Part shown: positions 1-64,000 of the stretch, in pieces
Position numbering within the stretch: the first letter of the stretch is position 1
Layout of the letters: each line of letters starts with the position of its first letter
Origin: a virus
Strand: one strand, 5' to 3'
Length of the DNA stretch: 64,000 nucleotides
IMG/VR virus record: IMGVR_UViG_3300042561_001059
Span: 1 to 64,000 of that record
Notes under the pieces: generated by a model
What the model saw: the letters and a program-made list of their open reading frames with translations, nothing else
What the model was told of the DNA's origin: nothing
Databases searched by the model: none
Made by a program: the position numbers and the translations under genes

Positions 1-42
1 GGCGGCGGCGGATTATATGTAACAGAAGTACCACCGTACATA

Positions 43-495
43 TTATTCTCCTAGTTGTTTTTTAAACAACGAACGAACGGCAACATTTATTTCTTTCATT
101 TTAAAATAACCTTGCGTTAATAGGGCTACTAAAGGAAGAACTTCGTTAATGTAATCCCTTAAAACATGGGCGTAAATTTTATCAACACTATCTCCTGACT
201 CTAAAACGTTACTAATTTCCCATGCATTCCACATCGTAACATGCTGTGAAAATAACAAGTCTTTATGCTCGCAATAGAATTTGTTTGCTGGAAGCCTTAC
301 GAAAAAAATTTCTACAATAGTCAAAAGGTCTTGTTTGGTTATTGTTTCAAACTCATCAAAAATATCATCAACGATCCTGGAGCAAGTCGAAAGCATCTGT
401 AAATATTCTTCGGCTGACTCATTACCACCAGCGGCTTTCTTTATGATGAAATCTGCTTTTAACGAATTTTCTTCTCTTTCTTTTGAAGTACTCAT
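43..495 (-). CDS. hypothetical helical protein with DDxxD motif (isoprenoid-synthase-like fold possible)
   Basis: 150-aa ORF; RIVDDIFDE motif; follows the virion-like genes on the same strand. Confidence 0.5.
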   Translation of the reverse strand: MSTSKEREENSLKADFIIKKAAGGNESAEEYLQMLSTCSRIVDDIFDEFETITKQDLLTIVEIFFVRLPANKFYCEHKDLLFSQHVTMWNAWEISNVLESGDSVDKIYAHVLRDYINEVLPLVALLTQGYFKMKEINVAVRSLFKKQLGE

Positions 496-567
496 TTTAA
501 ATAAAAATTAAATTACACCAAAAGAATAGCTTAGCCAACAAGTGGTGCAGTGTTTATTAAATTTATA

Positions 568-1125
568 TTAACCAAAATATGAACCACGGACTGGCCCAAA
601 CATTGCATCTGTTAGTGCCATACGTTCACGCTTAATCCTGTCAAGTGCTAAACGATTTTCAAATCTAGCTGCTTCCTTTGCTTCTGGTGAAATACGTGCC
701 ATGCGTTCACGCTTAGATGCTTCAGACTGCAGACCAAGTTGACGCTCTGCATAAGGACCTTGAAAAAACTGCTTAGCTGCCTTTTCACGAGAAAATGCAA
801 GATCGCCGCCAGCACCAGCCTGAAAAAGCTGGCCCCACATTGAACTGCCAAGTCCAGCCTTAGTTTGCTCTCTACCTTCAAGTATTGCTTGATTTTGTGC
901 GGCAAGATTGGCCTGGGCAATACTAGCGGAGGTCTGTGCCTGACCCATGCCAAAAAGGCCGCTAATAACGCTGCTTCCTAAACCAAGGCCAAGAGTTAAA
1001 GGATCCATACCAGTTTTAGCACCACCACTACTAAGCTTTCCAACTGAAGAAAAATCTCCGTAACCACCGCCAAATGCTTTGGAAGGATCGAAAGAAGATA
1101 ATGAAGAAGGAAAACCGTAACTCAC
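568..1125 (-). CDS. putative internal virion/ejection-type protein
   Basis: Gly/Ala/Ser-rich, MDPLTLGLGLGSSVISGLFG segment; in a tightly packed minus-strand block. Confidence 0.45.
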   Translation of the reverse strand: MSYGFPSSLSSFDPSKAFGGGYGDFSSVGKLSSGGAKTGMDPLTLGLGLGSSVISGLFGMGQAQTSASIAQANLAAQNQAILEGREQTKAGLGSSMWGQLFQAGAGGDLAFSREKAAKQFFQGPYAERQLGLQSEASKRERMARISPEAKEAARFENRLALDRIKRERMALTDAMFGPVRGSYFG

Positions 1126-1131
1126 TTTATT

Positions 1132-1608
1132 TTACTCAAAGTATTTTTGAGATTGAAAATTAGCCGTGGCAAATTGAGGGCGTGGATAAGCTGCAAGAGT
1201 GCGAGCGTAAGTATCGGCAATCCCTTGACCTGCAAGTAAATTCATTGCTGAAATATTTCCAAAAGACTGAGAAATAGTCTTGGGAATATTTGCAAGCATT
1301 CCATATTTAAACGCTTCTCTAACGCTTTCTTTTCCTAATTCTTGAGCACGACGTGCCTCCCTTTCTCTCAAGCCCTCAATCTCTTCAATTTTATATTGTT
1401 GTTGAAAAGGCGCAAGTACTTGTGTGGTGGCCTTGGCTTCAATAGCTGCATTGATTTGTTTTTCACGAACAGCAGCTTGTTTGTCAGCAGGAAGCTTGCT
1501 AATTAACTCTTCAATATTTTCAAAAGATCCTGCAGAAGGTTGTCCATAGTTGAACATCCCTAAATTAGAACCCTGTTTAAAAGTATTAAAAATATTTGAC
1601 ATGATCAA
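1132..1608 (-). CDS. hypothetical virion-associated protein
   Basis: 158-aa ORF coupled to its neighbours. Confidence 0.45.
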   Translation of the reverse strand: MIMSNIFNTFKQGSNLGMFNYGQPSAGSFENIEELISKLPADKQAAVREKQINAAIEAKATTQVLAPFQQQYKIEEIEGLREREARRAQELGKESVREAFKYGMLANIPKTISQSFGNISAMNLLAGQGIADTYARTLAAYPRPQFATANFQSQKYFE

Positions 1609-2477
1609 CCAAAGCTAATGGAAGGAGCCTGGAGAGTTGCGCCGATATAAGGATTGGAGGCAAGGGCTTGACGTATGGTTGCACCACGCTCTTGCTGACC
1701 AACAATAGTAGAACGGCCCATCATTGCTGAGCGGCCAAGCTGTTGATAAGCAGCGGATTGGCTATTGAGCATTGCTTGTGCATTCGTTAATTGAGCGCGT
1801 TGTGCACGTTCAATAATTGGTGACATTGCTTTAGCTTGCTCAACTTCTTTAGTCATCATGTAACCAAGAAGTTCTTTGTCAAGCGCTAATTGGGCACCAC
1901 CAATTTGTTGAATATCTTGAAGGTTTTGAGCGCGATCAAATTCACGTTGTTGACGAGTAGCTGCGGTTTCAGTTAAGGGAATATTGGTACCAGGTACAGT
2001 AATGTCTGCTCCACCACCAGGGCGTTGACCGGATTCCTGCGCCTTACCAGCAAGACCAGTAACAACTTGTTCAGTACCCATCCCGCCGAATAAACCACCC
2101 AGGACTGGAAGTGCAAACTGAGCAACTTTACCAGCAGGTCCAGGAATAAGTTTTGCGATTCCGGCGCCAACGCCACCGCCAACAAGACTACCCAAAGTTC
2201 CAGTGAAAGCGCCAAGGGGATCTTGCTGTGCTAATTGAGATGCACCATATAAACCAGCGGTTCCAAGGGCACCATACATGCCCGGACGCCTGCCATAAGC
2301 CTGAGCAGCTTGTTGACTACCTGCAGCAACCTGCTGACCAATCTCTTGAGCCCTGGTACCAGCTTGCATTGCTGTTTGCGCACCAGAAGGGCCAAGGGTA
2401 CGGATCAGGTTAGGATCAACACCTGCACGCCGCAATTTTAACAATTCTTGAAAACGACTAACGTCTGAATCAGCCAT
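1605..2477 (-). CDS. putative internal virion protein with glycine-zipper-like segments
   Basis: 290 aa, GxxxG-rich hydrophobic stretches, Gln-rich C-terminus. Confidence 0.5.
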   Translation of the reverse strand: MADSDVSRFQELLKLRRAGVDPNLIRTLGPSGAQTAMQAGTRAQEIGQQVAAGSQQAAQAYGRRPGMYGALGTAGLYGASQLAQQDPLGAFTGTLGSLVGGGVGAGIAKLIPGPAGKVAQFALPVLGGLFGGMGTEQVVTGLAGKAQESGQRPGGGADITVPGTNIPLTETAATRQQREFDRAQNLQDIQQIGGAQLALDKELLGYMMTKEVEQAKAMSPIIERAQRAQLTNAQAMLNSQSAAYQQLGRSAMMGRSTIVGQQERGATIRQALASNPYIGATLQAPSISFG

Positions 2478-2497
2478 TCTTACTATTATTTATATGT

Positions 2498-3463
2498 TTA
2501 AATTCTACCAGGAGAAATATTTTGATACTCTTGTTGAGTCATTAAAGTTGGCCTGTTTCCAGATGCAACAACTTCGTTAATAACATTGCCAGCCATTACG
2601 CCACCAACTGAACCGGTAATAGCACCAGCCAATGCACGTACTGCTTTTTGCTTAGGAGAAGAAGCTGTTCTTGCTGCAACATTAGCAAGGAGTGTGCCAC
2701 CAGCAAAACCTCCCACCATGGGAGCATTTACTGGGTAACCCAACATTCTAAGTTCGGGCTTGCCCTCAAGATTCTCCATTGTTCCCTTAACAATTCCAAG
2801 TCCTCCTAAACCTTTTTCTTGGTAAAGAAAGCGCATGTAATTTGCGTATCTCTCAGGTGTTAAATCTGGAATCTCTTCTTTAGCTGTTGCATATTTGAGT
2901 GGATCTCCAGTCCTACCAAGGAAAAAGCGTTCGAATAATTCTTGAGTTGGTTGGCCTGTTTTACGCCTATCTTCTGCTCCTTTCTCAGAATAAGATTGAG
3001 CAAAACCCTTTGGCCTGAACTGCTCTTCTGGATTAGTAATGTCATAAGTACCAGCAGCAGCAATAGCTGGAGTAGCAACCGCTAAAGCAACTCCTGCCCT
3101 AAGTGTGGGGGAAGACAGCACATCCTTGTTCACACCCATCTCCACGCCTCGCTGAGCGATGGCTAGTGGATGATTCCAGCGCCACCAATAAGTTCGTGTA
3201 CCATCATTAGCAACGTCAATTAAAGCTCTGGAAGTATACGCGCCAAGAAATTGGACAGGCGTTTGTCTTGCACTAATACCTTCCTTTTTAAGTTCTTTTT
3301 TAAACTGCGGGCCTAAAACACTTTCACCATACCCCAATCCTTTGTTACCAAGAAGTTTATTTTCAGTATCTTGCTGCAGCATCCGTACCTGCAGTGCATC
3401 TGCGGTACTAAATCCTTTGAGATAGTCTTGAGCAAGTTGTTGAGCTTTTTGAAAGATATCCAT
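2498..3463 (-). CDS. hypothetical virion-associated protein
   Basis: 321-aa ORF with C-terminal glycine-zipper-like helices. Confidence 0.5.
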   Translation of the reverse strand: MDIFQKAQQLAQDYLKGFSTADALQVRMLQQDTENKLLGNKGLGYGESVLGPQFKKELKKEGISARQTPVQFLGAYTSRALIDVANDGTRTYWWRWNHPLAIAQRGVEMGVNKDVLSSPTLRAGVALAVATPAIAAAGTYDITNPEEQFRPKGFAQSYSEKGAEDRRKTGQPTQELFERFFLGRTGDPLKYATAKEEIPDLTPERYANYMRFLYQEKGLGGLGIVKGTMENLEGKPELRMLGYPVNAPMVGGFAGGTLLANVAARTASSPKQKAVRALAGAITGSVGGVMAGNVINEVVASGNRPTLMTQQEYQNISPGRI

Positions 3464-3465
3464 AA

Positions 3466-4020
3466 CTACTCCATCATTTCCAGCATTTCAGGAGGAAGTG
3501 TGATGCCTGGATAATGGAAAGCAGTTTGTTCAATCCCTTGCATTTGGAATTGAGTTCCAGGGGCAAGCGCTTGCTGTTGAAGTTTATTAATAGATTGACG
3601 CTGAAGAGTCTGTTGATATAACTGCTGCTCTTGTGAAATATTGGTTGGCTCAACTACTTGCGCATTATTATATAAAGCGCCTTGGGTTGCCAAGTCAACC
3701 AAAGGCATAGAAGCAAAAGAAGCACCTAAGTTTGCTACATTTTCAACCGTAGAAGGAGAATAGGGAATCTCTCTTACAGTTTTTTTACCTGCCGCATCTG
3801 TTACCACGGCTTTGCCACCAGGAGTACCAGGGAAATATTTACGTGCTGCTGCAACAACCGGATAATTCAAAAGGAAATCACCTGCGCCATATGCAAGGCC
3901 CGCAACAGGACCTTGCGTTAAAGCACCAATAGCAAAGTTAATTCCCGCCCCAGGTAATGCTGCCTTTGCTGCTTGACGAGAAGCAGGGCCGCCCAGTGTT
4001 CGCAATATTCCTGACAACAT
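3466..4020 (-). CDS. hypothetical virion-associated protein
   Basis: 184-aa Ala/Gly/Gln-rich ORF. Confidence 0.45.
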   Translation of the reverse strand: MLSGILRTLGGPASRQAAKAALPGAGINFAIGALTQGPVAGLAYGAGDFLLNYPVVAAARKYFPGTPGGKAVVTDAAGKKTVREIPYSPSTVENVANLGASFASMPLVDLATQGALYNNAQVVEPTNISQEQQLYQQTLQRQSINKLQQQALAPGTQFQMQGIEQTAFHYPGITLPPEMLEMME

Positions 4021-4041
4021 GTTTTTATTTTTTATTCTAAG

Positions 4042-4686
4042 TTAGGTAATTGTTTTACCTGGAGAGATGTTTGATTCTTCTTGGCTGATCTCTTGGGTAC
4101 CCGTTTTTTCTTCTGCAGTTGGATTTAATTTTTTGCTTTTAAGTAACTCTGCAACTGATACATTATTCTCAAGTTCGTTCTCAACACGACCTTCGGCAAG
4201 AGACATGATAAACCCATTGGGATCAGGGTTATTCATGCGTGGCATAGGATTTCTTGCACGTTTTTCTGGATTAAGTGTTGGGCTTAAGCGGTAAGCCTCC
4301 ACCCAAGTTGGATTAAAGTCTGGTTGATCTTGAGGACGTGTTTTTGTCATTGCACGTCCATTTTCAAAGTCGTACTCTTGCGGCCTATTGAACCTGCCAA
4401 GACCGGCAAACATTTCATAACTTTCAGCCGGTAACTCATTTTTTGTATCCCAAAAAGGAGAATTGGGTACAAAATTAAGTCTTGGATTAAGATTTACCTT
4501 TCTATTTTGAACTGCTTTTAATAGGTCTTCCGAAGTATATCTAGAAGGGACCCAGGGGGAACCACCTGTTTCTGTATCGTATTTATTCCTAAATAACTCA
4601 CGAAAATTTAACTGAGACGCAATACGTCCTTTGTTATCAAAAGGATTAGAGATGTAACGATTTAACTCAAGACGTGCGTCTTTCAT
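4042..4686 (-). CDS. hypothetical protein
   Basis: 214-aa ORF coupled to the upstream gene. Confidence 0.5.
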   Translation of the reverse strand: MKDARLELNRYISNPFDNKGRIASQLNFRELFRNKYDTETGGSPWVPSRYTSEDLLKAVQNRKVNLNPRLNFVPNSPFWDTKNELPAESYEMFAGLGRFNRPQEYDFENGRAMTKTRPQDQPDFNPTWVEAYRLSPTLNPEKRARNPMPRMNNPDPNGFIMSLAEGRVENELENNVSVAELLKSKKLNPTAEEKTGTQEISQEESNISPGKTIT

Positions 4687-4901
4687 TCTTTAGATTTCTT
4701 TTTGTCGTGCAAGCCGACAAGGGTTTTGCGAAGTCTAGCTTGCTTTACGGTGCGCTCATCATACTTTTCAGGATCGGCAAGGACGTTCTCCTGAAGTTGA
4801 GCACTGGTAATTCCTTTACGTTTGGCTTTGGCAGTAAAGGCGCCTTCCTTCATTTCCATGCCTTGAATCCACTTTTTAGATTTTTTCTTTTCTTCAGCCA
4901 T
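4683..4901 (-). CDS. small basic phage protein
   Basis: KWIQ..KEGAFTAKAK..KQARLRKTL pattern resembles widespread small Lys-rich phage proteins. Confidence 0.55.
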   Translation of the reverse strand: MAEEKKKSKKWIQGMEMKEGAFTAKAKRKGITSAQLQENVLADPEKYDERTVKQARLRKTLVGLHDKKKSKE

Positions 4902-4902
4902 A

Positions 4903-7008
4903 TCAAAGATTGCCTTTCAATTGACGACGCAAAAACTCTTGCGGATCACGTCCCTCGATTCTAGCCCGACGTAACACTTCACTTACCGCAAGGCTTTCTT
5001 TTGTACGCTCTCGCCGTTCGATCTCAGACTGAATAGCACGTGCACCAGATTTTGTTGACTTTTCTTGAGCACGCATCAAACCTTCCATTGAAACATTTGA
5101 AAAAGGTGTTGACTCTTTCTTAGCAAGCCACTTAGGTACCTCTGTTGGTTTCTGGCCAGCAGCAGCAGAATACTGACCAGTCAACTTACTCATGGCGCCT
5201 GGCACATAAGCAGATTGAATTCCGTAAATACCAGTGCCTGCTGCGCCTCCTGGTACTTGGGGGGTCGGAGGATTATTTAAGAAGCTATATGTAATTTCTT
5301 GTTTGGATAGTTGAGATTCTGGAATATCCGCAGACATTGCTCCACGAACACGTTGCGCCCCTGGAATATCAGGACCCATCTCCACTGGCATTCCTGTAAT
5401 CAGTGGATCGTTAGCTCCATAAAGTTGACGCAGTTCATACTTAGGAGGAACTTCTTGCGAGCTAGGAGAAACGCCACGAATTGCCGTACCAGCAGCAGTC
5501 GATTCGATCTGTGCTTCTGGTCCAATATTTATTAGTGTGCGTTCTTTTAAATTTCCAATGGGATCTTCGCCAGCACTAGCAGCTTCTACTGCTTTACGAA
5601 TTGTAGTAGGAAGAGAAATATCAATTTTTCCTTGGGCTTGTAACTCTTGAAACTTTTGAGTTCCAGGGGTTGCGCCTGAGATTGATTTATTAACCCAAGC
5701 CTCAGCAAGAGCGTTTTCAAATCGTTGAGTACCGGGGCGCAGGCCACGAGAAGCAAGTTGCTCACGAAGAACAATCATCTCTTCTTTTGCAAGATCTGCA
5801 AGCTCTTGAGAAGAAAGAGATCTGGCTGTTTCAACTTGATCAACTGGGAGACCGTCTGTTGTTTGACTGGCTACAGCCTCAATACTTCCCGCAGCATCTT
5901 CTAGTAAATCAATATCAGCAATATTTAAATCTTCATTGCGTTGAAGTTGTTGACGCATACGACCTGTCATCTGGTCTTCACCAGATTCAACTGCGTTAAT
6001 TTTTTGATCAATTACTTGACCTTCATTTAATTGTTGAAGAGAAGTAAGATCTTCTACCGGAGAAACGGCACCAGTTTGTTCAATATATTGACGAGGATTG
6101 AAACCTTGAGGTTTTGAACGCTCTTGTTTTGCTTCCTCTCTTAACTGATCAATAACGCGCATCGCCATCCCTTCTCTTTGGGTGGCAACATCTCGTTGAA
6201 TTTTTTGTTGGCGTTTACCTTCCAGGTCTACGTTGCGTACATATTCATCAACAAGTTCTTGCGCAATATCTCTTTCTGCCTCTTTAGTGTATTTAAAAAT
6301 ATCTAGTTGATTCGGTGCTGCTGAAATAGGAATTGCAGGTGCTTGTTCTTCTGCAAGACCCAAGGCTTCTCGTCTGACTTCTGTAAGGTTTGGACCGAAT
6401 TCAGAACTACGTAATTGACGCAGTGTTGGTGAAACTTCACCACCAAGTTCTAGTTGATAGGTACCAGGGGCTAGTTGTTGTGTACGTTTAGCTTGTTCTT
6501 GTTGCAGTTGACGACGTGCAGCAAGAGTTTCTTCACTGATTTTGGGGAATTCAAATCGAGAAGGATAAACATCCCTGTAAGTAGGGCCTTTGGAGTAAGG
6601 GCTTACGTACTCAGGCTCTACTTCTGTAGATTGAATTGTAGTTGGTGCAACGGTTTTGGAAGGTGCAACTTGAGTTTCTTCTGCAACGCGACGTACAAGC
6701 GAGGACTCTTCTGCAAAGCGCTCCAGGTTGGCCTGCCTGACCCCTGCGTTAGCTGATTGCTTAGGGCCACGCATCAGACGACGGATGCTAAGACCGGCTC
6801 CTACGCCCCCAGCAAGGGCCAAACCAACGCCTACACCTACAGAAAGCGGGTCAAACCCTTGTTTTTCTTCTTGTTGAGGAGCTTTGAGCTGATTACGGCG
6901 GAATGCAAGGACTTCTGGCGCCATTTGAGCCCTTTCACTGGGATCATTGGGGATTGGGGCTCCAGTTGCCTGACTATATGCGTAAAAATCTGCCGGAGAA
7001 AGCGCCAT
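4903..7008 (-). CDS. large hypothetical, probably virion-associated protein
   Basis: 701-aa ORF; one hydrophobic segment near the N-terminus; Glu/Gln-rich. Confidence 0.55.
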   Translation of the reverse strand: MALSPADFYAYSQATGAPIPNDPSERAQMAPEVLAFRRNQLKAPQQEEKQGFDPLSVGVGVGLALAGGVGAGLSIRRLMRGPKQSANAGVRQANLERFAEESSLVRRVAEETQVAPSKTVAPTTIQSTEVEPEYVSPYSKGPTYRDVYPSRFEFPKISEETLAARRQLQQEQAKRTQQLAPGTYQLELGGEVSPTLRQLRSSEFGPNLTEVRREALGLAEEQAPAIPISAAPNQLDIFKYTKEAERDIAQELVDEYVRNVDLEGKRQQKIQRDVATQREGMAMRVIDQLREEAKQERSKPQGFNPRQYIEQTGAVSPVEDLTSLQQLNEGQVIDQKINAVESGEDQMTGRMRQQLQRNEDLNIADIDLLEDAAGSIEAVASQTTDGLPVDQVETARSLSSQELADLAKEEMIVLREQLASRGLRPGTQRFENALAEAWVNKSISGATPGTQKFQELQAQGKIDISLPTTIRKAVEAASAGEDPIGNLKERTLINIGPEAQIESTAAGTAIRGVSPSSQEVPPKYELRQLYGANDPLITGMPVEMGPDIPGAQRVRGAMSADIPESQLSKQEITYSFLNNPPTPQVPGGAAGTGIYGIQSAYVPGAMSKLTGQYSAAAGQKPTEVPKWLAKKESTPFSNVSMEGLMRAQEKSTKSGARAIQSEIERRERTKESLAVSEVLRRARIEGRDPQEFLRRQLKGNL

Positions 7009-7110
7009 TCGAATTTATAACACTAACTTTTGTGCTTTCAACATTCTATTGGTTACTAATCCAAAGAATAGATGCTTTATATTAAGTAAATAACAAAAGA
7101 ATGTAGAGAA

Positions 7111-7329
7111 ATGGACGCAGGTGTGCGCCAAAAACGTGTAGAAGCACTAGAGCTTATTAAAAATAAAGCTCTTGGTATGGCAAAAGAAGGCCGTGATTCG
7201 TTAGAAGTGCGTGATTTTGTATCTAATGCTAAGAAAGAATTGGCTTATGAGCTTCCAGATGAGGAAGCTTTTGGTAAAGCAGTAAAAGCAACAATGGCTT
7301 ATAAGCGTAAAAAAGAACGCCAAAGCTAA
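7111..7329 (+). CDS. hypothetical protein
   Basis: 72-aa ORF divergent from the virion block, followed by a terminator. Confidence 0.55.
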   Translation: MDAGVRQKRVEALELIKNKALGMAKEGRDSLEVRDFVSNAKKELAYELPDEEAFGKAVKATMAYKRKKERQS

Positions 7330-7348
7330 ATAAACAAATAAAAATGTC

Positions 7349-7375
7349 GCCGGGAAACAAAAGCCCGGCATTTTT
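7349..7375 (+). terminator. Rho-independent terminator
   Basis: GCCGGG-N9-CCCGGC followed by ATTTTT. Confidence 0.6.
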
Positions 7376-7795
7376 GTGTAAATATTTGGACTAACCGGTA
7401 GTTTTGAGTACTATTTAGGATTTTTTATATTTTTTAAAATGTGTTTTTTGTTGTGCGCTTAAAGCGCCAACTTTTATACCCATATGGGTTGATAGTTATC
7501 TGACTCTTCTCCAACCACCAAACTGTAGTGGATTATGGGAAGAAAAAAAAAGGATACCGGTAACGATTCATAAGTATTTTTTATATAGCGAATGAAGCGT
7601 AGGCGGTCGTCCCAACCACTTTTATACAACCCTATGATAAACCTGTGGTAAACTCACCTGTTTTTGACCTAATTCGCTCTACCTGGCGCTGTCTAAATCG
7701 CTGAAAAGACTGTCGTGCCAAGGGATCTCGAGGATTGGTGGTTGCGAAAGGAGGAATGAATGAAGTGAATTCATTATTTATCTTTCGAATTCGTC

Positions 7796-7978
7796 ATGAT
7801 TTACACTGTTCAAATCAAACGGAATCCATTCGAACCTAACGTTGATTATACCTTTGCTGATACATATCTGCAAGGGTGTGAACGTCAGTTCGATACCAAA
7901 GAGCAAGCTGTTTCTTACCTCAATACATTTGAGGATTGGGAACAGGATTTGCTCTGTATTGATTCGTTTCCTTTCTGA
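7796..7978 (+). CDS. small early hypothetical protein
   Basis: first ORF of the plus-strand small-gene block. Confidence 0.5.
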   Translation: MIYTVQIKRNPFEPNVDYTFADTYLQGCERQFDTKEQAVSYLNTFEDWEQDLLCIDSFPF

Positions 7979-8019
7979 GTACCAGGCGTGACGCCGGGGG
8001 ATCAAATCCCCCACTCAGA
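7974..8019 (+). ncRNA. minimal tRNA-like element (acceptor stem plus T-arm-like hairpin)
   Basis: TCTGAGT/ACTCAGA 7-bp stem; GGGGG-ATCAAAT-CCCCC 5-bp stem with 7-nt loop; GGCGTGACGCC hairpin. Confidence 0.45.
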
Positions 8020-8057
8020 CTTACCACCCGCTAAGGGTGGTCTACTTAATACAACTC

Positions 8058-8288
8058 ATGATGATCTACCAGCCCACAGTTGATTCCCTTGACCGTGTCG
8101 TATGGCATGGTGGTGAATCAACGCAACTTCACTATGAGAAACTATCTCATGGCAAGTGGCTTGAACGCGATGTTCAAACTCTTGGCTCTGGTCTACCCAG
8201 GGGCATGAGTGAAATGCAGGCTGAGATGGTTGAGTACTATCAACTCTCTCAACTGCTTGAACAAGAACGTACCAAGCAACTTATGTGA
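8058..8288 (+). CDS. hypothetical protein
   Basis: ATG start after a C/A-rich leader. Confidence 0.5.
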   Translation: MMIYQPTVDSLDRVVWHGGESTQLHYEKLSHGKWLERDVQTLGSGLPRGMSEMQAEMVEYYQLSQLLEQERTKQLM

Positions 8289-8371
8289 TGCTTGCATATT
8301 CCCATCTGTAACAAGATGGGTTTCTGCAGACTTCACATCTGCACTCAATTCAACTCAACCCACCTAGGACT

Positions 8372-8614
8372 ATGTCTCCTGCAAGTGTTGAACGTTTACT
8401 GATCCAAGATGCCCGGCTTCTCGCTCGTCGAGATGCACCTGTCATTGATCAAGAGATTGAAAGTGCAAGGCAACGAGCACTTGAGGTCTTTTACCAATGG
8501 CAAGACGGGATGGTTCAGTTCCAAGATCTGGTTCCATTCGTTGTTGTTCTTGAGAAGAAAGTCGATCTTAATCGAGCTCTTCTCAAGTGGGAACAAGAAC
8601 ATCTCGTAGATTAA
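8372..8614 (+). CDS. hypothetical protein
   Basis: 80-aa ORF between repeat copies. Confidence 0.55.
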   Translation: MSPASVERLLIQDARLLARRDAPVIDQEIESARQRALEVFYQWQDGMVQFQDLVPFVVVLEKKVDLNRALLKWEQEHLVD

Positions 8615-8706
8615 TTTCTGCATATAACCCTTCTCATCCATTGGGTGAGTGGGTTTTCTGCAGGATTTAACTCCTGCTTGTCTACTAACTCAATTCAATT
8701 CAACCC

Positions 8707-9108
8707 ATGGCTTACGCTGATCTGCAATCAACAACTCTTGTTGGTCGCATTGCTGATCTCACTGTTATTACTACAGAAGATGAACGCAACTGCCTGGTCG
8801 TTACTATGTATCACCGCATCTCTCAAGATGCTACGGTCACTGTCAAGTTCTTGAATAGCAATGGCTTGCTCACTGCGTACACCAATGACAATCTCGTCGT
8901 TGGTCAAGAGTTGACAGTCTCAGGAAAGATCCAGGCTATTCGTTGCTTCTATATGAAAGATGAAGAGTTGACTCCTCTCAAGCAACCTGAGTTCCAAATG
9001 AAAGTCACTGACTACGCATTTGGTTCCAAGCCCCAACCCAAGGTTGAGGGAAAGGTTGCTGCTAAGAAGGGAAAGGTACAGCCAACGCTGGAACCTGTTG
9101 AACTCTGA
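8707..9108 (+). CDS. SSB-like OB-fold protein
   Basis: TTLVGRIAD...VGQELTVSGKI pattern typical of SSB OB-folds. Confidence 0.5.
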   Translation: MAYADLQSTTLVGRIADLTVITTEDERNCLVVTMYHRISQDATVTVKFLNSNGLLTAYTNDNLVVGQELTVSGKIQAIRCFYMKDEELTPLKQPEFQMKVTDYAFGSKPQPKVEGKVAAKKGKVQPTLEPVEL

Positions 9109-9253
9109 TTAATTTCTGCACATTCCCATCTAGAAATAGATGGGTTTCTGCAGGACTTAATATCCTGCTCCCCTTCCACCTACCACCACTAGTACAAAGA
9201 TACTATTGGCCCATCAACCGTCAGGTTGATTCCCCATCCTTCGATCCATCATC

Positions 9254-9493
9254 ATGAAGCACATCATTAAGCTAAGTGATCGCAGCTTCCTGCACCTTGA
9301 TTCATACACTGAAAACATGGGTGAGAAGGCTGCGTCATTCGTTGGTAAAGCACTTGTCTTTATCACCGCCACAAGCATTGCTGCCATCACTACAGGCGCT
9401 ATGCTCGGTTACGACATCAGCACATTCAACTTCGATGGTAGCACCAAGCGAGTACCTATTCAGCACAGCTCTCAAGTGGAAACCAAACGGTGA
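9254..9493 (+). CDS. hypothetical membrane protein
   Basis: single hydrophobic segment. Confidence 0.45.
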   Translation: MKHIIKLSDRSFLHLDSYTENMGEKAASFVGKALVFITATSIAAITTGAMLGYDISTFNFDGSTKRVPIQHSSQVETKR

Positions 9494-9578
9494 GCTTGCA
9501 ACCAGAGATCTGAACTTTGTCCATGCACTTGTCATGGCAACAGATCGCAGACCCTTTGAACTCACACCAACTCAACCT

Positions 9579-9800
9579 ATGACCTACGTAGCATTAATCG
9601 CTGATGCAACCGGTCGCTTTGTCCATGTCTATGGCAATGCCAACTCATGGTCTCAATTCATTGATGAGCTTGAGGATGTAGGTTGCGAAGTCATTGAAAA
9701 TCAAACAGAAGACTACGAATCTCTTGAAGATATTCAAGAGTATTGCGTAACGATCCAGCAGCTAACGGGCAAGGAATCAAACTTTGTTCCTTATCCGTAA
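9579..9800 (+). CDS. hypothetical protein
   Basis: likely start MTYVALI within a longer ORF. Confidence 0.45.
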   Translation: MTYVALIADATGRFVHVYGNANSWSQFIDELEDVGCEVIENQTEDYESLEDIQEYCVTIQQLTGKESNFVPYP

Positions 9801-9865
9801 CAACACTGCTAGATCTAAGCATTTATTAAAACTAACTTGTAATAACACAACGTAATAACATTAAT

Positions 9866-9892
9866 GGACCTGAGCATGTCCTTAAACTGCTC
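9866..9892 (+). ncRNA. 27-nt H-type pseudoknot motif, copy 1
   Basis: GGAC/GTCC stem 1; GAGCA/TGCTC stem 2. Confidence 0.75.
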
Positions 9893-9920
9893 TGCAAACA
9901 CTACATTGAATCCACCGCAA

Positions 9921-10094
9921 ATGGCACATCAACTCGACAACAATTACAACGCTGACTTGCTTGATGCCATGGCAGATTATGCTTATGAGCAAGACCAAGC
10001 AATGCGTGAGTCTAGTCCGCAAGATTGGCTTGCTTCTCCTGAAGAATCAAATGATTCTTTTGATGAACTTCACTTATCCAAACTCTACTTCTAA
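9921..10094 (+). CDS. small acidic hypothetical protein
   Basis: start MAHQLD just downstream of the pseudoknot. Confidence 0.45.
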   Translation: MAHQLDNNYNADLLDAMADYAYEQDQAMRESSPQDWLASPEESNDSFDELHLSKLYF

Positions 10095-10096
10095 CC

Positions 10097-10540
10097 ATGG
10101 AACAAACTCAAACTCAACAACGCAATGATGATGTCTTTCTACACGTCATTGCAATTGTCTACACACTGATCACACTATTATTCCAATTTATTTCCCAACT
10201 ATGGCACTTCATCCAGTCACCCAAGAAATCGCTGCAACTTTTGGTTACCAACCCTTCGACGAAGAAGAAGGGCAGCAGCAGTACCAGGCAGAGTGCGACT
10301 TCCAGAACGCACCAAAGGGAGCAATCCCCTGCACTGGTAACGTCTACAGAAACAAACAGGGAGTCCTCCGTTGCTATTGGATTCCAGCCGGAGACAACTA
10401 CTCGGCAGAGGAAAAGGACGACCTCACGGGTTGGTACGACATCCCAACCAACGAAGAAATCGAGGAGTGGTCGTTCGACAGCATCTGCTTCACACCTGGA
10501 GAAGACGAAGTCGAACCAGACCACCCAGACAGTTGGCTGA
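10097..10540 (+). CDS. hypothetical TM protein overlapping the next gene
   Basis: N-terminal TM helix; Ser/Thr/Arg tail overlaps 10201-10560 in another frame. Confidence 0.35.
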   Translation: MEQTQTQQRNDDVFLHVIAIVYTLITLLFQFISQLWHFIQSPKKSLQLLVTNPSTKKKGSSSTRQSATSRTHQREQSPALVTSTETNRESSVAIGFQPETTTRQRKRTTSRVGTTSQPTKKSRSGRSTASASHLEKTKSNQTTQTVG

Positions 10541-10560
10541 GAATACTTGGCTTGATCTAA
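10201..10560 (+). CDS. hypothetical protein
   Basis: 119 aa; acidic, ends with VEPDHPDSWL. Confidence 0.6.
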   Translation: MALHPVTQEIAATFGYQPFDEEEGQQQYQAECDFQNAPKGAIPCTGNVYRNKQGVLRCYWIPAGDNYSAEEKDDLTGWYDIPTNEEIEEWSFDSICFTPGEDEVEPDHPDSWLRILGLI

Positions 10561-10630
10561 GTCAAGTATTGTCTAGCCACAAGAAACTACCGATACTATC
10601 CAAGTATTAGCTAATCAACTAATACAAAGG

Positions 10631-10653
10631 TTATTGAGAACTCTTTGCAATAA
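10631..10653. promoter_or_regulatory. Fur-box-like palindrome
   Basis: TTATTGAGAACTCTTTGCAATAA vs cyanobacterial Fur-type TTATTGAGAATNATTCTCAATAA. Confidence 0.5.
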
Positions 10654-10665
10654 CCTTTAATAAAT

Positions 10666-10703
10666 CTTGGGCGTCCACATACTTATGTGGTGTAAGTCCC
10701 AAG
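10666..10703 (+). ncRNA. bulged hairpin motif (TGGGC..TGTAAGTCCCA), copy 1
   Basis: second copy at 15439-15466. Confidence 0.55.
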
Positions 10704-10733
10704 ATCAATCTTTAAACCAACTGCATCTTTACT

Positions 10734-11057
10734 ATGTCACAAACCCAACTTCATTTTGAATCACGCACTTACAAACTTTCAGATGGTACTGAAAAAGTTT
10801 ATGTAATGCACGATGATAGACGCATTGAACTCATAATCAAAGAACTTAAGGCCATCGTTAAACGAGAAGACGAACGTCCACTTGGATACAATGATCTTCC
10901 ATATGGTTCGGAAGAACAACTATTGGAAGCCATTGATCTTCTTGAGAAAGCAATCGAATGGCCTGGTGATATCAAAGATTCATATGGTGAACCACCTATC
11001 ACCATGGCTGAGATGCACTCTGCTGCATGGAAAGAACATCAAGAAGCCCATCGCTAA
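10734..11057 (+). CDS. hypothetical protein
   Basis: 107 aa ending GEPPITMAEMHSAAWKEH; flanked by Fur-like boxes. Confidence 0.6.
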   Translation: MSQTQLHFESRTYKLSDGTEKVYVMHDDRRIELIIKELKAIVKREDERPLGYNDLPYGSEEQLLEAIDLLEKAIEWPGDIKDSYGEPPITMAEMHSAAWKEHQEAHR

Positions 11058-11077
11058 TTGCGAACCATTCTCAATAA
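11055..11077. promoter_or_regulatory. Fur-box-like palindrome
   Basis: TAATTGCGAACCATTCTCAATAA. Confidence 0.55.
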
Positions 11078-11080
11078 CCT

Positions 11081-11116
11081 ACTCATGTCATGGGTGTTAC
11101 AACTCATGTCATGAGT
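11081..11116. promoter_or_regulatory. tandem palindromic operator-like sites
   Basis: ACTCATG-T-CATGGGT and ACTCATG-T-CATGAGT, 21 bp apart. Confidence 0.45.
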
Positions 11117-11178
11117 AGTTCCACTTGACAGAGAGTGGTAAGCTAACAACATTCAACTACTTCACATCATTCAAAACA

Positions 11179-11397
11179 ATGTCTGCACTTAACGACACTC
11201 CTAAACCACGCATCCCTGACTCAGTAGATCTCCAGAGATTGCAAGCTATGCAACTCGTAGCCAAGATGAAAGAGTCTGCTGATCGTCATGGTATTGGCTT
11301 CGTCGGTGGCTTTATCAGCCCCGACGGACAAAAGTTTATGATGACCAATATGGACGAAGCAGATACTCAAATGCTTCTTCCAGATGACTTGAGGTGA
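11179..11397 (+). CDS. hypothetical protein
   Basis: start MSALND downstream of extended -10 TGGTAAGCT. Confidence 0.5.
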   Translation: MSALNDTPKPRIPDSVDLQRLQAMQLVAKMKESADRHGIGFVGGFISPDGQKFMMTNMDEADTQMLLPDDLR

Positions 11398-11548
11398 ACA
11401 ATGACTAACGCAGACGCTTTATTAATTTGTGTTGCAATTATCTGTGGAACACTCATTGTTCTTAAACGAAGTTAAACATGAGTACATTCTTATTATTCAT
11501 CATCTGCTTTATCCTTGGTTATCTAATAACAAATCAATTGATTAACAA

Positions 11549-11716
11549 ATGACTAAACAAATTATCTACAAAGAAATTATTGAGATTGATGGTCGAGAAT
11601 ACAAAGTTGCAGACTTTGATTATTCTCAGTTTGTAAACGACGCCATCAACCAAAACTTTATTTCAGATGACAACCAAGAGATCATTAACTGGGTTGTTGA
11701 CGACATTGTAAATTAA
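11549..11716 (+). CDS. small hypothetical protein
   Basis: 55-aa ORF MTKQIIYKEIIEIDG, read by hand. Confidence 0.45.
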   Translation: MTKQIIYKEIIEIDGREYKVADFDYSQFVNDAINQNFISDDNQEIINWVVDDIVN

Positions 11717-11718
11717 CA

Positions 11719-11919
11719 ATGACTCAAAAAAAATCACCTATCAATTTTGATAAAACAATCGCAGGCTTTAACATCACAGAACGAGGTGTTAAATCTTATA
11801 CCAAGTCAATTAAACTTGGTCCGTTCCAAGTAACATTCAATGCACGTGAATCGGGTGTGCATGGATCTATTAGTATTCCAGGCACAGGTCTATCCAAAAG
11901 AAATATCAAACTACTTTGA
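11719..11919 (+). CDS. DUF4236-like small protein
   Basis: KSIKLGPF...SISIPGTGLS motif. Confidence 0.5.
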   Translation: MTQKKSPINFDKTIAGFNITERGVKSYTKSIKLGPFQVTFNARESGVHGSISIPGTGLSKRNIKLL

Positions 11920-12054
11920 CCAAACATTAAGACAATATAAAGATCCCCCTACAACCCCCTGGTAACAGCCAGTACCATGAAGAACTCTCTATTACGTTAC
12001 TTAATATCTACCATTTATTAGTACTATCAATATCCATTAATTAACTATTGATCA

Positions 12055-12081
12055 CGTCCTGGACATGACGTTAAACTGTCC
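12055..12081 (+). ncRNA. pseudoknot motif, copy 2
   Basis: CGTC/GACG; GGACA/TGTCC. Confidence 0.75.
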
Positions 12082-12103
12082 ATGTCTTATCCCAACTCAA
12101 CCC

Positions 12104-12301
12104 ATGAATTCATCTCAGTTATTCGCAATGACTGCTTTGATGGAAACCTATGGTGGTACATTTGTATCATCTATTTCCCAAGCACTACGCTATGCAGATC
12201 CAGTGAATCGTCAAAAGCTTCTTGATGCATTCCCTGATCTTGTGGAGAAGTATGGTCCTAACTCTCAATTCATGAAACCCAAAGAACTCATGGAGGTCTA
12301 A
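12104..12301 (+). CDS. hypothetical protein
   Basis: YGGTFVSSISQALRYADPVNRQKLLDAFP, a pattern common in phage early genes. Confidence 0.55.
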   Translation: MNSSQLFAMTALMETYGGTFVSSISQALRYADPVNRQKLLDAFPDLVEKYGPNSQFMKPKELMEV

Positions 12302-12304
12302 TCA

Positions 12305-12562
12305 ATGACAGTACTTGCTATTGAAAACACAATTATTGATGGTTCCAATGTCACAGTTACAGCAGTTGTTGAGGACATGCGTTTGCTTTACAAAGCAACT
12401 CGCGATGACCCTGAAGAATGGGCTCCAGCTCTGTGCACAACATCTTTTGAGTTGGATCCAGAGCAGCCAATTCCTACAGACGAAGATAGTTTCTGTAACT
12501 ATCTGTCTGATCTCAGTCTTAACTGGGAACTCGTTGACACATCTGATTACAACCTAGATTAA
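12305..12562 (+). CDS. hypothetical protein
   Basis: 85-aa ORF, coupled to neighbours. Confidence 0.55.
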   Translation: MTVLAIENTIIDGSNVTVTAVVEDMRLLYKATRDDPEEWAPALCTTSFELDPEQPIPTDEDSFCNYLSDLSLNWELVDTSDYNLD

Positions 12563-12783
12563 TGATTGGTTTTTCAATCGAATTCAAACGTTGGTATTTG
12601 GTTATTCGTGGACCCAAAGGTCGGGTTTACTCCGCCTTTGGATTCGCTAATCAAATGCCAGTCATGCTACCAGATCGTTCAATAACATTGGACGAATACC
12701 TAGCAAATTATGATAATCATCTTGTCTTTACTGATGATCATCTTGTCTTTACCTGCAACGGTAAAGAAATCATGAGGTTTTAA
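12562..12783 (+). CDS. hypothetical protein with internal 21-bp tandem duplication
   Basis: DNHLVFT-DDHLVFT at 12711-12752. Confidence 0.45.
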   Translation: MIGFSIEFKRWYLVIRGPKGRVYSAFGFANQMPVMLPDRSITLDEYLANYDNHLVFTDDHLVFTCNGKEIMRF

Positions 12784-12788
12784 TCATT

Positions 12789-12815
12789 GGTCCTGAGCAT
12801 GACCTTAAACTGCTC
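12789..12815 (+). ncRNA. pseudoknot motif, copy 3
   Basis: GGTC/GACC; GAGCA/TGCTC. Confidence 0.75.
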
Positions 12816-12844
12816 AACACTACGAACTTAACTCCGAACACACT

Positions 12845-14584
12845 ATGCATTTTCATTTGCCTTCTAACTTGCAAACTGAGTTGATTGCGTATGACCCAGT
12901 CCTTAAGAAGCTGGCACGCAATACAAATCCAAAACCTAAAACCAAGAAATCAACTTATCCGCTTGGTAATCCCAAAGGATTAATTCCTGTTGATGTAGTG
13001 CGTGAGTCTATGCTTGACGACGCTATTAAAAACATTAACTCTTGTCCTGCATCTGATCGACATCAGAAGTTTACTCGTATTGTAAATGGTGAAGTAATTG
13101 TTACTGCCATCCTTTATCACTACGAGCAATGTTGGTATGCAGCATGGCTACCACCCAAAGAGAAAGAGGATAAGTATGTGTATGGCTATGCCTTTGCATT
13201 CAAAGATACAAAAGCTGCTCACGATATTGTTCCTAAAGTAATTATTAATTCAATTGATTCTTATCAACAAATAATCACTGGTCGCTCTTTGATGTACCAG
13301 CATCAAGAGGTTGTGACAATAGAATCAATCCGTAATGGACAGACGAATCGCAATTGGAATATCCCAAGTGCTGCTGCTTATTACAAAAAGAGTAAAGAGC
13401 TCTATCAAATTATTAAAGCATTTGAATCCCAATTGATAACTACAATTCCTGTATGGAAAGATTCACCTAATATCTTTGATCGTATTGCAAATAAAACTAA
13501 TCTTGCTTCTATTGTTTTCCAAGGATCATTAGAAATTAGTGATGAATATTGGCTTCAGTATGGAGACAAATCAAAATGGAAGGCTTCATATGAAAACCTA
13601 TTTGGTTTGATTACTTACCATGCACACACTAGTTGTTATGCCGGTGATGAATATAAAGCATACAATAAAATACTTCACATTATTTCTAAGCCATTCTTTA
13701 AGAAATGGATTCAAGCAAAATGTGATGAAGTTAATGCAATGCACCTTGATGAAACAAATGAATACCGTAGTTATATCAATAGACCATGGAAAATTATGAA
13801 AAAACTTTTAGCACGTATCTATGCTATTCATAAGATTTGGCCTGATTGCCCTATTGATTATTATCAAAATCATATTGAACAATTGATTAGTATTGACTTT
13901 ACCCGTCAATCGCCAACCACTGCGGTATCTGATTGGCTTGGTAAGCACATGCCTGTTGCATCGTTCTTCCAGATTATTACTAAACAATATGAGAAGGAAC
14001 GCCATGATGCTCAGACAAAAAACATGCAACGTTATTTCTTTGATGAACATCTTGGGCTTAGTGTTTACAGATTCTATGAATGGGCAGATACTATCTCAAT
14101 GCTTTGTCGTATTCTTGAAAGAGAAGAACACAAAGATTTTGCTCCGCCAAAGCGGTGGCGCATTGAAGAGTTTCATGACTATGTCCAGGCAGAAGCATGG
14201 AAGATTAGAAATCCAAACCATGCCTTACCTCAAGACTTGTTTCCAATACCTGTCAAAATTGAATTGGGTTCCAGTAATTGGTCTTTCTTTCAACCAATTG
14301 ATACCCATCAACTTGGCGAATGGGGACAAGCGGTTCGTAACTGTGTAGGTAACGCTGCCCATTACGCAGAAGGTGTGCGTAAAAAACAACACTTTATTGT
14401 GTTGTGTTTGATTGACAGCAAACCAAACTTCACAGTTCAACTCGAAGTCAGTAACGGTTTGATGTCCGTCAAACAAATCGTTGGGCTATCAAATACCAAG
14501 CTTACGCCGGAACAACAAGAGCTGTACACCACAGCATTTGGCATGGCTTTGCAAGCTCGTGAATCTGAGCTAGTATCTGCTTAG
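12845..14584 (+). CDS. PcfJ-like domain protein
   Basis: C-terminal LGEWGQAVRNCVG..Y..FTVQL..QIVGLSN resembles the PcfJ-like domain. Confidence 0.6.
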   Translation: MHFHLPSNLQTELIAYDPVLKKLARNTNPKPKTKKSTYPLGNPKGLIPVDVVRESMLDDAIKNINSCPASDRHQKFTRIVNGEVIVTAILYHYEQCWYAAWLPPKEKEDKYVYGYAFAFKDTKAAHDIVPKVIINSIDSYQQIITGRSLMYQHQEVVTIESIRNGQTNRNWNIPSAAAYYKKSKELYQIIKAFESQLITTIPVWKDSPNIFDRIANKTNLASIVFQGSLEISDEYWLQYGDKSKWKASYENLFGLITYHAHTSCYAGDEYKAYNKILHIISKPFFKKWIQAKCDEVNAMHLDETNEYRSYINRPWKIMKKLLARIYAIHKIWPDCPIDYYQNHIEQLISIDFTRQSPTTAVSDWLGKHMPVASFFQIITKQYEKERHDAQTKNMQRYFFDEHLGLSVYRFYEWADTISMLCRILEREEHKDFAPPKRWRIEEFHDYVQAEAWKIRNPNHALPQDLFPIPVKIELGSSNWSFFQPIDTHQLGEWGQAVRNCVGNAAHYAEGVRKKQHFIVLCLIDSKPNFTVQLEVSNGLMSVKQIVGLSNTKLTPEQQELYTTAFGMALQARESELVSA

Positions 14585-14635
14585 CCCCCACAGGCTGGCC
14601 AGTCCTATTCTGTTGAGTAGGGCTGGCCTTATCAA

Positions 14636-14854
14636 ATGACTAACTACACCGACGATCAACTCCTGGCCATGGCCATGGCAAACATTGGAGAATTCATTCA
14701 TGACAATTCACCTCATTATGTATTGATCGAAAAAGATCCACGTAATGAAGATGATTACGATAGTTGGACTTACGGTATGGAAGTCCTGCCTAGTGATCAC
14801 ACTTGGTATCACACATCAATTGATGTGAGTGTAAATCCAAGTGAGCCTGAGTAG
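14636..14854 (+). CDS. hypothetical protein
   Basis: 72 aa; stop overlaps the tRNA 5' end. Confidence 0.45.
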   Translation: MTNYTDDQLLAMAMANIGEFIHDNSPHYVLIEKDPRNEDDYDSWTYGMEVLPSDHTWYHTSIDVSVNPSEPE

Positions 14855-14917
14855 CCCAGCGGAAGAGGCAAACGACTTAAAATCGTTCCAGCGTGGGTTC
14901 GAATCCCTCCTCAGGCA
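14845..14917 (+). tRNA. tRNA-Leu(UAA), short variable loop, no encoded CCA
   Basis: GCCTGAG/CTCAGGC acceptor stem; AACGA-CTTAAAA-TCGTT anticodon arm; GGTTCGAATCC T-loop. Confidence 0.85.
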
Positions 14918-14935
14918 GTTTTTTATTTTACATCT

Positions 14936-15436
14936 ATGAGCCACGCTAAAGCAGCTTTACTACAAGCTTATAAAAAGGGTTATAGAGTTAAAGATAATGT
15001 TGTTTATGGCATTATTAAAAAACAACCTTTAAAATTAAGTTGTTCTCAATCTGGTTATTTATTTTTTAATATAAAACTTGGATCAAGAACACTTAAAGTA
15101 TTTTTGCATCGTTTAGTTGCTTATGAAAAATATCAAGACAAATTATTTGAACCAGGAATATTGGTTCGCCATTTAAATGGAAACAGTAAAGACAATTCAT
15201 TTGAAAACATTTCTATTGGAACACAAACAGAAAACATGTTAGATAGAAGTCCTGAAGAACGACTAAACCATGCAATTAAAGCATCTAGTTTTAAACGTAA
15301 ATTTACAAATGAAAAAGTAAGTCAAATTAAACTTGATCATGCAAACGGTTTAGGTTATAAAGCTTTAATGGAAAAATATTGCATTACTTCTAAAGGAACT
15401 TTGCATTATATTCTTACGCGTGAATATGTAACTTAA
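14936..15436 (+). CDS. HNH homing endonuclease
   Basis: LHRLVA...VRHLNGNSKDNSFENISIGTQTENM; AT-richer than its flanks. Confidence 0.8.
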   Translation: MSHAKAALLQAYKKGYRVKDNVVYGIIKKQPLKLSCSQSGYLFFNIKLGSRTLKVFLHRLVAYEKYQDKLFEPGILVRHLNGNSKDNSFENISIGTQTENMLDRSPEERLNHAIKASSFKRKFTNEKVSQIKLDHANGLGYKALMEKYCITSKGTLHYILTREYVT

Positions 15437-15438
15437 AT

Positions 15439-15466
15439 CTGGGCATTCGTAAGATGTAAGTCCCAG
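15439..15466 (+). ncRNA. bulged hairpin motif, copy 2
   Basis: CTGGGCATTCGTAAGATGTAAGTCCCAG. Confidence 0.55.
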
Positions 15467-15495
15467 GTACCAAACCTTTACTTAACTCAAACATC

Positions 15496-15858
15496 ATGTC
15501 AATCTTTTCTGTTGTCAAACATCTCATTCCTCAACCCCATGCTTTCATGGATGAGGATAAACGCTACAACCTTGGACTTACTTGGACTGATACAGAGGGT
15601 CTGACTGACTCCCACAATCTGGAACTCAAGTACGTTCGTAACTCAGAACGTCTTGCACTCCAGGGGCAGCCACAGCCTGATGGCAGTTGGCAATACACAG
15701 AAGCCAACGGTACAGTCCATACCATTTCAGCGGATCGTGCTGCAGCATTCATGGAAAAAACTCATGAGCATGCAACGATCATGTGTCAAATGCTTGACAG
15801 ATTAAAAGAAGCTGGAATTGTTGGTCAAACAATTGACACCAGTGCACAGCCTGCGTAA
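15496..15858 (+). CDS. hypothetical protein
   Basis: 120-aa ORF. Confidence 0.55.
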   Translation: MSIFSVVKHLIPQPHAFMDEDKRYNLGLTWTDTEGLTDSHNLELKYVRNSERLALQGQPQPDGSWQYTEANGTVHTISADRAAAFMEKTHEHATIMCQMLDRLKEAGIVGQTIDTSAQPA

Positions 15859-15861
15859 TCT
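15833..15861 (+). promoter_or_regulatory. sigma70-type promoter
   Basis: TTGACA-N17-TAATCT. Confidence 0.5.
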
Positions 15862-15903
15862 ATTAATGTGTTTTGGGTGCCCCCAGCAATGGGGGCTTTT
15901 CAT

Positions 15904-16233
15904 ATGATTTCAAACAAACCAAGTCCACCTATTAATCTTGATCTTGTTGATCAGGTATGTAAACACATACCTACCCAGGGTTGGTCTTTTGTTAAAGAAC
16001 AATTGATTGATGCAATTGTAGATGCAATGCCAACTCACATCCTCGAAAAACTAACAGGTGATCCAACAGGTGATGACCGTGCTATTGAAATACTTGATGA
16101 CTATTACAAACCAAATGAACGCAACCAGGATTTGATTGTTGATTCTTTTAAGATTCTTGGTGAAGAACAAACAATTTATTTGCTTGATCTTCTTCAGTTA
16201 GATAAAACAAACCTTGTTGAAACTAATGACTGA
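15904..16233 (+). CDS. hypothetical protein
   Basis: start MISNKP. Confidence 0.5.
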   Translation: MISNKPSPPINLDLVDQVCKHIPTQGWSFVKEQLIDAIVDAMPTHILEKLTGDPTGDDRAIEILDDYYKPNERNQDLIVDSFKILGEEQTIYLLDLLQLDKTNLVETND

Positions 16234-16263
16234 TCTCGTTAAAGAACTTACTAAACCAAAGTA

Positions 16264-16482
16264 ATGCCTGCTATACAAATTGCTTGTATCAATTGTGAAA
16301 GTAAAGAAACATTTGTTGTGTCTTCCAGTCAAGACCCAGAAGGTAAGATTGTAAGACGCAGGAAATGTAATAAGTGCAATCACCGTTGGTATACATTGCA
16401 ATATCCTGAGGTTGAAATCTCTAGATATCAATTGGCTTGGTACAACAAAAAACCATTTATTAAAAAACAAATCAATGTCTAA
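16264..16482 (+). CDS. NrdR-like zinc-ribbon protein (no ATP cone)
   Basis: CINC..ETFVVSS..IVRRRKCNKCNHRWYT matches the NrdR N-terminus. Confidence 0.6.
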   Translation: MPAIQIACINCESKETFVVSSSQDPEGKIVRRRKCNKCNHRWYTLQYPEVEISRYQLAWYNKKPFIKKQINV

Positions 16483-16780
16483 ACACAAAAAAATTATCCG
16501 CTTTCAACCAGGAGATCGCGTTGCTGAAAAACCTAAAGCAACATTTATCCCTAACATTTCAAGATGGAAAGCTGACATTGTTGCAAAGAATTGCACACAA
16601 CGTTATGGAATAATTATTGCTATTAAACAAAAGAAGAACAGCAATGGGACAGAGTCTACTTACTGTCAAGTAAAGTGGGACAACAATACAACAGGCGAGC
16701 ACGCACAATGCCGCCTTTGTTTTGAATCTGATTTGCCTCAAATTCTTGAAGACTACACAGCGAAACTTTATGGCAACTGA
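16475..16780 (+). CDS. hypothetical SH3-like protein
   Basis: RFQPGDRV...YCQVKWD. Confidence 0.45.
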   Translation: MSKHKKIIRFQPGDRVAEKPKATFIPNISRWKADIVAKNCTQRYGIIIAIKQKKNSNGTESTYCQVKWDNNTTGEHAQCRLCFESDLPQILEDYTAKLYGN

Positions 16781-17396
16781 ATTAATCTGGGCTACGCCTA
16801 ATGCAGAACAACTTATTGTACGGATGGCTCGGGTTAGTAATCCGTCTAATGAATCTAATATGGATACGGCTCCAGGGTTATTACGGTATTTAGTTAAACA
16901 TCAACACTGGTCACCATTTGAAATGGCAAATCTTTGCGTAAAAATTTCAACGCAACGTGACATTTCTACACAAATTCTTAGGCATCGAAGCTTTACATTT
17001 CAAGAATTTTCTACACGTTATGCAGTAACTAGTTGTACAACAACATTGCCAATGTTACGTCGGCAAGATTATAAGAATCGTCAAAATTCTTTTGATGATT
17101 TAGATCAAGAACTTATTAATAAGTATGAAGAAAAAATGTTAGCTTTGTTAATGAACGCAAATAATTTATATACTGAAATGTTAGAAGACGGCATTGCTAA
17201 AGAAACAGCAAGACGTATTCTTCCATTATGCACAGACACAACGTTATATATGAATGGAACATTGCGTTCGTGGATTCATTATCTTCAATTGCGTTGTGAT
17301 AAAGCAACTCAATTAGAACATCGTCAAATTGCTAACAACATTAAAGATATTTTTACTGAACAGTTTCCAATTATTTCAGAAGCTGTATTTAGTTAA
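16770..17396 (+). CDS. thyX: FAD-dependent thymidylate synthase
   Basis: HWSPFE, QILRHRSFTFQEFSTRY, ETARRILP, GTLRSWIHYLQLR motifs. Confidence 0.95.
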   Translation: MATELIWATPNAEQLIVRMARVSNPSNESNMDTAPGLLRYLVKHQHWSPFEMANLCVKISTQRDISTQILRHRSFTFQEFSTRYAVTSCTTTLPMLRRQDYKNRQNSFDDLDQELINKYEEKMLALLMNANNLYTEMLEDGIAKETARRILPLCTDTTLYMNGTLRSWIHYLQLRCDKATQLEHRQIANNIKDIFTEQFPIISEAVFS

Positions 17397-17509
17397 ACAA
17401 CTGCAGTAGGTTGTTTACCTAATGCTTTAACAGCATGAAGAAATTCGATTTGCTTTCGAATTTCTTTTGCTTTTTTATTTGTCAGATAAATAATAAATCC
17501 AGTTTTCAT
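17393..17509 (-). CDS. 38-aa small protein coupled to the DUF4278 gene
   Basis: MKTGFIIYLTNKKAKEIRKQIEFLHAVK; ATGA overlap. Confidence 0.4.
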   Translation of the reverse strand: MKTGFIIYLTNKKAKEIRKQIEFLHAVKALGKQPTAVV

Positions 17510-17658
17510 TTGATTAGTCCTCCAACGTAATAAGGAAGATAACGGATATTGCGATAAGTCAAGCTAAGCCAAGGACGGTGTGCTAAATTCCACCAGTCTT
17601 TGTTTTTCTTATCTTCTTCTTCTTTGTTGTATGTACAACCGCGATAGGTAAGAGTCAT
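17506..17658 (-). CDS. DUF4278-like small protein
   Basis: MTLTYRGCTY...LTYRNIRY (50 aa, read by hand). Confidence 0.65.
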   Translation of the reverse strand: MTLTYRGCTYNKEEEDKKNKDWWNLAHRPWLSLTYRNIRYLPYYVGGLIK

Positions 17659-17664
17659 TACTTC

Positions 17665-17725
17665 TGTATCTGTTGCTACAGACACTGTACATTAATTACA
17701 TAATTTATGTAGTTCACAGTGTTAC
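17665..17725 (-). promoter_or_regulatory. NtcA-type promoter with two boxes
   Basis: GTA-N8-AAC-N22-TACAGT on the minus strand, plus a perfect TGTA-N8-TACA at 17665-17680. Confidence 0.6.
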
Positions 17726-17730
17726 ACCCA

Positions 17731-17757
17731 CGTCCTAGATATGACGTTAAACTGTCT
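17731..17757 (+). ncRNA. pseudoknot motif, copy 4
   Basis: CGTC/GACG; AGATA/TGTCT (one G-U pair). Confidence 0.7.
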
Positions 17758-17809
17758 ATGACATATTAGTTTTATTAATGTATTTGTATTCAATCCAACT
17801 TAACTTAAT

Positions 17810-18055
17810 ATGAAAATTCTTCCTGCAAGTCTTATTGACATCAATGCATTAAAAAATGCACTTTTAATTAATGAATCTAATGCAATGTATGTATGCATTG
17901 GTATTGGTTTTGATTTAGATGAGTGCGAAATTATGCTTGATCTTGCAGATGACACTGGCGAATATCAGTGCTCTGTAAATATTGAGCATATTAAAAACTG
18001 GTCAATTCAATTTAATTCACACCCTATTCAATTTACTTCAGATGAAATTGCTTAA
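17810..18055 (+). CDS. hypothetical protein
   Basis: 81-aa ORF. Confidence 0.4.
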   Translation: MKILPASLIDINALKNALLINESNAMYVCIGIGFDLDECEIMLDLADDTGEYQCSVNIEHIKNWSIQFNSHPIQFTSDEIA

Positions 18056-18803
18056 CTTTTCAACTGGTAATGCCAAGCTTGGTAAACGCTTGATCTTTAG
18101 TTTGCCTGCTGGTTACTCATGCCCTCATGCAGGTGTGTGCAAAACTCTGGCTGATCGCACCACAGGAAAGATCACTGATCTGCCCCAGGAGAATGGTCCG
18201 AGTTGGCAAGACTATCGCTGCTTTGCTGCTATGGCAGAGACTAGGCCTGCTGTACGTAATAGTCGCTGGCACAACTGGGATCTAATCAAAGAAACTATGT
18301 ATGTTTCAGACAACACAACTGATGCTCTTGTTGCTTTGATTCAACAATCAATTGATGAAGCACAACCTGCTAAATCAAAGTATGACTTGTTGCGCATTCA
18401 TGAGTCTGGTGACTTTTGGACCCAGGTTTATTTCAATGCTTGGCTTCAAGTTGCACGCAACAACCCCACGCTTAAGTTGTATGCATACACAAAATCACTA
18501 GGTATGTGGTACGAAAAGCGTCATGAAATTCCTGATAACTTGTACTTAACTGCATCGGTAGGTGGCACTCTTGACTACTTGATTCCTAGGTATCCAGAGG
18601 TGTTTTATCGAGTTGCTTATGTTGTGTACACAGAAGAGCAAGCTGAACAAATGGGGCTAGACATTGATCATGATGATAAGCATTGTTTTGGTCCCAATCC
18701 ATTTGCACTTCTTGTTCACAATGTGCAACGCGCTGGATCTGAGGCACAAAAAGCATTGACAAAACGACGTAAAGAAAACAAGTGGACTGGTTACAAAAAG
18801 TAA
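18042..18803 (+). CDS. gene product 88 (gp88)-like, radical-SAM-related protein
   Basis: GNAKL, SLPAGYSCP, RIHESGDF, YAYTKS motifs. Confidence 0.7.
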   Translation: MKLLNFSTGNAKLGKRLIFSLPAGYSCPHAGVCKTLADRTTGKITDLPQENGPSWQDYRCFAAMAETRPAVRNSRWHNWDLIKETMYVSDNTTDALVALIQQSIDEAQPAKSKYDLLRIHESGDFWTQVYFNAWLQVARNNPTLKLYAYTKSLGMWYEKRHEIPDNLYLTASVGGTLDYLIPRYPEVFYRVAYVVYTEEQAEQMGLDIDHDDKHCFGPNPFALLVHNVQRAGSEAQKALTKRRKENKWTGYKK

Positions 18804-18876
18804 GATATTGATGCCATGACATAGTTGCAATCAACAGGAAAGCTTGTATTATTTAGCAGGCTTTCCTGAATCTTTT

Positions 18877-19110
18877 ATGCCTTACGTTATTGCAACTTCT
18901 AAAAATAATCTGAATTATTGTGTACGAGCTGATAGTGATACCAATACTTTTGTTTTGATTCCTGTAGAATCTGATTCAGATTTAGCTAAAGTTTTCTGTC
19001 ATCCGTACAGAATTGGCGCAACACAAATCTTGGATTGGATTAATGACAATGACTCAGATCTTGCCAGTGAAAACCTCTACGTTTGCGATGAAAGCAAATT
19101 CAGACACTGA
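18877..19110 (+). CDS. hypothetical protein
   Basis: start MPYVIA. Confidence 0.45.
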   Translation: MPYVIATSKNNLNYCVRADSDTNTFVLIPVESDSDLAKVFCHPYRIGATQILDWINDNDSDLASENLYVCDESKFRH

Positions 19111-20908
19111 GCGTTGGCTTGTCTTTGATATCGAATCTGATAATCTTTATGACAAGGTCACTAAGATCCACTGCATTGTCATTCATGATATCTACGGAAA
19201 CAAAACTACTACTTATGGGCCTGACCGCATTGACGATGCTCTTGAGCATTTGGCTTGCGGTCATGTTCTAATAGGTCACAATATTCTTTTCTATGACATT
19301 CCAGTAATTCACAAGCTTTATCCGTTTTATACGGAAGCACAAATTATTGACACACTCATCTGTACTCGACTCATCTGGCCTAAAGAAAAACTCTATGAAC
19401 TTGATACAGAACAATATACGCAGGTTCCAAAGAACTTGTGTGGTTCAGCGTCGCTCAAGGCTTGGGGCCATCGTCTATCAGATTACAAAATTAACTTCAA
19501 AGATTTCTCTGAATACTCAGAGGAGATGGCCGTCTACTGTAGGCAAGACGTATCAGTTACCTACAAACTATTTCAGCACATTCAAAAACAAAACTATCCA
19601 GAACCAGCGCTTAAGTTGGAACATGACTTTGCTTTGGCAATTGAAAGACAAATTAGATCAGGTTTTCCTTTTGATGTTGATGCATGTCTTGATCTGGTGG
19701 ATGATCTCCGAACAAAAGAAACAGAACTTGCAACACACTTAAAACAAATCTTTCCACCTATTGAACATAAAGAAGTATTTGTACCCAAGGTAAATAACAA
19801 AACTCGTGGTTATGTTAAAGGCGTACCATTTGAAAAAATTCGTATAGAAGAATTTAACCCTGGATCCAGGCAACAAATTACAGATCGATTAAAACAAAAG
19901 TACAATTGGCAACCTGAAAAATTAACAGCAAAAGGTAATCCAATTCTTGATGATGAAGTCATTGAGAAGTTGCCATATCCAGAAGCTAAACCGTTAGCAG
20001 AATATATGTTGATTGAGAAACGTCTTGGTCAAATTGCTGATGGCAACAATGCTTGGCTCAAACTTGTTAACAATGACACCGGTTGTATCCACGGTGATCT
20101 TATTACTAACGGTTGCATTACTGGGCGTTGCGCACACCGCAATCCAAATATGGGTCAAGTCCCTGCTGCTTACTCCCCATATGGAAAGGAATGTCGAAGT
20201 TTATTCCATGCTCCTGACGGGTGGTCTCTCATTGGTGTTGACGCTAAAGCACTTGAGTTACGTTGCCTTGCTGGATACCTTGCCCTCTGGGATAATGGAG
20301 AGTATGCCTCTGTTGTGACTAATTCAGATGTTGACATTCATACTTATAACCAAGAAAAGTTTGGTGTTGCTACCAGGGACATTTCAAAGCGACTTTTATA
20401 TGGGCTTCTATATGGATGTGGATCTTTGAAGGCTGGAACAATTATTAATCCAGATGAAAAAGATGTAGAAGTTCTGCGTCACTTAGGAAGTAATGCAATC
20501 AATTCATTCATGCGTGGACTGCCAGCTTTGAAGCGATTAAAAAATGAAATCGCTTTATCTATTCAACAGCGTGGTTGGTTGTATGGATTAGACAAACGTA
20601 TTCTTTATTGCAGATCTGACTTTAAAGGATTGAATGTATTATTACAATCTTCTGGTGCATTAATTATGAAACAAGTTGTTATTAACTTGCATCAATTAAT
20701 GGAAGAGGCTGGTTATCAATATGGAGTTGACTGGCAACAACAAGGCATGATCCATGACGAAATCCAGTTGAGTTGTAAACCAAACCTTGTGGAAACATTA
20801 AAAGAGCATGCGTTAAATGCATTTCCTGCAGCGCAACAATTCTTTGGATTTCGTTGTCCCATTGAGGGCGATGCCAAAGTAGGATACACCTGGCTTGATA
20901 CTCATTAA
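19088..20908 (+). CDS. polA: family A DNA polymerase with 3'-5' exonuclease (T7-like, Tyr in motif B)
   Basis: FDIESD exo I; TGRCAHRNPN; DAKALELR motif A; KRLLYGLLYG motif B; HDEIQ motif C. Confidence 0.95.
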   Translation: MKANSDTERWLVFDIESDNLYDKVTKIHCIVIHDIYGNKTTTYGPDRIDDALEHLACGHVLIGHNILFYDIPVIHKLYPFYTEAQIIDTLICTRLIWPKEKLYELDTEQYTQVPKNLCGSASLKAWGHRLSDYKINFKDFSEYSEEMAVYCRQDVSVTYKLFQHIQKQNYPEPALKLEHDFALAIERQIRSGFPFDVDACLDLVDDLRTKETELATHLKQIFPPIEHKEVFVPKVNNKTRGYVKGVPFEKIRIEEFNPGSRQQITDRLKQKYNWQPEKLTAKGNPILDDEVIEKLPYPEAKPLAEYMLIEKRLGQIADGNNAWLKLVNNDTGCIHGDLITNGCITGRCAHRNPNMGQVPAAYSPYGKECRSLFHAPDGWSLIGVDAKALELRCLAGYLALWDNGEYASVVTNSDVDIHTYNQEKFGVATRDISKRLLYGLLYGCGSLKAGTIINPDEKDVEVLRHLGSNAINSFMRGLPALKRLKNEIALSIQQRGWLYGLDKRILYCRSDFKGLNVLLQSSGALIMKQVVINLHQLMEEAGYQYGVDWQQQGMIHDEIQLSCKPNLVETLKEHALNAFPAAQQFFGFRCPIEGDAKVGYTWLDTH

Positions 20909-20924
20909 TAAAATATTAACTATT

Positions 20925-20951
20925 CGTCCTAGGCATGACGCTAAACTGCCT
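20925..20951 (+). ncRNA. pseudoknot motif, copy 5
   Basis: CGTC/GACG; AGGCA/TGCCT. Confidence 0.75.
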
Positions 20952-20972
20952 TACCACCTGACTTCTGATCCA

Positions 20973-21785
20973 ATGAATCTTTCATTTCTTTGTGCACAAA
21001 CGGTTGGCGTACCAAAAGAAAAAGCTATTAGCGAAAATTCTTTTGCAACTGTTTGTGATTTGTTGTTGCCTCCTGTAGGTAACAAAGCTCCAACACCTAT
21101 TCAACTTAATGTTTATGGCAAAGCTGCTGAGCGTTTTGCTCGTGTACCAGCGGGTGCACAGATTTACATCCATGGTTCAAAGCTTCGGTACGATTTGAAT
21201 TCAAAGACTTATTCATTGCAAGGGGGAATTGTTACCCAGGTTGATACTGCATTTCCAATTTTGAACACTGTTGTTCTTAGTGGTCGTTGCGTTAAAGACA
21301 TCGATCAAGAAGATGCACGTGCATTCAAAACAACCGCAGATGGTTTGATGATCTGCAATCAAACTCTTTCTGTTAATACAGGAAGAAACCAAGCAGATTT
21401 GTTTAACTTCTATGCAATTAATACAGCAGAAGATAAGTTAAACAATGCAGAACTTCTGGTTAACTTTACACGCAAAGGAACGGGTCTTAGCATCCAGGGT
21501 AAGTTGGTTACTGATTCTTGGGTTGATAAAGAAACCAAAGAAAAAAAGAATCTGACCAAGATTCAATTGGTGTCAATGACCTTGGCTCCCAAGGGAAATA
21601 CAGAGTCAAAGCCAATTACATCGCAGACAACCGTTGCATCTTCTACAGATGTTGGGAGTTTGTGGGGTGGCAAGGTTGCAGAAGATCTTGCGGAACCATG
21701 GGGATCTCAACATGGTGCATCTCTTCCTGACCTCCCTGGCTATGCTATGGCTGGCGCTAACGACGACTCTGACCCTCCGTTCTGA
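20973..21785 (+). CDS. ssb: single-stranded DNA-binding protein with two OB-folds
   Basis: second domain NTVVLSGR..RKGTGLSIQGKLVTDSWVDKET; acidic tail DDSDPPF. Confidence 0.75.
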   Translation: MNLSFLCAQTVGVPKEKAISENSFATVCDLLLPPVGNKAPTPIQLNVYGKAAERFARVPAGAQIYIHGSKLRYDLNSKTYSLQGGIVTQVDTAFPILNTVVLSGRCVKDIDQEDARAFKTTADGLMICNQTLSVNTGRNQADLFNFYAINTAEDKLNNAELLVNFTRKGTGLSIQGKLVTDSWVDKETKEKKNLTKIQLVSMTLAPKGNTESKPITSQTTVASSTDVGSLWGGKVAEDLAEPWGSQHGASLPDLPGYAMAGANDDSDPPF

Positions 21786-21790
21786 ATCCA

Positions 21791-22024
21791 ATGACTATTT
21801 ACAATCATTACGAATTTAAACATGTTGATGATTCCACCACTTACTTGGTTTCGTTTAACGCCGATCTTGGATCAAGTATTATTGATTCTTTTATTAACTT
21901 CATGAGCGGCTGTGGGTTTGCAAAATCATTTGTAATTAATTACATGGAAGAACTTGTTGAAGAATACAGAGATGCGCAAAAAACACTTGCAAAAATTGAA
22001 GACGAACTTATTGGTCTTGATTGA
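21791..22024 (+). CDS. hypothetical protein
   Basis: FINFMSGCGF motif common in phage small proteins. Confidence 0.55.
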   Translation: MTIYNHYEFKHVDDSTTYLVSFNADLGSSIIDSFINFMSGCGFAKSFVINYMEELVEEYRDAQKTLAKIEDELIGLD

Positions 22025-22029
22025 TTAAC

Positions 22030-22056
22030 CGTCCTGGGCATGACGTTAAACTGCCT
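22030..22056 (+). ncRNA. pseudoknot motif, copy 6
   Basis: CGTC/GACG; GGGCA/TGCCT. Confidence 0.75.
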
Positions 22057-22077
22057 ATCACTCAACAACAAACCATC

Positions 22078-23169
22078 ATGACTTCTATTCTTGATGCTCT
22101 GAGACAACCTGATCCTGACACTGAACAAACCTCTGAACCTACTACTAAAACATCTGCAAAAATCATGACTACTAAGAAGACATCTGCATTGGCTACTCGT
22201 GGACTGGAATCGTTCAAACTTTTTCAAGATAAGAAGTTTGTTTCCGGGTACCAAAATCTCGTCACCATCCAGCCCCTTAACAAGTCAAAGACAAGAGGTT
22301 GGTTCGTGCGGAACTCAGACTTGGATACTTGCGGATGGAGTGCCACTGAAACTGACTTTGCTAAAGGTTCAGTTCTCTGGAACTACAAGCAAACTTTTGG
22401 TATGGCTCCCAACACTTCAGTGGAAGAAGGACTCAATTTTGTTGAGCCTCGCATTCAAATCCTTTTACGTTCTCCCCTCATGGTTGAGGAAACTACTGGG
22501 ATGAGGCAGACGATTGGAACCTTTGAGGATCCAGATGTTAAAGAATTGTTTGAAGCAGATAAAATTGCGTCGGACCTTGCTAATAGCAAAGGTGAGATGT
22601 ACAAGCGTAAGTACAGTGTACGTACAAAGTATCTTGTTTATATTCTGACCCAGGAAAACAAGCGTGCGCATAAGATTCCAATGGTTCTTACCCTGAAGGG
22701 ATTGAATGGCACAGATGTTTCCGACAAGGTCAAGATGTATGAAAAAGAAATGTCCAAGTGTTTGAGCAAGGCTTTGGATTCGGAGGTGCCTCTTGCATTC
22801 AATGAAAAGTTTTACGCAACTACCGTATTTGCTCCGATACTTGCCAACGAAATGCGTGGCGCCAACAACGTTGAGATCTGCGCAATTGAATCTTTTAACA
22901 TCCCTGATTACAGCAGCCAAGAAACCGCAATCGAATCACTAAATCAGATGTCAATTCCTGATGAAGATCGGGAATCAACTTGGAAGTATCAAGACATGTT
23001 TGCGGATTATATTAATCAGCATGCACGTCAAGACGCTGAAAAACTTGGTGGTGCTTATGGAATTAAAGAAGGTGTTGAAATTCTTCCGGCATCCAGGAGC
23101 ATTGATGTAGAAGCAAAGCTTTTAACTTCTGCACAAGATCCTGATACGGGTGAGAACTTTAGTTTCTAA
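22078..23169 (+). CDS. conserved hypothetical protein (DUF5895-like)
   Basis: PRIQILLRSPL...YLVYILTQENKRAHKIPMVLTLKG resembles cyanobacterial DUF5895 as recalled. Confidence 0.45.
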   Translation: MTSILDALRQPDPDTEQTSEPTTKTSAKIMTTKKTSALATRGLESFKLFQDKKFVSGYQNLVTIQPLNKSKTRGWFVRNSDLDTCGWSATETDFAKGSVLWNYKQTFGMAPNTSVEEGLNFVEPRIQILLRSPLMVEETTGMRQTIGTFEDPDVKELFEADKIASDLANSKGEMYKRKYSVRTKYLVYILTQENKRAHKIPMVLTLKGLNGTDVSDKVKMYEKEMSKCLSKALDSEVPLAFNEKFYATTVFAPILANEMRGANNVEICAIESFNIPDYSSQETAIESLNQMSIPDEDRESTWKYQDMFADYINQHARQDAEKLGGAYGIKEGVEILPASRSIDVEAKLLTSAQDPDTGENFSF

Positions 23170-23420
23170 GACTTAAGTTCAGGGTTGGCAATTTCATTTG
23201 CATCAATCAACACATTGTTGAATAAGTGAATGTCTTTAACCAACCCTTTTATTACACCTTGACGTTGTGTGGCGATTCTTGCTAAAAGAGTCGCCATTTC
23301 TTTTAATGCATTTACGGAGTTACAATCTTGAATTGCACGTTTAATTTTTTCTTCCCAAAATAAATCATCAATTGATGGTTCAATATCAAACTTACTAAGT
23401 GGCACGTAATGCTCTTCCAT
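23166..23420 (-). CDS. hypothetical helical protein, possibly a divergent NblA-like protein
   Basis: SIDDLFWEEKIKRAIQDC..LKEMATLLAR spacing; lone antisense gene. Confidence 0.35.
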   Translation of the reverse strand: MEEHYVPLSKFDIEPSIDDLFWEEKIKRAIQDCNSVNALKEMATLLARIATQRQGVIKGLVKDIHLFNNVLIDANEIANPELKS

Positions 23421-23463
23421 AAATAACCATGGAGGATAATCAATTCTACACATAACTAAACAA

Positions 23464-23655
23464 ATGAAACATGAAGAAAAAGTTGCGTTGGCTACAGGAA
23501 CAGCAGTTATGTTGATTGCTGGTCCCATAGCTCTTGCACTGGGAACACCAGTTGCCTTTGGTGCCCTTGCTTTTGGTACGTATCGAACTGCAAAGTCTGC
23601 CTATGATCGAGCCTTGTTTCGTAGTAAAGTGAAGCCGCCCCACGGGGAACTTTAA
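23464..23655 (+). CDS. small membrane protein
   Basis: hydrophobic hairpin. Confidence 0.45.
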   Translation: MKHEEKVALATGTAVMLIAGPIALALGTPVAFGALAFGTYRTAKSAYDRALFRSKVKPPHGEL

Positions 23656-23678
23656 TTAACTCAACTTTTAATCAAACC

Positions 23679-24647
23679 ATGGAAAACCAATTAGTAACGC
23701 AACTCAACACAGCACAACAATTTATTTACTCTCGTTCAAATATTAGGAGAGCTTATTTAGATTTTGATGATACTGACATTGCAGGAATTAATCTTTCTGA
23801 TAAAGATATTATTGTTATTCGCAATGACGGTACAAATCAAAAGTATGACAAGCAATTGGTTTGTAGTGCGTACCAGGCATATACAGGACGCTTAAAAGAC
23901 TTCTTTGCTTACTTGGGACCTAACTATCGTGGACCATCAATCTGGCGAAACAATGCCTACATCATGTTTAAAGGTTGGCACTACAACCATAAGCTGGGAT
24001 ACCTTACGCAATCTGCACAAATACAACGTGCGTGGGCTGATAAATTCATTCACATATCAGATCGAACCAAGTTGGTTCAATTACTTCAATCAGATCAAAC
24101 TGACCTTGGGCACCTGGTTGCCCCTGATGGTTTCCACGAAATTAATGATGCCATTGACTTTGATGCTCCTGAACCAGAATCGGATGTTGAGGCTAGTAGC
24201 TTACAAAAACTTCAGGCAAGTCCATACTGCTCTTGCGGTTCGTTCCAAAAACAACTGAATAATCTATCTGAGTTCCAGGCTGAGATTGAAGGTTACAAGC
24301 CTTGGTGTATTCATTTAACATGGATGCAACGTTATCGTCAGCTCCTTGTTAAACGTGGTGAAGTCCGTTCGCAATGCCGTGGTCAAGTTGCAGAACATGC
24401 TGTGGCTTGGTGGTACGCACCACCAGAAGGCAAGTCTGATGAAGGGAGGTTTGTTGTTTTATACACCAAGCAAGGCTCTATGGCTTCACTTAAGTCTTGG
24501 CGTACCTACAAACCAAAAGAAGTCTTTACTCAAAAACATGTTTGGGATTTATTTGATAACATGTTAGATAATGGCTTTGTTCCGTTTCCAGGTACTTCTC
24601 TTCCTCAATTAAAAAACGCATGGAAAACAACGCCAAAGAATACATAA
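23679..24647 (+). CDS. SWIM zinc-finger domain protein
   Basis: YCSCGSF...WCIHL (CxC..CxH). Confidence 0.6.
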   Translation: MENQLVTQLNTAQQFIYSRSNIRRAYLDFDDTDIAGINLSDKDIIVIRNDGTNQKYDKQLVCSAYQAYTGRLKDFFAYLGPNYRGPSIWRNNAYIMFKGWHYNHKLGYLTQSAQIQRAWADKFIHISDRTKLVQLLQSDQTDLGHLVAPDGFHEINDAIDFDAPEPESDVEASSLQKLQASPYCSCGSFQKQLNNLSEFQAEIEGYKPWCIHLTWMQRYRQLLVKRGEVRSQCRGQVAEHAVAWWYAPPEGKSDEGRFVVLYTKQGSMASLKSWRTYKPKEVFTQKHVWDLFDNMLDNGFVPFPGTSLPQLKNAWKTTPKNT

Positions 24648-24877
24648 CTCAAATGCAGTTTGAATGTGCTGACCCTGCTTCTGTATTTAAACTTGACATT
24701 AAATACATTGAAGAAGAAAATGGAGGCGGTACTATTCAAATTGAATGGGACGAAGAAGATGCTGATCTCCAATGGTGGAATAACCTTGGAGAAGAAAAGC
24801 AACAACAATTTATTCTTGATGCTTTAACTGCTGCTATTTCTAATGCACTTGATGAGGATGAATCTGATGGGATTTGA
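24620..24877 (+). CDS. hypothetical protein
   Basis: 85-aa acidic ORF. Confidence 0.5.
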   Translation: MENNAKEYITQMQFECADPASVFKLDIKYIEEENGGGTIQIEWDEEDADLQWWNNLGEEKQQQFILDALTAAISNALDEDESDGI

Positions 24878-25235
24878 AACTTACGGCTTGCCTGAAACTG
24901 AGTACTACAAAATTTTAAGTAGTAAGTCTCAGTTTATTCTTAACTGTTTAGCAGTTATGACAACTGAAGCTTCTAATAAAGGCATTAACCTTCAAGGGTT
25001 TAACGACAAATTTCTTTGGGATATGTTTATGGAATGTGTGTATTCTGCTGATGAGGAAGCACGCATCATTCAAAAAGAAAACAACCCAGATGAAATTAAA
25101 GCTAGATCGTGGGATCCAGGCCCTAGTCGAGATGAGCTAATGGAAGAAATTAAATCTGTCAACGCTAAAACAGAAGCATTGACTGATTACATTGCAGAGT
25201 TAATAACTAAATTTTTTCCTAAAGTTACAGATTAA
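24867..25235 (+). CDS. hypothetical protein
   Basis: start MGFETYG. Confidence 0.5.
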   Translation: MGFETYGLPETEYYKILSSKSQFILNCLAVMTTEASNKGINLQGFNDKFLWDMFMECVYSADEEARIIQKENNPDEIKARSWDPGPSRDELMEEIKSVNAKTEALTDYIAELITKFFPKVTD

Positions 25236-25240
25236 TTAAA

Positions 25241-25267
25241 CGTCCTAAGCATGACGTTAAACTGCTT
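25241..25267 (+). ncRNA. pseudoknot motif, copy 7
   Basis: CGTC/GACG; AAGCA/TGCTT. Confidence 0.75.
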
Positions 25268-25289
25268 GCAACACAACTTATTACCACTC

Positions 25290-25403
25290 ATGTTTGAAAG
25301 CATTTTGTCTGCTGTTCTTCCGATTGTTAAAGATTTACTTTGGACAGCATGCGCAGCACTGCTGGCCTATATGGTAAACAAACTAACCAATCAATTTACT
25401 TGA
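25290..25403 (+). CDS. 37-aa hydrophobic small protein
   Basis: MFESILSAVLPIVKDLLWTACAALLAYM, read by hand; directly after the pseudoknot. Confidence 0.45.
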   Translation: MFESILSAVLPIVKDLLWTACAALLAYMVNKLTNQFT

Positions 25404-25404
25404 C

Positions 25405-26124
25405 ATGAAACCAACTCAAATTACTAAAACAAATCTCAAAGAACTGACCATTTTTAAACTCTATGAACATTATGCTGCCCTGGACAAGTCTATTCCTTTA
25501 TTGGTTTCTGAGTCCCAAGAGTTGGTCAAGGCTGAGCTTGAACAATGCCTTGAGCTCAGGTCTGAAAAAATAGACCGGTTGTATTACGCATGGGCACATC
25601 ATGAAGATGCTGTTGAGCGTGCCAAGAAAGAGCAAGAGCTTTTGTTGGTAGCACGCAAGCACCATGAGTCACAAGTTGCCAAGATTAAGGGTCTGGTTAA
25701 TTGGTTAAGACGTGCCGCACCACTGGACTCCAATCGTATTGTTGGTAAGAACTATGAGTTTGTTCTTAGTAAAAAACGTGAGTTGACTGTAGAAATTTCT
25801 ATTCCAGTAGAGGAATGGGAAGAAGCAGACATCAATGAATTTTGCTTGCAACAAACCGTTACCACAACAAAAGAAACTGTGGTAACTTCTATGAGTGGTG
25901 ACGTAATCGAACGCACTACAACACCAGTTACAAAAACAGAAATTATTCCAAATGCCGACAAGCTCCGCCGTGCTTACCAAGAAGGACAACGAATCCCACA
26001 AGGTGTCAAAATCCAACAAGACTACAACATCAAACGGAATCGAGTCGTCCACACAAGGGGAATGGACAATCTTCCATCCAAATATTCAGAAGAGTTTCTA
26101 CCAGAACTTGAAGCCGCCGACTGA
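25405..26124 (+). CDS. Siphovirus Gp157-like coiled-coil protein
   Basis: EKIDRLYY coiled coil; C-terminal PNADKLRRAYQEGQRIPQGVKI. Confidence 0.6.
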   Translation: MKPTQITKTNLKELTIFKLYEHYAALDKSIPLLVSESQELVKAELEQCLELRSEKIDRLYYAWAHHEDAVERAKKEQELLLVARKHHESQVAKIKGLVNWLRRAAPLDSNRIVGKNYEFVLSKKRELTVEISIPVEEWEEADINEFCLQQTVTTTKETVVTSMSGDVIERTTTPVTKTEIIPNADKLRRAYQEGQRIPQGVKIQQDYNIKRNRVVHTRGMDNLPSKYSEEFLPELEAAD

Positions 26125-26365
26125 TCTTGATGATGCGCATGTCATGTGCCGTTGTCATGAACAAGCTGTAGATGACTTCCAACTACAGATTGAAATGGTA
26201 GATCTTGAGTTGGCAATGCTTTGTGATAACGGAGATACTCTTCCGTATAACGAAGCAAAGGCGCAAGAGCTTGAGGAAAAAAAACTTAAGCTTCTTGGTG
26301 GCAAACGTTTTCATCTCAACTCCAGGAATGCGTACTGGTTTTATCTGATGAAAAGCAAAAACTAG
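25952..26365 (+). CDS. hypothetical protein (start uncertain, overlaps upstream gene)
   Basis: helical C-terminal region. Confidence 0.4.
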   Translation: MPTSSAVLTKKDNESHKVSKSNKTTTSNGIESSTQGEWTIFHPNIQKSFYQNLKPPTDLDDAHVMCRCHEQAVDDFQLQIEMVDLELAMLCDNGDTLPYNEAKAQELEEKKLKLLGGKRFHLNSRNAYWFYLMKSKN

Positions 26366-26397
26366 GGAGTATAAACTGAAGAAAAGATTAGGGTGCC

Positions 26398-26658
26398 ATG
26401 ACTGACGACGGTTTGACGCGTTTGTTTGATTCGTTCACGCAGGGTGGCACCCCCCTTCCTGCGTTGATTGGAAACAAGATGGAGTGGCAAGTCACCGTAC
26501 TTACCGCTGCCATGATCGCTAATGAAAACTTAGCTGCATCCATGACCGCAGAGGAAATGGTTGATGCCTCTATTAACTACACTCATGTCATTCAAGAAAG
26601 GCTTGGTTACTACCAGCAAAACCAAATGCATTCTTTAGAAAGACTGCTAGAAAAATAA
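26398..26658 (+). CDS. hypothetical protein
   Basis: 86-aa ORF. Confidence 0.55.
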   Translation: MTDDGLTRLFDSFTQGGTPLPALIGNKMEWQVTVLTAAMIANENLAASMTAEEMVDASINYTHVIQERLGYYQQNQMHSLERLLEK

Positions 26659-26695
26659 AAACCTGCTATTGTTTCAGGGTTCCACACTTCTAGTA

Positions 26696-26890
26696 ATGGA
26701 AGCACCCCCTAAGACTCTTGTAACAATCAACGTTTCATTTAACATTGATCTGGAGTATGACTCATTTACAGGTCGTACTCTTAGTGAATTCTTAACCTTG
26801 ATTGAAGACGATCTCTTTGATGCTGTCAATGAGTTGCGTCCTGAGATCCAGGATATTTACCACATGCAAACCAGACTCGTCAATGACTAA
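26696..26890 (+). CDS. hypothetical protein
   Basis: start MEAPPK. Confidence 0.45.
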   Translation: MEAPPKTLVTINVSFNIDLEYDSFTGRTLSEFLTLIEDDLFDAVNELRPEIQDIYHMQTRLVND

Positions 26891-27119
26891 TTCATTTGAT
26901 TACCAAGAGATTTTGAATAGTTGGGATGTAAATCTCGAACAACAAAAAGCAGACTTTCAAGAACATTTGTACAATGTGTATCGGCCTAGTAGTCAGACAT
27001 ACACCGGCCTATGGGAACGTTTCTGTATTACGGAAGCTGGTCCGTTGGCTCGTTCGCAATTCTTTGAAGCTCTTAAAGCAATTAAAGAGTATGAAGAATT
27101 GCAAAAACAAAATAAATAA
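26883..27119 (+). CDS. hypothetical protein
   Basis: EHLYNVY..TYTGLW motif. Confidence 0.5.
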   Translation: MTNSFDYQEILNSWDVNLEQQKADFQEHLYNVYRPSSQTYTGLWERFCITEAGPLARSQFFEALKAIKEYEELQKQNK

Positions 27120-27170
27120 TTGACATTATTAAGGCCCACTGCCAAAGTGGGTCTGACTAAAACATTTGTT

Positions 27171-27389
27171 ATGGACAAAGAAGAAGTTGAAGCCTTATTA
27201 AAAAAAGTGCTTTGGTTTTTAGATCTGGGCTTGCTATCACACATTGGGTATCCACCTGATGAAGATGTGCCAAATCCAGAAGATTTTATTGAAGGCTACG
27301 GCAAATGTATTGAAGATTTTCTTTATGAAACTCAACGACTCGGATTTGATCTCAGATTACAACTCAACCAAGAGACTGGGGAATCCTGA
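27171..27389 (+). CDS. hypothetical protein
   Basis: start MDKEEV. Confidence 0.4.
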   Translation: MDKEEVEALLKKVLWFLDLGLLSHIGYPPDEDVPNPEDFIEGYGKCIEDFLYETQRLGFDLRLQLNQETGES

Positions 27390-27654
27390 TACTCCAGCCG
27401 CTGGTGACTCCAAACAACTACGTGAAAACATGCACAACACTACCAACGTTGCTATTTCGGAATTTGATTCGTTAATGGAGCAACGTGCTTATAAAGAATT
27501 TATTGATCACTTTTCAGATACTGTTGTATCTGCTGAAGACTTGTTAAGTCCAGATCGTTTAGCAAAAGCAATTATTGAAGTGCTCCAAGAACAACAAACA
27601 TATCACTTAAAACAAGCTGAGCACTATAGCAACATCATTAAAGCTATCCAATGA
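27325..27654 (+). CDS. hypothetical protein
   Basis: start uncertain. Confidence 0.4.
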   Translation: MKLNDSDLISDYNSTKRLGNPDTPAAGDSKQLRENMHNTTNVAISEFDSLMEQRAYKEFIDHFSDTVVSAEDLLSPDRLAKAIIEVLQEQQTYHLKQAEHYSNIIKAIQ

Positions 27655-27851
27655 AACCTAAAAAATTTCAATGGGTATGTCATGATTGTGGTCTGAAATA
27701 TGGTAGGTGGTACCAGGGGCGTGTGTACTCTGGTCCACCAAATCACTGTGCTACTTACCACATGGGTACATGTGATGTTTGTAATGAAATCAATGTGTCT
27801 GTGACTGAAACCAGGGACTACGGTCAGTTGGTTACTTCGAAAATACCTTGA
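27651..27851 (+). CDS. small zinc-finger protein
   Basis: CHDCG..CDVC..TETRDYG. Confidence 0.55.
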   Translation: MKPKKFQWVCHDCGLKYGRWYQGRVYSGPPNHCATYHMGTCDVCNEINVSVTETRDYGQLVTSKIP

Positions 27852-27878
27852 ATAGAATAAAAGAAATGAATTAAGTCA

Positions 27879-29198
27879 ATGCCGTTATACAGAGATCCAG
27901 GTACAAGCAATCTTTACGAAGTTGTTAAAGTACAAACATGTAGCGGTAATCCGCTTGAAGTAACAACTGCAAGTGGTAGTACTGTTTATATCCAGCCAGC
28001 TACAACAGCAGGTGATGCGTTCGGTAGATTACGTACGTCATCACCTTTAACTCTTTTCGATTCAAGCCATCGTTATCGTGACAACGGGCTGTGGGCTACA
28101 GCTACAGGAACAGGCGGTACTTATACATTTAGCAGTGGCGAAGGTCTTGTAAACCTTAATGTCAATACAGTATCTGGTGCAAAAGTTCTTAGAGAAACAA
28201 CAAAAGTTTGTTCATATCAACCAGGGAAATCCTTGCAGATTATGAATACTTTTGTTATGGCTTCTGGTAAAACAAATCTGCGACAACGTGTTGGATATTT
28301 TGGAGCTGATAATGGCATCTACTTGGAAGTAAGCGGTACTAGCTCACCAACTTTTGTTGAGCGCAATTCGGTTTCAGGTTCTCTTGCAGAAACGCGAGTA
28401 GCCCAAGCTAATTGGAACATTGATAAATTAGATGGTAATGGCCCTTCTGGGTTTACTCTTGACATTGCTAAAGCTCAAATCCAGTGGGCAGATATTGAAT
28501 GGCTTGGCTTGGGAACGGTGCGTATTGGATTTGTTATTAATGGTCAACTTGTTCATTGTCATTCTTTTCATCACGCTAATTTAATTACATCTACTTATAT
28601 GACAACAGCATCTTTGCCGTTGCGTTATGAAATTGAAAATCTTGGAACTACAGCAAGTAGCAGCACATTAAAACAAGTGTGTTCAACTGCAATATCTGAA
28701 GGTGGCTATGAATTGCGTGGTGCTCAAAACGCTGTAGGTATCCCTGTTAATACGCCGTATACATTAACAACTGCACCAACTGTTTACCCTCTTGTTTCTC
28801 TTCGTCTTAAGTCCACGCGGTTAGATGCCATTGTTATTTTGACTGCACTGTCCCTTATGGGGATTACCAACAATGCAAGTTATAACTGGAAAGTTGTTCT
28901 TGGTGGTACCACGACGGGTGGTACTTGGTCGAACTTAGGAGATGATTCATCTGTTGAGTACAAGATTGACGGTTCTTCCTTTACGCAAGGTACTGGACGT
29001 ATCCTTGCTAGTGGGTTTACCAACGGTTCAAACCAGGGTTCTGCTGTAGTTGATATCCTTAAAGAAGCTTTGTTTAAGTTTCAATTAGAACGAAATAGTT
29101 TTACTGGAACAACAACTGAATTAACTCTAGTTTGCAGTAGTGAAGATAATAATGCACAAGTGTTAGCTGCTATGGACTGGGAAGAAATTAGCCGTTGA
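27879..29198 (+). CDS. conserved phage beta-rich protein, possibly structural
   Basis: DAFGRLRTSSPLTLFDS, YQPGKS, WLGLGTVRIGF motifs. Confidence 0.6.
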   Translation: MPLYRDPGTSNLYEVVKVQTCSGNPLEVTTASGSTVYIQPATTAGDAFGRLRTSSPLTLFDSSHRYRDNGLWATATGTGGTYTFSSGEGLVNLNVNTVSGAKVLRETTKVCSYQPGKSLQIMNTFVMASGKTNLRQRVGYFGADNGIYLEVSGTSSPTFVERNSVSGSLAETRVAQANWNIDKLDGNGPSGFTLDIAKAQIQWADIEWLGLGTVRIGFVINGQLVHCHSFHHANLITSTYMTTASLPLRYEIENLGTTASSSTLKQVCSTAISEGGYELRGAQNAVGIPVNTPYTLTTAPTVYPLVSLRLKSTRLDAIVILTALSLMGITNNASYNWKVVLGGTTTGGTWSNLGDDSSVEYKIDGSSFTQGTGRILASGFTNGSNQGSAVVDILKEALFKFQLERNSFTGTTTELTLVCSSEDNNAQVLAAMDWEEISR

Positions 29199-29239
29199 GG
29201 TGTTAACGGCTGATAAACTGGAAGTACTGATAGAAACTT

Positions 29240-29791
29240 ATGTATACCCCTGGTCCTCAAACAGTTCCTGTGCCCCAGGCTCCTGTGGTACAAGAGGTTC
29301 CTCAACCACAAGAGAAGCCCAAGACACCTGCTAAATCCAAAGGCAATGATGTTGGTGGGTTCATCCAGCAGGTGATTGGACTGGCTGCGTACGTGCATCA
29401 ACTGCAGGTGCAATCACACTTACTTCATTTCAACTATGAAGGATCAAACTTTTTAGGTGTTCATAAGTTTTTAGGTAAACAATATGAAGCCCATCAAGAA
29501 CAATTTGACAAGTTAGGTGAGTTTATTCGTTCGATGGATTATTTGCTTCCACAGTGTTACAACGGTTTGATAGATGCAAGCCCTGAGTTTAAACATGTAT
29601 CTAGTTATAAAGGTACAGAAATGCTTGGCGTGTACTATAAAAACCTTGAAGAGCTTGGCATGAAAACTAAAAAGTTAGAACCTATTGCCGCTAAAGTTGG
29701 TGCAATTGATATTCAAAACTATATGGCTGAGTTATGTGGTGAAGCATTTAAAGCAGCCTGGATGATTAAAGCAACACTTAGAAACGGTTAA
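29240..29791 (+). CDS. dps: Dps/ferritin-like protein
   Basis: HLLHFNYEGSNFLGVHKFLGKQYE...DKLGEFIR...KAAWMI. Confidence 0.75.
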   Translation: MYTPGPQTVPVPQAPVVQEVPQPQEKPKTPAKSKGNDVGGFIQQVIGLAAYVHQLQVQSHLLHFNYEGSNFLGVHKFLGKQYEAHQEQFDKLGEFIRSMDYLLPQCYNGLIDASPEFKHVSSYKGTEMLGVYYKNLEELGMKTKKLEPIAAKVGAIDIQNYMAELCGEAFKAAWMIKATLRNG

Positions 29792-30039
29792 TCGCTCCAG
29801 TGTTCAAGTCTGTGGCAGTTACAACAAAGTGGAATGCATTTACTAATCTCTTCTTCTATTCTTTCCCAGCCATAGCCGTGATTGACCATATTTGATATAT
29901 TGTGATCCTTGTCACCAATGTGATGAAACTCAAGGACACGATGATCGACTATGCCGCATTTGTTGCAGGACAAAGTCTTTTTATATTCCAAGAACTTGTT
30001 ACGATTTTTTTGAAGTTTTTGCTTAGAAGTTGGCAACAA
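29788..30039 (-). CDS. small HNH-type zinc protein
   Basis: CNKCG..LEFHH..KCIPLCCNCHRLEH. Confidence 0.7.
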   Translation of the reverse strand: MLPTSKQKLQKNRNKFLEYKKTLSCNKCGIVDHRVLEFHHIGDKDHNISNMVNHGYGWERIEEEISKCIPLCCNCHRLEHWSD

Positions 30040-30070
30040 GTAAACAAATAACTTGCGTAAGTATAGTCAA

Positions 30071-30610
30071 TTAATTGTTGAAATATTGTTTGACTGTGTC
30101 GATAGACACAGGCGTAAAATCATTGCGTTCTACACATGCGTTGAAATATCTTTTATCGGGTTCATCTCCATCCATCACAAGATGGCAATGGGTATGACCG
30201 TGAACATTTCCTCGATAGTGACCAGATAAACAAGAAGGGTGGACAGGGATGTGTGTAAAGATCAGGCCACCAAGAAAGTCAGAGCCTGGCCTGAAGAAAA
30301 ATGCACCGCGTACATCTTCAAAGTACTGAGAGAAATCTTTTAATTGACCCTGGTCATGGTTACCACGGATCAAAATCTTTCTGCCGTTTAGGCGGGTGAG
30401 TAATTTAAGGCTTGGTCTAGGTATAACAACATCGCCTAGGTGATACACAGTGTCATGGTTACCCACGGTGTTGTTCCAGTTGGTAACTATGGTTTCATCC
30501 ATTTCTTCTACGCAAGAGAATGGACGCAACAACTCACCATTAGGGTCAACAAAAGAAAGACTTTTGGCGTGACCAAAGTGTGTGTCTGCAATAACAAAGA
30601 TATTTGCCAT
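30071..30610 (-). CDS. calcineurin-like metallophosphoesterase
   Basis: DTHFGH, HLGD, GNHD, THIP, HGHTH motifs. Confidence 0.9.
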   Translation of the reverse strand: MANIFVIADTHFGHAKSLSFVDPNGELLRPFSCVEEMDETIVTNWNNTVGNHDTVYHLGDVVIPRPSLKLLTRLNGRKILIRGNHDQGQLKDFSQYFEDVRGAFFFRPGSDFLGGLIFTHIPVHPSCLSGHYRGNVHGHTHCHLVMDGDEPDKRYFNACVERNDFTPVSIDTVKQYFNN

Positions 30611-30624
30611 GCATCTAGTTTAGA

Positions 30625-30727
30625 GTCGTCTGTATGGGATTTGAACCCACATCGCTTATCCCACTGAAAGCGCTGCGTCCAGCACCCAGGTGAAAGGCCG
30701 CCTTATCCGTTAGTTCGCAACAGACGA
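30625..30727 (-). ncRNA. non-canonical tRNA-like RNA
   Basis: TCGTCTGT/ACAGACGA stem; GTGGG-TTCAAAT-CCCAT T-arm; CTAACGGATAAGG D-loop-like; long GACG-capped hairpin in place of an anticodon arm. Confidence 0.6.
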
Positions 30728-30819
30728 AAGTTGTAGCAATAAAAATTCCTGGTTGCTCAAGCCAGGAACAGCAATCTCGGAATCCCATCCTAATGGATAG
30801 TTGAGCAATGTGATTATAA

Positions 30820-30990
30820 CTACTTTTTCTTGGCCGCAGCTTCTTTCTTTTTAGCGATCATCTCTTTGAACTTGTCACGAGCGGCAGCTTGTTTGTCGGT
30901 AGCGCCAGCCTTGCCTTTAGCAGGAGCGGCCTTACCTTTCATCTCAGGCTTCATTTTGCCTTTGGCGGCAGGAGCTTCTTTCTTTTTCAT
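30820..30990 (-). CDS. small Lys/Ala-rich protein
   Basis: MKKKEAPAAKGKMKPEMKGK.. 56 aa, read by hand. Confidence 0.5.
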   Translation of the reverse strand: MKKKEAPAAKGKMKPEMKGKAAPAKGKAGATDKQAAARDKFKEMIAKKKEAAAKKK

Positions 30991-31019
30991 GATGTTTTAG
31001 GAGCTATTACAATTTTAAC

Positions 31020-31214
31020 TCACTTCTTTTTGCGGGCAGCTTTACTAGCTTTCTTTGCTGCTTCTGTATTAGGAACAAACTGCTTGCCTTGTTTGCTGCC
31101 AGCTTTTTTCTTGGCATCTGTTTTGATACGTTCCTCTTTTGAAAGAGCAGCCCATGCTTTCTCTGGGAGGTAACGTTTGGTTTGTCCTTTCTCAATCGCT
31201 TTATCGGCTGCCAT
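31020..31214 (-). CDS. DUF5872-like protein, C-terminal half
   Basis: KRYLPEKAWAALS..KQGKQFVPNT. Confidence 0.55.
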   Translation of the reverse strand: MAADKAIEKGQTKRYLPEKAWAALSKEERIKTDAKKKAGSKQGKQFVPNTEAAKKASKAARKKK

Positions 31215-31216
31215 TG

Positions 31217-32176
31217 TTAACGAATGTTAATGGGATATGTAAATGATTTATCAGGCATTTTCATTACAATTGAACGACCAAAAAAAGTAAGTGGATGACT
31301 TGTTGTTGAAACTGTTTGCTCTTTTTTGTTAGATAGTTGTATTTCTTTTGCAGCATTTAAAGCCATTTCTTGAGAAGGATCTGGAAGAATAACACCCCCA
31401 GGAAGTGGTCCAATAGGAGCTTTTGCATCTGCAGCTCCATAAACAAAATCGTATTTTTCATTTGCGGTATATCCGTCTTTAGTTGGGTTAAACCATAAAC
31501 TTCCAAAAGAAGTAGCAGGGGAAGTTAAAGGATTATTATCAAGAGCAGAGTATGCATAAAAAGGAACGTCTCCTTGCTTAATCCTATTTAACTTGCTTTT
31601 TTCTTGAGCAAGTGCATTATTTATCTCTTGCGGCTGTGGTACATACCCACCAAATGGACCTGATGCAGTTGCTTGTTGTAGTGGAAATTTATTATTACGC
31701 AATGCATCCAGCATTGAAGATAAATTTTCTACAAGTGATTGGGATTCTTTAATTCTTTTGCCGGTATTAACAACAGATGTATCTAAAATTTCTTTAATGC
31801 CACGTGTTGCGCGTTCAGGTATTTGAAGATTTTTATTACCTAAACCTGTGTAATATCTACTAAATAAATTAACGCTAAAAGGAAGTGCGTTTAATCCAGA
31901 AGCAATTGCATCTTGTACTGGTTCTGGAGATGTTTTAATAGTTCTCTCAACAAAAGGCTGGGCATTGGCTATGCCAGTAGCTGCTGAATCAATTAAAGCT
32001 GCTTTCCTCCGTTCAAAACCACTAGGTTGTTGATTTTTAGGAATACTCGATCTTTGGAAAGCTGCTCCAATAGGTGTTGCTGCACCGCCAGGAAGAAATC
32101 CTCCAAAAACATTTTTATCTACCTGACCGTAACTACGGTTTACGCGATTAAGAAACTGTTGAAATAAATCGCTCAT
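31217..32176 (-). CDS. hypothetical protein
   Basis: 319-aa ORF between the two DUF5872-like halves. Confidence 0.55.
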   Translation of the reverse strand: MSDLFQQFLNRVNRSYGQVDKNVFGGFLPGGAATPIGAAFQRSSIPKNQQPSGFERRKAALIDSAATGIANAQPFVERTIKTSPEPVQDAIASGLNALPFSVNLFSRYYTGLGNKNLQIPERATRGIKEILDTSVVNTGKRIKESQSLVENLSSMLDALRNNKFPLQQATASGPFGGYVPQPQEINNALAQEKSKLNRIKQGDVPFYAYSALDNNPLTSPATSFGSLWFNPTKDGYTANEKYDFVYGAADAKAPIGPLPGGVILPDPSQEMALNAAKEIQLSNKKEQTVSTTSHPLTFFGRSIVMKMPDKSFTYPINIR

Positions 32177-32460
32177 TATTTTGACTCCTTATACTTTTTG
32201 GCCGCTGATTTAGCTTTAGATCTTTTTTCATACTCTTCTCGAGTGCTCCATTTTTCCTTGCCCCACTTCTCTAAATTTTTTTGCTTCTCACCCTTACCAC
32301 CCTTGTATCCGCCACCAGCTTTCTCATATTCCTGAGCAACCAGTTGAGCCTTACGTGCGCTCCACTGACCTGCTTTCCCGCCACGGGTGCCAGCTATAAC
32401 GCGATCTTTAATTCGTTCACGCAACTCTGGTTTTGAATACTTGCTATCGTCTTGCGCCAC
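32176..32460 (-). CDS. DUF5872-like protein, N-terminal half
   Basis: YSKPELRERIK..GGKAGQWSARKAQLVAQEYEKAGGGY. Confidence 0.6.
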   Translation of the reverse strand: MAQDDSKYSKPELRERIKDRVIAGTRGGKAGQWSARKAQLVAQEYEKAGGGYKGGKGEKQKNLEKWGKEKWSTREEYEKRSKAKSAAKKYKESK

Positions 32461-32504
32461 ACGCAGTACTGTTGACCGTACTAACTATTTTAAGTCAACA
32501 GTAT

Positions 32505-32726
32505 TTAACCCATAAAGAATGGGGGTTTGCTGCCAGGGTTCTTGGATTTTTCTTCCATGTGACGCATTACATCCTCAAGAGATTCAACTGCTTCAAGCCT
32601 CATCAACATGTCGGTAAGACTTGAAATAACAATGGGATGCTCAGATCTTGCAGCGAAAGCAAGTGCATCACGCAGATTGTTCGTTGCTTGAGTAATTGAT
32701 TCCTTGACTTGACTGCTCAAAGCCAT
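32505..32726 (-). CDS. conserved cyanophage-type hypothetical protein
   Basis: MALSSQVKESI..LRDALAFAARSEHP. Confidence 0.55.
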   Translation of the reverse strand: MALSSQVKESITQATNNLRDALAFAARSEHPIVISSLTDMLMRLEAVESLEDVMRHMEEKSKNPGSKPPFFMG

Positions 32727-32922
32727 TTGAGATTCCTTGGGTTTCGTTGTCAGTATAAACATTGTTTTTTGCATTTTGTTTGGATAAGGTCAAACTTTGA
32801 AGCAACGCATCGTGTTGATTCAAGAATTCAAGGCCTTGTGCCAGGGTCTCTTGATATTGTTGCATATTCAGTGACCTTACAAAATACGGGAAACTTTAAT
32901 TAATTGTAGTGGTTTAATCCTT

Positions 32923-33660
32923 TTAAGACAACTTGTGTAGCACTGGAATGTTGTACATACCAATGTTTCCGTAGCCGCTATCTTCAAAGGCAAAGCAGAT
33001 GTTTGTGGTATCGCAATCCCAGGTGAGAGTGCGGGGGTTTACACCTGAGAAACGCAATCCCTGAGCAAACGGAAGTGCTTTGTAAACACAAAAACAATTA
33101 AAGGTGGAAGCAACGGGAAGAAGATCAGGAAGTTCTGAGACTTTGGGGCCTTTATATTCGGAATCATCTGGGTTGACACGTGTTGCCCAACTGTCATAAA
33201 TCCAGTCAGCCACACCAAATCCATGGGGGAGAACACTGTAACCAGAAGCAATATCTAAGTCTGAATACAGAAGAGGACTGATTTGCTCTGGGCTATACAA
33301 GATGTCTGGCTCGATGCACACAACCTTGTCGAATAAAGCAAGTCCATAAAGATCATTGATTTGATCCAGGGTTTTGTTTCTAGCTTCTGCCAAATAGCGA
33401 ACCCTTTCTTCTGCTTTGATTGAACCGAAGTATGGCCAACCAAGATCAGAGGTCGTCACTTTTACGGCCTCAAAATGGTTCTGAAATTTTTTTTCGACTA
33501 AACGCAGGACTTGTTTGGTGTTATCCTCTGAGTCATTCTCAAATACAGATAAGTAAAATTTAATGTCTGGGTTCTGTTTGATAAGTAAAATTAATTGATC
33601 ACACCATGTTGGTACATGTGGGCCACGGTTGCGGATGATGGTTGAGATCAGGCAGCGCAT
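32923..33660 (-). CDS. GT-A glycosyltransferase (CAP59/Anp1-like)
   Basis: FENDSEDNT, LAEARN, YDSWATR, VASTFN. Confidence 0.65.
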   Translation of the reverse strand: MRCLISTIIRNRGPHVPTWCDQLILLIKQNPDIKFYLSVFENDSEDNTKQVLRLVEKKFQNHFEAVKVTTSDLGWPYFGSIKAEERVRYLAEARNKTLDQINDLYGLALFDKVVCIEPDILYSPEQISPLLYSDLDIASGYSVLPHGFGVADWIYDSWATRVNPDDSEYKGPKVSELPDLLPVASTFNCFCVYKALPFAQGLRFSGVNPRTLTWDCDTTNICFAFEDSGYGNIGMYNIPVLHKLS

Positions 33661-34820
33661 TTGTAAAGCTCCTTTGCCATACGGATGATTTGAGATTCAG
33701 TTACGAAATGGTTGTTGCCAATATAAAAAGAGTTCGTGTGAATCTCTTCGCTATTGGGAAGGTAAGGATCTTGTTGGTAATCATGCATAAATGGTTGCTT
33801 TAATAGGTTACCAACGAGGAATGGACGTGTTTCTACGCCAAGAAAATTGAGTTTGTCTTTGAGAACTTGTTTTGTTCTTTCGGTACTGCAATGAAATGGT
33901 AGGGTCATGGCACTGTTTCCTGTGGGACATGGCATGTATTTGATCCAAGGGTGTCCTACCAGCTCATGGAAGAACGTTGTGTAATTACGGTTGCGCTGTT
34001 TGATAAAGCTATTGAGTTTCTTGAGTTGGACCAGGCCCAAGACTGCGCCTAACTCCGTGTTCCTGAAGTTGTAGCCTTCGGTTGGGAACAGGAATGAAGG
34101 GTCAATATCAGGTGCCAAATCTTCTTCTAGCTTGCGATAACGAGGAAGCATCTCCCTTGCTAAACCATGAGAACGTTTGGCACGCATCAAATTGTATAAA
34201 TCGATACTATCAGTGGAGACCATGCCACCCTCAATGGTTGTCATGTGGTGACCAAAGTAGAAGGAGAAGGTTGAGCCAAGGCCTTCATTTCCTACTTTTT
34301 TGTTGCTGCCATTGAGAGCGCCATGTGATTCACAGCAGTCTTCCAGGATGTGGGCATGCGGCCAATACTGTTTGATCTGTTTCAAGTTGTTGGCAAACCC
34401 CATGATGTGTGTTACATACACAATGTCAGGTTCAAAGCCAACTTCTCTGAGGCGTTTTAGAGATTCGTAGGTTGGGCTGTAGGTTGCATAGTCAATGTCG
34501 TAAAAGAAAATTGAATGGCCCTGTTGCCGGAACGTTGAGATGTTGGTTGCCCAGTTGACGGCAGGGCAAAGAATTTTTAGCTTTTTGTTCTTGTTGAAAT
34601 ATAAGTCTCGTACTGCGTCCAAGAGAAGGGTGTTGGCAGTTGATCCACTACTTACAAACAAAGAATATTTTCTTCCCTGCCAGGAGGACCACTCTTTTTC
34701 AAGTTGGAGACACTTGGGACCGTTGGTGAAACGGTCACTGGTAAGAATAAATTTGATTAGGGCAAACTTTTCGTCAAAACCAATGGTGTTTTTTTGAAGC
34801 GGCCATTTGAATTTCGACAT
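33648..34820 (-). CDS. DegT/DnrJ-family PLP enzyme, ColD/E1-type 3-dehydratase
   Basis: VSSGSTAN, EDCCESHGA, TFSFYFGHHMTTIEGG (His at the usual Lys position), GYNFR. Confidence 0.8.
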   Translation of the reverse strand: MSKFKWPLQKNTIGFDEKFALIKFILTSDRFTNGPKCLQLEKEWSSWQGRKYSLFVSSGSTANTLLLDAVRDLYFNKNKKLKILCPAVNWATNISTFRQQGHSIFFYDIDYATYSPTYESLKRLREVGFEPDIVYVTHIMGFANNLKQIKQYWPHAHILEDCCESHGALNGSNKKVGNEGLGSTFSFYFGHHMTTIEGGMVSTDSIDLYNLMRAKRSHGLAREMLPRYRKLEEDLAPDIDPSFLFPTEGYNFRNTELGAVLGLVQLKKLNSFIKQRNRNYTTFFHELVGHPWIKYMPCPTGNSAMTLPFHCSTERTKQVLKDKLNFLGVETRPFLVGNLLKQPFMHDYQQDPYLPNSEEIHTNSFYIGNNHFVTESQIIRMAKELYKCAA

Positions 34821-34871
34821 ACTGCACCACATAAATTCTTGGTTATAGTGTCAGTATAAGGAATAATTTCC

Positions 34872-35912
34872 ATGAAAAAAGCAATTATTACTGGAATTAC
34901 TGGCCAAGATGGCGCATATCTTGCCAGGTTGCTTTTCGATCAAGGGTACGAAATCCTTGGCCTGGTTAGGAATAATGCCAATCCAGGAAGTAAAAATAAA
35001 TTGAAGTGGATATTTAATGGCTACATCCCAGAACAGATTAAGTTTGAATACTCGGACATGATGGATGCTACATCCATGCATCGGGCAGTAGATAACTTTG
35101 GTCCAGATGAGGTTTATAATCTGGCGGCCCAGAGTCACGTAGGTGTCAGCTTTAAATCTCCAGGGAGTACTGCACACATCAATGCACTGGGCGTACTGAA
35201 CATCTTGGAAGCATGTAGGAATGCAGGTAAAATGCCCAAGTTTTATCAGGCATCTACATCAGAAATGTTTGGCAAGGTCCAGGAGGTGCCGCAGTGTGAA
35301 TCAACGTACTTCTATCCGAGGAGTCCTTATGGTGTCGCCAAGTTATTTGGGTACTGGCTGACGGTCAATTACAGGGAAAGTTACGGATTGTTCGGTTGTA
35401 ATGGCATCCTCTTTAACCATGAATCTCCGGTGAGGGGAGAAGAGTTTGTGACACGGAAGATCACGAAGGGTGTTGCACGCATTGCCAACGGGAAACAAGA
35501 CTGTATTGAGTTGGGAAACCTGGATGCACGCAGGGATTGGGGCCATGCACGTGACTATGTGGAAGCCATGTACTTGATGTTGCAACAACCAAAGGCTAAA
35601 GACTATGTGATCTCGTCTGGTATCCAGACCAGTGTTAGGAGGTTTTGTGAGATGGCATTTAAAGCTGCAGATCTTCCCATCATTTGGAAAGGGTCTGGCA
35701 TTGATGAAGTTGGGTATTGCCCCAGGTTGGAGGAAATTGTGGTCCGTATTAATCCTGAGTACTACCGTCCGGCAGAAGTAGACATGCTTTTAGGTGACGC
35801 AAGTGCAGCTCAAGTAGATCTTGATTGGCAGCCACGGACTACACTGAATCAGTTAGTAGAAGAAATGGTTGCACATGATTTGCGTCAAGAGTGGGATGCC
35901 ACTACTTGTTAA
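34872..35912 (+). CDS. gmd: GDP-mannose 4,6-dehydratase
   Basis: ITGITGQDGAYLA, NLAAQSHV, QASTSE, PRSPYGVAK, FNHESP, RDWGHA. Confidence 0.95.
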   Translation: MKKAIITGITGQDGAYLARLLFDQGYEILGLVRNNANPGSKNKLKWIFNGYIPEQIKFEYSDMMDATSMHRAVDNFGPDEVYNLAAQSHVGVSFKSPGSTAHINALGVLNILEACRNAGKMPKFYQASTSEMFGKVQEVPQCESTYFYPRSPYGVAKLFGYWLTVNYRESYGLFGCNGILFNHESPVRGEEFVTRKITKGVARIANGKQDCIELGNLDARRDWGHARDYVEAMYLMLQQPKAKDYVISSGIQTSVRRFCEMAFKAADLPIIWKGSGIDEVGYCPRLEEIVVRINPEYYRPAEVDMLLGDASAAQVDLDWQPRTTLNQLVEEMVAHDLRQEWDATTC

Positions 35913-36753
35913 TAAAGGTTGCCATTTGTGCTTCCTTGAGTCGTTTGCGATGTAGCTCAATGACGCTTGGGTGAGGAACAACTTCTTTTTTGTGGATGAT
36001 TTCAGCGTGAAGCGTGGGGTCTGCAATGACCAGGTAACCATTGTCTCGGATTCCACGACAGAATTCCCAATGCTCCACGCCATTAATGACAGCCCAACTC
36101 ACATCGTCCAAGGCCTCTTCTTTGATCATGGCCATTGAACCGAATGCACTATTGCAGACCACTGGTTCTTGATTGTCCCAGGCTTGGCGATCTTCTGGAT
36201 TCAAGAATGGGTTGGCGGCAAACGTCATTGCCTGTTCACCATTGGAATCAAGAAGGGACCAACTATCAAAGTAAGAAGAACGCTCCGTATCCTCAATAAA
36301 ATCACGAACGTTCTGCACAGTATTTGGTGAGACCATCCCCCAATTTTCATTGGTATCCAGGCGGTCGATCATATCAATGATGAGGGTTGGCTCCCAGTGC
36401 ACATCGCTGTCTGCGGCTAAGAGATAGTCAAAGTGGTAATAATTGTTAAGAAAGTCAAGAGCAATGTTTCGGTACCTGGCTTGATAACGGACTCGATCCA
36501 GGGATGCAACACTTCCCCATTTAGGAGCACCGATGCGTTCTGAAATGACAAAACCTAGGCGTTCGGAGAGCCAGGACTGGAGAAGTTGTGGGGTCTTGTC
36601 TTGAGAATCATTCTCGAAAAAAGCGTATACGCAGTTGATTCCTTTTTCGAGAAGAGCTTCTTCCATGGCTTCAAATTGAGCCAACGAATACTTGAGGTAA
36701 GAAGAACTGTCCCGCCAGAGGGAGAGAATGGCTAAAGTCTTGGTGCTCATCAC
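35902..36753 (-). CDS. GT-A glycosyltransferase, paralogous in motifs to 32923-33660
   Basis: FENDSQDKT, ARYRN, DSD, YFDSW, SAFGS, VEHWEFC. Confidence 0.7.
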   Translation of the reverse strand: MMSTKTLAILSLWRDSSSYLKYSLAQFEAMEEALLEKGINCVYAFFENDSQDKTPQLLQSWLSERLGFVISERIGAPKWGSVASLDRVRYQARYRNIALDFLNNYYHFDYLLAADSDVHWEPTLIIDMIDRLDTNENWGMVSPNTVQNVRDFIEDTERSSYFDSWSLLDSNGEQAMTFAANPFLNPEDRQAWDNQEPVVCNSAFGSMAMIKEEALDDVSWAVINGVEHWEFCRGIRDNGYLVIADPTLHAEIIHKKEVVPHPSVIELHRKRLKEAQMATFINK

Positions 36754-36926
36754 AGATCCACGCGAATATAATCAATGCTTTTTTGCTGGAGACTCTTTTC
36801 GTATGCATCGGCCTCAAGAGTTTCAACGTCTTGGACCACGGCGGACGAGTACTCTTCCCAATCATCCTCATCTGTTTGTAATCCTGTTGATGGTTCCAGG
36901 TAAAAACGCGTGAGATTTGAGGTCAT
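36750..36926 (-). CDS. small acidic hypothetical protein
   Basis: 58-aa ORF MTSNLTRFYLE, read by hand. Confidence 0.45.
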   Translation of the reverse strand: MTSNLTRFYLEPSTGLQTDEDDWEEYSSAVVQDVETLEADAYEKSLQQKSIDYIRVDL

Positions 36927-37004
36927 TAGTAAGAAATCTCTGAAGAAAGACTAGCGCATTAACAGTAAAAAAGATTAAAATATAAGGAATATACACAATC
37001 TTTC

Positions 37005-37856
37005 ATGGTTGTTGCTGATATTCCGACTGAACCTTGGTATAAAAAATACTCAGAAGAGCCGGAGCTTTTTGATGAGCTGAACTCAAAACCGGCCAGAGTC
37101 ACAATCAATGGTAAGCGCCATTACCATACTCCGTTCCTGACGGGTCCAGCGCCATCAGTAACAACCATAATTTCTGAGACCGCATCAGAAGCCAACAAAA
37201 AGAAGTTAGAGATGTGGTCCAAGAATAATCCAGGCATGAAGGAGGCGGCAGCAGAGAGAGGAACTGCTATCCACTCATGTATGGAGCATTACCTCAAGAA
37301 AGAAATTGTTGATGTGCCGGAAGAATATGAAGAGTTTTGGTCCGGGATGCCACAGATTTTAGACCAGTTTCAAGAAGTAGTTTGGGCTGAGACTCCTTTG
37401 TGGGAAAAACATAAATTTGCTCTGTCGGAAGATGGTGTGGGAAGAGTGTGGGGATGTGATGAAGAAGGGCGAGCATGGTCTGGATCTCCAGATATTATTG
37501 GGGTAGCCGGTAACAAACTGACGCTTGCCGACTTAAAGACATCGAATGGACCCTATTACAGACGATGGCCCAAGAACCTAGAGAAAGGGTCGCCTGAATG
37601 GAGAGCTAATCTAGCAGGGTATATGAAATTTTCCAAGTGTTGCTTACAATTGGGAGCATACGACTTGGGAATTGAACAGACTTTAGGGATGAGGGTCCAG
37701 CAGGGGGCCATCATTGTTTCGACGAAAGATAAGACGCAACTCTTCTTAATTACTAGGAATCACCTCAACATCATGAGAGAAAAGTGGTTGAAGGTGGTAC
37801 AAGAGTACTATGAACAAATCAAGGTGATGGACGATTATGACCCCGATCTTGTCTGA
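37005..37856 (+). CDS. PD-(D/E)XK exonuclease (MGME1/Cas4-like phage family)
   Basis: PSVTTII, RGTAIH, GSPD, DLKTS, QLGAY. Confidence 0.8.
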   Translation: MVVADIPTEPWYKKYSEEPELFDELNSKPARVTINGKRHYHTPFLTGPAPSVTTIISETASEANKKKLEMWSKNNPGMKEAAAERGTAIHSCMEHYLKKEIVDVPEEYEEFWSGMPQILDQFQEVVWAETPLWEKHKFALSEDGVGRVWGCDEEGRAWSGSPDIIGVAGNKLTLADLKTSNGPYYRRWPKNLEKGSPEWRANLAGYMKFSKCCLQLGAYDLGIEQTLGMRVQQGAIIVSTKDKTQLFLITRNHLNIMREKWLKVVQEYYEQIKVMDDYDPDLV

Positions 37857-38136
37857 GATTTGGAAAGAACTGATCAAATGGTGGAAGAAGGTTTGGTTTG
37901 AAGCCAGGCTGAAGGCTAGGCTGCAGATGATCGAATGGCAGACGCAAGTAGAGGCTGAGCTTGAAAGGAAGGAAAGGTTTGAGCCTGTCTACCAGGAGAA
38001 GCCGGTAGATGAAGAGTTGCAAACAGGAGAGTCTCAACTGCTTGGTGGTGAGATGAGATTGGCGGCCAAGTGGGTGATTGAAGAAGAGAATGTAAGAAAA
38101 AGTAATGAACAGGATAGGTCTAATGAGACCAACTGA
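37837..38136 (+). CDS. hypothetical protein
   Basis: 99-aa ORF. Confidence 0.45.
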   Translation: MTPILSEIWKELIKWWKKVWFEARLKARLQMIEWQTQVEAELERKERFEPVYQEKPVDEELQTGESQLLGGEMRLAAKWVIEEENVRKSNEQDRSNETN

Positions 38137-38205
38137 TCTTTGGAAAGTGATAAGAATTGGTCAGGGTTGGGGACATTAGGATAAAAGAAATACAACCTCA
38201 CTCTC

Positions 38206-38394
38206 ATGGAGATTCCGGTCTCGGTCGGGGAGTGGATGCAAGACCTTTGTTTTCGCATGGATAATGCGGAAGAGGGGGATTGTTTTCTTCTCCCATCACC
38301 AATGCACCTTCACGCTTATGAGCTAGTTAAGGAAGCGCAATTTCCGGAAAAGAATTTTAGAGTTAAGGTAGGGAACCTGGAGTGTCTGCTGTGA
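38206..38394 (+). CDS. hypothetical protein
   Basis: 62-aa ORF before the primase. Confidence 0.45.
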   Translation: MEIPVSVGEWMQDLCFRMDNAEEGDCFLLPSPMHLHAYELVKEAQFPEKNFRVKVGNLECLL

Positions 38395-41072
38395 CCAGTG
38401 CAAATTTACTAACCTTGAAACCGGGCGAAATTAACCTCCAGTGGATCCCGATCGAGTGGCCTCTTACTCCACTGGGGGAGAATAAAAATCCATATCTGAC
38501 TGGTTGGCAGAACAAACCCTGCACTCCACATGAGATTGCAAATGAGATCCAGGGGGGAGAGTGTAAAGCTGTTGGCCTCATTTCAGGTCCTTGCTACAAC
38601 GAACCATATGGTCACGTTTGGGTTGACGTTGACGGACCCAGTGTTTACCAGTTGGTAGAAGAAGTTTCGGGGCATCAATTTGAGCAGGCACTCCCTGCTA
38701 CCTTGACAATCTGTAGCGGTAAGAAGGGTAGGGAACGTCGCCTATACCGCATCAATAAAAAAGATTGGGGTCATTTTGTACGTAATAAATATGTATGGCA
38801 TGCATCGGCGGAAAAGGAGAAACTTGAGATCCTTTGGCAAAAGCACCAGGGTGTCTTGATGGGGTCTCACCCTGAGACTGATGGTTACTACACGCCTGAA
38901 GGGTTGGGATTTGAGTGGGTGCTAAGCATTCCCTACTTACCTGCTTGGATTCTCGAAGGAATTAAAGATAAAAACAAGAAGCAAGGTAAGCCTTCCACTG
39001 AGCAGGGCAGGGTTGTTGGCCCAGGGTTTGCAATTAATACGCGCATTTCACTTGAAAGGGACATGCAACTTGCTGTTGAAGCAACGTGGGCTATGCCTCC
39101 AGAAGCTGCAGATGATTACGATATTTGGATTATGGCGGGCCAAGCTCTCCATGAATTGGACGAATCGCTTCTTGATGTTTGGGATGATTGGTCTAAGCAG
39201 AGCGATAAGTACAAGCCAGGAGAATGTCAGAGGAGGTGGCAATCCTTTTCGAAGGGTGGTGGCAGAAGCATTGGATCGCTAATTCATATTGCCAAAGAGA
39301 ATGGTTGGAAGCCAAGTGAGAACTATAAAGCGATGAACGTTGATGATGAAACACTTGAACACGTATCCAAAGTCCTTGAGGAAATTGAAGAAGACATGGA
39401 ACTCACCATTGAACCAGAGCGTGAATTAGTTGAGCTGAAGAGAGCTGATGTAAATATCCAGGCAAAGACAAAGAGTAAGAAAGGGAAGGATGGAAGTAAC
39501 GTAACTCGCAACGCATCATCTGATGTCATTGCCGATTTGTTGCTTCAGATGTACAGGGGCAACCTTTTGTACAGCCTTCCTCACGGTCAATTTTTTCTTT
39601 ATGAGAAAGAAGGAAAAGGGCTCTGGTCTCCCATGCAGAAGGTTGAGATCCTTGGTGACATCCGCGATAAGTTAAAAGAAATTAAAGAGTCTGGTGATTT
39701 GTTGCCAATGGGCTTCAGCTCCAGGCTGATGACCGATATGAGTGAACATCTTCAGTCGGCACTTTGTTTTAACGGTTGGTATGAAAGTGGTGATCTCCTC
39801 CTTTTCACCAATGGTATTTTGAATGTTGAGACCAGGGAGCTTCTTCCATTTAAGAGGGAGAAGTACATGACTCAGCAGATGCCATATGACTATGATCCTG
39901 CGGCTACCTGTGAAGATATTGTTGTTTGGTTAAAGCACACTCAATACAACAACTGGCAACGTGCTCAGGTACTCAGGGCTTGGTTAAGGGCCACATTGTT
40001 GGGTCGCTATGAATTGCAAAAGTTTCTTGAAATTGTTGGCCCAGGTAAGTCTGGTAAGTCAACGTATGCAAACCTGGCAGTTGCCTTGGTTGGCAAGAGG
40101 AATGTGTACTCAACTGACTTTGAGAACCTGGAGAAGAATAGATTTGAAGCCGCTGGTTACATGGGTAAAAAGCTGTTGCTGTTCCAGGATGCAGATCGTT
40201 GGGGTGGCTCTGTTTCGAGATTGAAAGCAATCACCGGTAACGACTGGATTCGTTCTGAACGTAAGTATCAGCATGAAAATAATGAACCATTTCAATTCAA
40301 AGGGTTGGTGATGATTACTGCCAACGAAGCTATTCAGACAACAGACTACACCTCTGGTTTGGCCAGGCGGAGACTGACGATTCCATTTGATCGTCCTTTT
40401 ACTGGATCACAGAAAGAACAAAAAGAACTCATCAAATTCAATACGAAAGGTGAGCCGCAAGGTGAGTTTGCTCCGCTGTTACCAGGGCTGGTTAATTGGT
40501 TGTTGGATATGAGTGAGGATGAAATGAGGGAATACCTGATGGAAACCAATAAAAAAGTTGAGTTCTTTGGTAAGTATGCACACGTTCAAAACCTGAGGTC
40601 AAACCCAATCCTGGACTGGATGGAACACAAGATTGTTTTTGATCCGGGCGTTAAGTCGTGCATTGGTTTCTTGACTGGTAGCGCCAGTAATCAGTCATAT
40701 GACAACCACACGCGTTGGCTGTACGCAAGCTATGCCGAATTCTGTAAACGGTGTAACGTTCACTCCATGAGCAGGAGCAGGTTCGAGGTTGTGTTCCTTG
40801 ATATCTGCAGAAACCAGTTGAGTTTAAACGTATTTAATAGGAGGAATAGCAAAGGGTTGTTGTTCTTTAATGTGGCCGTTCGTGAATCTGATGGGAAGTA
40901 CGATAACTATCCAAGTATCGTGACGGTTGCATCCGATAAAGAAAAGTATGAAATTGAATATGGCGTAAAGATTTCTGTGAATAGAGATGCGAGAATTGAA
41001 GATCAAGAAACTGTACTAGAAGCTGATGAACAATACGGGTCGACACCTGATCCTGGACCTTTATCGATGTGA
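38382..41072 (+). CDS. primase-polymerase / PriCT-2 / D5-like SF3 helicase
   Basis: WVDVDG prim-pol; YDIWIMAGQALH..WDDWSKQSDKY PriCT-2; FTNGILN D5_N; GPGKSGKST Walker A; LKAITGND. Confidence 0.9.
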   Translation: MSAVTSANLLTLKPGEINLQWIPIEWPLTPLGENKNPYLTGWQNKPCTPHEIANEIQGGECKAVGLISGPCYNEPYGHVWVDVDGPSVYQLVEEVSGHQFEQALPATLTICSGKKGRERRLYRINKKDWGHFVRNKYVWHASAEKEKLEILWQKHQGVLMGSHPETDGYYTPEGLGFEWVLSIPYLPAWILEGIKDKNKKQGKPSTEQGRVVGPGFAINTRISLERDMQLAVEATWAMPPEAADDYDIWIMAGQALHELDESLLDVWDDWSKQSDKYKPGECQRRWQSFSKGGGRSIGSLIHIAKENGWKPSENYKAMNVDDETLEHVSKVLEEIEEDMELTIEPERELVELKRADVNIQAKTKSKKGKDGSNVTRNASSDVIADLLLQMYRGNLLYSLPHGQFFLYEKEGKGLWSPMQKVEILGDIRDKLKEIKESGDLLPMGFSSRLMTDMSEHLQSALCFNGWYESGDLLLFTNGILNVETRELLPFKREKYMTQQMPYDYDPAATCEDIVVWLKHTQYNNWQRAQVLRAWLRATLLGRYELQKFLEIVGPGKSGKSTYANLAVALVGKRNVYSTDFENLEKNRFEAAGYMGKKLLLFQDADRWGGSVSRLKAITGNDWIRSERKYQHENNEPFQFKGLVMITANEAIQTTDYTSGLARRRLTIPFDRPFTGSQKEQKELIKFNTKGEPQGEFAPLLPGLVNWLLDMSEDEMREYLMETNKKVEFFGKYAHVQNLRSNPILDWMEHKIVFDPGVKSCIGFLTGSASNQSYDNHTRWLYASYAEFCKRCNVHSMSRSRFEVVFLDICRNQLSLNVFNRRNSKGLLFFNVAVRESDGKYDNYPSIVTVASDKEKYEIEYGVKISVNRDARIEDQETVLEADEQYGSTPDPGPLSM

Positions 41073-41385
41073 TCCGGAGGTTTTGGATGATTATGAGAAG
41101 TTGGTTGATGTGCTGACCCAGGCATTGGTGTTGTCTAGGGCAACGGTGCTTCAGGTTGTTGGTCATCGGTTTCAGCCGCAGGGCGTGACTCTGTTGGTAC
41201 TACTGGCAGAATCACACGCTTCCATTCATACCTGGCCGGATGAACGGTATGCGGCAATTGATTTTTATACCTGTAACTCCATGACGGATACGGAGGGGAT
41301 CAAAGCATTGTTGAAGAAAGAATTGAAGGCGGAAAGTTTTATAGAGAGGGAAATTACTAGATCAATTAATGAAAACATTCGTTAA
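41026..41385 (+). CDS. speD: S-adenosylmethionine decarboxylase-family proenzyme
   Basis: GRHLILDL, FQPQGVT, LAESHASIHTWP, DFYTC. Confidence 0.9.
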   Translation: MNNTGRHLILDLYRCDPEVLDDYEKLVDVLTQALVLSRATVLQVVGHRFQPQGVTLLVLLAESHASIHTWPDERYAAIDFYTCNSMTDTEGIKALLKKELKAESFIEREITRSINENIR

Positions 41386-41421
41386 TTAATTGGATATAAT
41401 CGGACAAGTTCTGATTTTCCA

Positions 41422-42684
41422 ATGACTAAACCAAAGCTTTTGTGGATTGGCGATATTATCGCTCGCACCGGATTTGCTCGTGTAACAGAAAATGTTCTTG
41501 AGCGAATCAAAGAAGAATATGAAGTGGTTGTATTGGGATGTAACTGGCATGGTGACCCACATCCTCTTCAGAACACATACAAAATTTTTCCAGCTACCAA
41601 CAGGTTTCAGCAGGCTCCGTTTGGAGAGGACCGTATTCGTGAAGTAGTGGAGGGCGAAAAGCCTGACGTTATCTTTACGATTAATGACATCTGGATTGTT
41701 AATGAACAGTACCGACGTATCGAGGATCTGCATAAGGCTGGTCGGTTTAAGTTTGTTGGCTACTGCCCCATGGATTCGTATGGCTGGATTGGGGGCATCA
41801 GCGATACTGCTAATGAATGGGATGCGTTGATTTCCTATACGGAATTTGGTGCATACGAATTTATTAAGGGTGGTATTCGTAAGCCGATTACTGTTATCCC
41901 CCACGGGATTACTGATGGTCAGTTTTATCCCAAGGATAAAGCGCAATGCCGAAAGGAGTTGGGCCTGAAGGAAGAAGACTTTATTGTTTTCAACGGGAAT
42001 AGGAATCAGTTCAGGAAAAGGATTGATATCACTATTTCTGCGTTTGCTGAGTTTGCGAAGGAAAGGCCTAATGCAAAGTTGTATTTGCATATGGGTACCA
42101 AGGATCAGGGCTGGGATGTGATGCAGGTGTTCGGTAGGGAGATGGTTCGTAGGGGACTTGATCCCAACGGAAGGATCATCATGACCGCCCAGACGCCTAA
42201 CCCTCCTGCTGTCGAAGTTGAGCTGCTTAACACGATTTATAACGCGGTTGACGTTGGTGTCAATACGTGTAAAGGGGAAGGATGGGGGCTCGTCAATTTT
42301 GAGCACGCTGCCTGCAGGGTGGCTCAGGTGGTGCCAGACCATACGTCCTGTAAAGAGATCTTTGAGGGCTACGGGAAGCTGATTCGGTGCGACCACGTGG
42401 ATGTGGACGTGAACTTCGCCAGGGAGATGCCATGCCCCTCTGACGCCCACCTGGCCGAGATTCTGGCTGAGCTGTACGAAAGTCCCGAAGAGCTGCTTCA
42501 GACGGCTGAGAAGTGCTACCAGAGGGCTACGGACGTTGCCTTCCAGTGGGACACCGTTGCTGCCGAATTCCACAAGGTGTTTCAAGAGGTGCTTTCTGAT
42601 ACGTATGAACTAGAGCAGAAGGAAGTCTCACCTGTCGCAATTGAGAAGAAAAGTAAGAAGGGAAAAGGGAAGAAAACTGCTTAA
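41422..42684 (+). CDS. GT4 (GT-B) glycosyltransferase
   Basis: TGFARV, NRNQFRKR, EGWGLVNFEHAAC (Ex7E). Confidence 0.85.
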   Translation: MTKPKLLWIGDIIARTGFARVTENVLERIKEEYEVVVLGCNWHGDPHPLQNTYKIFPATNRFQQAPFGEDRIREVVEGEKPDVIFTINDIWIVNEQYRRIEDLHKAGRFKFVGYCPMDSYGWIGGISDTANEWDALISYTEFGAYEFIKGGIRKPITVIPHGITDGQFYPKDKAQCRKELGLKEEDFIVFNGNRNQFRKRIDITISAFAEFAKERPNAKLYLHMGTKDQGWDVMQVFGREMVRRGLDPNGRIIMTAQTPNPPAVEVELLNTIYNAVDVGVNTCKGEGWGLVNFEHAACRVAQVVPDHTSCKEIFEGYGKLIRCDHVDVDVNFAREMPCPSDAHLAEILAELYESPEELLQTAEKCYQRATDVAFQWDTVAAEFHKVFQEVLSDTYELEQKEVSPVAIEKKSKKGKGKKTA

Positions 42685-42689
42685 CCTTT

Positions 42690-42995
42690 TCTTAGCCAAA
42701 GTCCTACCACCCATCCCCAAGACCAGGCCCATCACCAAAACGTAGTGGTGGCAATGGTTTTGGGGATTTTTACCAGGGATGAGAGGGTGGAGAAGGGCGG
42801 ACTTTGGGGGGAATTGGGCTACTTGACCCCCCCCTTCAAACAACCCTTCACAATACGTGAACGTTTTGGTGCGAATGTACACAGGTTGTGTGTACAATTG
42901 GACTAAATCATTCACGTGCTACGAAAAGAAATTAAAAGGGGGGTATTCTCGTCAAACTCCGACCAAGTCCTACCAAAAGCCTTTCCACCCATCGC
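42690..42995. other. structured intergenic region with nested inverted repeats
   Basis: CCAAAGTCC/GGACTTTGG, ATCCCCAAGACC/GGTTTTGGGGAT, CCCCCCTT/AAGGGGGG, TGTACACA/TGTGTACA; direct repeat AAGTCCTACCA. Confidence 0.5.
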
Positions 42996-43006
42996 AACTG
43001 AGTCTC

Positions 43007-43660
43007 ATGTTGAAACTGCTATTTCGTTACATCCCGAACATTGATGAGCTGGATGTCGAGCAACTAGATCGTTTGAACTACTATCGTGGGTTCCCATGTG
43101 CTCACGGCCATACCATTCGTGACTCGAAGAAGCACTGGTGTTATCACTGTGCCCTTAAGATCCAGACCAACGTCTGTGGGTTTGACATCAACTACCTGCA
43201 CCGCGACTACAAGATCAGATATGAGACTCTCTGGAGGAGCATCCCCCAGGGTCCTTTTGATGAGTGCTGGGAGGTCGAGGAAAAAAAGAGTAGGATCACC
43301 TTCCCGTCCTACAGGTCCCTGTACAGCCAGCGATTCACGGAGTACGTCAACGTTCACAAGCTGATCTATCAGTGCGCCTGGGGAGACATAGGCAGTACAT
43401 GGGTGACAAGGACATGTAAGAACCCCAAGTGTTTCAATCCCCTACACATGAGGTCTGCCTGGAACCAAGCCAACCCACCTAAGTCAATCTCACCATTCGC
43501 AACTGAGTTTCAATATGAGAAATTAATGTTGGCTGGCAATCGAGATCGTTTGAATCTTCCAACTGATGGACCAGTGTCAGCTCAGTTCAAAATGCCGATA
43601 ACTAATCCACAACACAATAAAAAACTAAAGAAGCTGAGGAGTAAAATAGAAAAAAAGTAG
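43007..43660 (+). CDS. zinc-binding His-Me finger/HNH-like protein, possibly degenerate
   Basis: CAHGH..CYHC; CWE; VHKLIY..TRTCKNPKCFNPLHM. Confidence 0.55.
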   Translation: MLKLLFRYIPNIDELDVEQLDRLNYYRGFPCAHGHTIRDSKKHWCYHCALKIQTNVCGFDINYLHRDYKIRYETLWRSIPQGPFDECWEVEEKKSRITFPSYRSLYSQRFTEYVNVHKLIYQCAWGDIGSTWVTRTCKNPKCFNPLHMRSAWNQANPPKSISPFATEFQYEKLMLAGNRDRLNLPTDGPVSAQFKMPITNPQHNKKLKKLRSKIEKK

Positions 43661-43668
43661 ATAGATAA

Positions 43669-44592
43669 ATGGCACGAGCTAGTTCTCGCTCTTCTGTTTC
43701 TCAACGCCAAAGAACTGTAAACAACCCTCTTTCCCTGGGTACCTTTAGCGAAACTTCTTTGCGCTATCTGCAGGGAACACTGCAGGCAACTTATCAATTA
43801 CAAGAGAATGGCTTTGGTGGAGGTTCATATAACCACTGGTTCTCCGTTGAAATTACTTCACCTGCCTGGATAATCCTGACTAAAGATGGAGATCGTTCCA
43901 AGTATGTGCAGATTTCTTGCTATGACTTGAATTTGATTCCAATCGAAGGGCGTTCTATTTTCCAGGCCGATAGTGTACCTGAGACTTTTTTGACGGGAGG
44001 TCAAGAAGAAATTTTTTATCCGTTTGTTGGGCACGTAATGTCTGCCCAATCGGATCTCTATAACACCTTTAGTCAATACAGTCTTTTCAAGGGCGACGAC
44101 AGATATTATCCCCTGGGTGCAGGAAGATATTTGATTTGTGTTTCCAGCACGCGAAACGAACCTATTGATTACAACGTTGGACTTGTTATTGAATTTCCTT
44201 CTGAAGATTTGTTTATTCTTCTTGAGGATCTAGATGGTAGCAAGCTTGCCCTTGAGGATGCTGTTGACCCAAGTAACACTAACCTTATCGGCCCGACGTT
44301 CTCTGTTGATTACATTATTCCATCAGGCGTGAATGCGGCAACTTCATTTGTCGCACAAATTGATGCTGGTGTGACTGTAACTGTGTCCGCTGGTTCAACT
44401 TGGCTAATCGGATCGTTCGAACCAGGCAATAGCATTCCGCAGAATATCTTTCTTTTAGACCCAACTTCGACTTATGACTTCTATAGTGATCATGAACACT
44501 CAAGGGCTGAGTGGGTAAATGCCTGGAACAGGGAACATCAAGACACTGACAAATTCCCAGCGGTATTTGAACCCTTACTTACAGGCCCGTAG
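43669..44592 (+). CDS. hypothetical beta-rich protein
   Basis: 307-aa ORF; LGAGRYLICVSS jelly-roll/PPC-like segment. Confidence 0.5.
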   Translation: MARASSRSSVSQRQRTVNNPLSLGTFSETSLRYLQGTLQATYQLQENGFGGGSYNHWFSVEITSPAWIILTKDGDRSKYVQISCYDLNLIPIEGRSIFQADSVPETFLTGGQEEIFYPFVGHVMSAQSDLYNTFSQYSLFKGDDRYYPLGAGRYLICVSSTRNEPIDYNVGLVIEFPSEDLFILLEDLDGSKLALEDAVDPSNTNLIGPTFSVDYIIPSGVNAATSFVAQIDAGVTVTVSAGSTWLIGSFEPGNSIPQNIFLLDPTSTYDFYSDHEHSRAEWVNAWNREHQDTDKFPAVFEPLLTGP

Positions 44593-44613
44593 CTTTTAGA
44601 CTGAACAAAAACT

Positions 44614-45420
44614 ATGACTACTCTAGTTGCTAACGTACCACCTGTAAAAGTGTGGGTCAGAAAAGAATATTTGTATGACCTTCAAAAAGGACATGGAGAA
44701 TATACGCCTGGTTATTGGGTGACATGCAAATCTCTTACTGGAAGGGCTTTGTATTTTGAAACGTACCTGACTGAGTACGGCGCTTTATACGACAAACTGC
44801 CTATCAGTGCCTTTTTATCGTGGGACTCTGACCATCCAAATGAACCCGTTCCGCCCACACCTGATTTGGAACTAACCGATCTTCAGTTTTGGAACGGCTT
44901 TGATCATGGTCTTACGGTGGTAGAAAAGAATCTTATTTTTAATATGCGTTTTGAGGTCCTGACAAGATCTCAAGGTGTAATGCAGGGCACATACTTATTC
45001 ACAGTTGACAATTACCATCCTCATCGTAACGAGCCTGACTTTTATTTCTCGGAGTTTCCAGATGAGCACAAATCGCACAACATTGTGGCTTTGGACAATG
45101 GCCAAATTGGGGCTTATCCTAACAATCGTTGCCGAATGGTCGACCCATCATTGACAAACAATGATCTAAAGACGCCTGACTTTAAGGTTTCAACTAGATA
45201 CTTCGATGTCGAAAGTGCACCTAAATGGGGACGCCTAGGCGAGTGTGACGATTATTTTTGGAAAACACCTAATGAAAAAGAAGTAGAAACAGAAGAAATT
45301 ACCTGTCGCTCTCAGGGGCAATGGGAATCTTTTTTTGATACTGATGATTCTCTACTTGAAAAACAATGTGGAGACGACATGGCTTGCCTGATTGCAAACA
45401 GGAAAAAACAAAAGATGTAA
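44614..45420 (+). CDS. conserved phage hypothetical protein
   Basis: VWVRKEYLYD, LPISAF, EHKSHN, YPNNR motifs. Confidence 0.6.
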   Translation: MTTLVANVPPVKVWVRKEYLYDLQKGHGEYTPGYWVTCKSLTGRALYFETYLTEYGALYDKLPISAFLSWDSDHPNEPVPPTPDLELTDLQFWNGFDHGLTVVEKNLIFNMRFEVLTRSQGVMQGTYLFTVDNYHPHRNEPDFYFSEFPDEHKSHNIVALDNGQIGAYPNNRCRMVDPSLTNNDLKTPDFKVSTRYFDVESAPKWGRLGECDDYFWKTPNEKEVETEEITCRSQGQWESFFDTDDSLLEKQCGDDMACLIANRKKQKM

Positions 45421-45473
45421 ATAAAGAACTTAAATTGAGATACGTAGAATAAAAGAAGAGTTACCGAATACTC

Positions 45474-45638
45474 ATGGACAAACTTAGCCATTACATTGAG
45501 ATCGCTCTGGCCATTCACGCCGCTGCGTCAATTATCTGCGCCTTAACTCCAACCAGGAAAGACGATGATTTTCTTGGTAAAGCCTACAAGGTACTTGAAT
45601 TTCTTGCTTTGAATATTGGTCGCGCTAAGGATCGCTGA
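45474..45638 (+). CDS. holin-like small membrane protein
   Basis: 54 aa, ASIICALTPTRKDD..LALN; close to the endolysin. Confidence 0.5.
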   Translation: MDKLSHYIEIALAIHAAASIICALTPTRKDDDFLGKAYKVLEFLALNIGRAKDR

Positions 45639-45797
45639 TTATTCAACTGGTTGAAACCACATTACGATTCCGCCTTCACGTTCGGCCCATTCTCTTGTTG
45701 CGTACGCTTCCTCTTTTGGAAGTGTTGCGCATTTTTTTTCATCACCTACATGCCAACAGATATTTACCCTGATCTTCGGGTCTCTTTTTGCTTTCAT
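45639..45797 (-). CDS. small hypothetical protein
   Basis: 52-aa ORF MKAKRDPKIRVNICW, read by hand. Confidence 0.4.
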   Translation of the reverse strand: MKAKRDPKIRVNICWHVGDEKKCATLPKEEAYATREWAEREGGIVMWFQPVE

Positions 45798-46888
45798 TTC
45801 TCAACAAGAATTGCCCATCCTGTATTTGGCCCGTCTACTTCCCAGCGACGCAACCAATTTTTGCGGCTGTATTTAATACCTTGTCCAGATTTTGGTTTTG
45901 TACTCACATAACCACCATTGCTCATATCTGCTTCTCCGTAAGGATCGTTAAAAACAAAATGCGTTGGTGTAATCCCTTTGATTACAGACCAATGTCCTCC
46001 ACCGGAAGGTTTGGCAATGGATCCTTGGTGCAGCCAACCGACAGCAAGTGGCTTGCCACTATTGATTTCACTTTCAATTAATTTTGTATTTCCATTGGAA
46101 ACAAACCTTGCATTGAGTCCCAGGTGTCTCAGTGTTTTTAGCTGAGCCATTGAATCAGTTGTATCACCAAAATTTACACGAATCTTGTTGTATTCATCAT
46201 CAGAAGCTACCTTCCCATAGAAAGCTGCAATCATTGCACAGCTAGAGGAAAAGCATTCCCTAAACCCTTTACCAGACTTATTGTCTAGTTGATAAAAATA
46301 TGGAACCGTCAATATTTTTTCATTGCTGGTAATCGGTAATGATCCCAGCTTTTCATTCATAATATTAATTAATTTTTTTGCGTATTCTGGATCTGTAGCA
46401 TATTGCTCTGTGACTAAAAGCTGGGCGCATTCATTTCTATTACTTGCTCTATTTACACCTTTATAAGTGTTGTAGTCTTTATACCAACGATCTACCAGAT
46501 ACTGAACACACGATTCAAGATCTGGAAAATCCATGAAATCATCTTTGATTTCAATCCATTTGTTATTGATAAATTCTTTTGTGCCTGCCGTACTTCCTTT
46601 ACCTTTTAATCCAAAAAAATTGTTTGTGCCAGAGGTGAACTTACCGTATCCACTTTCTAGCGCCCATTGAGCAGCAACAACTTCTGGAAATTTGGCACCT
46701 GCTTTCTTTGCAATTTTTACTAGGTCGTCCCAGGTGTTGGTTGAGTTTTCTTTTGTTCCTTGTCGGTACTGGGTGGCAAATTCCTCTAAAATTTCAGGTG
46801 AAATATTTTTTTGCAGCCACTCCCATGCATCAATTTGATGCTTTAAGTCCTTGAAGTTCTTAGCGGCATCAATAAGTTTTATTGACAT
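45794..46888 (-). CDS. endolysin: GH73 glucosaminidase plus C39-like peptidase
   Basis: AQWALESGYG, NNFFGLKG, YATDPEY; CFSSSCAM, GGHWSVI, DPYG. Confidence 0.85.
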   Translation of the reverse strand: MSIKLIDAAKNFKDLKHQIDAWEWLQKNISPEILEEFATQYRQGTKENSTNTWDDLVKIAKKAGAKFPEVVAAQWALESGYGKFTSGTNNFFGLKGKGSTAGTKEFINNKWIEIKDDFMDFPDLESCVQYLVDRWYKDYNTYKGVNRASNRNECAQLLVTEQYATDPEYAKKLINIMNEKLGSLPITSNEKILTVPYFYQLDNKSGKGFRECFSSSCAMIAAFYGKVASDDEYNKIRVNFGDTTDSMAQLKTLRHLGLNARFVSNGNTKLIESEINSGKPLAVGWLHQGSIAKPSGGGHWSVIKGITPTHFVFNDPYGEADMSNGGYVSTKPKSGQGIKYSRKNWLRRWEVDGPNTGWAILVEK

Positions 46889-46902
46889 TTTATTTAAACA
46901 AA

Positions 46903-47502
46903 CTAGTTCTCAACTGTTTCAACAAGGTCCCACTGTTGTGCTTCTTCGTTCCATTCATATTCACCAGTCTCAACTGGTTTAGCAACAGGTGCTTCCCATT
47001 TACCAGTCATTGCAACCTGGATCCAACTTGGATAAGGTTGGGTTGCATCTGAAAGTTGCGGCCAGACTGGATATTCAGGCCCGGTGATAAATGCTGCTAA
47101 CTCGTCGGTTGTCGTCGTTGCTTCAATAGCCGTAATTTTGGTGGTACATGCAAGCCGAATTGCTTGACGCCAATTCTTTGTTTCTGTATCTATTGCAATT
47201 CCTTCGTCAACTTGCCTGACGATCATCCAATCGGTTGGCAACAAAAGAGTGTATGCAGTTTGATTTGTGTTTTGGTCCCAAGTGGAAACCAATTGTGTGT
47301 GATCTTTCGGAATTAAGTGCCCTTCCGAATCGTACCCCCAATAGAACCTTTGGTCCCAAGTCGGGGGATCTGGAACTTCTTGAATGCCAATAGCTTGTTT
47401 TTCTTCCCAAGTACTAAGCTTTAGCCAATTGGCAGGATAATTAATGCCATTATGACTAAAAGCTGAGTCGGGCGCCAAGGGCCTACCATCTAAAACAAAC
47501 AT
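46903..47502 (-). CDS. tail fibre assembly/chaperone-like protein
   Basis: YPANWL, DQRFYWG, LLPTDWMIVR, WRQAIR motifs; downstream of the tail fibres. Confidence 0.6.
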   Translation of the reverse strand: MFVLDGRPLAPDSAFSHNGINYPANWLKLSTWEEKQAIGIQEVPDPPTWDQRFYWGYDSEGHLIPKDHTQLVSTWDQNTNQTAYTLLLPTDWMIVRQVDEGIAIDTETKNWRQAIRLACTTKITAIEATTTTDELAAFITGPEYPVWPQLSDATQPYPSWIQVAMTGKWEAPVAKPVETGEYEWNEEAQQWDLVETVEN

Positions 47503-47543
47503 TGCTTTTCTATTCTGTATATTTATTTTAACCTAGTTTCTTA

Positions 47544-47572
47544 TTGACTTCATCTCTAACAGCTATTAAAAT
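47544..47572 (+). promoter_or_regulatory. sigma70-type promoter of the recombinase
   Basis: TTGACT-N17-TAAAAT, 23 nt before ATG. Confidence 0.55.
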
Positions 47573-47595
47573 TTTGACACTTAATATTTCAAACT

Positions 47596-48450
47596 ATGTC
47601 AACTTCGATCCAAGAAGCCTGGGCCAACTTTAAAACAGAGCGCTCAATCGTCCTTTGCCCTACAAGTTTAACTTCTGATTATGTGGTGGTTGACAAGTGG
47701 TTAAAAAAATGTCCGATAACTGATCTTACTCAAGGAAGACAATTAATGACCTGGGTGCTCCAGCAGAAGCCAACCAAAACAAGTAGGCGAGTGGCTATGT
47801 ATGTCAAAAGCCTTTATCGATGGGCAACCAACGAAGATATTGCATTGGTAGAAAGAAATCCAATTTTGTCTTTTAAAATGCCCAAGGCGCCCCAGGAGGA
47901 TGAAGAAATTATTGTCATTCCTCGTAATGAGGTTTCAATTGTTATTTCAGCCCTGGAAGGAAAGTTAAGAAAACCTAAATACAATTGGGCCTTCTATTCA
48001 GAATTCATGCTGCAAACTGCCATGAGAACTGGTGAAGTAAGAGCGTTGCGCTGGGAGGACATTAAAGACAACAAGATTCTTGTCCATTCAAACTACACTC
48101 TTACTCATGGACACAAAGATTCAACAAAAACAAATCGTAAACGATGGGTTCCTCTCAACCAGCGTTGCCAAGAAATCCTAGACAAAACACCAAGAGAAGA
48201 TTCCTACATCTTTCCTTACAACAGATATGCATTTCAAAGTTATTTTTACGATCGCATGAAAGAGTTAAAGAAAGAAAACGTAATTACACATCGTTATCGT
48301 CCTTATGATTTAAGGCATACCGCAATCTCTCGTTGGATTGAATCACAAATTCCTGTTGCGCAAGTTGCTTCATGGGCTGGCAACAGCTCAGAAGTTATTT
48401 GGAAACATTATTGCAATGTGACCCAGGAATACGAAATGCCTGTTCTTTAG
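47596..48450 (+). CDS. tyrosine recombinase (Xer-sized, no arm-binding domain apparent)
   Basis: TAMRTGE (R), STKT (K), YDLRHT, AGNS, KHY (Y); 284 aa. Confidence 0.9.
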   Translation: MSTSIQEAWANFKTERSIVLCPTSLTSDYVVVDKWLKKCPITDLTQGRQLMTWVLQQKPTKTSRRVAMYVKSLYRWATNEDIALVERNPILSFKMPKAPQEDEEIIVIPRNEVSIVISALEGKLRKPKYNWAFYSEFMLQTAMRTGEVRALRWEDIKDNKILVHSNYTLTHGHKDSTKTNRKRWVPLNQRCQEILDKTPREDSYIFPYNRYAFQSYFYDRMKELKKENVITHRYRPYDLRHTAISRWIESQIPVAQVASWAGNSSEVIWKHYCNVTQEYEMPVL

Positions 48451-48459
48451 TGGAAGCGA

Positions 48460-48612
48460 CTACTGGGCTTTACCAGCAAGCGCCATTGCTCGGTTTTCTT
48501 CGTCTTTGACTGCTTGTCGGATCTGGCAAAGCACATGCTCTTCAGCCTTGGCGTTGCCGGAATCAATGGCAATCAAAAGCCTGATACAGAGTGAACGGTA
48601 ATCAGCAGGCAT
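48460..48612 (-). CDS. 50-aa cassette ORF bounded by two sites
   Basis: MPADYRSLCIRLL...AGKAQ*; its stop codon is an arm of site 48448-48462. Confidence 0.55.
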   Translation of the reverse strand: MPADYRSLCIRLLIAIDSGNAKAEEHVLCQIRQAVKDEENRAMALAGKAQ

Positions 48613-48626
48613 AAAAGTTGGAATGA

Positions 48627-48854
48627 CTACTGGGCTTCAAGCTCGGTGGCGATGGCGAGGAGTTCTTCGCGAGTGTCTTGCTGAGCGATCCAAGTTGCCT
48701 CTTCCCAGTTATCCGCGTCCATGGGCTTCCGACGCTGCGGCACCACCTCATCCGCAACAGCTCGCAGGGCGGCGGCAATCTCGTCAGCAGGTGCAGGGCA
48801 GATTTCACGCACAGCATCCAACACCGCCTGCGCGGCGGGGGAGAGGTCAGTCAT
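48627..48854 (-). CDS. hypothetical protein (MTDLSPAAQAVLDA type)
   Basis: high GC; ends ELEAQ* in site 48615-48629. Confidence 0.6.
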   Translation of the reverse strand: MTDLSPAAQAVLDAVREICPAPADEIAAALRAVADEVVPQRRKPMDADNWEEATWIAQQDTREELLAIATELEAQ

Positions 48855-49200
48855 TGATCTGCTCAAGGGCACGGAGAAGGATGTTGTAGTGAGCTGCGTC
48901 CAGTTCAGCATCTTCCAGCACTGCGATGGCCTGCTCCTTCAAGCTCTGCGGCTTGGGGCGGCGGGCGGCGCGGAGTTGCCGAGATTCACCAGACCAGCCT
49001 TCTTTATCCAGCCACTCACAGCACGCCTCCAGCTCCTGGTCGGCAGCGGCCTGGATTTCAGGTTCGCGTCGCCACCAACCCCATTGGGCAGCGCAACGGG
49101 CAATGTGATGAGCATATGGAATCGAACGATCGTCATACGCTGTGGTTTCCCACTGATGCACCAGCTCTGGCGGCGGGGTGGTGGGGTGTTGGTTAGTCAT
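48847..49200 (-). CDS. hypothetical protein, paralogue of 49193-49528
   Basis: HPTTPPPELV..DQELEAC..RRPKPQSLKEQA. Confidence 0.6.
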   Translation of the reverse strand: MTNQHPTTPPPELVHQWETTAYDDRSIPYAHHIARCAAQWGWWRREPEIQAAADQELEACCEWLDKEGWSGESRQLRAARRPKPQSLKEQAIAVLEDAELDAAHYNILLRALEQIND

Positions 49201-49528
49201 CGAGTTGCTCCAGGGCGAGGCCAATGATCTGAACGGCTTCAGTTGTGTCCATCTGAGATGCAGTGGCATCATCCAAATGCTCTAGCGCAGCCAGCGCCTG
49301 CTCCTTTAAGGTCAGCGGTTTAGGGCGACGGGTTTTGCGCAGGTCACGAGCCAGACTTTCGCCTTCGTGGAACTTAACGAACGTCACGCACGCCTCCAGC
49401 TCCTGGTCGGAACCCCATTGAGCAATAGAGGCAAAGACATCCGCGATGCCATGAGGCTCGACAAGCGAAGCCCATGCTCGTACCAGCTCTTCTGGTGGCG
49501 TGATCGGGTGCTTGTAATCTTGGGTCAT
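49193..49528 (-). CDS. hypothetical protein, paralogue of 48847-49200
   Basis: HPITPPEELV..DQELEAC..RRPKPLTLKEQA. Confidence 0.6.
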   Translation of the reverse strand: MTQDYKHPITPPEELVRAWASLVEPHGIADVFASIAQWGSDQELEACVTFVKFHEGESLARDLRKTRRPKPLTLKEQALAALEHLDDATASQMDTTEAVQIIGLALEQLDD

Positions 49529-49734
49529 CGTCGATCCTCCAATCGGCGGTCACAGGGGCAGGGTGTTAGCGCACCGCTGCTCCACCACCTTACCACCCTG
49601 CCAAGCCAGCTAACACGTCCAGCACCACGTGTTAAGAAATTGGCGTTTTGTTAACTTCAGGGGCTTGTATTGTCAACCCTATTGTCAACCTCGTCATCGT
49701 GCGCGGGCAGTAGAAGGCTTGTTCTCTAGTGGGG

Positions 49735-52700
49735 TCAGCGGGCGCGGGCGTATTGGAAGGGCGATTCGGCGAAGGCGGCGTAAATAAAAGTTGCTCCAGA
49801 TGCGTTGACGCGAGTGTCTGATGAGCGAGCTTTAAATCCATTGGAAACAATGTCAAAAGGCCATATATCTGCATCCGCCTGCGAGGAATTGAATAGCAGG
49901 TCGTTGCCTGCTGTGTTGTACGGACTCCGCGCAGCGTCGTAAACACGCCAATCGCCGGTTGAGTCGGACCTCTTGATAAAGAAATACCTCGGCCTAAACC
50001 CGGTGTACACAAACGGCCCATCCGCGCTGCCGTTGCCGGTGTAGCTGCCGAAACTAGAGTACCCGGCTACTGGGGTAAAACAGTAGCAAATATGGTCAAA
50101 GCTGTTGCCCCACCATGAGAGATCACCTCCTGTAAATACTGTTGATGTTGGTTCTGTGTTGTTCCAAGGGTATGTTTGCGTGTCTGCAGCGTTTGTCAGG
50201 TTTAACCGCAGGAATTTTGTAGCTCCTAGTGCAGAGTGGTAAACAGACCATGCGCCGCCAGCCCCTGTCGCCTTGTCGATAATCAGAGCCGGTTTGGCGC
50301 CCAAACCATGCCCCACGGTGAACGGTGATGACGTTCCCGTGTTGAACTTGACAATTGAAAATCCCGCCGTCGTGTTGGCCCTGACACTAGAAGTGATGGA
50401 GCCTTGTGTGTTCGTGACGGTGGAGCTTCCGGCGTCCCAGGTCCAGGCGACGTAGGTATTACCAGAAGCATTGACGTCACCGTCAGGATTAGAGCCCAAG
50501 GAAAACCCGCCTGAATCAAAAGACGTAAGGGAGTTGGTAAATGTCGCTTCTGCGCTTGTAGTGCTGCTGGCTAAGCGCTGTGTGGCACCTCTAACAATGT
50601 CATAAAGGGAATGGTTGCCAGTAGTATTTCTGACCTTTGCCCACACCAAATCAGGGCTAAACGCAAGCCCGGTGATGTTTTGTGTTGCCCCTGTGCCCGT
50701 ATACAGCTTCACGTCCATCACCGTATTAGGCTTTGTGACTAATGGCGCGGGCAAGTTTGTCGTGCAGAGCGCTTTGAAGCCGCTGGGGGCCGTGTAGGCG
50801 AAGGGGCGGGCACCTGCGTTAAAGACCGCACTTGTGCTGCCACCATTTCCTGTGGCGAACGTATACGGCCCGTTTGTTAGACCCGAATACGCCTGCCCTT
50901 GACTCGCGCCGTTTTTGTAAAAAGTAAGTGTTCCAGCGTCGGCATCAAAAGCAACACCGATAACATCGTTTGTAGTGTATGAGGCGCCGTAAGATGTTGC
51001 GCTGTTATTTGTGTACTTGTTCCCGTTGTCTGCGTAGTAACCCCAGCTATCAGCGTTGCCACCGATAAAAGTTGTTGCAACCGTGCCCGCGGCTCGCTGT
51101 AAGCCGAACATATTAGAGACGCTAGTGGCCGTAAATTCGCAGTACCATTTGCCACTGCTAATAGCGATAGTGCTCTGAGCGATGACCGACCCAGTGCTAG
51201 TGGCGGTCCAGTCGAGGTTTCCGTTGCTCAACGTGCAGTTGGCTTGCTTGCTGAGGGGATTGAGCGTCGCATAATTCCCCCTAACCTCACCCCCCACGCC
51301 CGTATCCGTCTGCGCCCCATTAGTGGGAACGTCTACGAGGGAATCGTTAGCCGCTGCAACCGAGCCGATAACGGTGGAACTGGGCGGGTTGAAATTGCCG
51401 GTGTACTTAGCTGCACCTACATACACACGGAAATCCTGCAGCGAACCATTGAAGTTTTGAGCTGCACCGCCATCAGTGGCGCCAATACGAATGGTAATTG
51501 AGCCTGAATCTCCGACGCTGCTTGCACTGCTGTAGGTGGATGTTTGCAGACCATTGATGTACATCGCCCAGGATGAGCCAGATCTCACAACAGCGAAGTG
51601 GCTCCACGCTCCTTGGGTCAGGTTTGTGTTTGAGCTAAGGATTGCTGAGCCGCCGCCAATTGAGTTCACAAACCAACCAAGAATTGTGTTGGCGCCTTGG
51701 CCGCAGGTCAGGTTGTAACGCCCAGCTTGCCATGTATCAGTGTTGCTGAAGATTGAACCGCCGGTTGAAGCGTTTGGATAAATCCAGCCTTCAATCGTAA
51801 AGTCAGATGAGCCAAAAACTATGTCATGCGTACCTGCAATACTCAGGAAATCGCCTGAGCCATCAAGCAAACCGCTGCTGCCATAAAACTTGCTTAGCCC
51901 GGTATTGGTCTTGGCATTACCGTTTGCCGTTACCGTTTTGGCGCTTCCACTGCCTTTGATCGTTGCGCTCTCGTCGGTAAATGTAGTCCCGTTATTAGCG
52001 CCATCCATTGGAAGCGCTAGACGAATCGAGCTGCTGTTGCTGTCTGTGCGGGTGCCGGTGCCTTTGGTTGTGCCGTAGGTGTCGGTGGTGTTGTAGATCG
52101 GCAGCGCACCAGATGCTGCAGCAACGGAAGTTGGGCCACCAGTGTTAATGCTGACGTTAAACGGGGTCCAGTTGTTCCCGTTGCCACTAGTGTCCTTCCC
52201 TAATGTGGTCGCGGTATTGCTGCTGTTGTCCGCGAACTCCAGATGCCAGCCTTGCGAGCCGTAGCTGCCGGTGTACGCCTTGGGGATAAGCTGGCCGGTA
52301 GTGGCGTCGGTTTCGGTGAAGCTGCTGGGGGTCAGCGCTTGGCCGTCGATGAAGTAGATGTCGGCTAGGTAGCCGGGGAAGAAGTTAGAAGAATTGAAAG
52401 TGTTTCTTCCAATATTGTGTGAAAGGGTAGAGTTTACGGCTGTATCTAAATTCAGTGTTGGAGCTGCGTTCGTGTCAAAGACGGTAATCTCTTCTCCGTT
52501 GACGTACATTTTTACTCTATTAGATGCGGTCGCCTGTGTGGTATCTACTGCAACCATTACATGATACCAAGCGGAAACATCCCTATAAACAGCAGTTGTA
52601 CGCCTTAGCTCAGCCGATCCAGTGCCGCATGAAAATTTATCGTTGGTAAAAGAAACCTGAAAATAGGTTCCTTCCGCCAAAGACGTTCCAACAATAAATA

Positions 52701-52908
52701 GTGCGTGCTCTCCTGATGCTTGGAGCCCACTCCGCTTCACCCATCCCGCCCAGGTCCAGGTGGTGCGGTTGCCCGCAGATGCGGGGGTGCGGGACAAGTA
52801 GGCACTGTCACTACTATTGAATCTGAGACTTCTGGAAATAGAGTATCCTCCAGCACCGCCTCCTTGTCCAGACGCGCCAATAAGACCGTTGTTGTGGAAG
52901 ATACTCAT
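49735..52908 (-). CDS. tail fibre / receptor-binding protein with ConA/LamG and SPRY-like modules
   Basis: SLRFNSSDSAYLSR, two LamG-like blocks (WYHVMVAVD, WSHFAVVR), SPRY-like GKWYCE..IGVAFDADAG; ends FAESPFQYARAR; elevated GC. Confidence 0.8.
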   Translation of the reverse strand: MSIFHNNGLIGASGQGGGAGGYSISRSLRFNSSDSAYLSRTPASAGNRTTWTWAGWVKRSGLQASGEHALFIVGTSLAEGTYFQVSFTNDKFSCGTGSAELRRTTAVYRDVSAWYHVMVAVDTTQATASNRVKMYVNGEEITVFDTNAAPTLNLDTAVNSTLSHNIGRNTFNSSNFFPGYLADIYFIDGQALTPSSFTETDATTGQLIPKAYTGSYGSQGWHLEFADNSSNTATTLGKDTSGNGNNWTPFNVSINTGGPTSVAAASGALPIYNTTDTYGTTKGTGTRTDSNSSSIRLALPMDGANNGTTFTDESATIKGSGSAKTVTANGNAKTNTGLSKFYGSSGLLDGSGDFLSIAGTHDIVFGSSDFTIEGWIYPNASTGGSIFSNTDTWQAGRYNLTCGQGANTILGWFVNSIGGGSAILSSNTNLTQGAWSHFAVVRSGSSWAMYINGLQTSTYSSASSVGDSGSITIRIGATDGGAAQNFNGSLQDFRVYVGAAKYTGNFNPPSSTVIGSVAAANDSLVDVPTNGAQTDTGVGGEVRGNYATLNPLSKQANCTLSNGNLDWTATSTGSVIAQSTIAISSGKWYCEFTATSVSNMFGLQRAAGTVATTFIGGNADSWGYYADNGNKYTNNSATSYGASYTTNDVIGVAFDADAGTLTFYKNGASQGQAYSGLTNGPYTFATGNGGSTSAVFNAGARPFAYTAPSGFKALCTTNLPAPLVTKPNTVMDVKLYTGTGATQNITGLAFSPDLVWAKVRNTTGNHSLYDIVRGATQRLASSTTSAEATFTNSLTSFDSGGFSLGSNPDGDVNASGNTYVAWTWDAGSSTVTNTQGSITSSVRANTTAGFSIVKFNTGTSSPFTVGHGLGAKPALIIDKATGAGGAWSVYHSALGATKFLRLNLTNAADTQTYPWNNTEPTSTVFTGGDLSWWGNSFDHICYCFTPVAGYSSFGSYTGNGSADGPFVYTGFRPRYFFIKRSDSTGDWRVYDAARSPYNTAGNDLLFNSSQADADIWPFDIVSNGFKARSSDTRVNASGATFIYAAFAESPFQYARAR

Positions 52909-52914
52909 TTCAAA

Positions 52915-53223
52915 TCACCAAGGAACGCCTGCTGCTTTGCTGGGACGACGCTGTTCTTCAAGTTGTGACTGAAGTGCGTCTTCAATTTCAGCCACTTTTT
53001 CGTCGCCAAATTTTTCTTTCACCCAACCAATGACCATGTCTTCGGTCAGATTGGCGAAAGAAACCATAGGAGTTTCAGGGCGCTCCAGGCCAATGGAGCC
53101 ATAAGCACCAGCGGAGTAGGTATCGTCTTTGGCGTCGACGGTGTAGTGGACGGTAAACACATAACCGTCACTGGTTTCGCGCTCAAGCTGAGCAACTTTC
53201 CAGGTAAAAGCAGTAGTCGTCAT
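52915..53223 (-). CDS. tail-fibre-associated small protein
   Basis: WKVAQLER..VFTVHY..LTEDMVIGWVK..GVPW. Confidence 0.6.
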   Translation of the reverse strand: MTTTAFTWKVAQLERETSDGYVFTVHYTVDAKDDTYSAGAYGSIGLERPETPMVSFANLTEDMVIGWVKEKFGDEKVAEIEDALQSQLEEQRRPSKAAGVPW

Positions 53224-54614
53224 GAGTAGTTGGCAGTAAAGACCGTGTGGATAGACGTGGAACTACGAACAATATAGTCCACCCTATCTACAGCGTTGGC
53301 AGCGGTACTTAGCGTGGGCGCCGTGCCACCAGGGAAGTCCCAGTAAGAACCCCAAGAAGCTGTCCTACCACCAGTTCCATCTTGAACGAGGAAGATACTT
53401 CCGCTTTGACCGGCGGTAATATTCGTGGGGTTTGCGATTGTACGTGCTCCACCCAATGTGACTGTAAAGTTACAATCTGCTGCTAAATCGGGGGTTATCG
53501 TTGCGCCATCGGTCAGTGTACCAATGACAGCAACAGCGCCATTTTGAATAGTGACAACACCATTCTGTGCAATCCTCATCCTTTCTGTTGGAGAAGAAGC
53601 GCCGTCAGCAGTAGTGGAGAACACTAGTCTGCCCGGCATATCGTTAGTGCCGGGGGTGCCGTCTACACGGCATTCAATAAGTGCAGCTCGGATGTAACCA
53701 GTTCCGTCCGCACCCGCAAATCGAATATCTCCAAGGAAATCACCATCTACAACGGAAGCAAATCCACCCGCCGTTGTTGAGCGTGTCTTTTTAAAATAAA
53801 CTGCGCCAGCAAAAGCGTCATTTGAAAAATGCCCAAAGTCCGCTGTGTAATAGTTGCTGCTGTTGGTTGTTACTTGAAGCCTTGCATCTCCTTGACCATT
53901 GGTAACGCTACTAGACGTGCCAACTAAGAGCCTGCCGGAGTTGTCGATGCGGGCGCGTTCTGATGCGGCGTTAGCCCCTCCGGTATGGATAGCAAGTGCT
54001 CCGTTGCTTCCCGAAGGTACAAGCAGTTTGGCATAATTAGAGCCCGTGATATTAAAGTTAAACGCTCTGGCTGAGTCCGCTGCTGCACCAGGGTCAAATT
54101 CAATAGTTCCCCCAACCACATCAAGGCGCCCTACAGGGCTCGTAGTGCCAATCCCTAGTCGGTTATTGGTCGCATCAAAGAAGACGCCACTTGACCCGCC
54201 AAGCTGAATATCACCGTCCGCTTGTATCTCTAGTCTCTTGGTCCCATTAGTTGAGATGGCTACTTGGTCAGCGCCTGGAGAGTAAAGACCGGTGTTGGAA
54301 TCGCCGGTAAATGAAATCGAAGGGCTTGCTGCTGAACCAGCCGCAAAAACACCAGAAGTAATGGTATATGTGCCGCCACTGATATTGGTAAAGTTACCGC
54401 TCGTAAAGGTTGCCGTGGTGCCAGTTACGGTAATACCGCTAACAGTTGTAAATGCTCCAACGGTTCCGGTAACTGTTACGCCGGAAATAGTTCCGGTACA
54501 AGTTACGTTTCCACTAAATGTTGGGTTTTGAACTAATCCAGAAATCTGAATGCTTTTGTCGACACCAGCATCTGTAAATGTGATGGTATCAACTTTAATA
54601 ATTCCGTACGGCAT
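53220..54614 (-). CDS. tail fibre protein
   Basis: PSISFTGDSNTGLYSPGADQ, LGIGTTSP, ERARIDNSGRLLVGT, DMPGRLVFSTT; C-terminal GQSGSIFLVQDGTG..APTLST. Confidence 0.8.
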   Translation of the reverse strand: MPYGIIKVDTITFTDAGVDKSIQISGLVQNPTFSGNVTCTGTISGVTVTGTVGAFTTVSGITVTGTTATFTSGNFTNISGGTYTITSGVFAAGSAASPSISFTGDSNTGLYSPGADQVAISTNGTKRLEIQADGDIQLGGSSGVFFDATNNRLGIGTTSPVGRLDVVGGTIEFDPGAAADSARAFNFNITGSNYAKLLVPSGSNGALAIHTGGANAASERARIDNSGRLLVGTSSSVTNGQGDARLQVTTNSSNYYTADFGHFSNDAFAGAVYFKKTRSTTAGGFASVVDGDFLGDIRFAGADGTGYIRAALIECRVDGTPGTNDMPGRLVFSTTADGASSPTERMRIAQNGVVTIQNGAVAVIGTLTDGATITPDLAADCNFTVTLGGARTIANPTNITAGQSGSIFLVQDGTGGRTASWGSYWDFPGGTAPTLSTAANAVDRVDYIVRSSTSIHTVFTANYS

Positions 54615-54650
54615 GGCAGTTCTTTTTCTTTTATTATTTTACTTTAAGTA

Positions 54651-56462
54651 TTAAGGCAAAATAATTAACGGTCCTTTGATAATAAATCCGCTGGTGCTAC
54701 CAGAAACAACACCTGAGCATGTAATCGCTACTGTTGAACCAGAAGGCTGCGTAATATGAAGCGTTTGTCCCGTTATGTTTGTAAATAAACCCGCAGTTCC
54801 TGTAATTGTTTGACCAGATACGGTTCCGGTGACACTTATACCAGAACCAAAAAATCCAGATCCAAGGGTAAATGTATTACCGGAGAAAGTAAAGTCTCCA
54901 GAAAAACTTTGATTTGCAGCTTGTAGATATTCAAATACGCCTGAAGTACCTCTAATAATATTGCCGGTGATTGTTTGACCTGAGACTTGAGTTGTGAAGA
55001 TGCCAGAAACACTGGTAAGAGTGGTGCTGTTAATTGTGTTACCAGTGATCGTGTTGCCGCTTATCTGTGTAGTAAATACGCCGCTTACACCGCTAATCGC
55101 TTGGAAATTAATTGTTCCACCAGTGATCGTGGCACCTGTAATGCTATTGAATCCAGCAGACTGACCAGTTAACGTCGTGAACTGTCCGGTATTGCCGGTA
55201 ATTGTGGCACCTGAAATCTGAGTAGTGAAGACGCCTGATTGAAAATTTGCTATTGTTCCGGTAACGGAAGCACCTGAGATTTGAGAAGTAAATACTCCAG
55301 AAACTCCAGTGATTGTGGTGGCACGTACCGTATTTCCTGTAATGACCAGGCCGCTTAACTGACTGGTAAATACACCAGATACTCCTGTAATAGTTGTTGC
55401 ATTTACCGTATTTCCGGTAATTGCGGCGCCAGAGATTTGGCTGGTAAAGACTCCTGAAACAAAATTAGCAGTTGTACCGGTAACCGTAGTTCCAGTTACA
55501 GTAGTAAACCCTGCTGTATCACCCGTAATAACCGTGCCACTTAACCGAGTAAAAACACCGGAAGTGAAATTAGACGTGGTTCCTGTAACCGTTACTCCAC
55601 TTAAAGTTCCACTGATATTGACGCCTGACGAAAAGAATCCAGATCCAAGTACAGAAAGATTGCCTGAAACGGTCAGGTTGTTTTGAACGGTATGGCCACT
55701 GGTAACCAGAGTTCCAAAGGTTCCCGTTGTTGCGTTTACTGTATTTCCAGTGATTGTGGCCCCTGAAATACGATCGGTAAACGTACCGCTAACAGCAACA
55801 ACGTTGGTAAATCCACCGAGACTTCCGGTTACAAGCGTTCCGGAAACCTGGGTAGTAAAAACGCCTGATTGGAAATTAGCCGTAGTTCCGGTAATGGTTG
55901 TACCAGTTACGGTTGTAAATCCGGCCGTATTTCCTGTTAAAGTACCAAACTGACCAGTGGTGCCAGTAATTGTCGTTCCTGTTAACGTCCCACTTACCGT
56001 TACGCCAGACGTAAAGAAAGAGTTGCCGCGTGCAAATAAAGTTCCACTGACAGTTAAATTATTTTGAACGTTGTGTCCACTGGTGGTTAGTGTTTGGAAC
56101 GTTGCGTTTGTAGCGTTTACATTAGTTCCGGTCAGCGTGGTACCACTGATCGTACCTGTGACTGTTAAATTATTTTGTACAAAAACGGCATTGAAGTTAG
56201 CAATGCCATTGACATTAGCAGCACCAAGGGTAGTTGTTCCAGTAACTTCAAGAGTGCTGTTGATTAAAAGTGGTCCAGTCAGTACACCGCCTGTGAAAGT
56301 TAAATATTTTGTATTTAAGTAGTTTGCAAATTCAGTTAAGGTAATTTTTTTATTTTTAAGCGTCGGGTCAACTTCGAATACGTGAACAATCGTCAGCAAA
56401 TCGTCCTCTGCTAACGACCCGCCCTGAATTGAGGGCAATTCCGTAATCCTTCTATTTGACAC
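54651..56462 (-). CDS. Thr/Gly-repeat fibre-like structural protein
   Basis: many (I/V)SG.T(I/V)TG.T..F.SGVFT repeats; N-terminal RRITELP. Confidence 0.7.
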   Translation of the reverse strand: MSNRRITELPSIQGGSLAEDDLLTIVHVFEVDPTLKNKKITLTEFANYLNTKYLTFTGGVLTGPLLINSTLEVTGTTTLGAANVNGIANFNAVFVQNNLTVTGTISGTTLTGTNVNATNATFQTLTTSGHNVQNNLTVSGTLFARGNSFFTSGVTVSGTLTGTTITGTTGQFGTLTGNTAGFTTVTGTTITGTTANFQSGVFTTQVSGTLVTGSLGGFTNVVAVSGTFTDRISGATITGNTVNATTGTFGTLVTSGHTVQNNLTVSGNLSVLGSGFFSSGVNISGTLSGVTVTGTTSNFTSGVFTRLSGTVITGDTAGFTTVTGTTVTGTTANFVSGVFTSQISGAAITGNTVNATTITGVSGVFTSQLSGLVITGNTVRATTITGVSGVFTSQISGASVTGTIANFQSGVFTTQISGATITGNTGQFTTLTGQSAGFNSITGATITGGTINFQAISGVSGVFTTQISGNTITGNTINSTTLTSVSGIFTTQVSGQTITGNIIRGTSGVFEYLQAANQSFSGDFTFSGNTFTLGSGFFGSGISVTGTVSGQTITGTAGLFTNITGQTLHITQPSGSTVAITCSGVVSGSTSGFIIKGPLIILP

Positions 56463-56515
56463 CTATATCAAGCCAGTGCGTTACTTATGATTATAATCGG
56501 CACAATTTTGAAAAC

Positions 56516-56812
56516 TTATTTTATTCTGATTTCAATCTTGGGAAGATTTTCGGAAGCCACCTTCCATGCGAACTGAAAGCCTGTTACAATTCCGGTTGAA
56601 ATACAAAGAATTAATAAAAGTTCTGCAACAGTCAGATTGCGCCTAACGTAAACAACTTGCGGGGCTGGTCCCAGGGGGCGTTGAATGCGTCCTTCTTCTA
56701 ACAAGGTTTGTTGGATAGCAAGCTCTCGTGCTTTCGCCTTCATTGCTTCAAGTTGTTCAGGTGTGATCTGAGGGGGCAGCGGGGGCTGGCTGGTAGGAAC
56801 TTGTTCTTCCAT
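56516..56812 (-). CDS. hypothetical membrane protein
   Basis: single C-terminal TM helix. Confidence 0.5.
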   Translation of the reverse strand: MEEQVPTSQPPLPPQITPEQLEAMKAKARELAIQQTLLEEGRIQRPLGPAPQVVYVRRNLTVAELLLILCISTGIVTGFQFAWKVASENLPKIEIRIK

Positions 56813-56866
56813 AATCATGCAAAACGTTTACAAAAAGACTAGCATCTAAACAGATTAATTGTTGTA

Positions 56867-57352
56867 ATGACTCAAGGATTAAGAAAAGGATTGCTAGACA
56901 TTGCACATGAATTGAAGGGAATTAGGAATATCCTTTCAAGTATGTGGCATTCACGTTACCAAGACGGAGAAACGGACCGCATCAATCCTGAAGTTTACGC
57001 AGATGAATACATCTCTACTGATGAGTGCGCCCGAAGGCTGGGCGTATCTGATCAGACGATTAGGAACTGGATTCTTACAGGAAAAAAACGACCGGATTCT
57101 GGCTGGGTGTACGGGTTACACTACATCAATATCAGTCCTGTCGGTGGAAACAAACAGATTATTCGTATTCCTTGGAATAATTTGATCCAAAGTTTCACAA
57201 AGGATACCATTCCTGGGTACAGGAGCTTTATGGAGAAAGATGTTGTCAAATATAGCTCTCAAATTCGAGAAGAAAAAGATTCTCACATCCCCAACCCCTC
57301 TGTTCCCAAGACTCCTGACTTTGACGACCCGGATATTACAGAGGAGTTGTGA
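56867..57352 (+). CDS. MerR/excisionase-like HTH protein
   Basis: ISTDECARRLGVSDQTIRNWI. Confidence 0.65.
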   Translation: MTQGLRKGLLDIAHELKGIRNILSSMWHSRYQDGETDRINPEVYADEYISTDECARRLGVSDQTIRNWILTGKKRPDSGWVYGLHYINISPVGGNKQIIRIPWNNLIQSFTKDTIPGYRSFMEKDVVKYSSQIREEKDSHIPNPSVPKTPDFDDPDITEEL

Positions 57353-57810
57353 TGACGCACCGATTTGACGGCTGGTCTATAGAAGATGTAACAATTGAAA
57401 ACTTCACGGATCTACTTCCGGCCTCCCTTTCGGTGCAAATAGAAATTTTTTTGCCTCCTTCTGGGTCCTTTGATACTCCCATCCTGCGCAGATACCTCGA
57501 AAACTTAAAAAATTATGAAGAAGAAGACCCTACTTTTGCTATGACACTAGCAAACAGATTGCGTGTGGCTTTCCAGGACATGGGACCAGATACAATCTGT
57601 GGTAAATTCCCCAACGCAGATTTGCCTTTGAAACGTAGGCTCAGATGTGTTGCCGAATATTTGATTAGAGCCGGAGAATTTGATAAGCTTCGGGATGAGA
57701 ACGGCAAACTAATTAAAAAACGGGGAATTCTCGGAAAACTTGTCGTTATCTACCAGCCGCTACCTAAAATGCGGGAAACCCTAGTTCGTCAAGGATTGAT
57801 AAAGAAATGA
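57349..57810 (+). CDS. hypothetical protein
   Basis: 153 aa, coupled to neighbours. Confidence 0.55.
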   Translation: MMTHRFDGWSIEDVTIENFTDLLPASLSVQIEIFLPPSGSFDTPILRRYLENLKNYEEEDPTFAMTLANRLRVAFQDMGPDTICGKFPNADLPLKRRLRCVAEYLIRAGEFDKLRDENGKLIKKRGILGKLVVIYQPLPKMRETLVRQGLIKK

Positions 57811-58193
57811 ACCGACGCGAAAAATTGATTGCCTCTGTGATTGGTCCGGAGCTTGATCAAGATAAAGCAAAGATGCTGGATACGACGCTTAAATTAATCC
57901 TTGGCGATATGGGCCAGATGTTTTCTAAGTTCTGGGAAGCTGAAGGGCCTGGCGTTATGTGCTTTCAGCCTGAGCAAGTTGAGAAATCAATGTTTTATTT
58001 GACATTGAAAGAGCTTCACAGTGCACAAGAGGAGTGCGAGCGAGAAAATAATGGTGATCTTGCTGAAACTTTTGGGCGCATTCTCCAGGCTGCACAAAAA
58101 ATTGACCCAGAAGAAAGCGCTGGTTACATCTTGAACGACAAAGACGGCATTCGTTTTCTTGCTGTTGATTACAACAAGGTCTCTGAGTCCTGA
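57807..58193 (+). CDS. hypothetical protein
   Basis: 128 aa, coupled to neighbours. Confidence 0.55.
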   Translation: MNRREKLIASVIGPELDQDKAKMLDTTLKLILGDMGQMFSKFWEAEGPGVMCFQPEQVEKSMFYLTLKELHSAQEECERENNGDLAETFGRILQAAQKIDPEESAGYILNDKDGIRFLAVDYNKVSES

Positions 58194-58786
58194 TGGCTGC
58201 TTTTATTGGGAACAAATTAGTTGAAGACTATGAGTGGATCAGCTCAAGAGATATGATTGACTCTGCTCATCTCGTGATGGGTGGCGTTGATTTGGATCCG
58301 GCTAGTTCAACTAAAGCAAATGAATACGTCAACGCAAAAAAATACTACACTCCCCTTGAAGACGGATTAAATGAACAGGAGTGGTTTGGAAATGTTTATT
58401 TATTTCCACCAAAACACTCTTATTTCTGGCATAGCAAATCTCAACGATGGAAAATGACGCGTGGTTTGTCTCCTACGTTGACTTCTAGCTATTCCATTTG
58501 GTGGAGAACGCTGAAAAGAAAGTGGCTATCTGGTGAAGTTGAGCAAGGTATTTATTTTGCTAATGCACCAGACATGTTTATGTATTGCCAGGACATATTC
58601 GATCACCCCATTTGCATCTTCAGAACTCGTCCAATGTTGACGCAACATTTTCACCACACTGGTGAAATAAAAACACGTACGACTTGTACTTCGTTTGCAA
58701 TCTTTTTGCAGCCCAGAAGGAATGTAGAGGATGCCAGGCAACATTTTGTTGAAGTCTATGGCGAAATGGGTCGCATTCTTATTTAA
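58193..58786 (+). CDS. phage N6-adenine methyltransferase-like protein with altered motif IV
   Basis: VDLDPASS..AN, EDGLNEQEWFGNVYLFPP (FPPK in place of NPPY). Confidence 0.6.
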   Translation: MAAFIGNKLVEDYEWISSRDMIDSAHLVMGGVDLDPASSTKANEYVNAKKYYTPLEDGLNEQEWFGNVYLFPPKHSYFWHSKSQRWKMTRGLSPTLTSSYSIWWRTLKRKWLSGEVEQGIYFANAPDMFMYCQDIFDHPICIFRTRPMLTQHFHHTGEIKTRTTCTSFAIFLQPRRNVEDARQHFVEVYGEMGRILI

Positions 58787-58819
58787 ACAAGCTAAGATCT
58801 TAAAGCTTCAGTCAAATTT

Positions 58820-59407
58820 ATGAGCATTCTCTCTGATCGTGAAATCAAAGAACTTTCGATTGAGCGGGGGATGATCCAGCCGTTTCAGGATCGTCTCATC
58901 AATGAAAGTAATGGACGCAAATTACTGAGCTATGGGCTCAGTTCTTATGGGTATGACATTCGTTTGTCGCCCAAACAGTGTCTAATCTTTGGTCGCACGC
59001 AATCAGGTGATTGTGATCCTAAAGATTTTGATCAAAGTATTCTTCGTCCAGCCGAATTACTGGAAGATGAGAAGGGCCAATACTTTCTTTTGCCTCCATA
59101 TGGCTACTGTCTTGGCGTTGCAGAAGAATACTTGGATCTCCCAGAAGATGTGACCGTTGTTGCAGTTGGGAAAAGTACTTATGCCCGATCGGGAATTCTC
59201 GCCAACATTACTCCGGCGGAGTCTACGTGGGCCGGGCACTTAACACTGGAGATCAGTAACTGTACTGGGCTCTTTAATCGTATTTATGCCAACGAAGGCA
59301 TCTGTCAACTCCTCTTCTTCCGTGGCGAGAAGTGCGACGTGAATTATAAAATGCGCAAAGGTAAGTACCAGGATCAACCCAAAGAGGTTGTCTTCAGTAA
59401 GGTTTAA
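58820..59407 (+). CDS. dcd: dCTP deaminase
   Basis: SYGLSSYGYDIRL, GKSTYARSG, TLEISN, YANEGICQ, GKYQDQ. Confidence 0.95.
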   Translation: MSILSDREIKELSIERGMIQPFQDRLINESNGRKLLSYGLSSYGYDIRLSPKQCLIFGRTQSGDCDPKDFDQSILRPAELLEDEKGQYFLLPPYGYCLGVAEEYLDLPEDVTVVAVGKSTYARSGILANITPAESTWAGHLTLEISNCTGLFNRIYANEGICQLLFFRGEKCDVNYKMRKGKYQDQPKEVVFSKV

Positions 59408-59796
59408 GCAAAACCTCTAAAGGTACCAGAGAATCGCTGGGGCTTGCGTGCGTAGCTAACGGCGCCCGTAGGCCCGGCAGTATCTCCTTGGCTTGGTAGA
59501 GACACGCCGTCAAGAACAGCCTCGTTCCTGGGCGTCCTACCCCTGATCTGTGGCTCATCAATAGATGCTCTTTGTCTGTATGCTCCAGCAGTCTTTGCTG
59601 CTGACATAAATTTTGCTACACGATCTTGTTGCCTGATGTTGCGAATATCAACTTCATCAGCAATGCGCCTCTCTTCTTCATCAAGACGCCTTATATCTGT
59701 GTCGTAAGCCTGTTCTGGATTTAAGTCCGAGACTTCAGCGCCGGAAGTACCAGAGCGCTGTCCACTGTTATATGTGGGGTCGAAAAATCTTGCCAT
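59404..59796 (-). CDS. hypothetical protein
   Basis: 130-aa ORF. Confidence 0.5.
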   Translation of the reverse strand: MARFFDPTYNSGQRSGTSGAEVSDLNPEQAYDTDIRRLDEEERRIADEVDIRNIRQQDRVAKFMSAAKTAGAYRQRASIDEPQIRGRTPRNEAVLDGVSLPSQGDTAGPTGAVSYARKPQRFSGTFRGFA

Positions 59797-59832
59797 GATA
59801 TTATTTTAAATGAAGGAAACCCGAGGAAAATA

Positions 59833-60192
59833 ATGATGCATGCGGCGATGACACCAGATGCATTCTTAAATCAATTTGTCATTAATGACGAAGTTATCAA
59901 TCGTTGCCTCTGTGAAAGCGACTTTGGTCAGCCTTTGGACAACGAAAAGCACGACGTTCCCCTTCAAGATATGTACAATAGGGGTTTAGTGCTCACACAA
60001 CAAGGTCGTGAGCGCACAAACCTACAAATTGAAGGAGCAGAACGATGTGGTATGACGGGTTACATTCCGAGTATGGAACAGGGACTTGCGATGGGGGCAT
60101 CACCCAAGCCGAAAGCATTAGTTTTGGATCTGGGGGAAGTGGACGAGGAGGAGATGGAGCAATCTCGCAAAAGACGTGGTTTGAGCCGGTAG
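59833..60192 (+). CDS. hypothetical protein
   Basis: 119-aa ORF. Confidence 0.5.
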   Translation: MMHAAMTPDAFLNQFVINDEVINRCLCESDFGQPLDNEKHDVPLQDMYNRGLVLTQQGRERTNLQIEGAERCGMTGYIPSMEQGLAMGASPKPKALVLDLGEVDEEEMEQSRKRRGLSR

Positions 60193-60503
60193 ATTCGACA
60201 CTGGACTCAATTGTCTTTTTAGACTCACCTACTGTTTTTTCTGGGTGCACGGATGGGTTTTGTCCCATGCCCACCCCAAAAATTGATTCAGTTAATCATC
60301 CTCCTCATTACACTTCTGGTCGGTTTGAAGCAATTGACGTGATCGAGGATGCCGTGCAACACGCTCCTGATTCGGTTCTTGGCGCTCTCCAGTGGCAAAC
60401 GCTCAAGTATCTGCTACGTATGTGGACCAAGGGGAACTCTTTGGAAGACGCTAAAAAAAGCATGTGGTATTTAAATCGCCTTATTCAAAAACTAGAAGAC
60501 TGA
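60045..60503 (+). CDS. DUF3310 family protein (start uncertain)
   Basis: DSVNHPPHYTSG..EAIDVI..KYLLR..KG..EDAKKSMWYL. Confidence 0.75.
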   Translation: MWYDGLHSEYGTGTCDGGITQAESISFGSGGSGRGGDGAISQKTWFEPVDSTLDSIVFLDSPTVFSGCTDGFCPMPTPKIDSVNHPPHYTSGRFEAIDVIEDAVQHAPDSVLGALQWQTLKYLLRMWTKGNSLEDAKKSMWYLNRLIQKLED

Positions 60504-60794
60504 AAACTCTCTATCGTCATCTTCATCATCCTCATCATCTTCATCTCCTTCGCACATCATTGCCAGCTCAACTAATTCCAGTTGGGTTGGCAAATCAAAT
60601 TCAAGTTCAATATTTTCATCAGCAAGAATATCCTTAACAGCAGCCCACTCGATCAAACGGCGCTGATAAAGGTTTAAAAGAGCAGCGTAAAGTTGATCCC
60701 AAGTCATTTCTTGGGCTTCCAGCTCTGCTTTACGCATTGCAAACTGCAATTGAAGCGGTAGCTCTAATTCGCGGGGACGAACTGTCTCTTCCAT
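60492..60794 (-). CDS. nblA: NblA-like phycobilisome degradation protein with acidic tail
   Basis: ELPLQLQFAMR..AQEMTWDQL..LLNLYQ aligns without gaps to the NblA pattern ELSLEQQF..R..VQ.MS.DQ...L..LY. Confidence 0.65.
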   Translation of the reverse strand: MEETVRPRELELPLQLQFAMRKAELEAQEMTWDQLYAALLNLYQRRLIEWAAVKDILADENIELEFDLPTQLELVELAMMCEGDEDDEDDEDDDREFSVF

Positions 60795-60819
60795 TTCTGT
60801 TTGCTGATCTCCAAATATT

Positions 60820-61485
60820 CTAATCCCAAGAAGCAAACTCGGTATCGGTTTCTTCGTAGTCGATGTCTGATTCTAAGAAATGCTCCTTACTAAAACAGTT
60901 TGAGAACTCTGCCAAAATATAGGGATTGCTGTTTGCTTCCAGGTTTCTGATCGCCTGTATTTGATGTTTGGCACCCGAATAAGTTCTGAATGCGTTAAGC
61001 AAAATCTCACCAGGTTGACAAACAGGCTTCTTGACTTCCAGGAGAAACAGGTGGGCTTCTTCTCTACGTCTATCTACCAGGCCGCCAATCACCTTGTGGT
61101 ACGGATCAAAAATCCAATGGGTGATTTCTTCTGCCGCCTGGCCCCAATTTTCGTTTTCAATTGCGTCAATAATTTCACTATATAAGAATGGTTCCCATCC
61201 AATGGAATGAATGAAAGAAATAAGAGCTTCCTTCATGGAAGGGTCAAGACCTAGATTTAAACGTGTCAGTTCATCATCGATAAGCTCTACTTCGTGAAGC
61301 AAATATTCAAGAGCTTTGTGTTGTGTACAGCGATGTCCTTGTTTTACTGGGGAACCGTCTGGGTAATACTGTGTTCCATAACCAAAAGTATAGGGAGCGC
61401 AACCTGTGCTTACATCCGGGTATGCTTTTTCGCTATACCCCTCATATTTTTTGATGATATTAATGGCACGCAAAAAATCGGCCAT
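60820..61485 (-). CDS. GH24 phage lysozyme
   Basis: IKKYEG..AYPD..TFGYGT; GLVDRRREEAHLF. Confidence 0.85.
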   Translation of the reverse strand: MADFLRAINIIKKYEGYSEKAYPDVSTGCAPYTFGYGTQYYPDGSPVKQGHRCTQHKALEYLLHEVELIDDELTRLNLGLDPSMKEALISFIHSIGWEPFLYSEIIDAIENENWGQAAEEITHWIFDPYHKVIGGLVDRRREEAHLFLLEVKKPVCQPGEILLNAFRTYSGAKHQIQAIRNLEANSNPYILAEFSNCFSKEHFLESDIDYEETDTEFASWD

Positions 61486-61534
61486 GGAAAGTACAGCAAT
61501 TACTCTCCATAATAGTGTTAATTAAATTAAAGTG

Positions 61535-61663
61535 TTAACCTTTGCCTTGCCCTCTGGACTTTTTACGTCCATGAGAAGGTTTGGAATTCTGTCCTTGACC
61601 TTGCCTCGTGAGCTTGGGTTGTGATTCTTTTTTCTGAATCGTGTTGCCTTTTACTTTACCCAT
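61535..61663 (-). CDS. small basic protein (KK.RGQG type)
   Basis: 42 aa ..TRQGQGQNSKPSHGRKKSRGQGKG, read by hand. Confidence 0.5.
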   Translation of the reverse strand: MGKVKGNTIQKKESQPKLTRQGQGQNSKPSHGRKKSRGQGKG

Positions 61664-61668
61664 TTAAG

Positions 61669-61968
61669 TCACCATTTTTCACGATTTGCCCAATAGGCAG
61701 CGGACATTTTTCCTTTGGCAATATTTTTGGAGTGCCTAGCTTTAAAACTTTCTCTGCGTTTGCGATATGATTCTGATTCACCTTCTTTTTTGGGACTGCC
61801 ACTAACTCCTTGTTGGCCAAAGCGAATAATTTTTTCTTTTCCACTCTCACACGCTTTAACTACATGGGATTTTGTGGGGTGCCCAGGGGTTTTCTTTGGT
61901 TTGTTGCAAGGCATTGAGTCCTTGTGTAATTTTGCCGCAGTAGCAGCTTTTTTACGTTTATCAGGCAT
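61669..61968 (-). CDS. small basic conserved phage protein
   Basis: KIIRFGQQG..RRESFKARH..SAAYWANREKW. Confidence 0.6.
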   Translation of the reverse strand: MPDKRKKAATAAKLHKDSMPCNKPKKTPGHPTKSHVVKACESGKEKIIRFGQQGVSGSPKKEGESESYRKRRESFKARHSKNIAKGKMSAAYWANREKW

Positions 61969-63998
61969 CAACCAAATCCCTTAAATAAAGAAGTGAACTC
62001 ATCCAGGAAGCCTTGACCAGATTTAGATTTTCCTGGTAGTTCTTCATCTAAGTCAATTGTAAAATAACTTGTACTTGGCTCAGACGTTTCTTCTGTATCT
62101 TCTGTGCCTGTATCAAAGAAACTTTCAAGAGTCTCAAGAGAGGCATATGGGTTTTCAAGATCTAGACCTGTAGTTTTTAACGCTTCATCCCTACCTGCTT
62201 TTGTTAAGGCAATTTGTTCGGACCTATCTATATCAGGGAAAAAGTTTTCGTAAAACTCATCTTCTGTTCCCTGGAACCCAGAGGATTGAAATATTTTATA
62301 AAGTTCAGTATCTGCTTTAATTGTGGCATCAGGTTTGTAATCTTCTGGTCGCTCAATATAAGTAACACCCAAAAGTTCTTGGGTGGGTTTTTGTCTTTTT
62401 TCATTAAGATACTTGATGTTCTCACGGATTTCCTGTGCTGATCCCGTTCTTAATGCTTCAACAATATATGCGCGTAAGTCATCGATTGTTCCTTTGAAAT
62501 CAGTAAGTCCATATCTTTTTAATACGTCTTCCCATGTTGTCTTGTCGTCTGGATTCAAGCCTTTTAACATCTCATCTGCAAACTCTTCAGGCAAGAGGAA
62601 AGGTCCAAACACTAACTCAGTATTCTCAACTTTATTTTTTACAGCCGGAAGAATATCGTTATAAATAAAGTCATTGATTTTACCAGCATTTAAATAATCT
62701 TCAGCGGAATCATACCCTCGCCCTTGACCTCTGATCTGATAATGCATCTTCGCAAACTGCTCTTTATTATTAACATCTACACCAAAACGATACGCCTGAG
62801 AGGTCCAATAAGGATCTCCACGCTTTGCTGCTTCCCAATCTCCTTGAACAGTTCTAGCTTGTTCTGAATAAACTTCTTGCTTGCCAATGTTACCCGTTGG
62901 GTTGATATAAAAATCAGCATTAAAATAACGAGTGGCAGCATTTTGAATTTCATTAAGATATTGTGTTGCTTTAAGATCGGCAATCTGCTTGGCAGCGTTA
63001 GCAAGATCTTGTGTTTGAAATGGGTTCTGTTCATCTTCTTTAACGTCAATGTAATCAACAAATTCGTTCATTGATTTCGATTGATTAAAGCGAGGAATCA
63101 GATAAGTATCTAAAAACTTTCTGGCAAACTGCCCTTCAATTTTTAAGTTTTCACTTGCCGTTCCAGCATCAAGACCGAGTTGTATCTCTTCGTCGTAACG
63201 TGTTTTCAACGCATTATCAAACCACTGTTGCCAGTTGTAAGTAACAGAGTTATTTATTCCACTGATTCCTTGGAGCGACTTCTCTAAAGACTCTTGTCCC
63301 TTGTTGCCACCAAGAAAAGACCATACGCCACCAACTCCGGAATCGCCCAGAATTGAATTGGCTAGATCCTTGTTTAAATTTGTAATTTCACCAAAAGCAC
63401 CAAAGCCCGAGAACATTGCTAATTCTTGTTCTTTTGCTTTTGCTTTCTTCATTTCAGCAATTGTTTCTTTTAAAACATCTTGCGTCAATGCTTTAAATTT
63501 TTTAACGTCTCTAAGTGTTCTTTCTCCAATTGCTAATTCAACTTCACCTTCTAATCCTTCGCCAAGCTGAAGATCCCTAGCTTGTTGCATCTCGAGATCT
63601 GTTGGTCTTTTCTCCGTATAAGAATTAGCAGCAGAGAGTTGTTCCGCTGGATTGGCGCGTCTATTCTCGTATCTACCAGTAGCAGTGTAATGATATAAAT
63701 AAAAACTACCTTCGCTATCAAATCGACCAAGAATATCTAAGTCGTCATTTCTTGCTGCGTTACGCCAGGCATCAGCTACGTCTGGGTATGTGTTCCGGTA
63801 AAAGTTTGAATCAAAGTCTCCATAGGGTGGCTTAGCCCCTAAAGATGTGCTCCAGGGTTGGAGCTTTTCAGTTGAGTAGTATCTTTTGAAGTTATCTTCA
63901 ATTGATCTTTTTAAATCATCGCTAACTCCCGAAATACCTCTAATTAAATTTCTTTGCTGTACATAGTCACCGCCGCGAGTAGAGTTAACGGCTTGCAT
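61968..63998 (-). CDS. large hypothetical (probably virion) protein, 5' end probably outside the window
   Basis: open to the window edge; FDSNFYRNTYPDV..HYTATGRYENR motif. Confidence 0.6.
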   Translation of the reverse strand: MQAVNSTRGGDYVQQRNLIRGISGVSDDLKRSIEDNFKRYYSTEKLQPWSTSLGAKPPYGDFDSNFYRNTYPDVADAWRNAARNDDLDILGRFDSEGSFYLYHYTATGRYENRRANPAEQLSAANSYTEKRPTDLEMQQARDLQLGEGLEGEVELAIGERTLRDVKKFKALTQDVLKETIAEMKKAKAKEQELAMFSGFGAFGEITNLNKDLANSILGDSGVGGVWSFLGGNKGQESLEKSLQGISGINNSVTYNWQQWFDNALKTRYDEEIQLGLDAGTASENLKIEGQFARKFLDTYLIPRFNQSKSMNEFVDYIDVKEDEQNPFQTQDLANAAKQIADLKATQYLNEIQNAATRYFNADFYINPTGNIGKQEVYSEQARTVQGDWEAAKRGDPYWTSQAYRFGVDVNNKEQFAKMHYQIRGQGRGYDSAEDYLNAGKINDFIYNDILPAVKNKVENTELVFGPFLLPEEFADEMLKGLNPDDKTTWEDVLKRYGLTDFKGTIDDLRAYIVEALRTGSAQEIRENIKYLNEKRQKPTQELLGVTYIERPEDYKPDATIKADTELYKIFQSSGFQGTEDEFYENFFPDIDRSEQIALTKAGRDEALKTTGLDLENPYASLETLESFFDTGTEDTEETSEPSTSYFTIDLDEELPGKSKSGQGFLDEFTSLFKGFG

Positions 63999-64000
63999 TG

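Follow-up and report, generated by a model that had tools for sequence, protein, structure and literature searches.

The −1 frameshift pseudoknots of the BWYV class in luteovirids share a short stem 1, a 2-nt loop 1 that begins with C, a short stem 2, an unpaired junction U and an A-rich loop 3 of 6–7 nt. The leader of T4 gene 32 carries a single H-type pseudoknot ahead of the phage SSB gene, where it nucleates gp32 binding, and ligand binding is a property of other small pseudoknots, preQ1-I among them. Type III antitoxin RNAs (ToxI-like) are tandem pseudoknot repeats beside a ToxN-family gene, and pistol ribozymes (RF02679) combine P1, a pseudoknot and P2/P3 with a G-U cleavage site. Bacterial intercistronic and 5' stabilisers include the RNase III sites of T7 and SP82, ompA-type 5' hairpins and stalled ribosomes in B. 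subtilis. A further compact RNA fold is coremin (xrRNA-C), which together with xrRNA-WCC is described as a motif of eukaryotic RNA viruses, beny- and cucumoviruses and many others among them (PMC6546385, PMC10520033, PMC10321173). As given in PMC6546385, coremin has a stem G2-U3-C4/G9-A10-C11, a loop that begins with C and ends with A-D, and the spacer G-U-U-A-A-A-C-U; Xrn1 resistance is reported for natural coremins whose loops reach 8 nt (PMC10520033). Coremin is also reported to stall scanning ribosomes and to drive −1 frameshifting (PMC10520033, PMC10321173). In its Watson-Crick variant the loop pairs with the spacer, which makes it a genuine pseudoknot; variants of this kind came out of a frameshift screen in E. 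coli, and the same source describes frameshifter pseudoknots of similar build that lacked Xrn1 resistance (PMC10321173). A bacterial nuclease, RNase J1, is reported to be stopped in vitro by a flaviviral xrRNA (PMC5760640).

Here we analyzed a 64,000-nt stretch (the window) of an 83,534-bp virus record, from a lake cyanophage related to Synechococcus phage S-EIV1, in which an earlier note had described seven plus-strand copies of a 27-nt H-type pseudoknot. A degenerate 27-mer matched the window without mismatch at exactly these seven places (Table 1), whereas 100 shuffles gave an expectation of 0.01 matches and none of them reached seven. Permitting up to three mismatches added no further match in the window, and the whole record gave seven forward, no reverse and no control matches. 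The covariance model scored the seven copies at 39–46 bits and the next-best match in the window at 9.8 bits (E 5.6). The copies are dispersed at intervals of 0.7–5 kb among the genes of the replication module, and the likely start codons, expected about 20–50 nt behind them, lie at 21–52 nt. The description of all copies as intergenic held for five; copies 1 and 2 are overlapped by mechanical ORFs (9864–10094 and 12065–12301), although the in-frame ATGs of these ORFs lie downstream of the knot. Likewise, the spacers between knot and start are C/A-rich, G-poor and devoid of GGAG in six copies, but the longest spacer, that of copy 4, is A/T-rich.

Table 1. The seven pseudoknot copies and a nearby hairpin in the window, with their stems (S1, S2), covariance model scores and neighbouring genes.
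Feature	Position	Strand	S1	S2	Score (bits)	Upstream	Downstream
Copy 1	9866–9892	+	GGAC/GTCC	GAGCA/TGCTC	42.9	65 nt past stop of ORF 9276–9800	28 nt to ATG 9921, small ORF
Copy 2	12055–12081	+	CGTC/GACG	GGACA/TGTCC	43.2	135 nt past preceding long ORF	22 nt to ATG 12104, small ORF
Copy 3	12789–12815	+	GGTC/GACC	GAGCA/TGCTC	44.8	5 nt past TAA of ORF 12562–12783	29 nt to 579-aa PcfJ-like gene (12845–14584)
Copy 4	17731–17757	+	CGTC/GACG	AGATA/TGTCT, U-G wobble	39.1	334 nt past thyX	52 nt to ATG 17810; GP88-family gene next
Copy 5	20925–20951	+	CGTC/GACG	AGGCA/TGCCT; third loop CTAAAC	42.6	16 nt past family A DNA polymerase stop	21 nt to SSB start (20973)
Copy 6	22030–22056	+	CGTC/GACG	GGGCA/TGCCT, G-U wobble	46	5 nt past TGA of ORF 21791–22024	21 nt to DUF5895 gene (22078–23169)
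Copy 7	25241–25267	+	CGTC/GACG	AAGCA/TGCTT	45.3	5 nt past TAA of ORF 24843–25235	22 nt to ATG 25290 (37-aa ORF), then 239-aa ORF 25405–26124
Terminator-like hairpin	17437–17467						about 260 nt upstream of copy 4

Each of the seven copies has both stems paired, in the variants listed earlier, G-U wobbles included. The fold consists of a 4-bp stem 1 (N-G-W-C), a C-U loop 1, a 5-bp stem 2 with a purine 5' strand and a pyrimidine 3' strand, a single junction U and a loop 3 of Y-U-A-A-A-C. The loops C-U and U are the same in 7/7 window copies, and the third loop reads TTAAAC in every copy other than copy 5. In 101 distinct sequences, standard pairs make up 93.4% of the 909 pair cells, whereas slid partners reach 27–46%, and double-sided changes occupy 182 cells against 63 in shuffles; the observed values were reached by none of 500 shuffles. 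U-G and G-U cells are numerous (e.g. 27 at one pair). Stem 2 by itself is paired in 94.3% of its cells and shows double-sided changes at three of its five pairs. When we collected with a looser pattern that fixes only 14 bases and leaves seven pairs unconstrained, 79 of the 129 matches formed all seven free pairs and another 39 formed six, the chance of seven out of seven being about 0.1%. Among the 110 copies outside the window, G2 is kept in 99% and W3 in 89%, both being free in the search pattern, while C4, G13 and C15, at 100%, were preset by it. One locus (L238) carries a tandem pair of knots. Because the stems covary, tolerate G-U wobbles and occur in seven forward and no reverse matches, the element is a single-strand RNA fold, an H-type pseudoknot, and not an operator in duplex DNA, as had been argued from the window copies.

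The knot was found at 118 IMG/VR loci and in 139 cultured-phage records, as well as in prophage and cellular loci of many phyla; it occurs across Cyanobacteria, Bacillota, Actinomycetota phages, Patescibacteria, Planctomycetota, Omnitrophota and some Proteobacteria. Phages with no obvious common proteins have it, among them S. aureus phietaviruses, cyanophages, Vibrio phages and a crAss-like phage. This spread favours a self-contained fold over a phage-specific protein partner. In a test of hosts, no hit came from 401 genomes of the class to which the Vibrio genome G001 belongs, and two came from 401 genomes of the class of the Enterococcus G003, with G003 among the two. The proposed search of Rfam left the novelty of the element intact, with no match to the knot at the gathering score of Rfam 15 in the whole window. 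At E ≤ 10, three loci with five of the seven copies gave no riboswitch, pistol, hammerhead, twister, hatchet or HDV match, and the only overlap was a chance-level RAGATH-22 hit with 18 bits against a cut-off of 120.3 bits. No description of such a knot in phages was found in the literature searched. Whatever its function, the knot is a large and well-supported RNA family missing from Rfam, and some records label its place as a promoter.

The placement of the knot follows rules on both sides. It begins exactly 5 nt past a stop codon in 27 of 113 copies (22 of 91 after flank clustering), and the gap is 5–9 nt in 47/113 copies, compared with 7/565 random positions, and shorter than 5 nt in only three; for about half of the 113 copies, a long ORF ending within 14 nt upstream is missing. 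The stop codon is TAA in 44 of 55 cases, against 666 of 1482 long ORFs of the same loci. On the other side, the start codon follows at 20–29 nt in 41/113 copies (control 59/565), and in 8/113 a tRNA follows at 3–11 nt, implying that the function is not purely translational. The most frequent PHROGs among 57 non-redundant downstream proteins are head scaffolding families (with 7, 5 and 3 members), and the 48 upstream proteins include minor head, head morphogenesis, portal and protease. An example is S. aureus phage phiJB, where a small hypothetical ORF that follows the head morphogenesis gene lies on one side of the knot and the genes for scaffold and major capsid lie on the other. The gene behind the knot is often one needed in bulk, scaffold elsewhere and SSB in the window; the polymerase/SSB pair of the window and the head genes of phiJB are low-to-high expression steps within operons. 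The knot also precedes HNH genes in unrelated phages, and at cellular loci a leader ORF of 22–25 codons stops inside the knot and an Rrf2 gene begins 8–37 nt on, without an SD in two loci.

The phage consensus, G-W-C, a loop C...A-U, G-W-C and then N-Y-U-A-A-A-C-U, resembles coremin in its short G-W-C stem with a closing C-G pair, in a loop that begins with C and ends with A-(A/G/U), and in the spacer N-U-U-A-A-A-C-U. A stem of the coremin hp1 type (3–4 bp, G-U-C/G-A-C, with C-G loop closure) is present in 7/7 window copies. Pairing of the loop to the spacer gives an H-type pseudoknot, possibly in the manner of coremin and xrRNA-WCC, with an A-rich strand proposed to lie in the minor groove of stem 1; stem 2 of the phage knot has five Watson-Crick or wobble pairs and begins one base later than in xrRNA-WCC, a shift that leaves the C of AAAC unpaired. 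Coremin likewise occurs in several copies, intergenically and a few nucleotides past stop codons, but in eukaryotic RNA viruses, whereas the hosts of the phage knot are dsDNA phages and bacteria. Three features needed in coremin differ in the phage knot. First, the loop C-U-R-R-R-Y-A-U departs from the coremin consensus YGAD/YGNNAD: C in first place, A in the penultimate and U in the last agree with it, but at position 2, where coremin requires G, all phage copies found have U (C in three S-EIV1 copies). Second, U-A-A-A-C-U is kept in 7/7 window copies, but the A16–A20 stretch of coremin (A-A-C-U-A) is not, since the next base, position 20, is G instead of A (7/7 window and 5/7 S-EIV1 copies, this G being preset by the collection pattern). 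Third, coremin needs a downstream hairpin, hp2, for Xrn1 resistance, and hp2 is absent from all seven window copies, where the next 35 nt have a minimum free energy of 0 to −2.1 kcal/mol; a hairpin of at least 4 bp beginning within 3 nt downstream was found in 7 of the 110 copies outside the window.

The earlier note suggested three functions, and the most fitting of them is a 5' exonuclease roadblock, since the knot has a conserved core that corresponds to coremin, which stalls Xrn1 (PMC6546385, PMC10321173). By analogy, our leading though still tentative reading is a directional roadblock of the coremin kind, by which the RNA downstream would be shielded and insulated. What it would block, and how this would affect expression, we infer as follows. 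Transcribed within a polycistronic phage message, the knot would fold unaided into a compact H-type pseudoknot and, as coremin xrRNAs do, form a protein-independent, directional mechanical block to machines moving 5' to 3' on RNA: RNase J where the host has one, elsewhere 5'-end-dependent scanning by RNase E, and also ribosomes. At a cistron boundary it would halt decay arriving from upstream, so that the downstream cistron would outlive the upstream one, and it would uncouple the downstream unit from translation upstream. The cistrons so protected would be SSB, the PcfJ-like gene, the DUF5895 gene and small ORFs in the window, and scaffold and capsid genes and tRNAs elsewhere. Known bacterial stabilisers are similar in that intercistronic RNA structures give neighbouring cistrons different lifetimes, but they are hairpins or protein or ribosome complexes of one host each, unlike one tiny pseudoknot common to many phyla.

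The gene order supports such a roadblock, with scaffold downstream and portal and minor head proteins upstream, and with polymerase upstream and SSB downstream in the window, as do the G-poor flanks on both sides of the knot and the unstructured 35 nt behind it, which are expected for an isolated fold. Against it stand the three departures from coremin, the lack of Xrn1 resistance in frameshifter pseudoknots of similar build (PMC10321173) and, at least as strongly pointing to the ribosome as to a nuclease, the sharp 5-nt stop gap and the TAA excess. RNase J cannot be the sole target, because carriers exist without an RNase J above the family cut-off: none was found in a Coxiellaceae MAG and an Omnitrophota MAG, both with perfect copies (though the MAGs may be incomplete), nor in the Vibrio genome used as a stand-in for the hosts of Vibrio phages. 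In an RNA run (X20; contigs only, depth about 3), pieces start 21–26 nt behind three knots and none contains a knot, while the end of one piece falls 4 nt inside copy 7. A decay product that the knot protects would be expected to start at the knot, and this is a weak hint against the roadblock, as contigs cannot show true ends. With somewhat more reserve, we suggest that the knot might be the first prokaryotic xrRNA, resistant to exoribonucleases and ribosomes alike: a universal protein-free mechanical stop for 5'-to-3' motors, used by DNA phages and a few bacteria to punctuate operons, so that every cistron or tRNA would have a separate lifetime. Its core would be common to it and the coremin xrRNA of plant, fungal and insect RNA viruses through descent or convergence. 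If it does block 5'-to-3' decay or ribosomes, the range of xrRNAs, so far one of eukaryotic RNA viruses, would come to include DNA phages and bacteria, the unequal protein yields from one long transcript (polymerase versus SSB; portal versus scaffold and capsid) would be explained, and a 27-nt host-independent part would be available to stabilise or insulate genes of synthetic operons.

A possible but less probable reading places the action of the knot on the ribosome, at its mRNA entry site while the upstream stop codon is in the A site: the knot may fix termination and keep post-termination ribosomes or 30S subunits from sliding into the next cistron, or it may provide a structure for docking or stand-by some 20–30 nt ahead of an SD-poor start. 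The 5-nt mode, the 5–9-nt class, the TAA excess and the starts at 20–29 nt all agree with this, and frameshift and readthrough pseudoknots keep the same distance from their recoding codon as the knot keeps from the stop. Recoding pseudoknots are described as sitting several nucleotides downstream of the recoding site (PMC3835772). The reported block of scanning ribosomes and the −1 frameshifting by coremin (PMC10520033, PMC10321173) point the same way, as do the cellular leader ORFs that end in the knot ahead of Rrf2. Yet the tRNAs behind eight copies and the many copies without a long ORF ending just upstream are difficult to reconcile with it, and TAA is a poor readthrough codon. Moreover, any fold would need a minimum of 5 nt to survive termination, so that the spacing may reflect only genome compaction. 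The knot shares the overall build of the BWYV-class frameshift knots and their place 5–9 nt behind the A-site codon, but here a stop codon, not a slippery heptamer, stands upstream (heptamers are not enriched, with 5/113 copies compared with 52/2260 random positions), many copies occur per genome and some precede tRNAs.

It is unlikely that the knot is a 3' end cap or processing mark, left on the upstream RNA when an endonuclease cuts the spacer or RNase P cuts before a tRNA, where it would block 3'-to-5' exonucleases (PNPase, RNase II/R) present in all bacteria. The tight linkage with the upstream stop codon, the tRNAs at 3–11 nt, whose maturation by RNase P would make the knot a 3' end, the host range regardless of RNase J and, weakly, the RNA contig that ends in copy 7 would agree with a cap; but a cap predicts the opposite gene order, as the bulk genes (scaffold, SSB) lie downstream and the low-copy ones (portal, minor head, polymerase) upstream. 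A 9-bp knot would also block more weakly than ordinary phage hairpins, and in 26 of 112 copies the sequence immediately upstream is already structured (z < −2).

Quite improbable is a binding site for a protein or small ligand, be it an operator or sensor, an autoregulator of the SSB/gp32 type or a decoy for a host defence RNase, even though the loop residues (C-U, U and U-A-A-A-C) are invariant, since these are equally explained by tertiary contacts inside the fold. The suggested regulon tied to SSB-like proteins, with gene 32-type autoregulation, found no support: only one of the seven window copies lies ahead of SSB, and the same knot precedes scaffold, HNH, tRNA and Rrf2 genes, the last a cellular regulator, and occurs in phages without obvious common proteins. 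The suggested ligand sensor fared no better, being unlikely for an element present seven times per genome before unrelated genes and tRNAs, and the Rfam searches (gathering score for the window, E ≤ 10 for five copies) gave no match to preQ1-I or other small pseudoknot riboswitches. Still less probable is a processing signal, either a tiny self-cleaving ribozyme or a mimic cut by RNase P/Z, that punctuates the polycistronic RNA; the position between cistrons and beside tRNAs (0 nt after tRNA-Tyr at locus L059) is punctuation-like, but the searches at E ≤ 10, made for five of the seven copies, gave no ribozyme match, pistol (RF02679) included, no conserved sequence or partner strands beyond the 27 nt were found among the copies compared, and a 3' CCA-like tail is absent. 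A DNA-level element, i.e. a promoter or a single-stranded DNA structure, can be practically discounted: the phiJB and B236 records label the spot 'promoter' (in phiJB 'putative promoter P5R') and the place of the knot, before genes and tRNAs, would suit a promoter, but the covariation with frequent G-U pairs is strand-specific, sigma-70-like hexamers are absent at the copies (region, 35 found versus 49 expected), position 1 is mostly a pyrimidine, and the T-A-A signal at −8 to −6 consists of stop codons, not −10 boxes.

In the related phage S-EIV1 we found seven copies, of which five are strong and two degenerate, and several lie ahead of genes orthologous to those of the window. Its 585-aa counterpart of the PcfJ-like gene is also preceded by a copy, and a degenerate copy (13.1 bits) occupies the same place as window copy 6. 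The copy ahead of its SSB gene has AAGCA/TGCTT as stem 2, a compensatory change relative to window copy 5, and another precedes a small ORF that starts MFE, as does the ORF behind window copy 7.

The degenerate 27-mer that the earlier note had picked out matches the window at seven sites, all on the plus strand and with no mismatch, where 0.01 matches would be expected by chance. The whole 83,534-bp record, which is rated complete, holds the same seven copies; its reverse strand has no copy, and a reversed control pattern has no match. A covariance model gives the seven 39–46 bits, and no other site in the window exceeds 9.8 bits. The H-type pseudoknot formed by each copy (hereafter the knot) has a stem 1 of positions 1–4 with 13–16 and a stem 2 of positions 7–11 with 23–27, with a C-T loop, a single T at the junction and a Y-T-A-A-A-C loop. 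Both stems are paired in all seven copies, with the stem variants listed in that note, which upholds the covariation claimed there. Sequence conservation is confined to the 27 nt and ends at both edges.

Knot copies and other located features (positions of the window unless a locus is named)
Feature	Position	Strand	Remarks
Knot copy 1	9866	+	
Knot copy 2	12055	+	
Knot copy 3	12789	+	
Knot copy 4	17731	+	
Knot copy 5	20925	+	
Knot copy 6	22030	+	
Knot copy 7	25241	+	
tRNA-Leu (anticodon TAA)	14845-14917		in replication module; adjoins no knot copy
Terminator-like hairpin with T-run	17437-17467		after thyX
Starts of pieces in RNA run X20	20974, 22082, 25288		near start codons
End of a piece in RNA run X20	25245		4 nt into copy 7
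Stretch of higher G+C	48001-52000		52.9%; most other 4-kb stretches about 37-46%
Adjoining stretch	52001-56000		G+C 48.1%
CRISPR spacer, Bradymonadales MAG	L216:1788-1813		27-mer identical to copy 7
Knot in phage phiJB record (KT344895)	L246:1490-1530		labelled 'putative promoter P5R'
Knot in S. aureus phage B236 record			promoter label at the knot too

The same fold was found in many other viral contigs. When IMG/VR was scanned with a pattern in which only 14 bases are fixed, at least 118 loci were obtained, and among the 129 matches listed, 79 have all seven of the pairs left unconstrained (about 0.1% expected by chance) and 39 have six. We aligned all 94 distinct 27-mers among the matches listed, unfiltered for pairing, together with the seven window copies. 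Standard pairs fill 93.4% of the 909 pair cells of this alignment, compared with 27–46% when the partners were slid by one to three columns, and double-sided changes occupy 182 cells, compared with 63 in shuffles; none of 500 shuffles equalled the observed values of pairing and covariation. G-U or U-G pairs are common (for example, 27 of these 101 sequences at one stem-2 pair) and would become A-C mismatches if read on the opposite strand. These pairs and the strict strand bias assign the fold to the transcript (or to the same strand as single-stranded DNA) and not to a duplex operator, as the earlier note had argued. In an alignment of knot copies and in 110 IMG/VR copies among the matches listed, stem 2 is never inverted: its 5′ strand is purine-rich (R-R-R-Y-A) and its 3′ strand pyrimidine-rich, and positions 7–9 are purine and 25–27 pyrimidine in nearly all copies. 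This strand asymmetry suggests that loop 1 makes tertiary contacts in the groove of stem 2.

The window copies are located in a replication module that encodes a PcfJ-like protein, ThyX, a GP88-family protein, a family A DNA polymerase, SSB and a DUF5895 protein. The phage is related to Synechococcus phage S-EIV1, the sole match in the phage collection (an 18-kb query aligned over 24% of its length at 74% identity), which carries five strong and two degenerate knot copies. Several of them precede the counterpart genes, namely those for SSB, a 585-aa protein, a DUF5895-type protein and a small ORF beginning MFE, and the SSB-gene copies of the two phages differ in stem 2 by a compensatory change. 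Three of the window copies begin 5 nt after a stop codon and one begins 16 nt after, and an ATG lies 21–29 nt behind the knot in six cases and 52 nt behind it in one. The gap of about 260 nt between the hairpin after thyX and copy 4 holds no long ORF, and transcription may start there. The DNA sets that best hold the phage are lake-water metagenomes, among which the source sample may be. Recombination at 'joints' between knot copies in DNA contigs was considered and rejected, the short sides of 28–34 nt being alignment effects of the repeat.

The IMG/VR contigs with the knot are very different from one another, and their 77 fully paired copies listed comprise 13 stem-1 and 29 stem-2 variants. 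A single 39-nt BLAST query matched 139 records of cultured phages, 83 of Staphylococcus, 27 of Vibrio and 3 of Synechococcus, with further records from phages of Microcystis, Nostoc, Mycobacterium, Arthrobacter, Paracoccus, Lactobacillus, Streptococcus and Bacillus, a thermophile phage and a crAss-like phage. Cellular genomes were scanned at one genome per prokaryote species, and the 119 matches listed are bimodal, with a chance hump at 1–4 pairs and 25 matches with 6–7 pairs. These 25 come from Enterococcus (three), Clostridium (two), Eubacterium, Ruminococcus, Desulfosporosinus, Nostoc, Halothece, five Patescibacteria/Saccharibacteria, an Omnitrophota, three Planctomycetales, two Deltaproteobacteria-type MAGs, a Coxiellaceae MAG, an Aquimarina genome, an unclassified bacterial MAG and a CRISPR spacer in a Bradymonadales MAG. 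A strict pattern gave 0 and 2 matches in 401 genomes of each of two classes, too few for comparison. The Bradymonadales spacer belongs to an array of 42 repeats (37-nt repeat) and its 27-mer has flanks different from those of copy 7, showing that at least one host targets a phage at the knot. In a Planctomycetales MAG (L238), two tandem knots stand 7 nt apart, the second with A for T at the junction position.

The knot is thus far without a catalogue entry. In Rfam 15 at gathering score, tRNA-Leu was the sole match in the window, with none on the knot copies; at E ≤ 10, nothing meaningful fell on the copies in three sub-loci, the sole overlap being RAGATH-22 at 18 bits against a cut-off of 120.3 bits. 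We found no description of the phage knot family in the full-text literature outside subscription journals, closed supplements and the S-EIV1 genome paper. The knot is part of a large, uncatalogued family of phage RNA pseudoknots; among known elements, coremin, the xrRNA-C of eukaryotic RNA viruses that stalls Xrn1, comes nearest to it in sequence and shape.

According to the available texts, coremin has a stem of 3–4 bp (G2-U3-C4/(G9)-A10-C11), a loop C5-G6-A7-A8 with the consensus YGAD, a spacer G12-U13-U14-A15-A16-A17-C18-U19-A20-C21 with A16-A20 essential, and a required second, downstream hairpin, hp2 (PMC6546385). Natural coremin loops of up to 8 nucleotides resist Xrn1, a YGNNAD rule is given, and scanning ribosomes are blocked (PMC10520033); the words phage, bacteria and RNase J do not occur in the available text of that paper. 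Coremin also drives −1 frameshifting, and its Watson-Crick variants, which came from a frameshift screen in E. coli, pair loop positions 6–8 with spacer positions 18–20; frameshift pseudoknots such as BWYV are not Xrn1-resistant (PMC10321173, available text). PMC11702639, as far as available, concerns class 3 xrRNAs, not coremin. Compared with coremin as defined in the main texts (the Dilweg supplementary tables may list further allowed loop variants), the phage knot agrees in the stem, in the spacer N-U-U-A-A-A-C-U and, within the loop, in the first residue and the last two, but it has U instead of G at loop position 2, G instead of A at spacer position 20, and a stem 2 of 5 bp that is shifted by one base relative to Watson-Crick coremin. 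It also does without hp2, a hairpin standing right behind the knot in none of the 7 window copies and in 7 of 110 other listed copies. Because of these four differences, we call the knot coremin-like, not a member by the rules in those texts.

Where the knot stands relative to genes was counted for 113 of the 124 unique IMG/VR copies among the matches listed, namely those that form 8 or all 9 of the pairs. In 27 of these 113, an ORF of 50 codons or more on the same strand closes exactly 5 nt ahead of the knot; in 47 the distance is 5–9 nt (random positions in the same loci, 7 of 565), and in only 3 is it below 5 nt. When the copies were grouped by shared flank 9-mers, the 5-nt case was seen in 22 and the 5–9-nt case in 39 of the 91 groups from the listed matches. 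TAA serves as the stop codon in 44 of the 55 close cases among these matches; for long ORFs of the same loci the figure is 666 of 1482. Behind the knot, the next start lies at 20–29 nt in 41 of the 113 listed copies (control, 59 of 565), and a tRNA begins 3–11 nt behind it in 8; one listed copy directly follows a tRNA. The flanks are G-poor on both sides (G 5–12%), and in 55% of the 110 IMG/VR copies listed an A comes directly after the knot. The 35 nt behind the knot are unstructured in the listed copies (mean z −0.24), and a structured stretch, often terminator-like, lies in front in 26 of 112. Use of the internal AUG of the knot as a start codon was rejected, the knot-to-start gaps showing no excess of the in-frame class.

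The neighbouring proteins of the 113 listed copies (57 downstream and 48 upstream, after removal of near-duplicates, of proteins shorter than 60 aa and of ORFs truncated at the end of a locus) were searched against PHROGs. Three head-scaffolding families (7, 5 and 3 members) are commonest downstream, followed by several HNH endonuclease families; since these counts are per family and may overlap, scaffold proteins amount to between 7 and 15 of the 57. Upstream, minor head, head morphogenesis, portal and protease proteins are commonest. In S. aureus phage phiJB, a small hypothetical ORF after the head morphogenesis gene is followed by the knot and then by the scaffold and major capsid genes, and Enterococcus prophages have the same order; the clearest case in the window is DNA polymerase, knot, SSB. 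Within one transcription unit, the knot thus tends to stand where a gene for a low-copy product gives way to one for a high-copy product. In two Enterococcus prophages and an IMG/VR contig (L159, L196 and L111), the knot is succeeded after about 8 nt by a second hairpin, of 5 bp, and then by T-(T)-A-A-A-A and the scaffold gene's SD. This has the appearance of a second, degenerate copy with the same architecture.

By analogy with coremin, we tentatively read the knot as a directional mechanical block, which would stop machines coming from the 5′ side so that the RNA downstream is shielded and insulated. We favor this reading because the fold is self-contained and host-independent, its core matches coremin, which has been shown to halt both Xrn1 and ribosomes, it precedes bulk products and tRNAs, and it is kept just beyond the reach of a terminating ribosome. 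The failure of three coremin rules in the phage knot counts against it. Bacterial RNase J1 was stopped in vitro by a flaviviral xrRNA (PMC5760640), which indicates that specific enzyme contacts are unnecessary for such blocks. The RNase J family model scored above cut-off in the Enterococcus and Nostoc genomes and not in the Vibrio genome or the Coxiellaceae and Omnitrophota MAGs, which may be incomplete; both MAGs carry perfect knot copies, and the three genomes argue that RNase J is not the sole target. In hosts without it, candidate targets would be RNase E, which scans in a 5′-end-dependent manner, or the ribosome.

RNA evidence came from Logan contigs, parts without cover not being used, and the two RNA runs have small shares (0.09 and 0.06). 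In run X20, the only one with pieces in the window (contigs, depth about 3), three pieces begin 21–26 nt behind copies 5, 6 and 7, another ends within copy 7, and no piece spans a knot. These ends are a weak hint at most and could reflect chance, a processing site or a cDNA effect; they speak against a roadblock, since a decay product under its protection would be expected to start at the knot itself.

The main rival is a role directed purely at the ribosome, which we consider rather unlikely. The 5-nt mode between stop codon and knot equals the spacing of recoding pseudoknots, a gap that puts stem 1 at the mRNA entry site with the stop codon in the A site, and the TAA excess and the cellular leader ORF described below point the same way. 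Recoding itself is unlikely, since slippery sites are not enriched before the listed IMG/VR copies and TAA dominates. That the knot caps the 3′ end of the upstream RNA would fit its link to stop codons, but this role predicts protection of the wrong neighbour and seems improbable. The SSB-operator reading was not supported. A promoter, with the A/T-rich box just upstream as the −10 element and the knot as the 5′-terminal structure, was rejected because the T-A-A signal at −8 to −6 is the upstream stop codon, there is no enrichment of sigma-70-like sites, and most copies have a pyrimidine at position 1.

A cellular form of the knot occurs in Omnitrophota, Planctomycetales and Deltaproteobacteria-type MAGs (L132, L206 and L221, also L158 and L169), where a conserved leader ORF of 22–25 codons is preceded by a TTGACA resembling a promoter element, together with an inverted repeat and an SD. 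Its peptide reads ...RPVAHCKEGCS..SWA in three loci. The TGA stop of the leader lies inside the knot (positions 12–14) in four loci, and in L158 a TAA stop lies in loop 3. The arrangement, with two Cys codons in the leader, resembles a leader that senses translation. In L132, L206 and L221, a gene for an Rrf2-family regulator (Pfam PF02082, E 8e-29) starts 8–37 nt behind the knot, in two of them without an SD.

Follow-up and report, generated by a model that had tools for sequence, protein, structure and literature searches.

The lox, FRT and dif sites have arms of 9–13 bp and spacers of 6–8 bp, and a recombinase gene beside tail-fibre genes is ordinary in lambda-like layouts too. In the T-even adhesin gp38, hypervariable segments are set apart by conserved glycine-rich motifs, according to the part of the published account available to us (PMC3157838). 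In the lake cyanophage locus described here, an interrupted palindrome, TAG-N9-CTA, recurs in two adjacent tail-fibre genes. The window (the whole stretch of DNA analysed, 64,000 nt) contains 17 exact copies, 13 of these within 48448-54262, and the whole genome of 83,534 bp contains 19, leaving six outside that region (~77 kb). The fibre genes and their sites are given below in window coordinates, sites carrying no strand; fractions of 69 refer to an alignment of the large-fibre gene with 68 homologues, and S-LBS1 is a cultured Synechococcus phage.

49735-52908, minus strand: tail-fibre/receptor-binding gene, 1057 aa, with conserved N-terminus, LamG, SPRY and DUF7483
50042-50069: overlapping site pair in a conserved box; aa 951 SSFGSY in phase 2, aa 947 VAGYSS in phase 1
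50559-50573: site at aa 779, LASSTT, private, common to 1 other of 69
50727-50741: site at aa 723, LVTKPN, the DUF7483 domain starting 4 residues later; 23/69
51035-51049: site at aa 620, DSWGYY, private, common to 1 other of 69
51321-51335: site at aa 525, VDVPTN, between LamG and SPRY; 38/69
51349-52161, minus strand: LamG block that ~800-aa homologues lack; its insertion point is an AGAG/VAAA linker
52188-52202: site at aa 236, LGKDTS; 19/69
52799-52813: site at aa 32, SSDSAY, phase 2, adjoining an SLRFN motif; 23/69
52915-53223, minus strand: DUF7936 gene between the fibre genes
53220-54614, minus strand: first tail-fibre gene, 464 aa; N-terminus AT-rich backbone, body GC-rich
53612-53626: site LVFSTT, same box in S-LBS1 at 9595
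53912-53926: site LVGTSS, same box in S-LBS1 at 9265
54143-54157: site LGIGTT, variant in S-LBS1 at 9067
54248-54262: site VAISTN
54393-54445: right end of the swapped island, where identity to close relatives tails off rather than stopping at an exact site
54521-54535: decayed LVQNPT site, TAG-N9-CAA, intact in relatives L095 and L101

A first-pass annotation had counted 11 copies in 48448-54262, ten in the fibre genes and eight of those in one codon phase. The enrichment and the phase pattern hold while the figures rise, to 13 copies in the region, 12 of them genic (8 in 49735-52908, 4 in 53220-54614) and 9 of the 12 in identical phase, the ninth being LVTKPN at 50727. The remaining three, in the other phase, encode SSDSAY (52799), DSWGYY (51035) and SSFGSY (50042). 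Enrichment is specific to the 9-nt spacing: when k in TAG-Nk-CTA was varied from 0 to 24, the region gave 13 copies at k=9 and 0–2 at each other k, whereas outside the region the six copies at k=9 fell inside the 2–16 range of the other spacings. The annotation had proposed codon-shuffled controls, and these bear the enrichment out, synonymous-codon shuffles of both fibre genes yielding a mean of 1.45 copies (maximum 8) and codon permutations 0.82 (maximum 5) against 12 observed, a number that none of 5000 shuffles reached with either method. Against an expectation of 0.70 that takes codon phase into account, 13 copies were seen, which ranks TAG-9-CTA first among 102,400 X-Nk-Y patterns (64x64x25; P=7.5e-13); the second-ranked pattern, AGT-8-CTA, is an overlap of TAG-9-CTA itself. 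The signal in the fibre genes is real and independent of the adjoining recombinase gene.

The same spacing stands out in other phages. Within the 68 large-fibre homologues, k=9 gives 171 copies versus 4–47 at other k, whereas their flanks (734 kb) give 109 versus 28–123; ten genes of the 464-aa family give 37 versus 0–8. Four of the six sites in S-LBS1 lie within the fibre plus an 86-nt spacer, the spacer copy being non-coding, and in two complete genomes, G001 and G002, the single fibre gene holds 8 of the 9 sites in the former and all 7 in the latter. No TAG-N9-CTA enrichment was detected in the AT-rich distant homologues SS120-1 and MEP301.

Approximately 10 of the 13 palindromes sit inside short junction boxes, roughly 20–100 nt in length and conserved as DNA, synonymous sites included, which separate variable modules. 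Cores are conserved within a box type and differ between types, and the boxes follow one another in a fixed order despite very different distances between them; the same boxes, in unchanged order, are present in S-LBS1 and in fibre genes, dozens of them, from lake phages. Conserved patches are 86–96% identical within genes otherwise 65–71% identical, with a site in six of seven patches and a single strongly DNA-conserved island, aa 819-836, without one. Both arms are retained in 43/53 VDVPTN and 34/41 SSDSAY contexts, and the SSFGSY and VAGYSS sites are retained in 16 and 21, respectively, of 68 aligned sequences with residues there. Linkage between flanks falls at the LVTKPN site (50727), and loose contig ends occur near LVGTSS, at 53913, 53927 and 53930. 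The sites at 50559 and 51035, already suspected of being fortuitous, probably arose by chance. The sites at aa 236 and 525 enclose the LamG domain (PF13385, aa 360-498), as annotated, and the junctions of the LamG block lie 13 and 26 nt inside these two sites. Modular fibre genes have a GC content of 0.47–0.56 (about 52%) against a locus GC of 0.39–0.63, and box depth in lake metagenome contigs is 3–5x that of the phage itself. Both fibre genes are members of modular families circulating among lake cyanophages with backbones of 39–63% GC.

The higher GC content noticed earlier between the outer sites is evident, at 0.51–0.53 across 48–54 kb compared with 0.40–0.45 in the flanks. A GC-rich island of ~6 kb (48467-54444) is replaced relative to the relative L099, and the whole island is swapped relative to close relatives, which are 96–98% identical from its right edge to ~62.6 kb. 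Its left edge is the recombinase-stop site, L099 homology stopping at 48466. The annotation's expectation that identity breakpoints coincide with sites was not borne out: 3 of 69 ends of tracts of at least 95% identity lie within 10 nt of a site versus 2.1 expected (P=0.36), and adjacent-window distance correlation is low throughout with no dip at sites. To the left of the fibre genes lie the following features.

47544-47572, plus strand: promoter-like TTGACT-17-TAAAAT, sigma-70-like, 10/12 consensus positions, a consensus match only
47596-48450, plus strand: S-LBS1-type small tyrosine recombinase, 284 aa; PF00589 60.6 bits (cut-off 27.1), phrog_1 integrase
48448-48462, no strand: TAG-N9-CTA formed by the recombinase stop codon and, as CTA arm, the stop of the convergent 50-aa ORF
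48460-49528, minus strand: small-gene block that accompanies the fibre gene in other phages
48460-48612, minus strand: 50-aa ORF within the block
48627-48911, minus strand: 94-aa ORF within the block
48847-49272 and 49193-49528, minus strand: two phrog_32006 paralogues within the block
49711-49728, no strand: TAG-N12-CTA variant of a non-coding element after the fibre stop; relatives' form (C)ACTAG[AT]GAACAAGACTA

The sites are DNA-level and not peptide-level features. Genic copies occupy two codon phases and further copies lie in non-coding DNA: at 14 of 66 homologous loci an exact, non-coding TAG-N9-CTA is found 3–21 nt past the fibre stop, the downstream sequence diverging within or at its right arm. 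An AAG-N9-CTA variant is present at 48615-48629, its CTA being the stop codon of the 94-aa ORF. Unselected positions widen the dyad to (A)NTAG-N9-CTAN(T), the third base of codon 0 being A in 7/11 box types (P=9.5e-4) and that of codon 6 being T in 10/11 (P=3.4e-5) amid mostly G/C-ending codons, although in the 464-aa family several types with the common peptide pattern G-R-[LV]-x-[IVF]-[GS]-T-[STN] may be paralogous, in which case independent types would number fewer than 11 and these binomial P values would be optimistic. In the LVTKPN-type box, TA-G is retained in 40/42 contexts while TTA, CTA and GTA codons (Leu/Val) alternate. The synonymous constraint predicted by the annotation is therefore visible but not as a peak at the sites, the six site codons being no better conserved synonymously than neighbouring box codons (0.55–0.83 versus 0.58–0.83); with conservation equal across the box, selection on the 15-mer itself is invisible within one box type. 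Variation often sets in at the A of the CTA arm, as in AGT versus TCT serine codons.

The most likely reading, to which we assign a probability of roughly 0.45, is that the boxes are joints guiding module exchange and carry a palindromic DNA signal for a candidate reader. Co-infecting related phages would exchange receptor-binding modules by recombination inside boxes, the simplest route being short-patch homologous recombination, as has been proposed for T-even adhesin genes and their conserved motifs. The statistics suggest that a dyad in at least 11–14 otherwise unrelated box types would be a selected double-strand DNA signal and no accident of spelling. Its putative reader is probably a protein dimer, which would start or resolve exchange by binding or cutting. 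Among the candidates considered (tyrosine recombinase, serine recombinase, reverse transcriptase and one shared small HNH nuclease), none is common to all site-bearing phages.

It is possible, if unlikely, that the boxes are structural motifs or motifs for ordinary homologous recombination, with the dyad arising as an incidental by-product of a peptide pattern at strand starts, hydrophobic-small-x-x-(T/S/P)-(T/S/N), combined with inherited codon choices. This pattern dictates four of the six fixed bases (NTN, GNN, NCN and ANN codons), and conservation of all box codons rather than the arms alone, the independence of box edges and exchange junctions from the 15-mer, the variability of the CTA-arm A and the possible paralogy of some box types are consistent with it. 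Synonymous shuffles that preserve the peptide nevertheless fall far short of the observed count, the three other-phase sites encode unrelated peptides, and neither the non-coding copies, the A/T preference, arranged with dyad symmetry, at two third positions outside the selection nor the first rank of TAG-9-CTA would be expected from it.

The explanation originally offered, which we consider doubtful, is that the S-LBS1-type enzyme acts on TAG-N9-CTA, the distinct cores serving as addresses for exchange of modules between matching sites with co-infecting phages or an excised circle; the enzyme could act in trans on phages without the gene. The description of the gene stands: a 284-aa tyrosine recombinase, preceded by a promoter-like sequence and with its stop codon forming the left arm of the 48448-48462 palindrome. 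The genome's sole PF00589 match, it is antisense, between the fibre block and orf199-like/lysin genes, and is 68% identical to the S-LBS1 integrase. A mean column identity of 78% and the family invariants R144, K178, Y237-D-x-R240-H241, W260-A-G-N263 and Y272, R, K, R-H and Y among them, indicate strong constraint. The family sits habitually beside such fibre genes, in three layouts: that seen here and in L099; immediately behind the fibre and convergent with it (L022, L051, L020 and L134); and, in S-LBS1, within the structural module, following the fibre in the same direction. Among 50 loci with recombinase homologues, 16 have a large fibre convergent downstream, and a 464-type fibre lies downstream in 6 and upstream in 7. 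The recombinase stop is an arm of [stop]-N9-[CTA/TTA/TCA] in 14/32 unique contexts (exact TAG-N9-CTA in 6/32), S-LBS1 has a site 10 nt ahead of the recombinase start codon, and the left edge of the island coincides with the stop-codon site. No close homologue was found among 185,579 bacterial and archaeal reference genomes, whereas viral contigs gave 54 loci with the same method; prophage copies were not seen, and mitomycin C revealed no lysogeny in S-LBS1, according to the part of that report available to us (PMC6157547).

Sites nevertheless persist without the enzyme in cis. The complete genomes G001 and G002, without a PF00589, PF00239 or PF00078 match (tyrosine recombinase, serine recombinase, reverse transcriptase), keep 8 and 7 fibre sites, contrary to the expectation that sites occur only in genomes carrying this recombinase, and the canonical site number is not clearly different with (2.5, n=6) and without (1.83, n=52) a recombinase next door. 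Tract ends are not enriched at sites, the LamG junctions and the right edge of the island lie off them, one to three ancestral insertions may explain the stop-codon coincidences, and the lambda-like layout offers an ordinary reason for the position of the gene. The annotation's observation is thus confirmed and its interpretation partly supported: DNA-level sites, boxes between modules and a fibre-adjacent enzyme family agree with it, while recombinase dependence, tract ends, site-codon conservation beyond the box and site format do not, and recombination by the enzyme is a prediction from sequence.

Interrupted 3-N9-3 palindromes with outer symmetric bases are a format for dimeric DNA-binding proteins and some restriction enzymes. 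A site of this sort, operator-like and bound by a regulator or nucleoid protein from host or phage, or a restriction-modification/methylation site of the picocyanobacterial host, is improbable here. A host factor would fit the result that no phage-encoded factor tested is present in every site-bearing phage; however, sites are confined to fibre genes, most clearly in G001 and G002, the flanks have no clear excess or deficit, and selection would remove a defence target rather than retain it. We know of no precedent for 6–8 operators inside one structural gene. Least probable is that rare NTA and NCT codons four apart pause ribosomes at module starts and aid fibre folding or trimerisation. In its favour, 9/12 genic sites use NTA (Leu/Val) and NCT codons at module starts in a GC-rich gene and Pfam domain borders lie near sites, but phase-2 and non-coding sites bear the same dyad, the bias, towards A 5' and T 3', is dyad symmetry rather than general rarity, and the same codons are retained in phages of 39–63% GC.

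Compared with lox, FRT and dif, the arms of TAG-N9-CTA are shorter in informative bases (3–5) and the spacer is longer (9 bp). Exchange by the recombinase at such sites would parallel, in nature, cassette exchange based on heterospecific sites. The sfx site, as far as the portions of the reports available to us describe it, has 12-bp arms and a 7-bp core, the core together with a 12-bp arm being conserved (PMC11852207, PMC4176322), unlike the 3–5 informative bases per arm and 9-bp spacer found here. In the T-even adhesin gp38, as described in the available part of the account (PMC3157838), conserved motifs lie between hypervariable segments, much as junction boxes lie between variable modules here.

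Exact copies of the interrupted palindrome TAG-N9-CTA (a site, with TAG and CTA as its arms and N9 as its core) are concentrated in the fibre region of this phage, 13 lying in 48448-54262 and 6 in the remaining ~77 kb, confirming the motif observation of the first-pass annotation. The genome is a single contig of 83,534 bp (G000; 100% complete by CheckV), the first 64 kb of which are covered by the window, and the phage is present in many lake-water metagenomes.

Features of the fibre locus, and the small nuclease gene (window coordinates unless marked)
45794-46888, minus strand: endolysin
46903-47502, minus strand: 199-aa orf199-like gene (MFVLDGRPLAPD...)
47596-48450, plus strand: tyrosine recombinase, 284 aa
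48460-49528, minus strand: four small ORFs
49735-52908, minus strand: large fibre gene, 1057 aa, with LamG, SPRY and DUF7483 domains
52915-53223, minus strand: DUF7936 gene
53220-54614, minus strand: fibre gene, 464 aa
54651-56462, minus strand: 603-aa gene
G000:C1:64549-64911, outside the window: HNH endonuclease, 120 aa

GC content is 0.51-0.53 at 48-54 kb versus 0.40-0.45 on both flanks. A second GC-rich stretch beyond the window (G000:C1:72000-76000, 0.50-0.53) has no excess of the motif, with one copy at spacer length 9 in 70-77 kb. The genes 3' of the large fibre are all on the same strand; in most relatives the orf199-like gene is directly 3' of the fibre, and here and in a subset an antisense recombinase gene is inserted between the two.

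Within 48448-54262, other spacings from 0 to 24 give 0-2 copies each, and codon phase alone fails as an explanation because spacings 3, 6, 12 and 15 share that phase. Synonymous-codon shuffles within each fibre gene, in which proteins and codon usage are kept, give a mean of 1.45 and a maximum of 8 copies, codon permutation of the fibre genes gives a mean of 0.82, and 0 of 5000 shuffles of either kind reach the observed 12. In a scan of all 64 x 64 triplet pairs at 25 spacings with a codon-phase-aware expectation, TAG-9-CTA ranks first (P = 7.5e-13; ~1e-7 after correction for 102,400 tests), and the runner-up, AGT-8-CTA, represents the same sites shifted by one base. Composition-driven chance is therefore ruled out by the spacing, shuffle and pattern-scan results. 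Of the genic copies, nine lie in one codon phase (phase 1, NTA/GNN ... NCT/ANN); the other three are in a different phase and encode very dissimilar peptides. Four of the 9 phase-1 sites begin with a TTA codon; a tRNA-Leu(TAA) at 14845-14917 reads TTA.

The same sites are observed in other phages. We retrieved 103 IMG/VR loci with relatives of both fibre proteins. Across 68 non-redundant large-fibre relatives, spacer length 9 gives 171 in-gene copies versus 4-47 at other spacings, and in their flanks (734 kb) 109 copies versus 28-123. The copies recur at six alignment columns, corresponding to aa 32, 236, 525, 723, 947 and 951 here; of the 68-69 aligned sequences with residues at a given column, 16-38 retain the site there. 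Those at aa 620 and aa 779 are private and probably due to chance, in line with the earlier suspicion that one or two copies might be fortuitous. In ten relatives of the 464-aa family, 37 copies are found at spacer length 9 versus 0-8 at other spacings. Here the sites lie in boxes, short patches conserved as DNA between variable modules, and the box vocabulary is small (VAISTN, LGLGTS, VGIGTT, LVGTSS, LVFSTT and LVQNPT); box order is constant while inter-box distances vary by hundreds of residues. In an all-pattern count by box type, which lacks normalisation for triplet frequency and is therefore uninformative, TAG-9-CTA reaches 20 box types and 93 instances. A further class, [LVI]VGTS[ST] (63 contexts), was rejected as a new box, being mostly an antisense reading of the VDVPTN site. 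The VDVPTN site at 51321-51335 and the LVGTSS site at 53912-53926 are reverse complements at 12 of 15 positions and constitute an inverted pair, one member in each fibre gene, with 2.6 kb between them.

Two complete phage genomes with terminal repeats carry the same pattern, G001 (45.5 kb) with 9 copies, 8 of them within its one large fibre gene, and G002 (39.4 kb) with 7, all within the large fibre gene. The cultured Synechococcus phage S-LBS1 (34.6 kb) has 6 copies, three in the tail-fibre gene and one in the 86 nt that separate this gene from the integrase, and also carries LVGTST and LVFSTT boxes. No motif enrichment was observed in the AT-rich distant homologues SS120-1 and MEP301.

The peptide pattern hydrophobic-small-x-x-T/S/P-T/S/N fixes four of the six motif bases. 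In the box ahead of DUF7483, however, the first codon is TTA (18), GTA (16) or CTA (6), so that Leu and Val interchange while TA-G is intact in 40 of 42 unique contexts. Moreover, an element (C)ACTAG[AT]GAACAAGACTA sits 3' of the large-fibre stop codon and is an exact site, 3-21 nt past the stop, in 14 of 66 loci. DNA beyond this element falls into at least eight different classes, divergence starting inside or at the right arm. When viral contigs were scanned for the element, ~10 of 78 examined matches followed a fibre gene, as judged by eye; the others are unrelated, as expected for 14 fixed bases. Among 11 phase-1 box types, third positions outside the selected bases show a further regularity: the third base is A in the codon preceding NTA in 7 of 11 types, and T in the codon following NCT in 10 of 11 (binomial P = 9.5e-4 and 3.4e-5 against gene third-position backgrounds of 0.18 for A and 0.29 for T), while the codons between and around these two mostly end in G or C. 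Several 464-aa-family boxes share G-R-[LV]-x-[IVF]-[GS]-T-[STN] and may be paralogous, and the 11 types are thus not fully independent. Since the A and T positions mirror each other, the motif reads (A)NTAG-N9-CTAN(T). Combined, the Leu/Val switch, the 3' element and the third positions indicate a DNA rather than a peptide signal. It is not read as a hairpin, the arm-adjacent bases showing no covariation. The boxes thus bear a common palindromic signal that is real but unexplained.

Comparison with single relatives reveals patches 86-96% identical in genes otherwise 65-71% identical, and 6 of 7 patches contain a site. Along 69 aligned genes, nucleotide distance alternates between 0.25-0.3 and 0.5-0.63; variable segments are split by conserved motifs, as in a modular fibre of the T-even type. 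A conserved island at aa 819-836 has no site. The LamG block at 51349-52161 lies between two sites and is absent in ~800-aa relatives, its junctions (AGAG/VAAA linker) being 13 and 26 nt from the flanking sites. Relative to L099, an IMG/VR locus with related fibres, a 6-kb island is replaced, the left edge of which (48466) coincides with the site that includes the recombinase stop codon; no exact site marks the right edge (54393-54445). In lake metagenome contigs, box depth is 3-5x that of the phage itself, and the boxes are therefore common to several co-occurring phages. Segments between boxes are replaced in contigs from four lake runs, and a few loose contig ends fall at site edges (53611, 53913 and 53927/53930, among the 24 of 240 loose ends listed). 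Among 15 of 72 joints listed for the four runs, in contigs that drop rare variants, no inversion or excision joint was observed. Logan contigs of the phage fragment across the fibre region (48000-54700, four lake runs), and 12 of 50 contigs carrying recombinase homologues stop no more than 700 nt past the gene; this suggests that boxes break assemblies.

The best reading of these results is a modular fibre gene family whose parts move between very different lake cyanophages via short DNA-conserved junction boxes. The first-pass annotation went further, proposing that the neighbouring recombinase swaps modules at the sites, each core being a unique address, and predicting that identity breakpoints and synonymous conservation would peak at the sites, and only in genomes carrying the enzyme. 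No significant clustering of breakpoints at the sites was seen: of 69 ends of tracts with at least 95% identity in the large fibre (megablast), 3 are no more than 10 nt from a site versus 2.1 expected (P = 0.36), and 10 no more than 30 nt versus 5.9 expected (P = 0.06). Seed-and-extend tract ends pile up at the CTA arm, counts that are heavily pseudo-replicated and partly due to AGT/TCT serine switches. Adjacent-window distance matrices correlate poorly along the whole gene with no dip at sites, and flank-to-flank linkage, measured as continuity of similar pairs, falls sharply only at aa 720-730, the aa 723 box. Synonymous conservation of the six site codons within a box is 0.55-0.83, no better than that of their neighbours (0.58-0.83).

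The recombinase itself is the sole PF00589 match in the genome (60.6 bits versus a cut-off of 27.1, residues 129-276; phrog_1 integrase, E = 1.2e-37). Tyrosine recombinases use a catalytic set of Arg-I, Lys, His-x-x-Arg, His/Trp and a Tyr nucleophile. The family here is well conserved: R144 (AMRTGE), K178, R240-H241 (YDLRHT) and Y272 (KHY), the last being the putative nucleophile, are invariant in 10 family members (alignment A2), as are Tyr237 and G262-N263, with W260 three residues before N263; in place of Tyr237 and G262-N263 other tyrosine recombinases usually have the first His of HxxR and G-H, respectively. A phmmer search against the PDB returned 0 hits, and the protein is not a XerC/XerD equivalog by NCBIfam (31 bits versus 329.6 for XerD, 27.2 versus 335.15 for XerC).

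Viral contigs contain 54 loci with its relatives. The same pattern-based method, which reaches only close relatives, detected no close homologue when applied to 185,579 bacterial and archaeal species (one genome each), the only two matches being 24-26% identical (Lacrimispora and a Saprospiraceae MAG). No attP was identified, so that neither mark of a lysogeny integrase, homologues integrated in host genomes or an attP/attB pair, was detected in these searches. The S-LBS1 integrase is 68% identical and is directly 3' of the tail-fibre gene within the structural module. Zhong et al. 2018 (PMC6157547) report that the fibre gene is low in GC (53.8%, against 60.2% for the genome) and that mitomycin C revealed no lysogeny; they regard the enzyme as serving lysogeny, placing putative att sites in other parts of the genome, and the term-searched passages make no mention of palindromes.

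The recombinase loci are also rich in sites. In 50 loci analysed, 37 have a divergent orf199-like gene upstream, 16 a convergent large fibre downstream and 13 a 464-type fibre on one side. TAG-N9-CTA occurs 52 and 45 times in the 3 kb on each side of the gene versus 2-34 and 1-17 for other spacings, with 2 copies and no enrichment inside it. The stop codon is followed by exactly N9 and CTA/TTA/TCA in 14 of 32 unique downstream contexts, 6 being exact sites; in most of these the element is the fibre 3' element, one arm of which thus contains the end of the recombinase gene. One to three ancestral insertions, each placing a ~0.95-kb single-gene unit between the fibre and the orf199-like gene, may account for these contexts by descent.

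Action of the recombinase at the sites, mainly in trans, is a possible explanation of the signal. Against it, G001 and G002 have sites yet encode no tyrosine recombinase, serine recombinase or reverse transcriptase, site number does not clearly differ with or without the enzyme next door, and arms carrying 3-5 bp of information around a 9-bp spacer are unlike sfx sites and likewise unlike those of Cre, Flp and Xer. The mechanism failed two of the tests proposed with it. That S-LBS1-type recombinases are fibre-module exchange enzymes rather than lysogeny integrases, acting on (A)NTAG-N9-CTAN(T), also in trans in mixed infections, with differing cores addressing each junction, is in our estimate unlikely.

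A different protein might read the signal. The phage, G001 and G002 have in common the fibre block, the small ORFs, the orf199-like gene, the lysin, a dCTP deaminase and the small HNH nuclease. The nuclease is found in 4 of 4 site-rich and 3 of 5 site-poor near-complete records and is absent from S-LBS1; with no clear link to site richness, it was rejected as the reader. Its relatives, 37-45% identical, occur in most phages with the fibre cassette; in G001 and G002 only a few kb separate them from the lysin and the orf199-like gene. The small ORFs were likewise rejected, having no Pfam family, a PHROG of unassigned function and no fold match: Atlas gives viral hypotheticals and weak RHH-like structural rows (TM 0.29-0.37), and an all-helical AlphaFold model (pLDDT 75.7) has 0 Foldseek hits in the PDB at E<=0.001. 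The phrog_32006 small proteins (48847-49272 and 49193-49528; alignment A1) are themselves modular, with variable middles and conserved ends (MTQDYKHPITPP, ADQELEACC, RRPKPPSLKEQAL and RRALEQLDD). A ~70-nt leader ahead of a phrog_32006 gene (GGTGGTAAGGTGGTGGAGCAGCGGTGCGCTAACACCCTGCCCC...GATTGGAGGATCGACG-ATG, 49530-49610) is conserved in several phages without an Rfam match; the region 49290-49607 is 95% identical to that of L006, and in the IMG/VR loci L003, L006, L009, L016, L025 and L031 the leader is just 3' of the fibre 3' element.

Tail fibres decide which cells a phage infects, and most of what is known about the movement of fibre parts among unrelated phages comes from T-even coliphages. 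In this lake cyanophage community, with one member cultured, common fibre parts are joined by palindrome-marked boxes. Should an enzyme recognise the mark, host-range change would have a new, testable recombination signal, and the presence of a recombinase family without evidence of lysogeny beside fibre genes would be explained; should the mark prove incidental, the locus still offers a clear and well-sampled example of module exchange guided by boxes, among phages ranging from 39 to 63% GC. Literature searches for the motif strings (TAG-N9-CTA, TAGN9CTA, TAGNNNNNNNNNCTA and 'TAG N9 CTA') found no paper in the searched library, and titles and abstract openings of papers on fibres with tyrosine recombinases and shufflons, or on cyanophage fibre mosaicism, contained nothing on the palindrome.

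Diversity-generating retroelements likewise diversify phage receptor-binding proteins; here there is no reverse transcriptase (PF00078) in the phage, G001 or G002, and no template/variable repeat pair or long direct repeats in the fibre genes. In integrons a small tyrosine recombinase abuts a short-gene array, the sites share only short inverse core triplets and the ends of cassettes fall within the sites; attC sites are 57-141 bp and active as folded single strands. In contrast, the sites here are 15-19 bp, without pairing covariation and inside coding modules; the best NCBIfam integron-integrase match is 29.6 bits versus a cut-off of 220, and Rfam gave no attC-like elements in 47000-55000 (0 matches of any kind at E<=1).

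As in a shufflon, a tyrosine recombinase lies beside a fibre gene with multiple short sites at module borders. The sfx sites of R64 Rci, as described in PMC4176322 and PMC11852207, have one 7-bp core and a 12-bp arm in inverted orientation and support inversion only; another shufflon is that of Rin in Bifidobacterium prophages (PMC6109161). Here, however, the cores all differ, 3-5 bp per arm are shared and sites persist without the enzyme. Inverted copies of one crossover site around cassettes are not present: 47000-55000 contains no inverted spare cassettes or long inverted repeats, only 13 pairs of 14-32 nt that are 70-93% complementary. The plus strand of 54143-54157 reads GTGCCAATCC, equal to the R64 sfx 7-bp core plus the first three bases of the right arm as given in a table of PMC4176322; this 10-nt match, in one box type only, is probably chance.

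Heterospecific lox/FRT cassette exchange, with common arms and different spacers giving each junction its own address, is an engineering practice of which we know no natural example. The recombinase proposal is alike in idea, catalysis at the sites being a putative activity; if true, it would describe a natural site-specific cassette-exchange system for host range in a lake cyanophage community.

The closest precedent for the modular reading is that of the T-even adhesins. According to Trojet et al. 2011 (PMC3157838), gp38 and T-even distal fibre genes consist of variable segments split by short conserved motifs, recombination between which swaps specificity among related phages; module movement via boxes is thus already known in kind. 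What sets the boxes here apart is conservation at the DNA level among phages whose backbones differ greatly in composition. The layout of conserved motifs and hypervariable segments in T-even fibre genes was reportedly also studied by Tetart and colleagues in 1998. In the lake phages, one interrupted palindrome, with some non-coding copies, is common to at least 11 box types from two unrelated fibre families, and the locus is accompanied by a family of tyrosine recombinases.

Follow-up and report, generated by a model that had tools for sequence, protein, structure and literature searches.

A four-gene operon punctuated by a repeated junction element at a hypervariable accessory locus of a freshwater cyanophage

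Results

In a complete freshwater (lake) cyanophage genome of 83,534 bp (~83.5 kb, 100% complete), a single minus-strand operon (48448–49740) fills the space from the tail-fibre stop codon to that of the gene for a 284-aa tyrosine recombinase. Its four small genes encode proteins of 111, 117, 75, and 50 aa, and a junction element, [T/A]AG-N9-CTA, punctuates it three times, at 48448, 48615, and 49714. Coordinates refer to the window, the 64,000-nt stretch that we analysed (positions 1 to 64,000 of IMG/VR record IMGVR_UViG_3300042561_001059). The content of this interval varies widely in related phages, and homology breaks at the elements. The explanation that we tentatively consider the most probable is a hypervariable accessory locus, in which modules are exchanged at the conserved junction element much like the PeSL cassettes of T4-type phages, the recombinase gene being one more module at the hotspot.

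The recombinase gene (47596–48450, plus strand), which is preceded by a promoter-like site (47544–47572, plus strand; TTGACT-17-TAAAAT, 10/12 matches, a consensus match only), ends with a TAG (48448–48450) that is also the left arm of element 1 (TAGTGGAAGCGACTA, TAG-N9-CTA, 48448–48462). The right arm of this element, a plus-strand CTA at 48460–48462, is the TAG stop of ORF50 (48460–48612, minus strand), whose ATG (48610–48612) lies 2 nt from the start of element 2 (AAGTTGGAATGACTA, AAG-N9-CTA, 48615–48629). An earlier note on this DNA had described this 50-aa ORF as filling the space between two sites, which we confirmed on the sequence. It had also placed the stop of the next ORF (48627–48854, minus strand) in a site arm. 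This stop (48627–48629) is indeed inside element 2; the open-frame list extends the ORF to 48911 (48627–48911, 94 aa), and the 75-aa form starting at 48854, ORF75, overlaps the upstream stop (ATGACTGA) and agrees with homologues. ORF50 and ORF75 both end in AQ* and have a common flank, as previously noticed, and we found there a 13-mer, GACTACTGGGCTT, present exactly twice in the window (48458 and 48625). A 22-nt direct repeat, whose two copies agree at 18/22 positions and lie 167 nt apart, has this 13-mer as its core. The stop of ORF117 (48847–49200, minus strand) overlaps the start of ORF75, and its start overlaps the stop of ORF111 (49193–49528, minus strand), which follows a leader (49529–49713, minus strand). 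Element 3, the fibre-end element (AAG-N9-CTA, 49714–49728), lies next to the tail-fibre gene (49735–52908, minus strand), whose 1057-aa product matches DUF7483, Laminin_G_3, and SPRY in Pfam, and tail fibre/virion structural protein in PHROG. What had been taken for a half-site at 49726, CTAGTGGGG (49726–49734, beside the fibre stop at 49735–49737), is instead the right part of this full variant element, AAG GCTTGTTCT CTA. All seven sequence items observed in the earlier note thus proved real, with details such as an ORF start and the half-site amended. The block is GC-rich relative to the recombinase gene, as had been reported (0.575 for 48451–49734 vs. 0.401), the value for the whole genome being 0.429. 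This arrangement is not an assembly artefact, since contigs from three other lake runs (X2, X4, and X7) read from the end of the recombinase gene through ORF50 and across element 2 without a single difference.

ORF50, for which searches in Pfam, PHROG, NCBIfam, and other family collections returned no match, behaves as a discrete cassette gene, a unit of ~165 bp in at least four contexts. In relative L053, it has 96% aa identity and another context, as the fifth called gene from the recombinase, with 10 synonymous vs. 2 non-synonymous codon differences from the window, and contigs of run X16 align only to 48449–48611 or 48441–48612, i.e., to the ORF50 unit. ORF75 belongs to a large family carried by phages, whose members are conserved at both ends in the alignment and vary in the middle, and its 1010 homologues at E ≤ 0.001 have no functional name save two isolated, unrelated enzyme labels from one source. 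ORF117 and ORF111 both match phrog_32006 (E 2.5e-22 and 2.9e-17, respectively), and the atlas neighbours of ORF117 are 100% viruses, all unnamed. Judging from their internal repeats (D1, D4, and D5, including a 23-nt exact repeat) and from a single gene in L017 matching the 3' part of ORF117 plus the 5' part of ORF111, these two paralogues are a tandem duplication. ORF111, ORF117, and ORF75 are coupled in translation and travel as a unit, so that not each gene is a cassette, contrary to the idea that genes are taken one at a time. The leader is 77–92% identical over 49482–49607 in L017, L019, L020/L022, and L053, and contains a 12-nt inverted repeat (49557–49568/49591–49602); GGAGGA lies 6 nt ahead of the ORF111 ATG. 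We read two minus-strand TTGACA hexamers (49671–49676 and 49683–49688) directly from the sequence, and a consensus promoter scan called no promoter at 49529–49713, where the promoter of the four-gene operon probably lies.

The usual form of the element is TAGTG-N5-GACTA followed by CTGGG, about 20 bp with ~10 conserved positions; the module that it ends takes its TAG stop codon from the CTA, and 0–12 nt separate the far arm from the start of the next gene. This bipartite form with fixed N9 spacing resembles a protein recognition site, which fits the favoured reading poorly. Of the 19 TAG-N9-CTA sites in the genome (83,534 bp), 13 lie inside 48448–54262, where other spacings from N3 to N15 occur 0–2 times (Poisson P ~2e-11). 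Since none of the six remaining sites ends an ORF, the element is specific to the accessory/fibre locus in this genome. When the genome and 54 related loci were searched for the right half, G[AT]CTAC[TG][GA]GG, 20 of the 28 distinct matches had TAG or AAG in the free left triplet, and 51/54 matches were on one strand. Across 16 arrays, 22 of 82 called genes end in TAG-N9-CT[AT] and 3 more in variants, with at least 12 different N9; the chance expectation for such genes, by hand arithmetic, is about 1. No promoter or terminator was called at 48448–48462, 48615–48629, or 49714–49728, and 81-nt windows on the three junctions, folded as DNA on both strands, gave no stable fold (z-scores −0.42 to +1.43). 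The element is thus without known expression function, unlike promoter/terminator PeSLs, another point that sits awkwardly with the favoured reading.

The earlier note had named invariant gene content beside the recombinase, or indel boundaries away from the sites, as what would speak against it. We found this content to be highly variable, with indel and replacement boundaries at elements. Among 54 recombinase-bearing relatives and 33 found via the fibre gene, the interval holds 0 to about 10 genes, with 6 to 5208 nt from the fibre stop to the recombinase or p199 (35 distinct loci with both ends visible), and homology breakpoints fall on elements within 0–9 nt. The closest relative, L001, is ~90% identical in endolysin, p199, and recombinase, only 34–37% identical in the fibre, and loses all nucleotide homology after 48466. 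Homology with L053 (48449–48651, 93.6%) starts at element 1; that with L017/L018 starts at 48615 and that with L020–L022 at 48616, the left neighbour differing each time. In nine relatives, including L004, L015, L017, L022, L027, L028, L031, and L040, homology starts at 49715–49720. The element 3 sequence directly adjoins the recombinase stop in L015, L027, L028, L031, and others, and p199 in recombinase-less L179, L182, and L183. L181 is L183 with an additional ORF75 module, which is inserted immediately past the fibre-end element's CT[AT] arm and closes with an element of its own; the two flanking elements have only about 5 nt in common. Insertions are not confined to the recombinase 3' end, where capture had been proposed, and are seen also at fibre-end and internal elements. 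With ~10 conserved positions, and ~5 nt at L181, the elements are too little alike for efficient homologous recombination, a difficulty for the favoured reading. Lake metagenomes contain the joints 48463->48616 and 48470->48615, which we read as ORF50 replacement, 48854->49714 with 17 nt between, which is the L181 arrangement, and 49607->49718. Loose contig ends lie at 48446, 48624, and 49718 (an X4 variant diverges at 48446, and an X7 contig ends at 48624). The joints listed for these assembled contigs include no circle junction. Since spacers are only about 14 nt, the location of boundaries at elements is partly forced by gene packing.

The recombinase matches PF00589 in Pfam (E 2.2e-16, 60.6 bits vs. 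a cut-off of 27.1, profile positions 22–169 of 172), and a genome-wide search for this domain gave one match (61.3 bits), making it the sole tyrosine recombinase of this 100%-complete genome. It belongs to phrog_1, integrase (PHROG, E 1.2e-37), shares 68% identity with the Synechococcus phage S-LBS1 integrase, and scores far below the NCBIfam cut-offs for XerD (31 bits vs. 329.6), XerA/integron integrase (29.6 vs. 220), and XerC (27.2 vs. 335); there was no sequence match in PDB. We take the Tyr of its C-terminal WKHY and the Arg of MRTGE and of DLRH to be catalytic residues. A search that reaches close relatives only, run over 185,579 prokaryote species with one genome for each, found no close homologue and returned 2 distant matches (24–26% identity). 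Because of this, and because lysogeny was not found for S-LBS1 (PMC6157547), we regard the enzyme as one without a demonstrated integrative role.

Such an enzyme might itself recognise [T/A]AG-N9-CTA and insert, excise, and swap modules, in cis or in trans during co-infection, in which case recombinase-less arrays would be the equivalent of integron-less attC clusters and the recombinase gene would owe its own spread to this reaction. We consider this rather unlikely, but it is the most serious alternative. It would account for the bipartite site with a matching left triplet in 20/28 right-half matches, for precise junctions between elements with only ~5 nt in common, and for the lack of a demonstrated integrative role. 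The recombinase stop (TAG or TAA) is the left element arm in 28/54 loci (near-duplicates included), and a regular TA[AG]-N9-CTA is missing from the stop of every recombinase gene that ends in TGA (9 loci, including L005, L007, L016–L018, L025, L026, and L052, the last with a remnant of the gene). In a second genome architecture, ~60 nt separate the recombinase ATG from an element on its upstream side, which coincides exactly with the stop of two unrelated preceding genes, and in the cultured phage S-LBS1 an element lies 10 nt before this ATG. Arrays are larger where the recombinase is present, and those of at least 100 nt are found in 10/19 loci with a recombinase vs. 3/16 without (Fisher P = 0.08, kinship ignored). 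Both the adjacency of recombinase and element in the two architectures, S-LBS1 included, and the greater frequency of such arrays with a recombinase are also at odds with the favoured reading. Against a role of the recombinase, it adjoins an element on one side only, and elements and cassettes occur where no tyrosine recombinase is encoded. The element is present in L179, L181–L185, L188, and L189, loci without the recombinase, with element-bounded cassettes between fibre and p199 in L181 and L184. Five tested records, of which one is 100% complete, have ORF75-family genes that end in the element, and none of the five holds a recombinase relative or any PF00589, the positive control G000 being matched in the same search, and only 1 of 9 element-bearing ORF75 contexts has a recombinase within 5 kb. 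In complete G003, the fibre-end element is directly followed by DUF7936, where S-LBS1-type phages carry the recombinase. Furthermore, N9 differs between partners and the arms are 3–5 bp, whereas a simple tyrosine recombinase usually requires arms longer than this and partners that are identical in the overlap region, and sites internal to the fibre gene did not coincide with the breakpoints tested.

In an improbable scenario, another sequence-specific factor, such as a nicking/homing-type nuclease or DNA-binding protein of phage or host, would target TAG-N9-CTA and stimulate recombination with the recombinase as a bystander. In its favour, the tail-fibre gene contains 8 such sites vs. 0.66 expected (0/2000 synonymous-codon shuffles reach 8), including one at 50055 that is followed by CTGGG, as the earlier note had it, and another fibre gene contains 4 vs. 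0.81 expected, an enrichment beyond protein sequence and codon usage. N9 is also enriched across the whole record of recombinase-less G001 (22 vs. 3–14 at other spacings) and in the relatives combined (98 vs. 7–47). However, no candidate protein was found, complete G003 shows no genome-wide N9 enrichment (7 vs. 0–13), and the signal in the S-LBS1 fibre is marginal (3 vs. 0.89 expected, P = 0.048).

It is very unlikely that we are looking at an ordinary temperate layout, in which the element region would be attP and the GC-rich genes would be morons or host DNA acquired by aberrant excision. The lambda-type b region has accessory genes, or morons, between tail-fibre genes and integrase, and our gene order (fibre, accessory genes, site, and integrase) resembles that of lambda; the GC of the block (0.575 vs. 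0.429 for the genome) is consistent with this too. Unlike in the lambda b region, no conserved attP core was seen beyond the 15–20-bp element beside the recombinase across relatives 62–90% identical, and modules are bounded by a repeated element. The prokaryote collection yielded no prophage copies and no close homologue (in a search reaching close relatives only), the small-gene families are viral, with ORF117 homologues in early/replication regions of the lytic cyanophages S-CBS2 and S-RIP1, and the same cassettes occur without any integrase. Finally, that there is no special element, the repeat reflecting common descent of gene 3' ends (the AQ* tail) and tight packing, is an already disfavoured idea to which we give hardly any credence: ELEAQ* is a conserved end in the ORF75 family (17/31 fetched members end in Q) and many element copies are mutually homologous, but the element is found on genes that are unrelated to one another, its N9 taking at least 12 different forms, only the N9 spacing stands out, and 59 of the 68 distinct ORF75-family contexts, most of them using overlapping TGA stops, lack it (9 have it).

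Discussion

We therefore return to module exchange at the junction element as our preferred reading. The operon would have been assembled from modules, each ending in a ~20-bp junction element, and encounters between related phages would lead to insertion, deletion, and replacement of modules at elements. The boundary would be set by the element and not by the neighbouring recombinase, whose gene would itself be a module lodging at the hotspot. In line with PeSL logic, general or short-homology recombination functions would act on pairs of these short conserved elements, and selection would then favour products with intact stop/start spacers. The layout of the operon, the element itself, the variability of the interval, and the breaks in homology at elements are observed directly. 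We infer that the element is a crossover point rather than only an available spacer, and our views on which enzyme acts and on the roles of the small genes have the same standing.

PeSL-flanked modules and mini-circles are known from T4-type phages, and that work (Arbiol et al. 2010, PMC2839356) describes, as in our locus, a short conserved intergenic motif flanking small non-essential ORFs in a hyperplastic region, together with a proposal that exchange between neighbouring motifs releases small circles. In both systems, the motif marks where indels and replacements begin and end when close relatives are compared, here the window with L001, L017, L022, and L053, and L181 with L183. Unlike PeSLs, which are units of a sigma-70 promoter and a stem-loop terminator, the element is 15–20 bp without hairpin or promoter, holds the stop codon of the upstream gene, is bipartite with a fixed spacing, and has a tyrosine recombinase gene next to it. 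Work by Comeau et al. from 2014 (PMC4122927) is reportedly also on the PeSL cassettes of T4-type phages.

Integron-like capture, as put forward in the earlier note, stands with respect to variable content, element boundaries, and ORF50 as a discrete unit, but nothing ties the recombinase to the events. As in integrons, a tyrosine recombinase gene flanks an array on one side, the genes of the array are small, mostly without promoters, and each closed by a repeated element, there is presence/absence at element boundaries, and arrays exist also without a recombinase. The locus was said to resemble an integron without attC hairpins; hairpins are absent and boundaries are at the site, but other integron-defining features are absent as well, since there is no IntI-type protein and the element is 15–20 bp. 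Moreover, integrons have attI and Pc beside intI, with cassettes read away from it, whereas here the genes converge on the recombinase with the probable promoter at the far end, the carrier is a lytic-looking phage, and some units hold 2–3 coupled genes.

The Rin shufflon of bifidobacterial prophages and Min/Gin/Cin also have a phage recombinase gene beside a tail-fibre/receptor-binding gene and very short sites, 11 bp for the tyrosine recombinase in Rin (PMC6109161), which is a precedent for recombinase-driven exchange. Those systems invert C-terminal fibre segments between inverted sites (PMC6109161), whereas here unrelated small genes move. A tblastn search of the window found no inverted fibre fragments between fibre and recombinase, and, with 51/54 right-half matches on one strand, we rejected a shufflon/fibre inversion system.

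The region is the part that varies within a hypervariable accessory-gene locus of a freshwater cyanophage family, a locus set, family-wide, between the tail-fibre stop on one side and the p199/endolysin genes on the other.

Results

The small-gene operon lies between a recombinase and a tail-fibre gene

The window is the first 64 kb of an 83,534-bp virus genome, a single contig that is rated 100% complete and comes from lake-water metagenomes, the stretch being present in 24 runs. Its few nucleotide matches are to Synechococcus phages, and the closest named relative of its 284-aa tyrosine recombinase (PF00589) is that of the freshwater Synechococcus siphovirus S-LBS1 (68% identity). The recombinase gene (47596-48450, plus strand), which has its own promoter-like site, is preceded by the endolysin gene (45794-46888, minus) and by p199, encoding a 199-aa protein (46903-47502, minus). 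Next come four small genes, ORF50 (48460-48612), ORF75 (48627-48854), ORF117 (48847-49200) and ORF111 (49193-49528), all on the minus strand and converging on the recombinase, then a 206-nt leader region and the 1057-aa tail-fibre gene (49735-52908), beyond which are a DUF7936 gene and a second fibre gene (53220-54614). ORF111 and ORF117, which are phrog_32006 paralogues, overlap by 8 nt (ATGACTAA), as do ORF117 and ORF75 (ATGACTGA). Read by eye, a 14/16 direct repeat (48438-48453 at the recombinase 3' end, 49717-49732 at the fibre end) brackets the four-gene block. The leader of the operon contains a 12-nt inverted repeat (49557-49602), within a segment that is 77-92% identical in the related loci L017, L019, L020/L022 and L053, and this repeat may form a regulatory hairpin.

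The four small proteins had no match in Pfam, NCBIfam or PADLOC, PHROGs returned only phrog_32006, a family with no functional annotation, and their atlas neighbours are unnamed viral clusters. Their families are confined to viruses, and in other cyanophages they occupy early or replication regions; that they serve host take-over or counter-defence is therefore only a guess. At E<=0.001, ORF75 belongs to a large family of 1010 proteins, whose members (P0002-P0120) have a conserved ~40-aa N-terminal segment and a conserved C-terminal helix, with a middle wholly different between members. Judged from these sequences, constant ends around a divergent middle suggest diversifying selection.

A bipartite element punctuates the operon

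An element of the form [T/A]AG-N9-CTA occurs at 48448-48462 (element 1), 48615-48629 (element 2) and 49714-49728 (the fibre-end element). Every item that the earlier note had listed for a cassette array at this locus is present in the sequence at its position. The supposed half-site at 49726 is there, but it belongs, as the right part, to a complete variant element, AAG-N9-CTA at 49714-49728; the element at 48615 has the same form. Exact copies of TAG-N9-CTA number 13 in 48448-54262, vs 0-2 for the other spacings from 3 to 15. The large fibre gene alone has 8 sites where 0.66 are expected from synonymous-codon shuffles preserving the protein sequence and codon usage (a count of 8 was reached in 0 of 2000 shuffles), and the second fibre gene has 4 where 0.81 are expected by the same measure (P=0.006). 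When only the right half was searched for, in the genome and 54 related loci, the unconstrained left triplet was TAG or AAG in 20 of 28 distinct matches. The element signal is far above chance. Matches of a pattern with 14 specified bases to viral contigs, most of which our own arithmetic estimates to be chance, were left out.

The fibre-gene sites (49735-54614) fall within conserved linker peptides, with 8 of them in codon phase 1 and 4 in phase 2; relatives keep them at homologous positions, even where the locus lacks the recombinase. Several N9 variants (L019 at 8853, L053 at 102 and L001 at 8976) are purine-rich on the recombinase strand, with no start codon following; we take them to resemble ribosome-binding sites, on the strand opposite the small genes.

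Gene ends were then classified for 82 genes called by dynamic programming in 16 arrays. (Greedy calling gave 59/141/71/50 aa for the window operon, and only its interval lengths were kept.) TAG-N9-CT[AT] ends 22 genes and a variant ends 3, 36 end otherwise, and 21 are coupled to the next gene by an overlap or a gap <=4 nt. At least 12 different N9 sequences are found among the 22 element-ended genes, which include unrelated ones. Elements thus divide the arrays into units of 1-3 genes and do not set each gene apart. Six other TAG-N9-CTA copies lie elsewhere in the genome and none of them ends an ORF, so in this phage the element does not serve as a general signal between cistrons.

Gene content turns over at the elements

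Scanning IMG/VR with the recombinase yielded 54 loci with 62-90% identity. In a group that includes L015, L027, L028 and L031, TAA CCTTGTTCT CTA GTGGGG comes immediately after the recombinase stop, and the fibre stop comes next. Since the latter part of this junction is the sequence at window 49718-49737, the four-gene block is, relative to these phages, an insertion running from the recombinase stop to the fibre-end element. Other relatives have 1 to ~10 small genes in this interval; the count of interval lengths left out marked duplicates and rows ending at a contig end (L051, L180, L190, L192, L195, L199, L202, L203 and L205). Gene content beside the recombinase is thus variable across relatives, as the earlier note had predicted, and nucleotide breakpoints fall on elements. 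L053 matches the window over 48449-48651 (93.6%); its ORF50 (96% identity, 10 synonymous vs 2 non-synonymous codon differences) stands fifth among the called genes counted from the recombinase, beside another left neighbour than in the window. Matches start at 48615 in L017 and L018 and at 48616 in L020-L022, all with different left neighbours, and at 49715-49720 in nine loci. In L001, the closest relative, the endolysin, p199 and recombinase are ~90% identical and homology is gone after 48466, which makes element 1 a major mosaic breakpoint as well; its fibre is only 34-37% identical to that of the window. Because spacers are only ~14 nt long, the coincidence of boundaries and elements is partly forced by gene packing. 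The non-trivial part is that spacers of unrelated modules share a motif.

Two further observations concern the same loci. In L052 (8001-8246) the recombinase gene is a remnant, with matches only to residues ~3-30 and 194-284, and it directly adjoins the fibre gene. The other is a small antisense gene found repeatedly between the array and either the recombinase or p199 (L017 8494-8750, L181 7330-7600, L183 2560-2830); in L017 it is on the recombinase strand and its product starts MTDE. This gene is a further movable unit of the locus.

Variants co-occur in lake populations

We compared Logan contigs from four lake metagenome runs with window 47600-50600. Contigs from X2, X4 and X7 carry the window arrangement over the recombinase end, ORF50 and element 2 with zero differences, and 48644-50400 is split into short contigs, as expected where variants have common segments. 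Joints at 48463->48616 (L022-like) and 48470->48615 correspond to a replacement of ORF50 and to another replacement, respectively; a joint at 48854->49714, with 17 letters between, is the L181 arrangement, and one at 49607->49718 is L017-like. The sides of these joints are short (21-48 nt), which is flagged as weak for metagenomes, and they were relied on only where they match the L181, L017 or L022 arrangements. Loose contig ends fall at 48446, 48624 and 49718. In X16, the match is limited to 48449-48611 in one contig and to 48441-48612 in another, which shows that ORF50 is a unit bounded on both sides. None of the joints listed goes back as a circle would, in contigs that cannot show rare forms.

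These findings show an operon of modules whose ends carry a conserved bipartite element, and modules that are rapidly gained, lost and replaced at these elements, also in co-occurring lake populations.

Elements and cassettes occur without the recombinase

A scan with the fibre C-terminus gave 33 loci. Many of them (L179, L182, L185, L188 and L189) have, in this order, the fibre, the fibre-end element and p199 with no recombinase. The order in L183 is fibre, element and antisense small gene, to which L181 adds an ORF75 module right after the CT[AT] arm, ending with its own element, while L184 has a phrog_32006 gene and ORF75, element-ended just before p199. In IMG/VR, ORF75-family genes occur in 68 distinct contexts; TAG-N9-CT[AT] is at the gene end in 9 of these, and an overlapping TGA stop in most of the rest. 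When five element-bearing ORF75 records were searched whole, none of the five had a relative of the recombinase or any PF00589 protein; the same PF00589 search found the window's own gene, and one of the five records (G003) is 100% complete. In G001 (the record of L233), a phage without the recombinase, three phrog_32006/ORF75 units form a tandem array at 55400-58800 with TAG-N9-CTA between them, and the N9 spacing is in excess genome-wide (22 vs 3-14 at other spacings).

TAG-N9-CTT comes after the fibre gene of G003, with DUF7936 next, at the position that the recombinase has in the S-LBS1-type phages L042-L050. In these phages the stop of two unrelated upstream genes coincides exactly with an element, ~60 nt ahead of the ATG of the recombinase. 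The 34.6 kb of S-LBS1 contain 6 TAG-N9-CTA sites, of which three are within its fibre gene and one is 10 nt upstream of the recombinase ATG. Of 19 loci, none had a further element at the p199 side of the recombinase. In both architectures, therefore, the recombinase has an element next to it on a single side, and its gene behaves as a further insert at the hotspot.

Fibre-internal sites were negative as recombination breakpoints in both tests: the LamG insertion of the window fibre (~aa 262-518) lies 6-20 aa from the nearest sites, and most blocks shared with L017 and L053 at >=93% identity have their ends 60-215 nt away from the sites. This Laminin_G_3 (ConA-like) insertion of ~260 aa (window ~51360-52125) is missing in 6 of 7 aligned relatives, and the L017 fibre has a different, shorter insert at its place.

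Discussion

How might modules be exchanged? On weighing the evidence for and against the recombinase, we put first, tentatively, a PeSL-like exchange in which modules would be swapped at conserved junction elements, as with the promoter and stem-loop motif that flanks cassettes of T4-type phages (PMC2839356). Recombinase-driven capture of modules comes second and is the more doubtful of the two. It would account for the fixed spacing of the element, for junctions that are precise although elements share only ~5 nt, and for the constant adjoining of the recombinase to an element. Loci with the recombinase also have more and larger arrays (10/19 vs 3/16; P=0.08, uncorrected for relatedness), and no sign of a role in lysogeny was found: a search for prophage copies with the recombinase in the prokaryote genome collection, which reaches close relatives only, gave only two distant hits, in a Lacrimispora MAG and a Saprospiraceae MAG. 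There is a precedent in the Rin shufflon, a phage tyrosine recombinase that acts beside a fibre gene on 11-bp sites (PMC6109161). Against capture by the recombinase, however, elements and cassettes occur in genomes without any tyrosine recombinase, the arms are very short and the spacers differ, the element is on one side only, and the fibre-internal sites are unlinked to the breakpoints tested.

Known systems do not fit as such. Unlike this locus, integrons have an IntI-type protein, an attC fold and the opposite gene polarity, and folding of the junctions gave no attC-like structure, in agreement with the earlier note; integron identity is rejected. So is that of a shufflon, since the sites share a strand and alternative fibre segments are absent, and that of PeSL itself, no promoter or terminator having been found in the element. 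In looks the locus comes closest to an integron, and in its working it would come closest to PeSL-mediated modular shuffling. The literature searched holds no description of the element or of a recombinase-linked cassette array in cyanophages.

It is a possible, though rather unlikely, extension that a family of small tyrosine recombinases of freshwater cyanophages runs a phage-borne cassette system that recognises the 15-bp TAG-N9-CTA, captures and swaps small accessory genes beside the fibre and spreads its own gene likewise; the in-frame sites in fibre linkers may then serve to exchange receptor-binding modules between co-infecting phages. If true, a virus would own an integron-like device that does without attC hairpins.

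Hypervariable small-gene islands are a major unexplained part of phage genomes, and their turnover is seldom seen at nucleotide resolution. This locus offers a defined 15-20 bp element, dozens of natural variants and variants that co-occur in the same lakes, and the cultured relative S-LBS1 has both recombinase and site, so that a site-specific enzyme and short-homology exchange can be directly tested against each other. With the recombinase as the catalyst, the locus would be a cassette-capture system owned by a virus, and a new, compact tool for recombination. Otherwise, PeSL-type shuffling would extend to phages of an unrelated group, in which the element is much smaller and non-regulatory.
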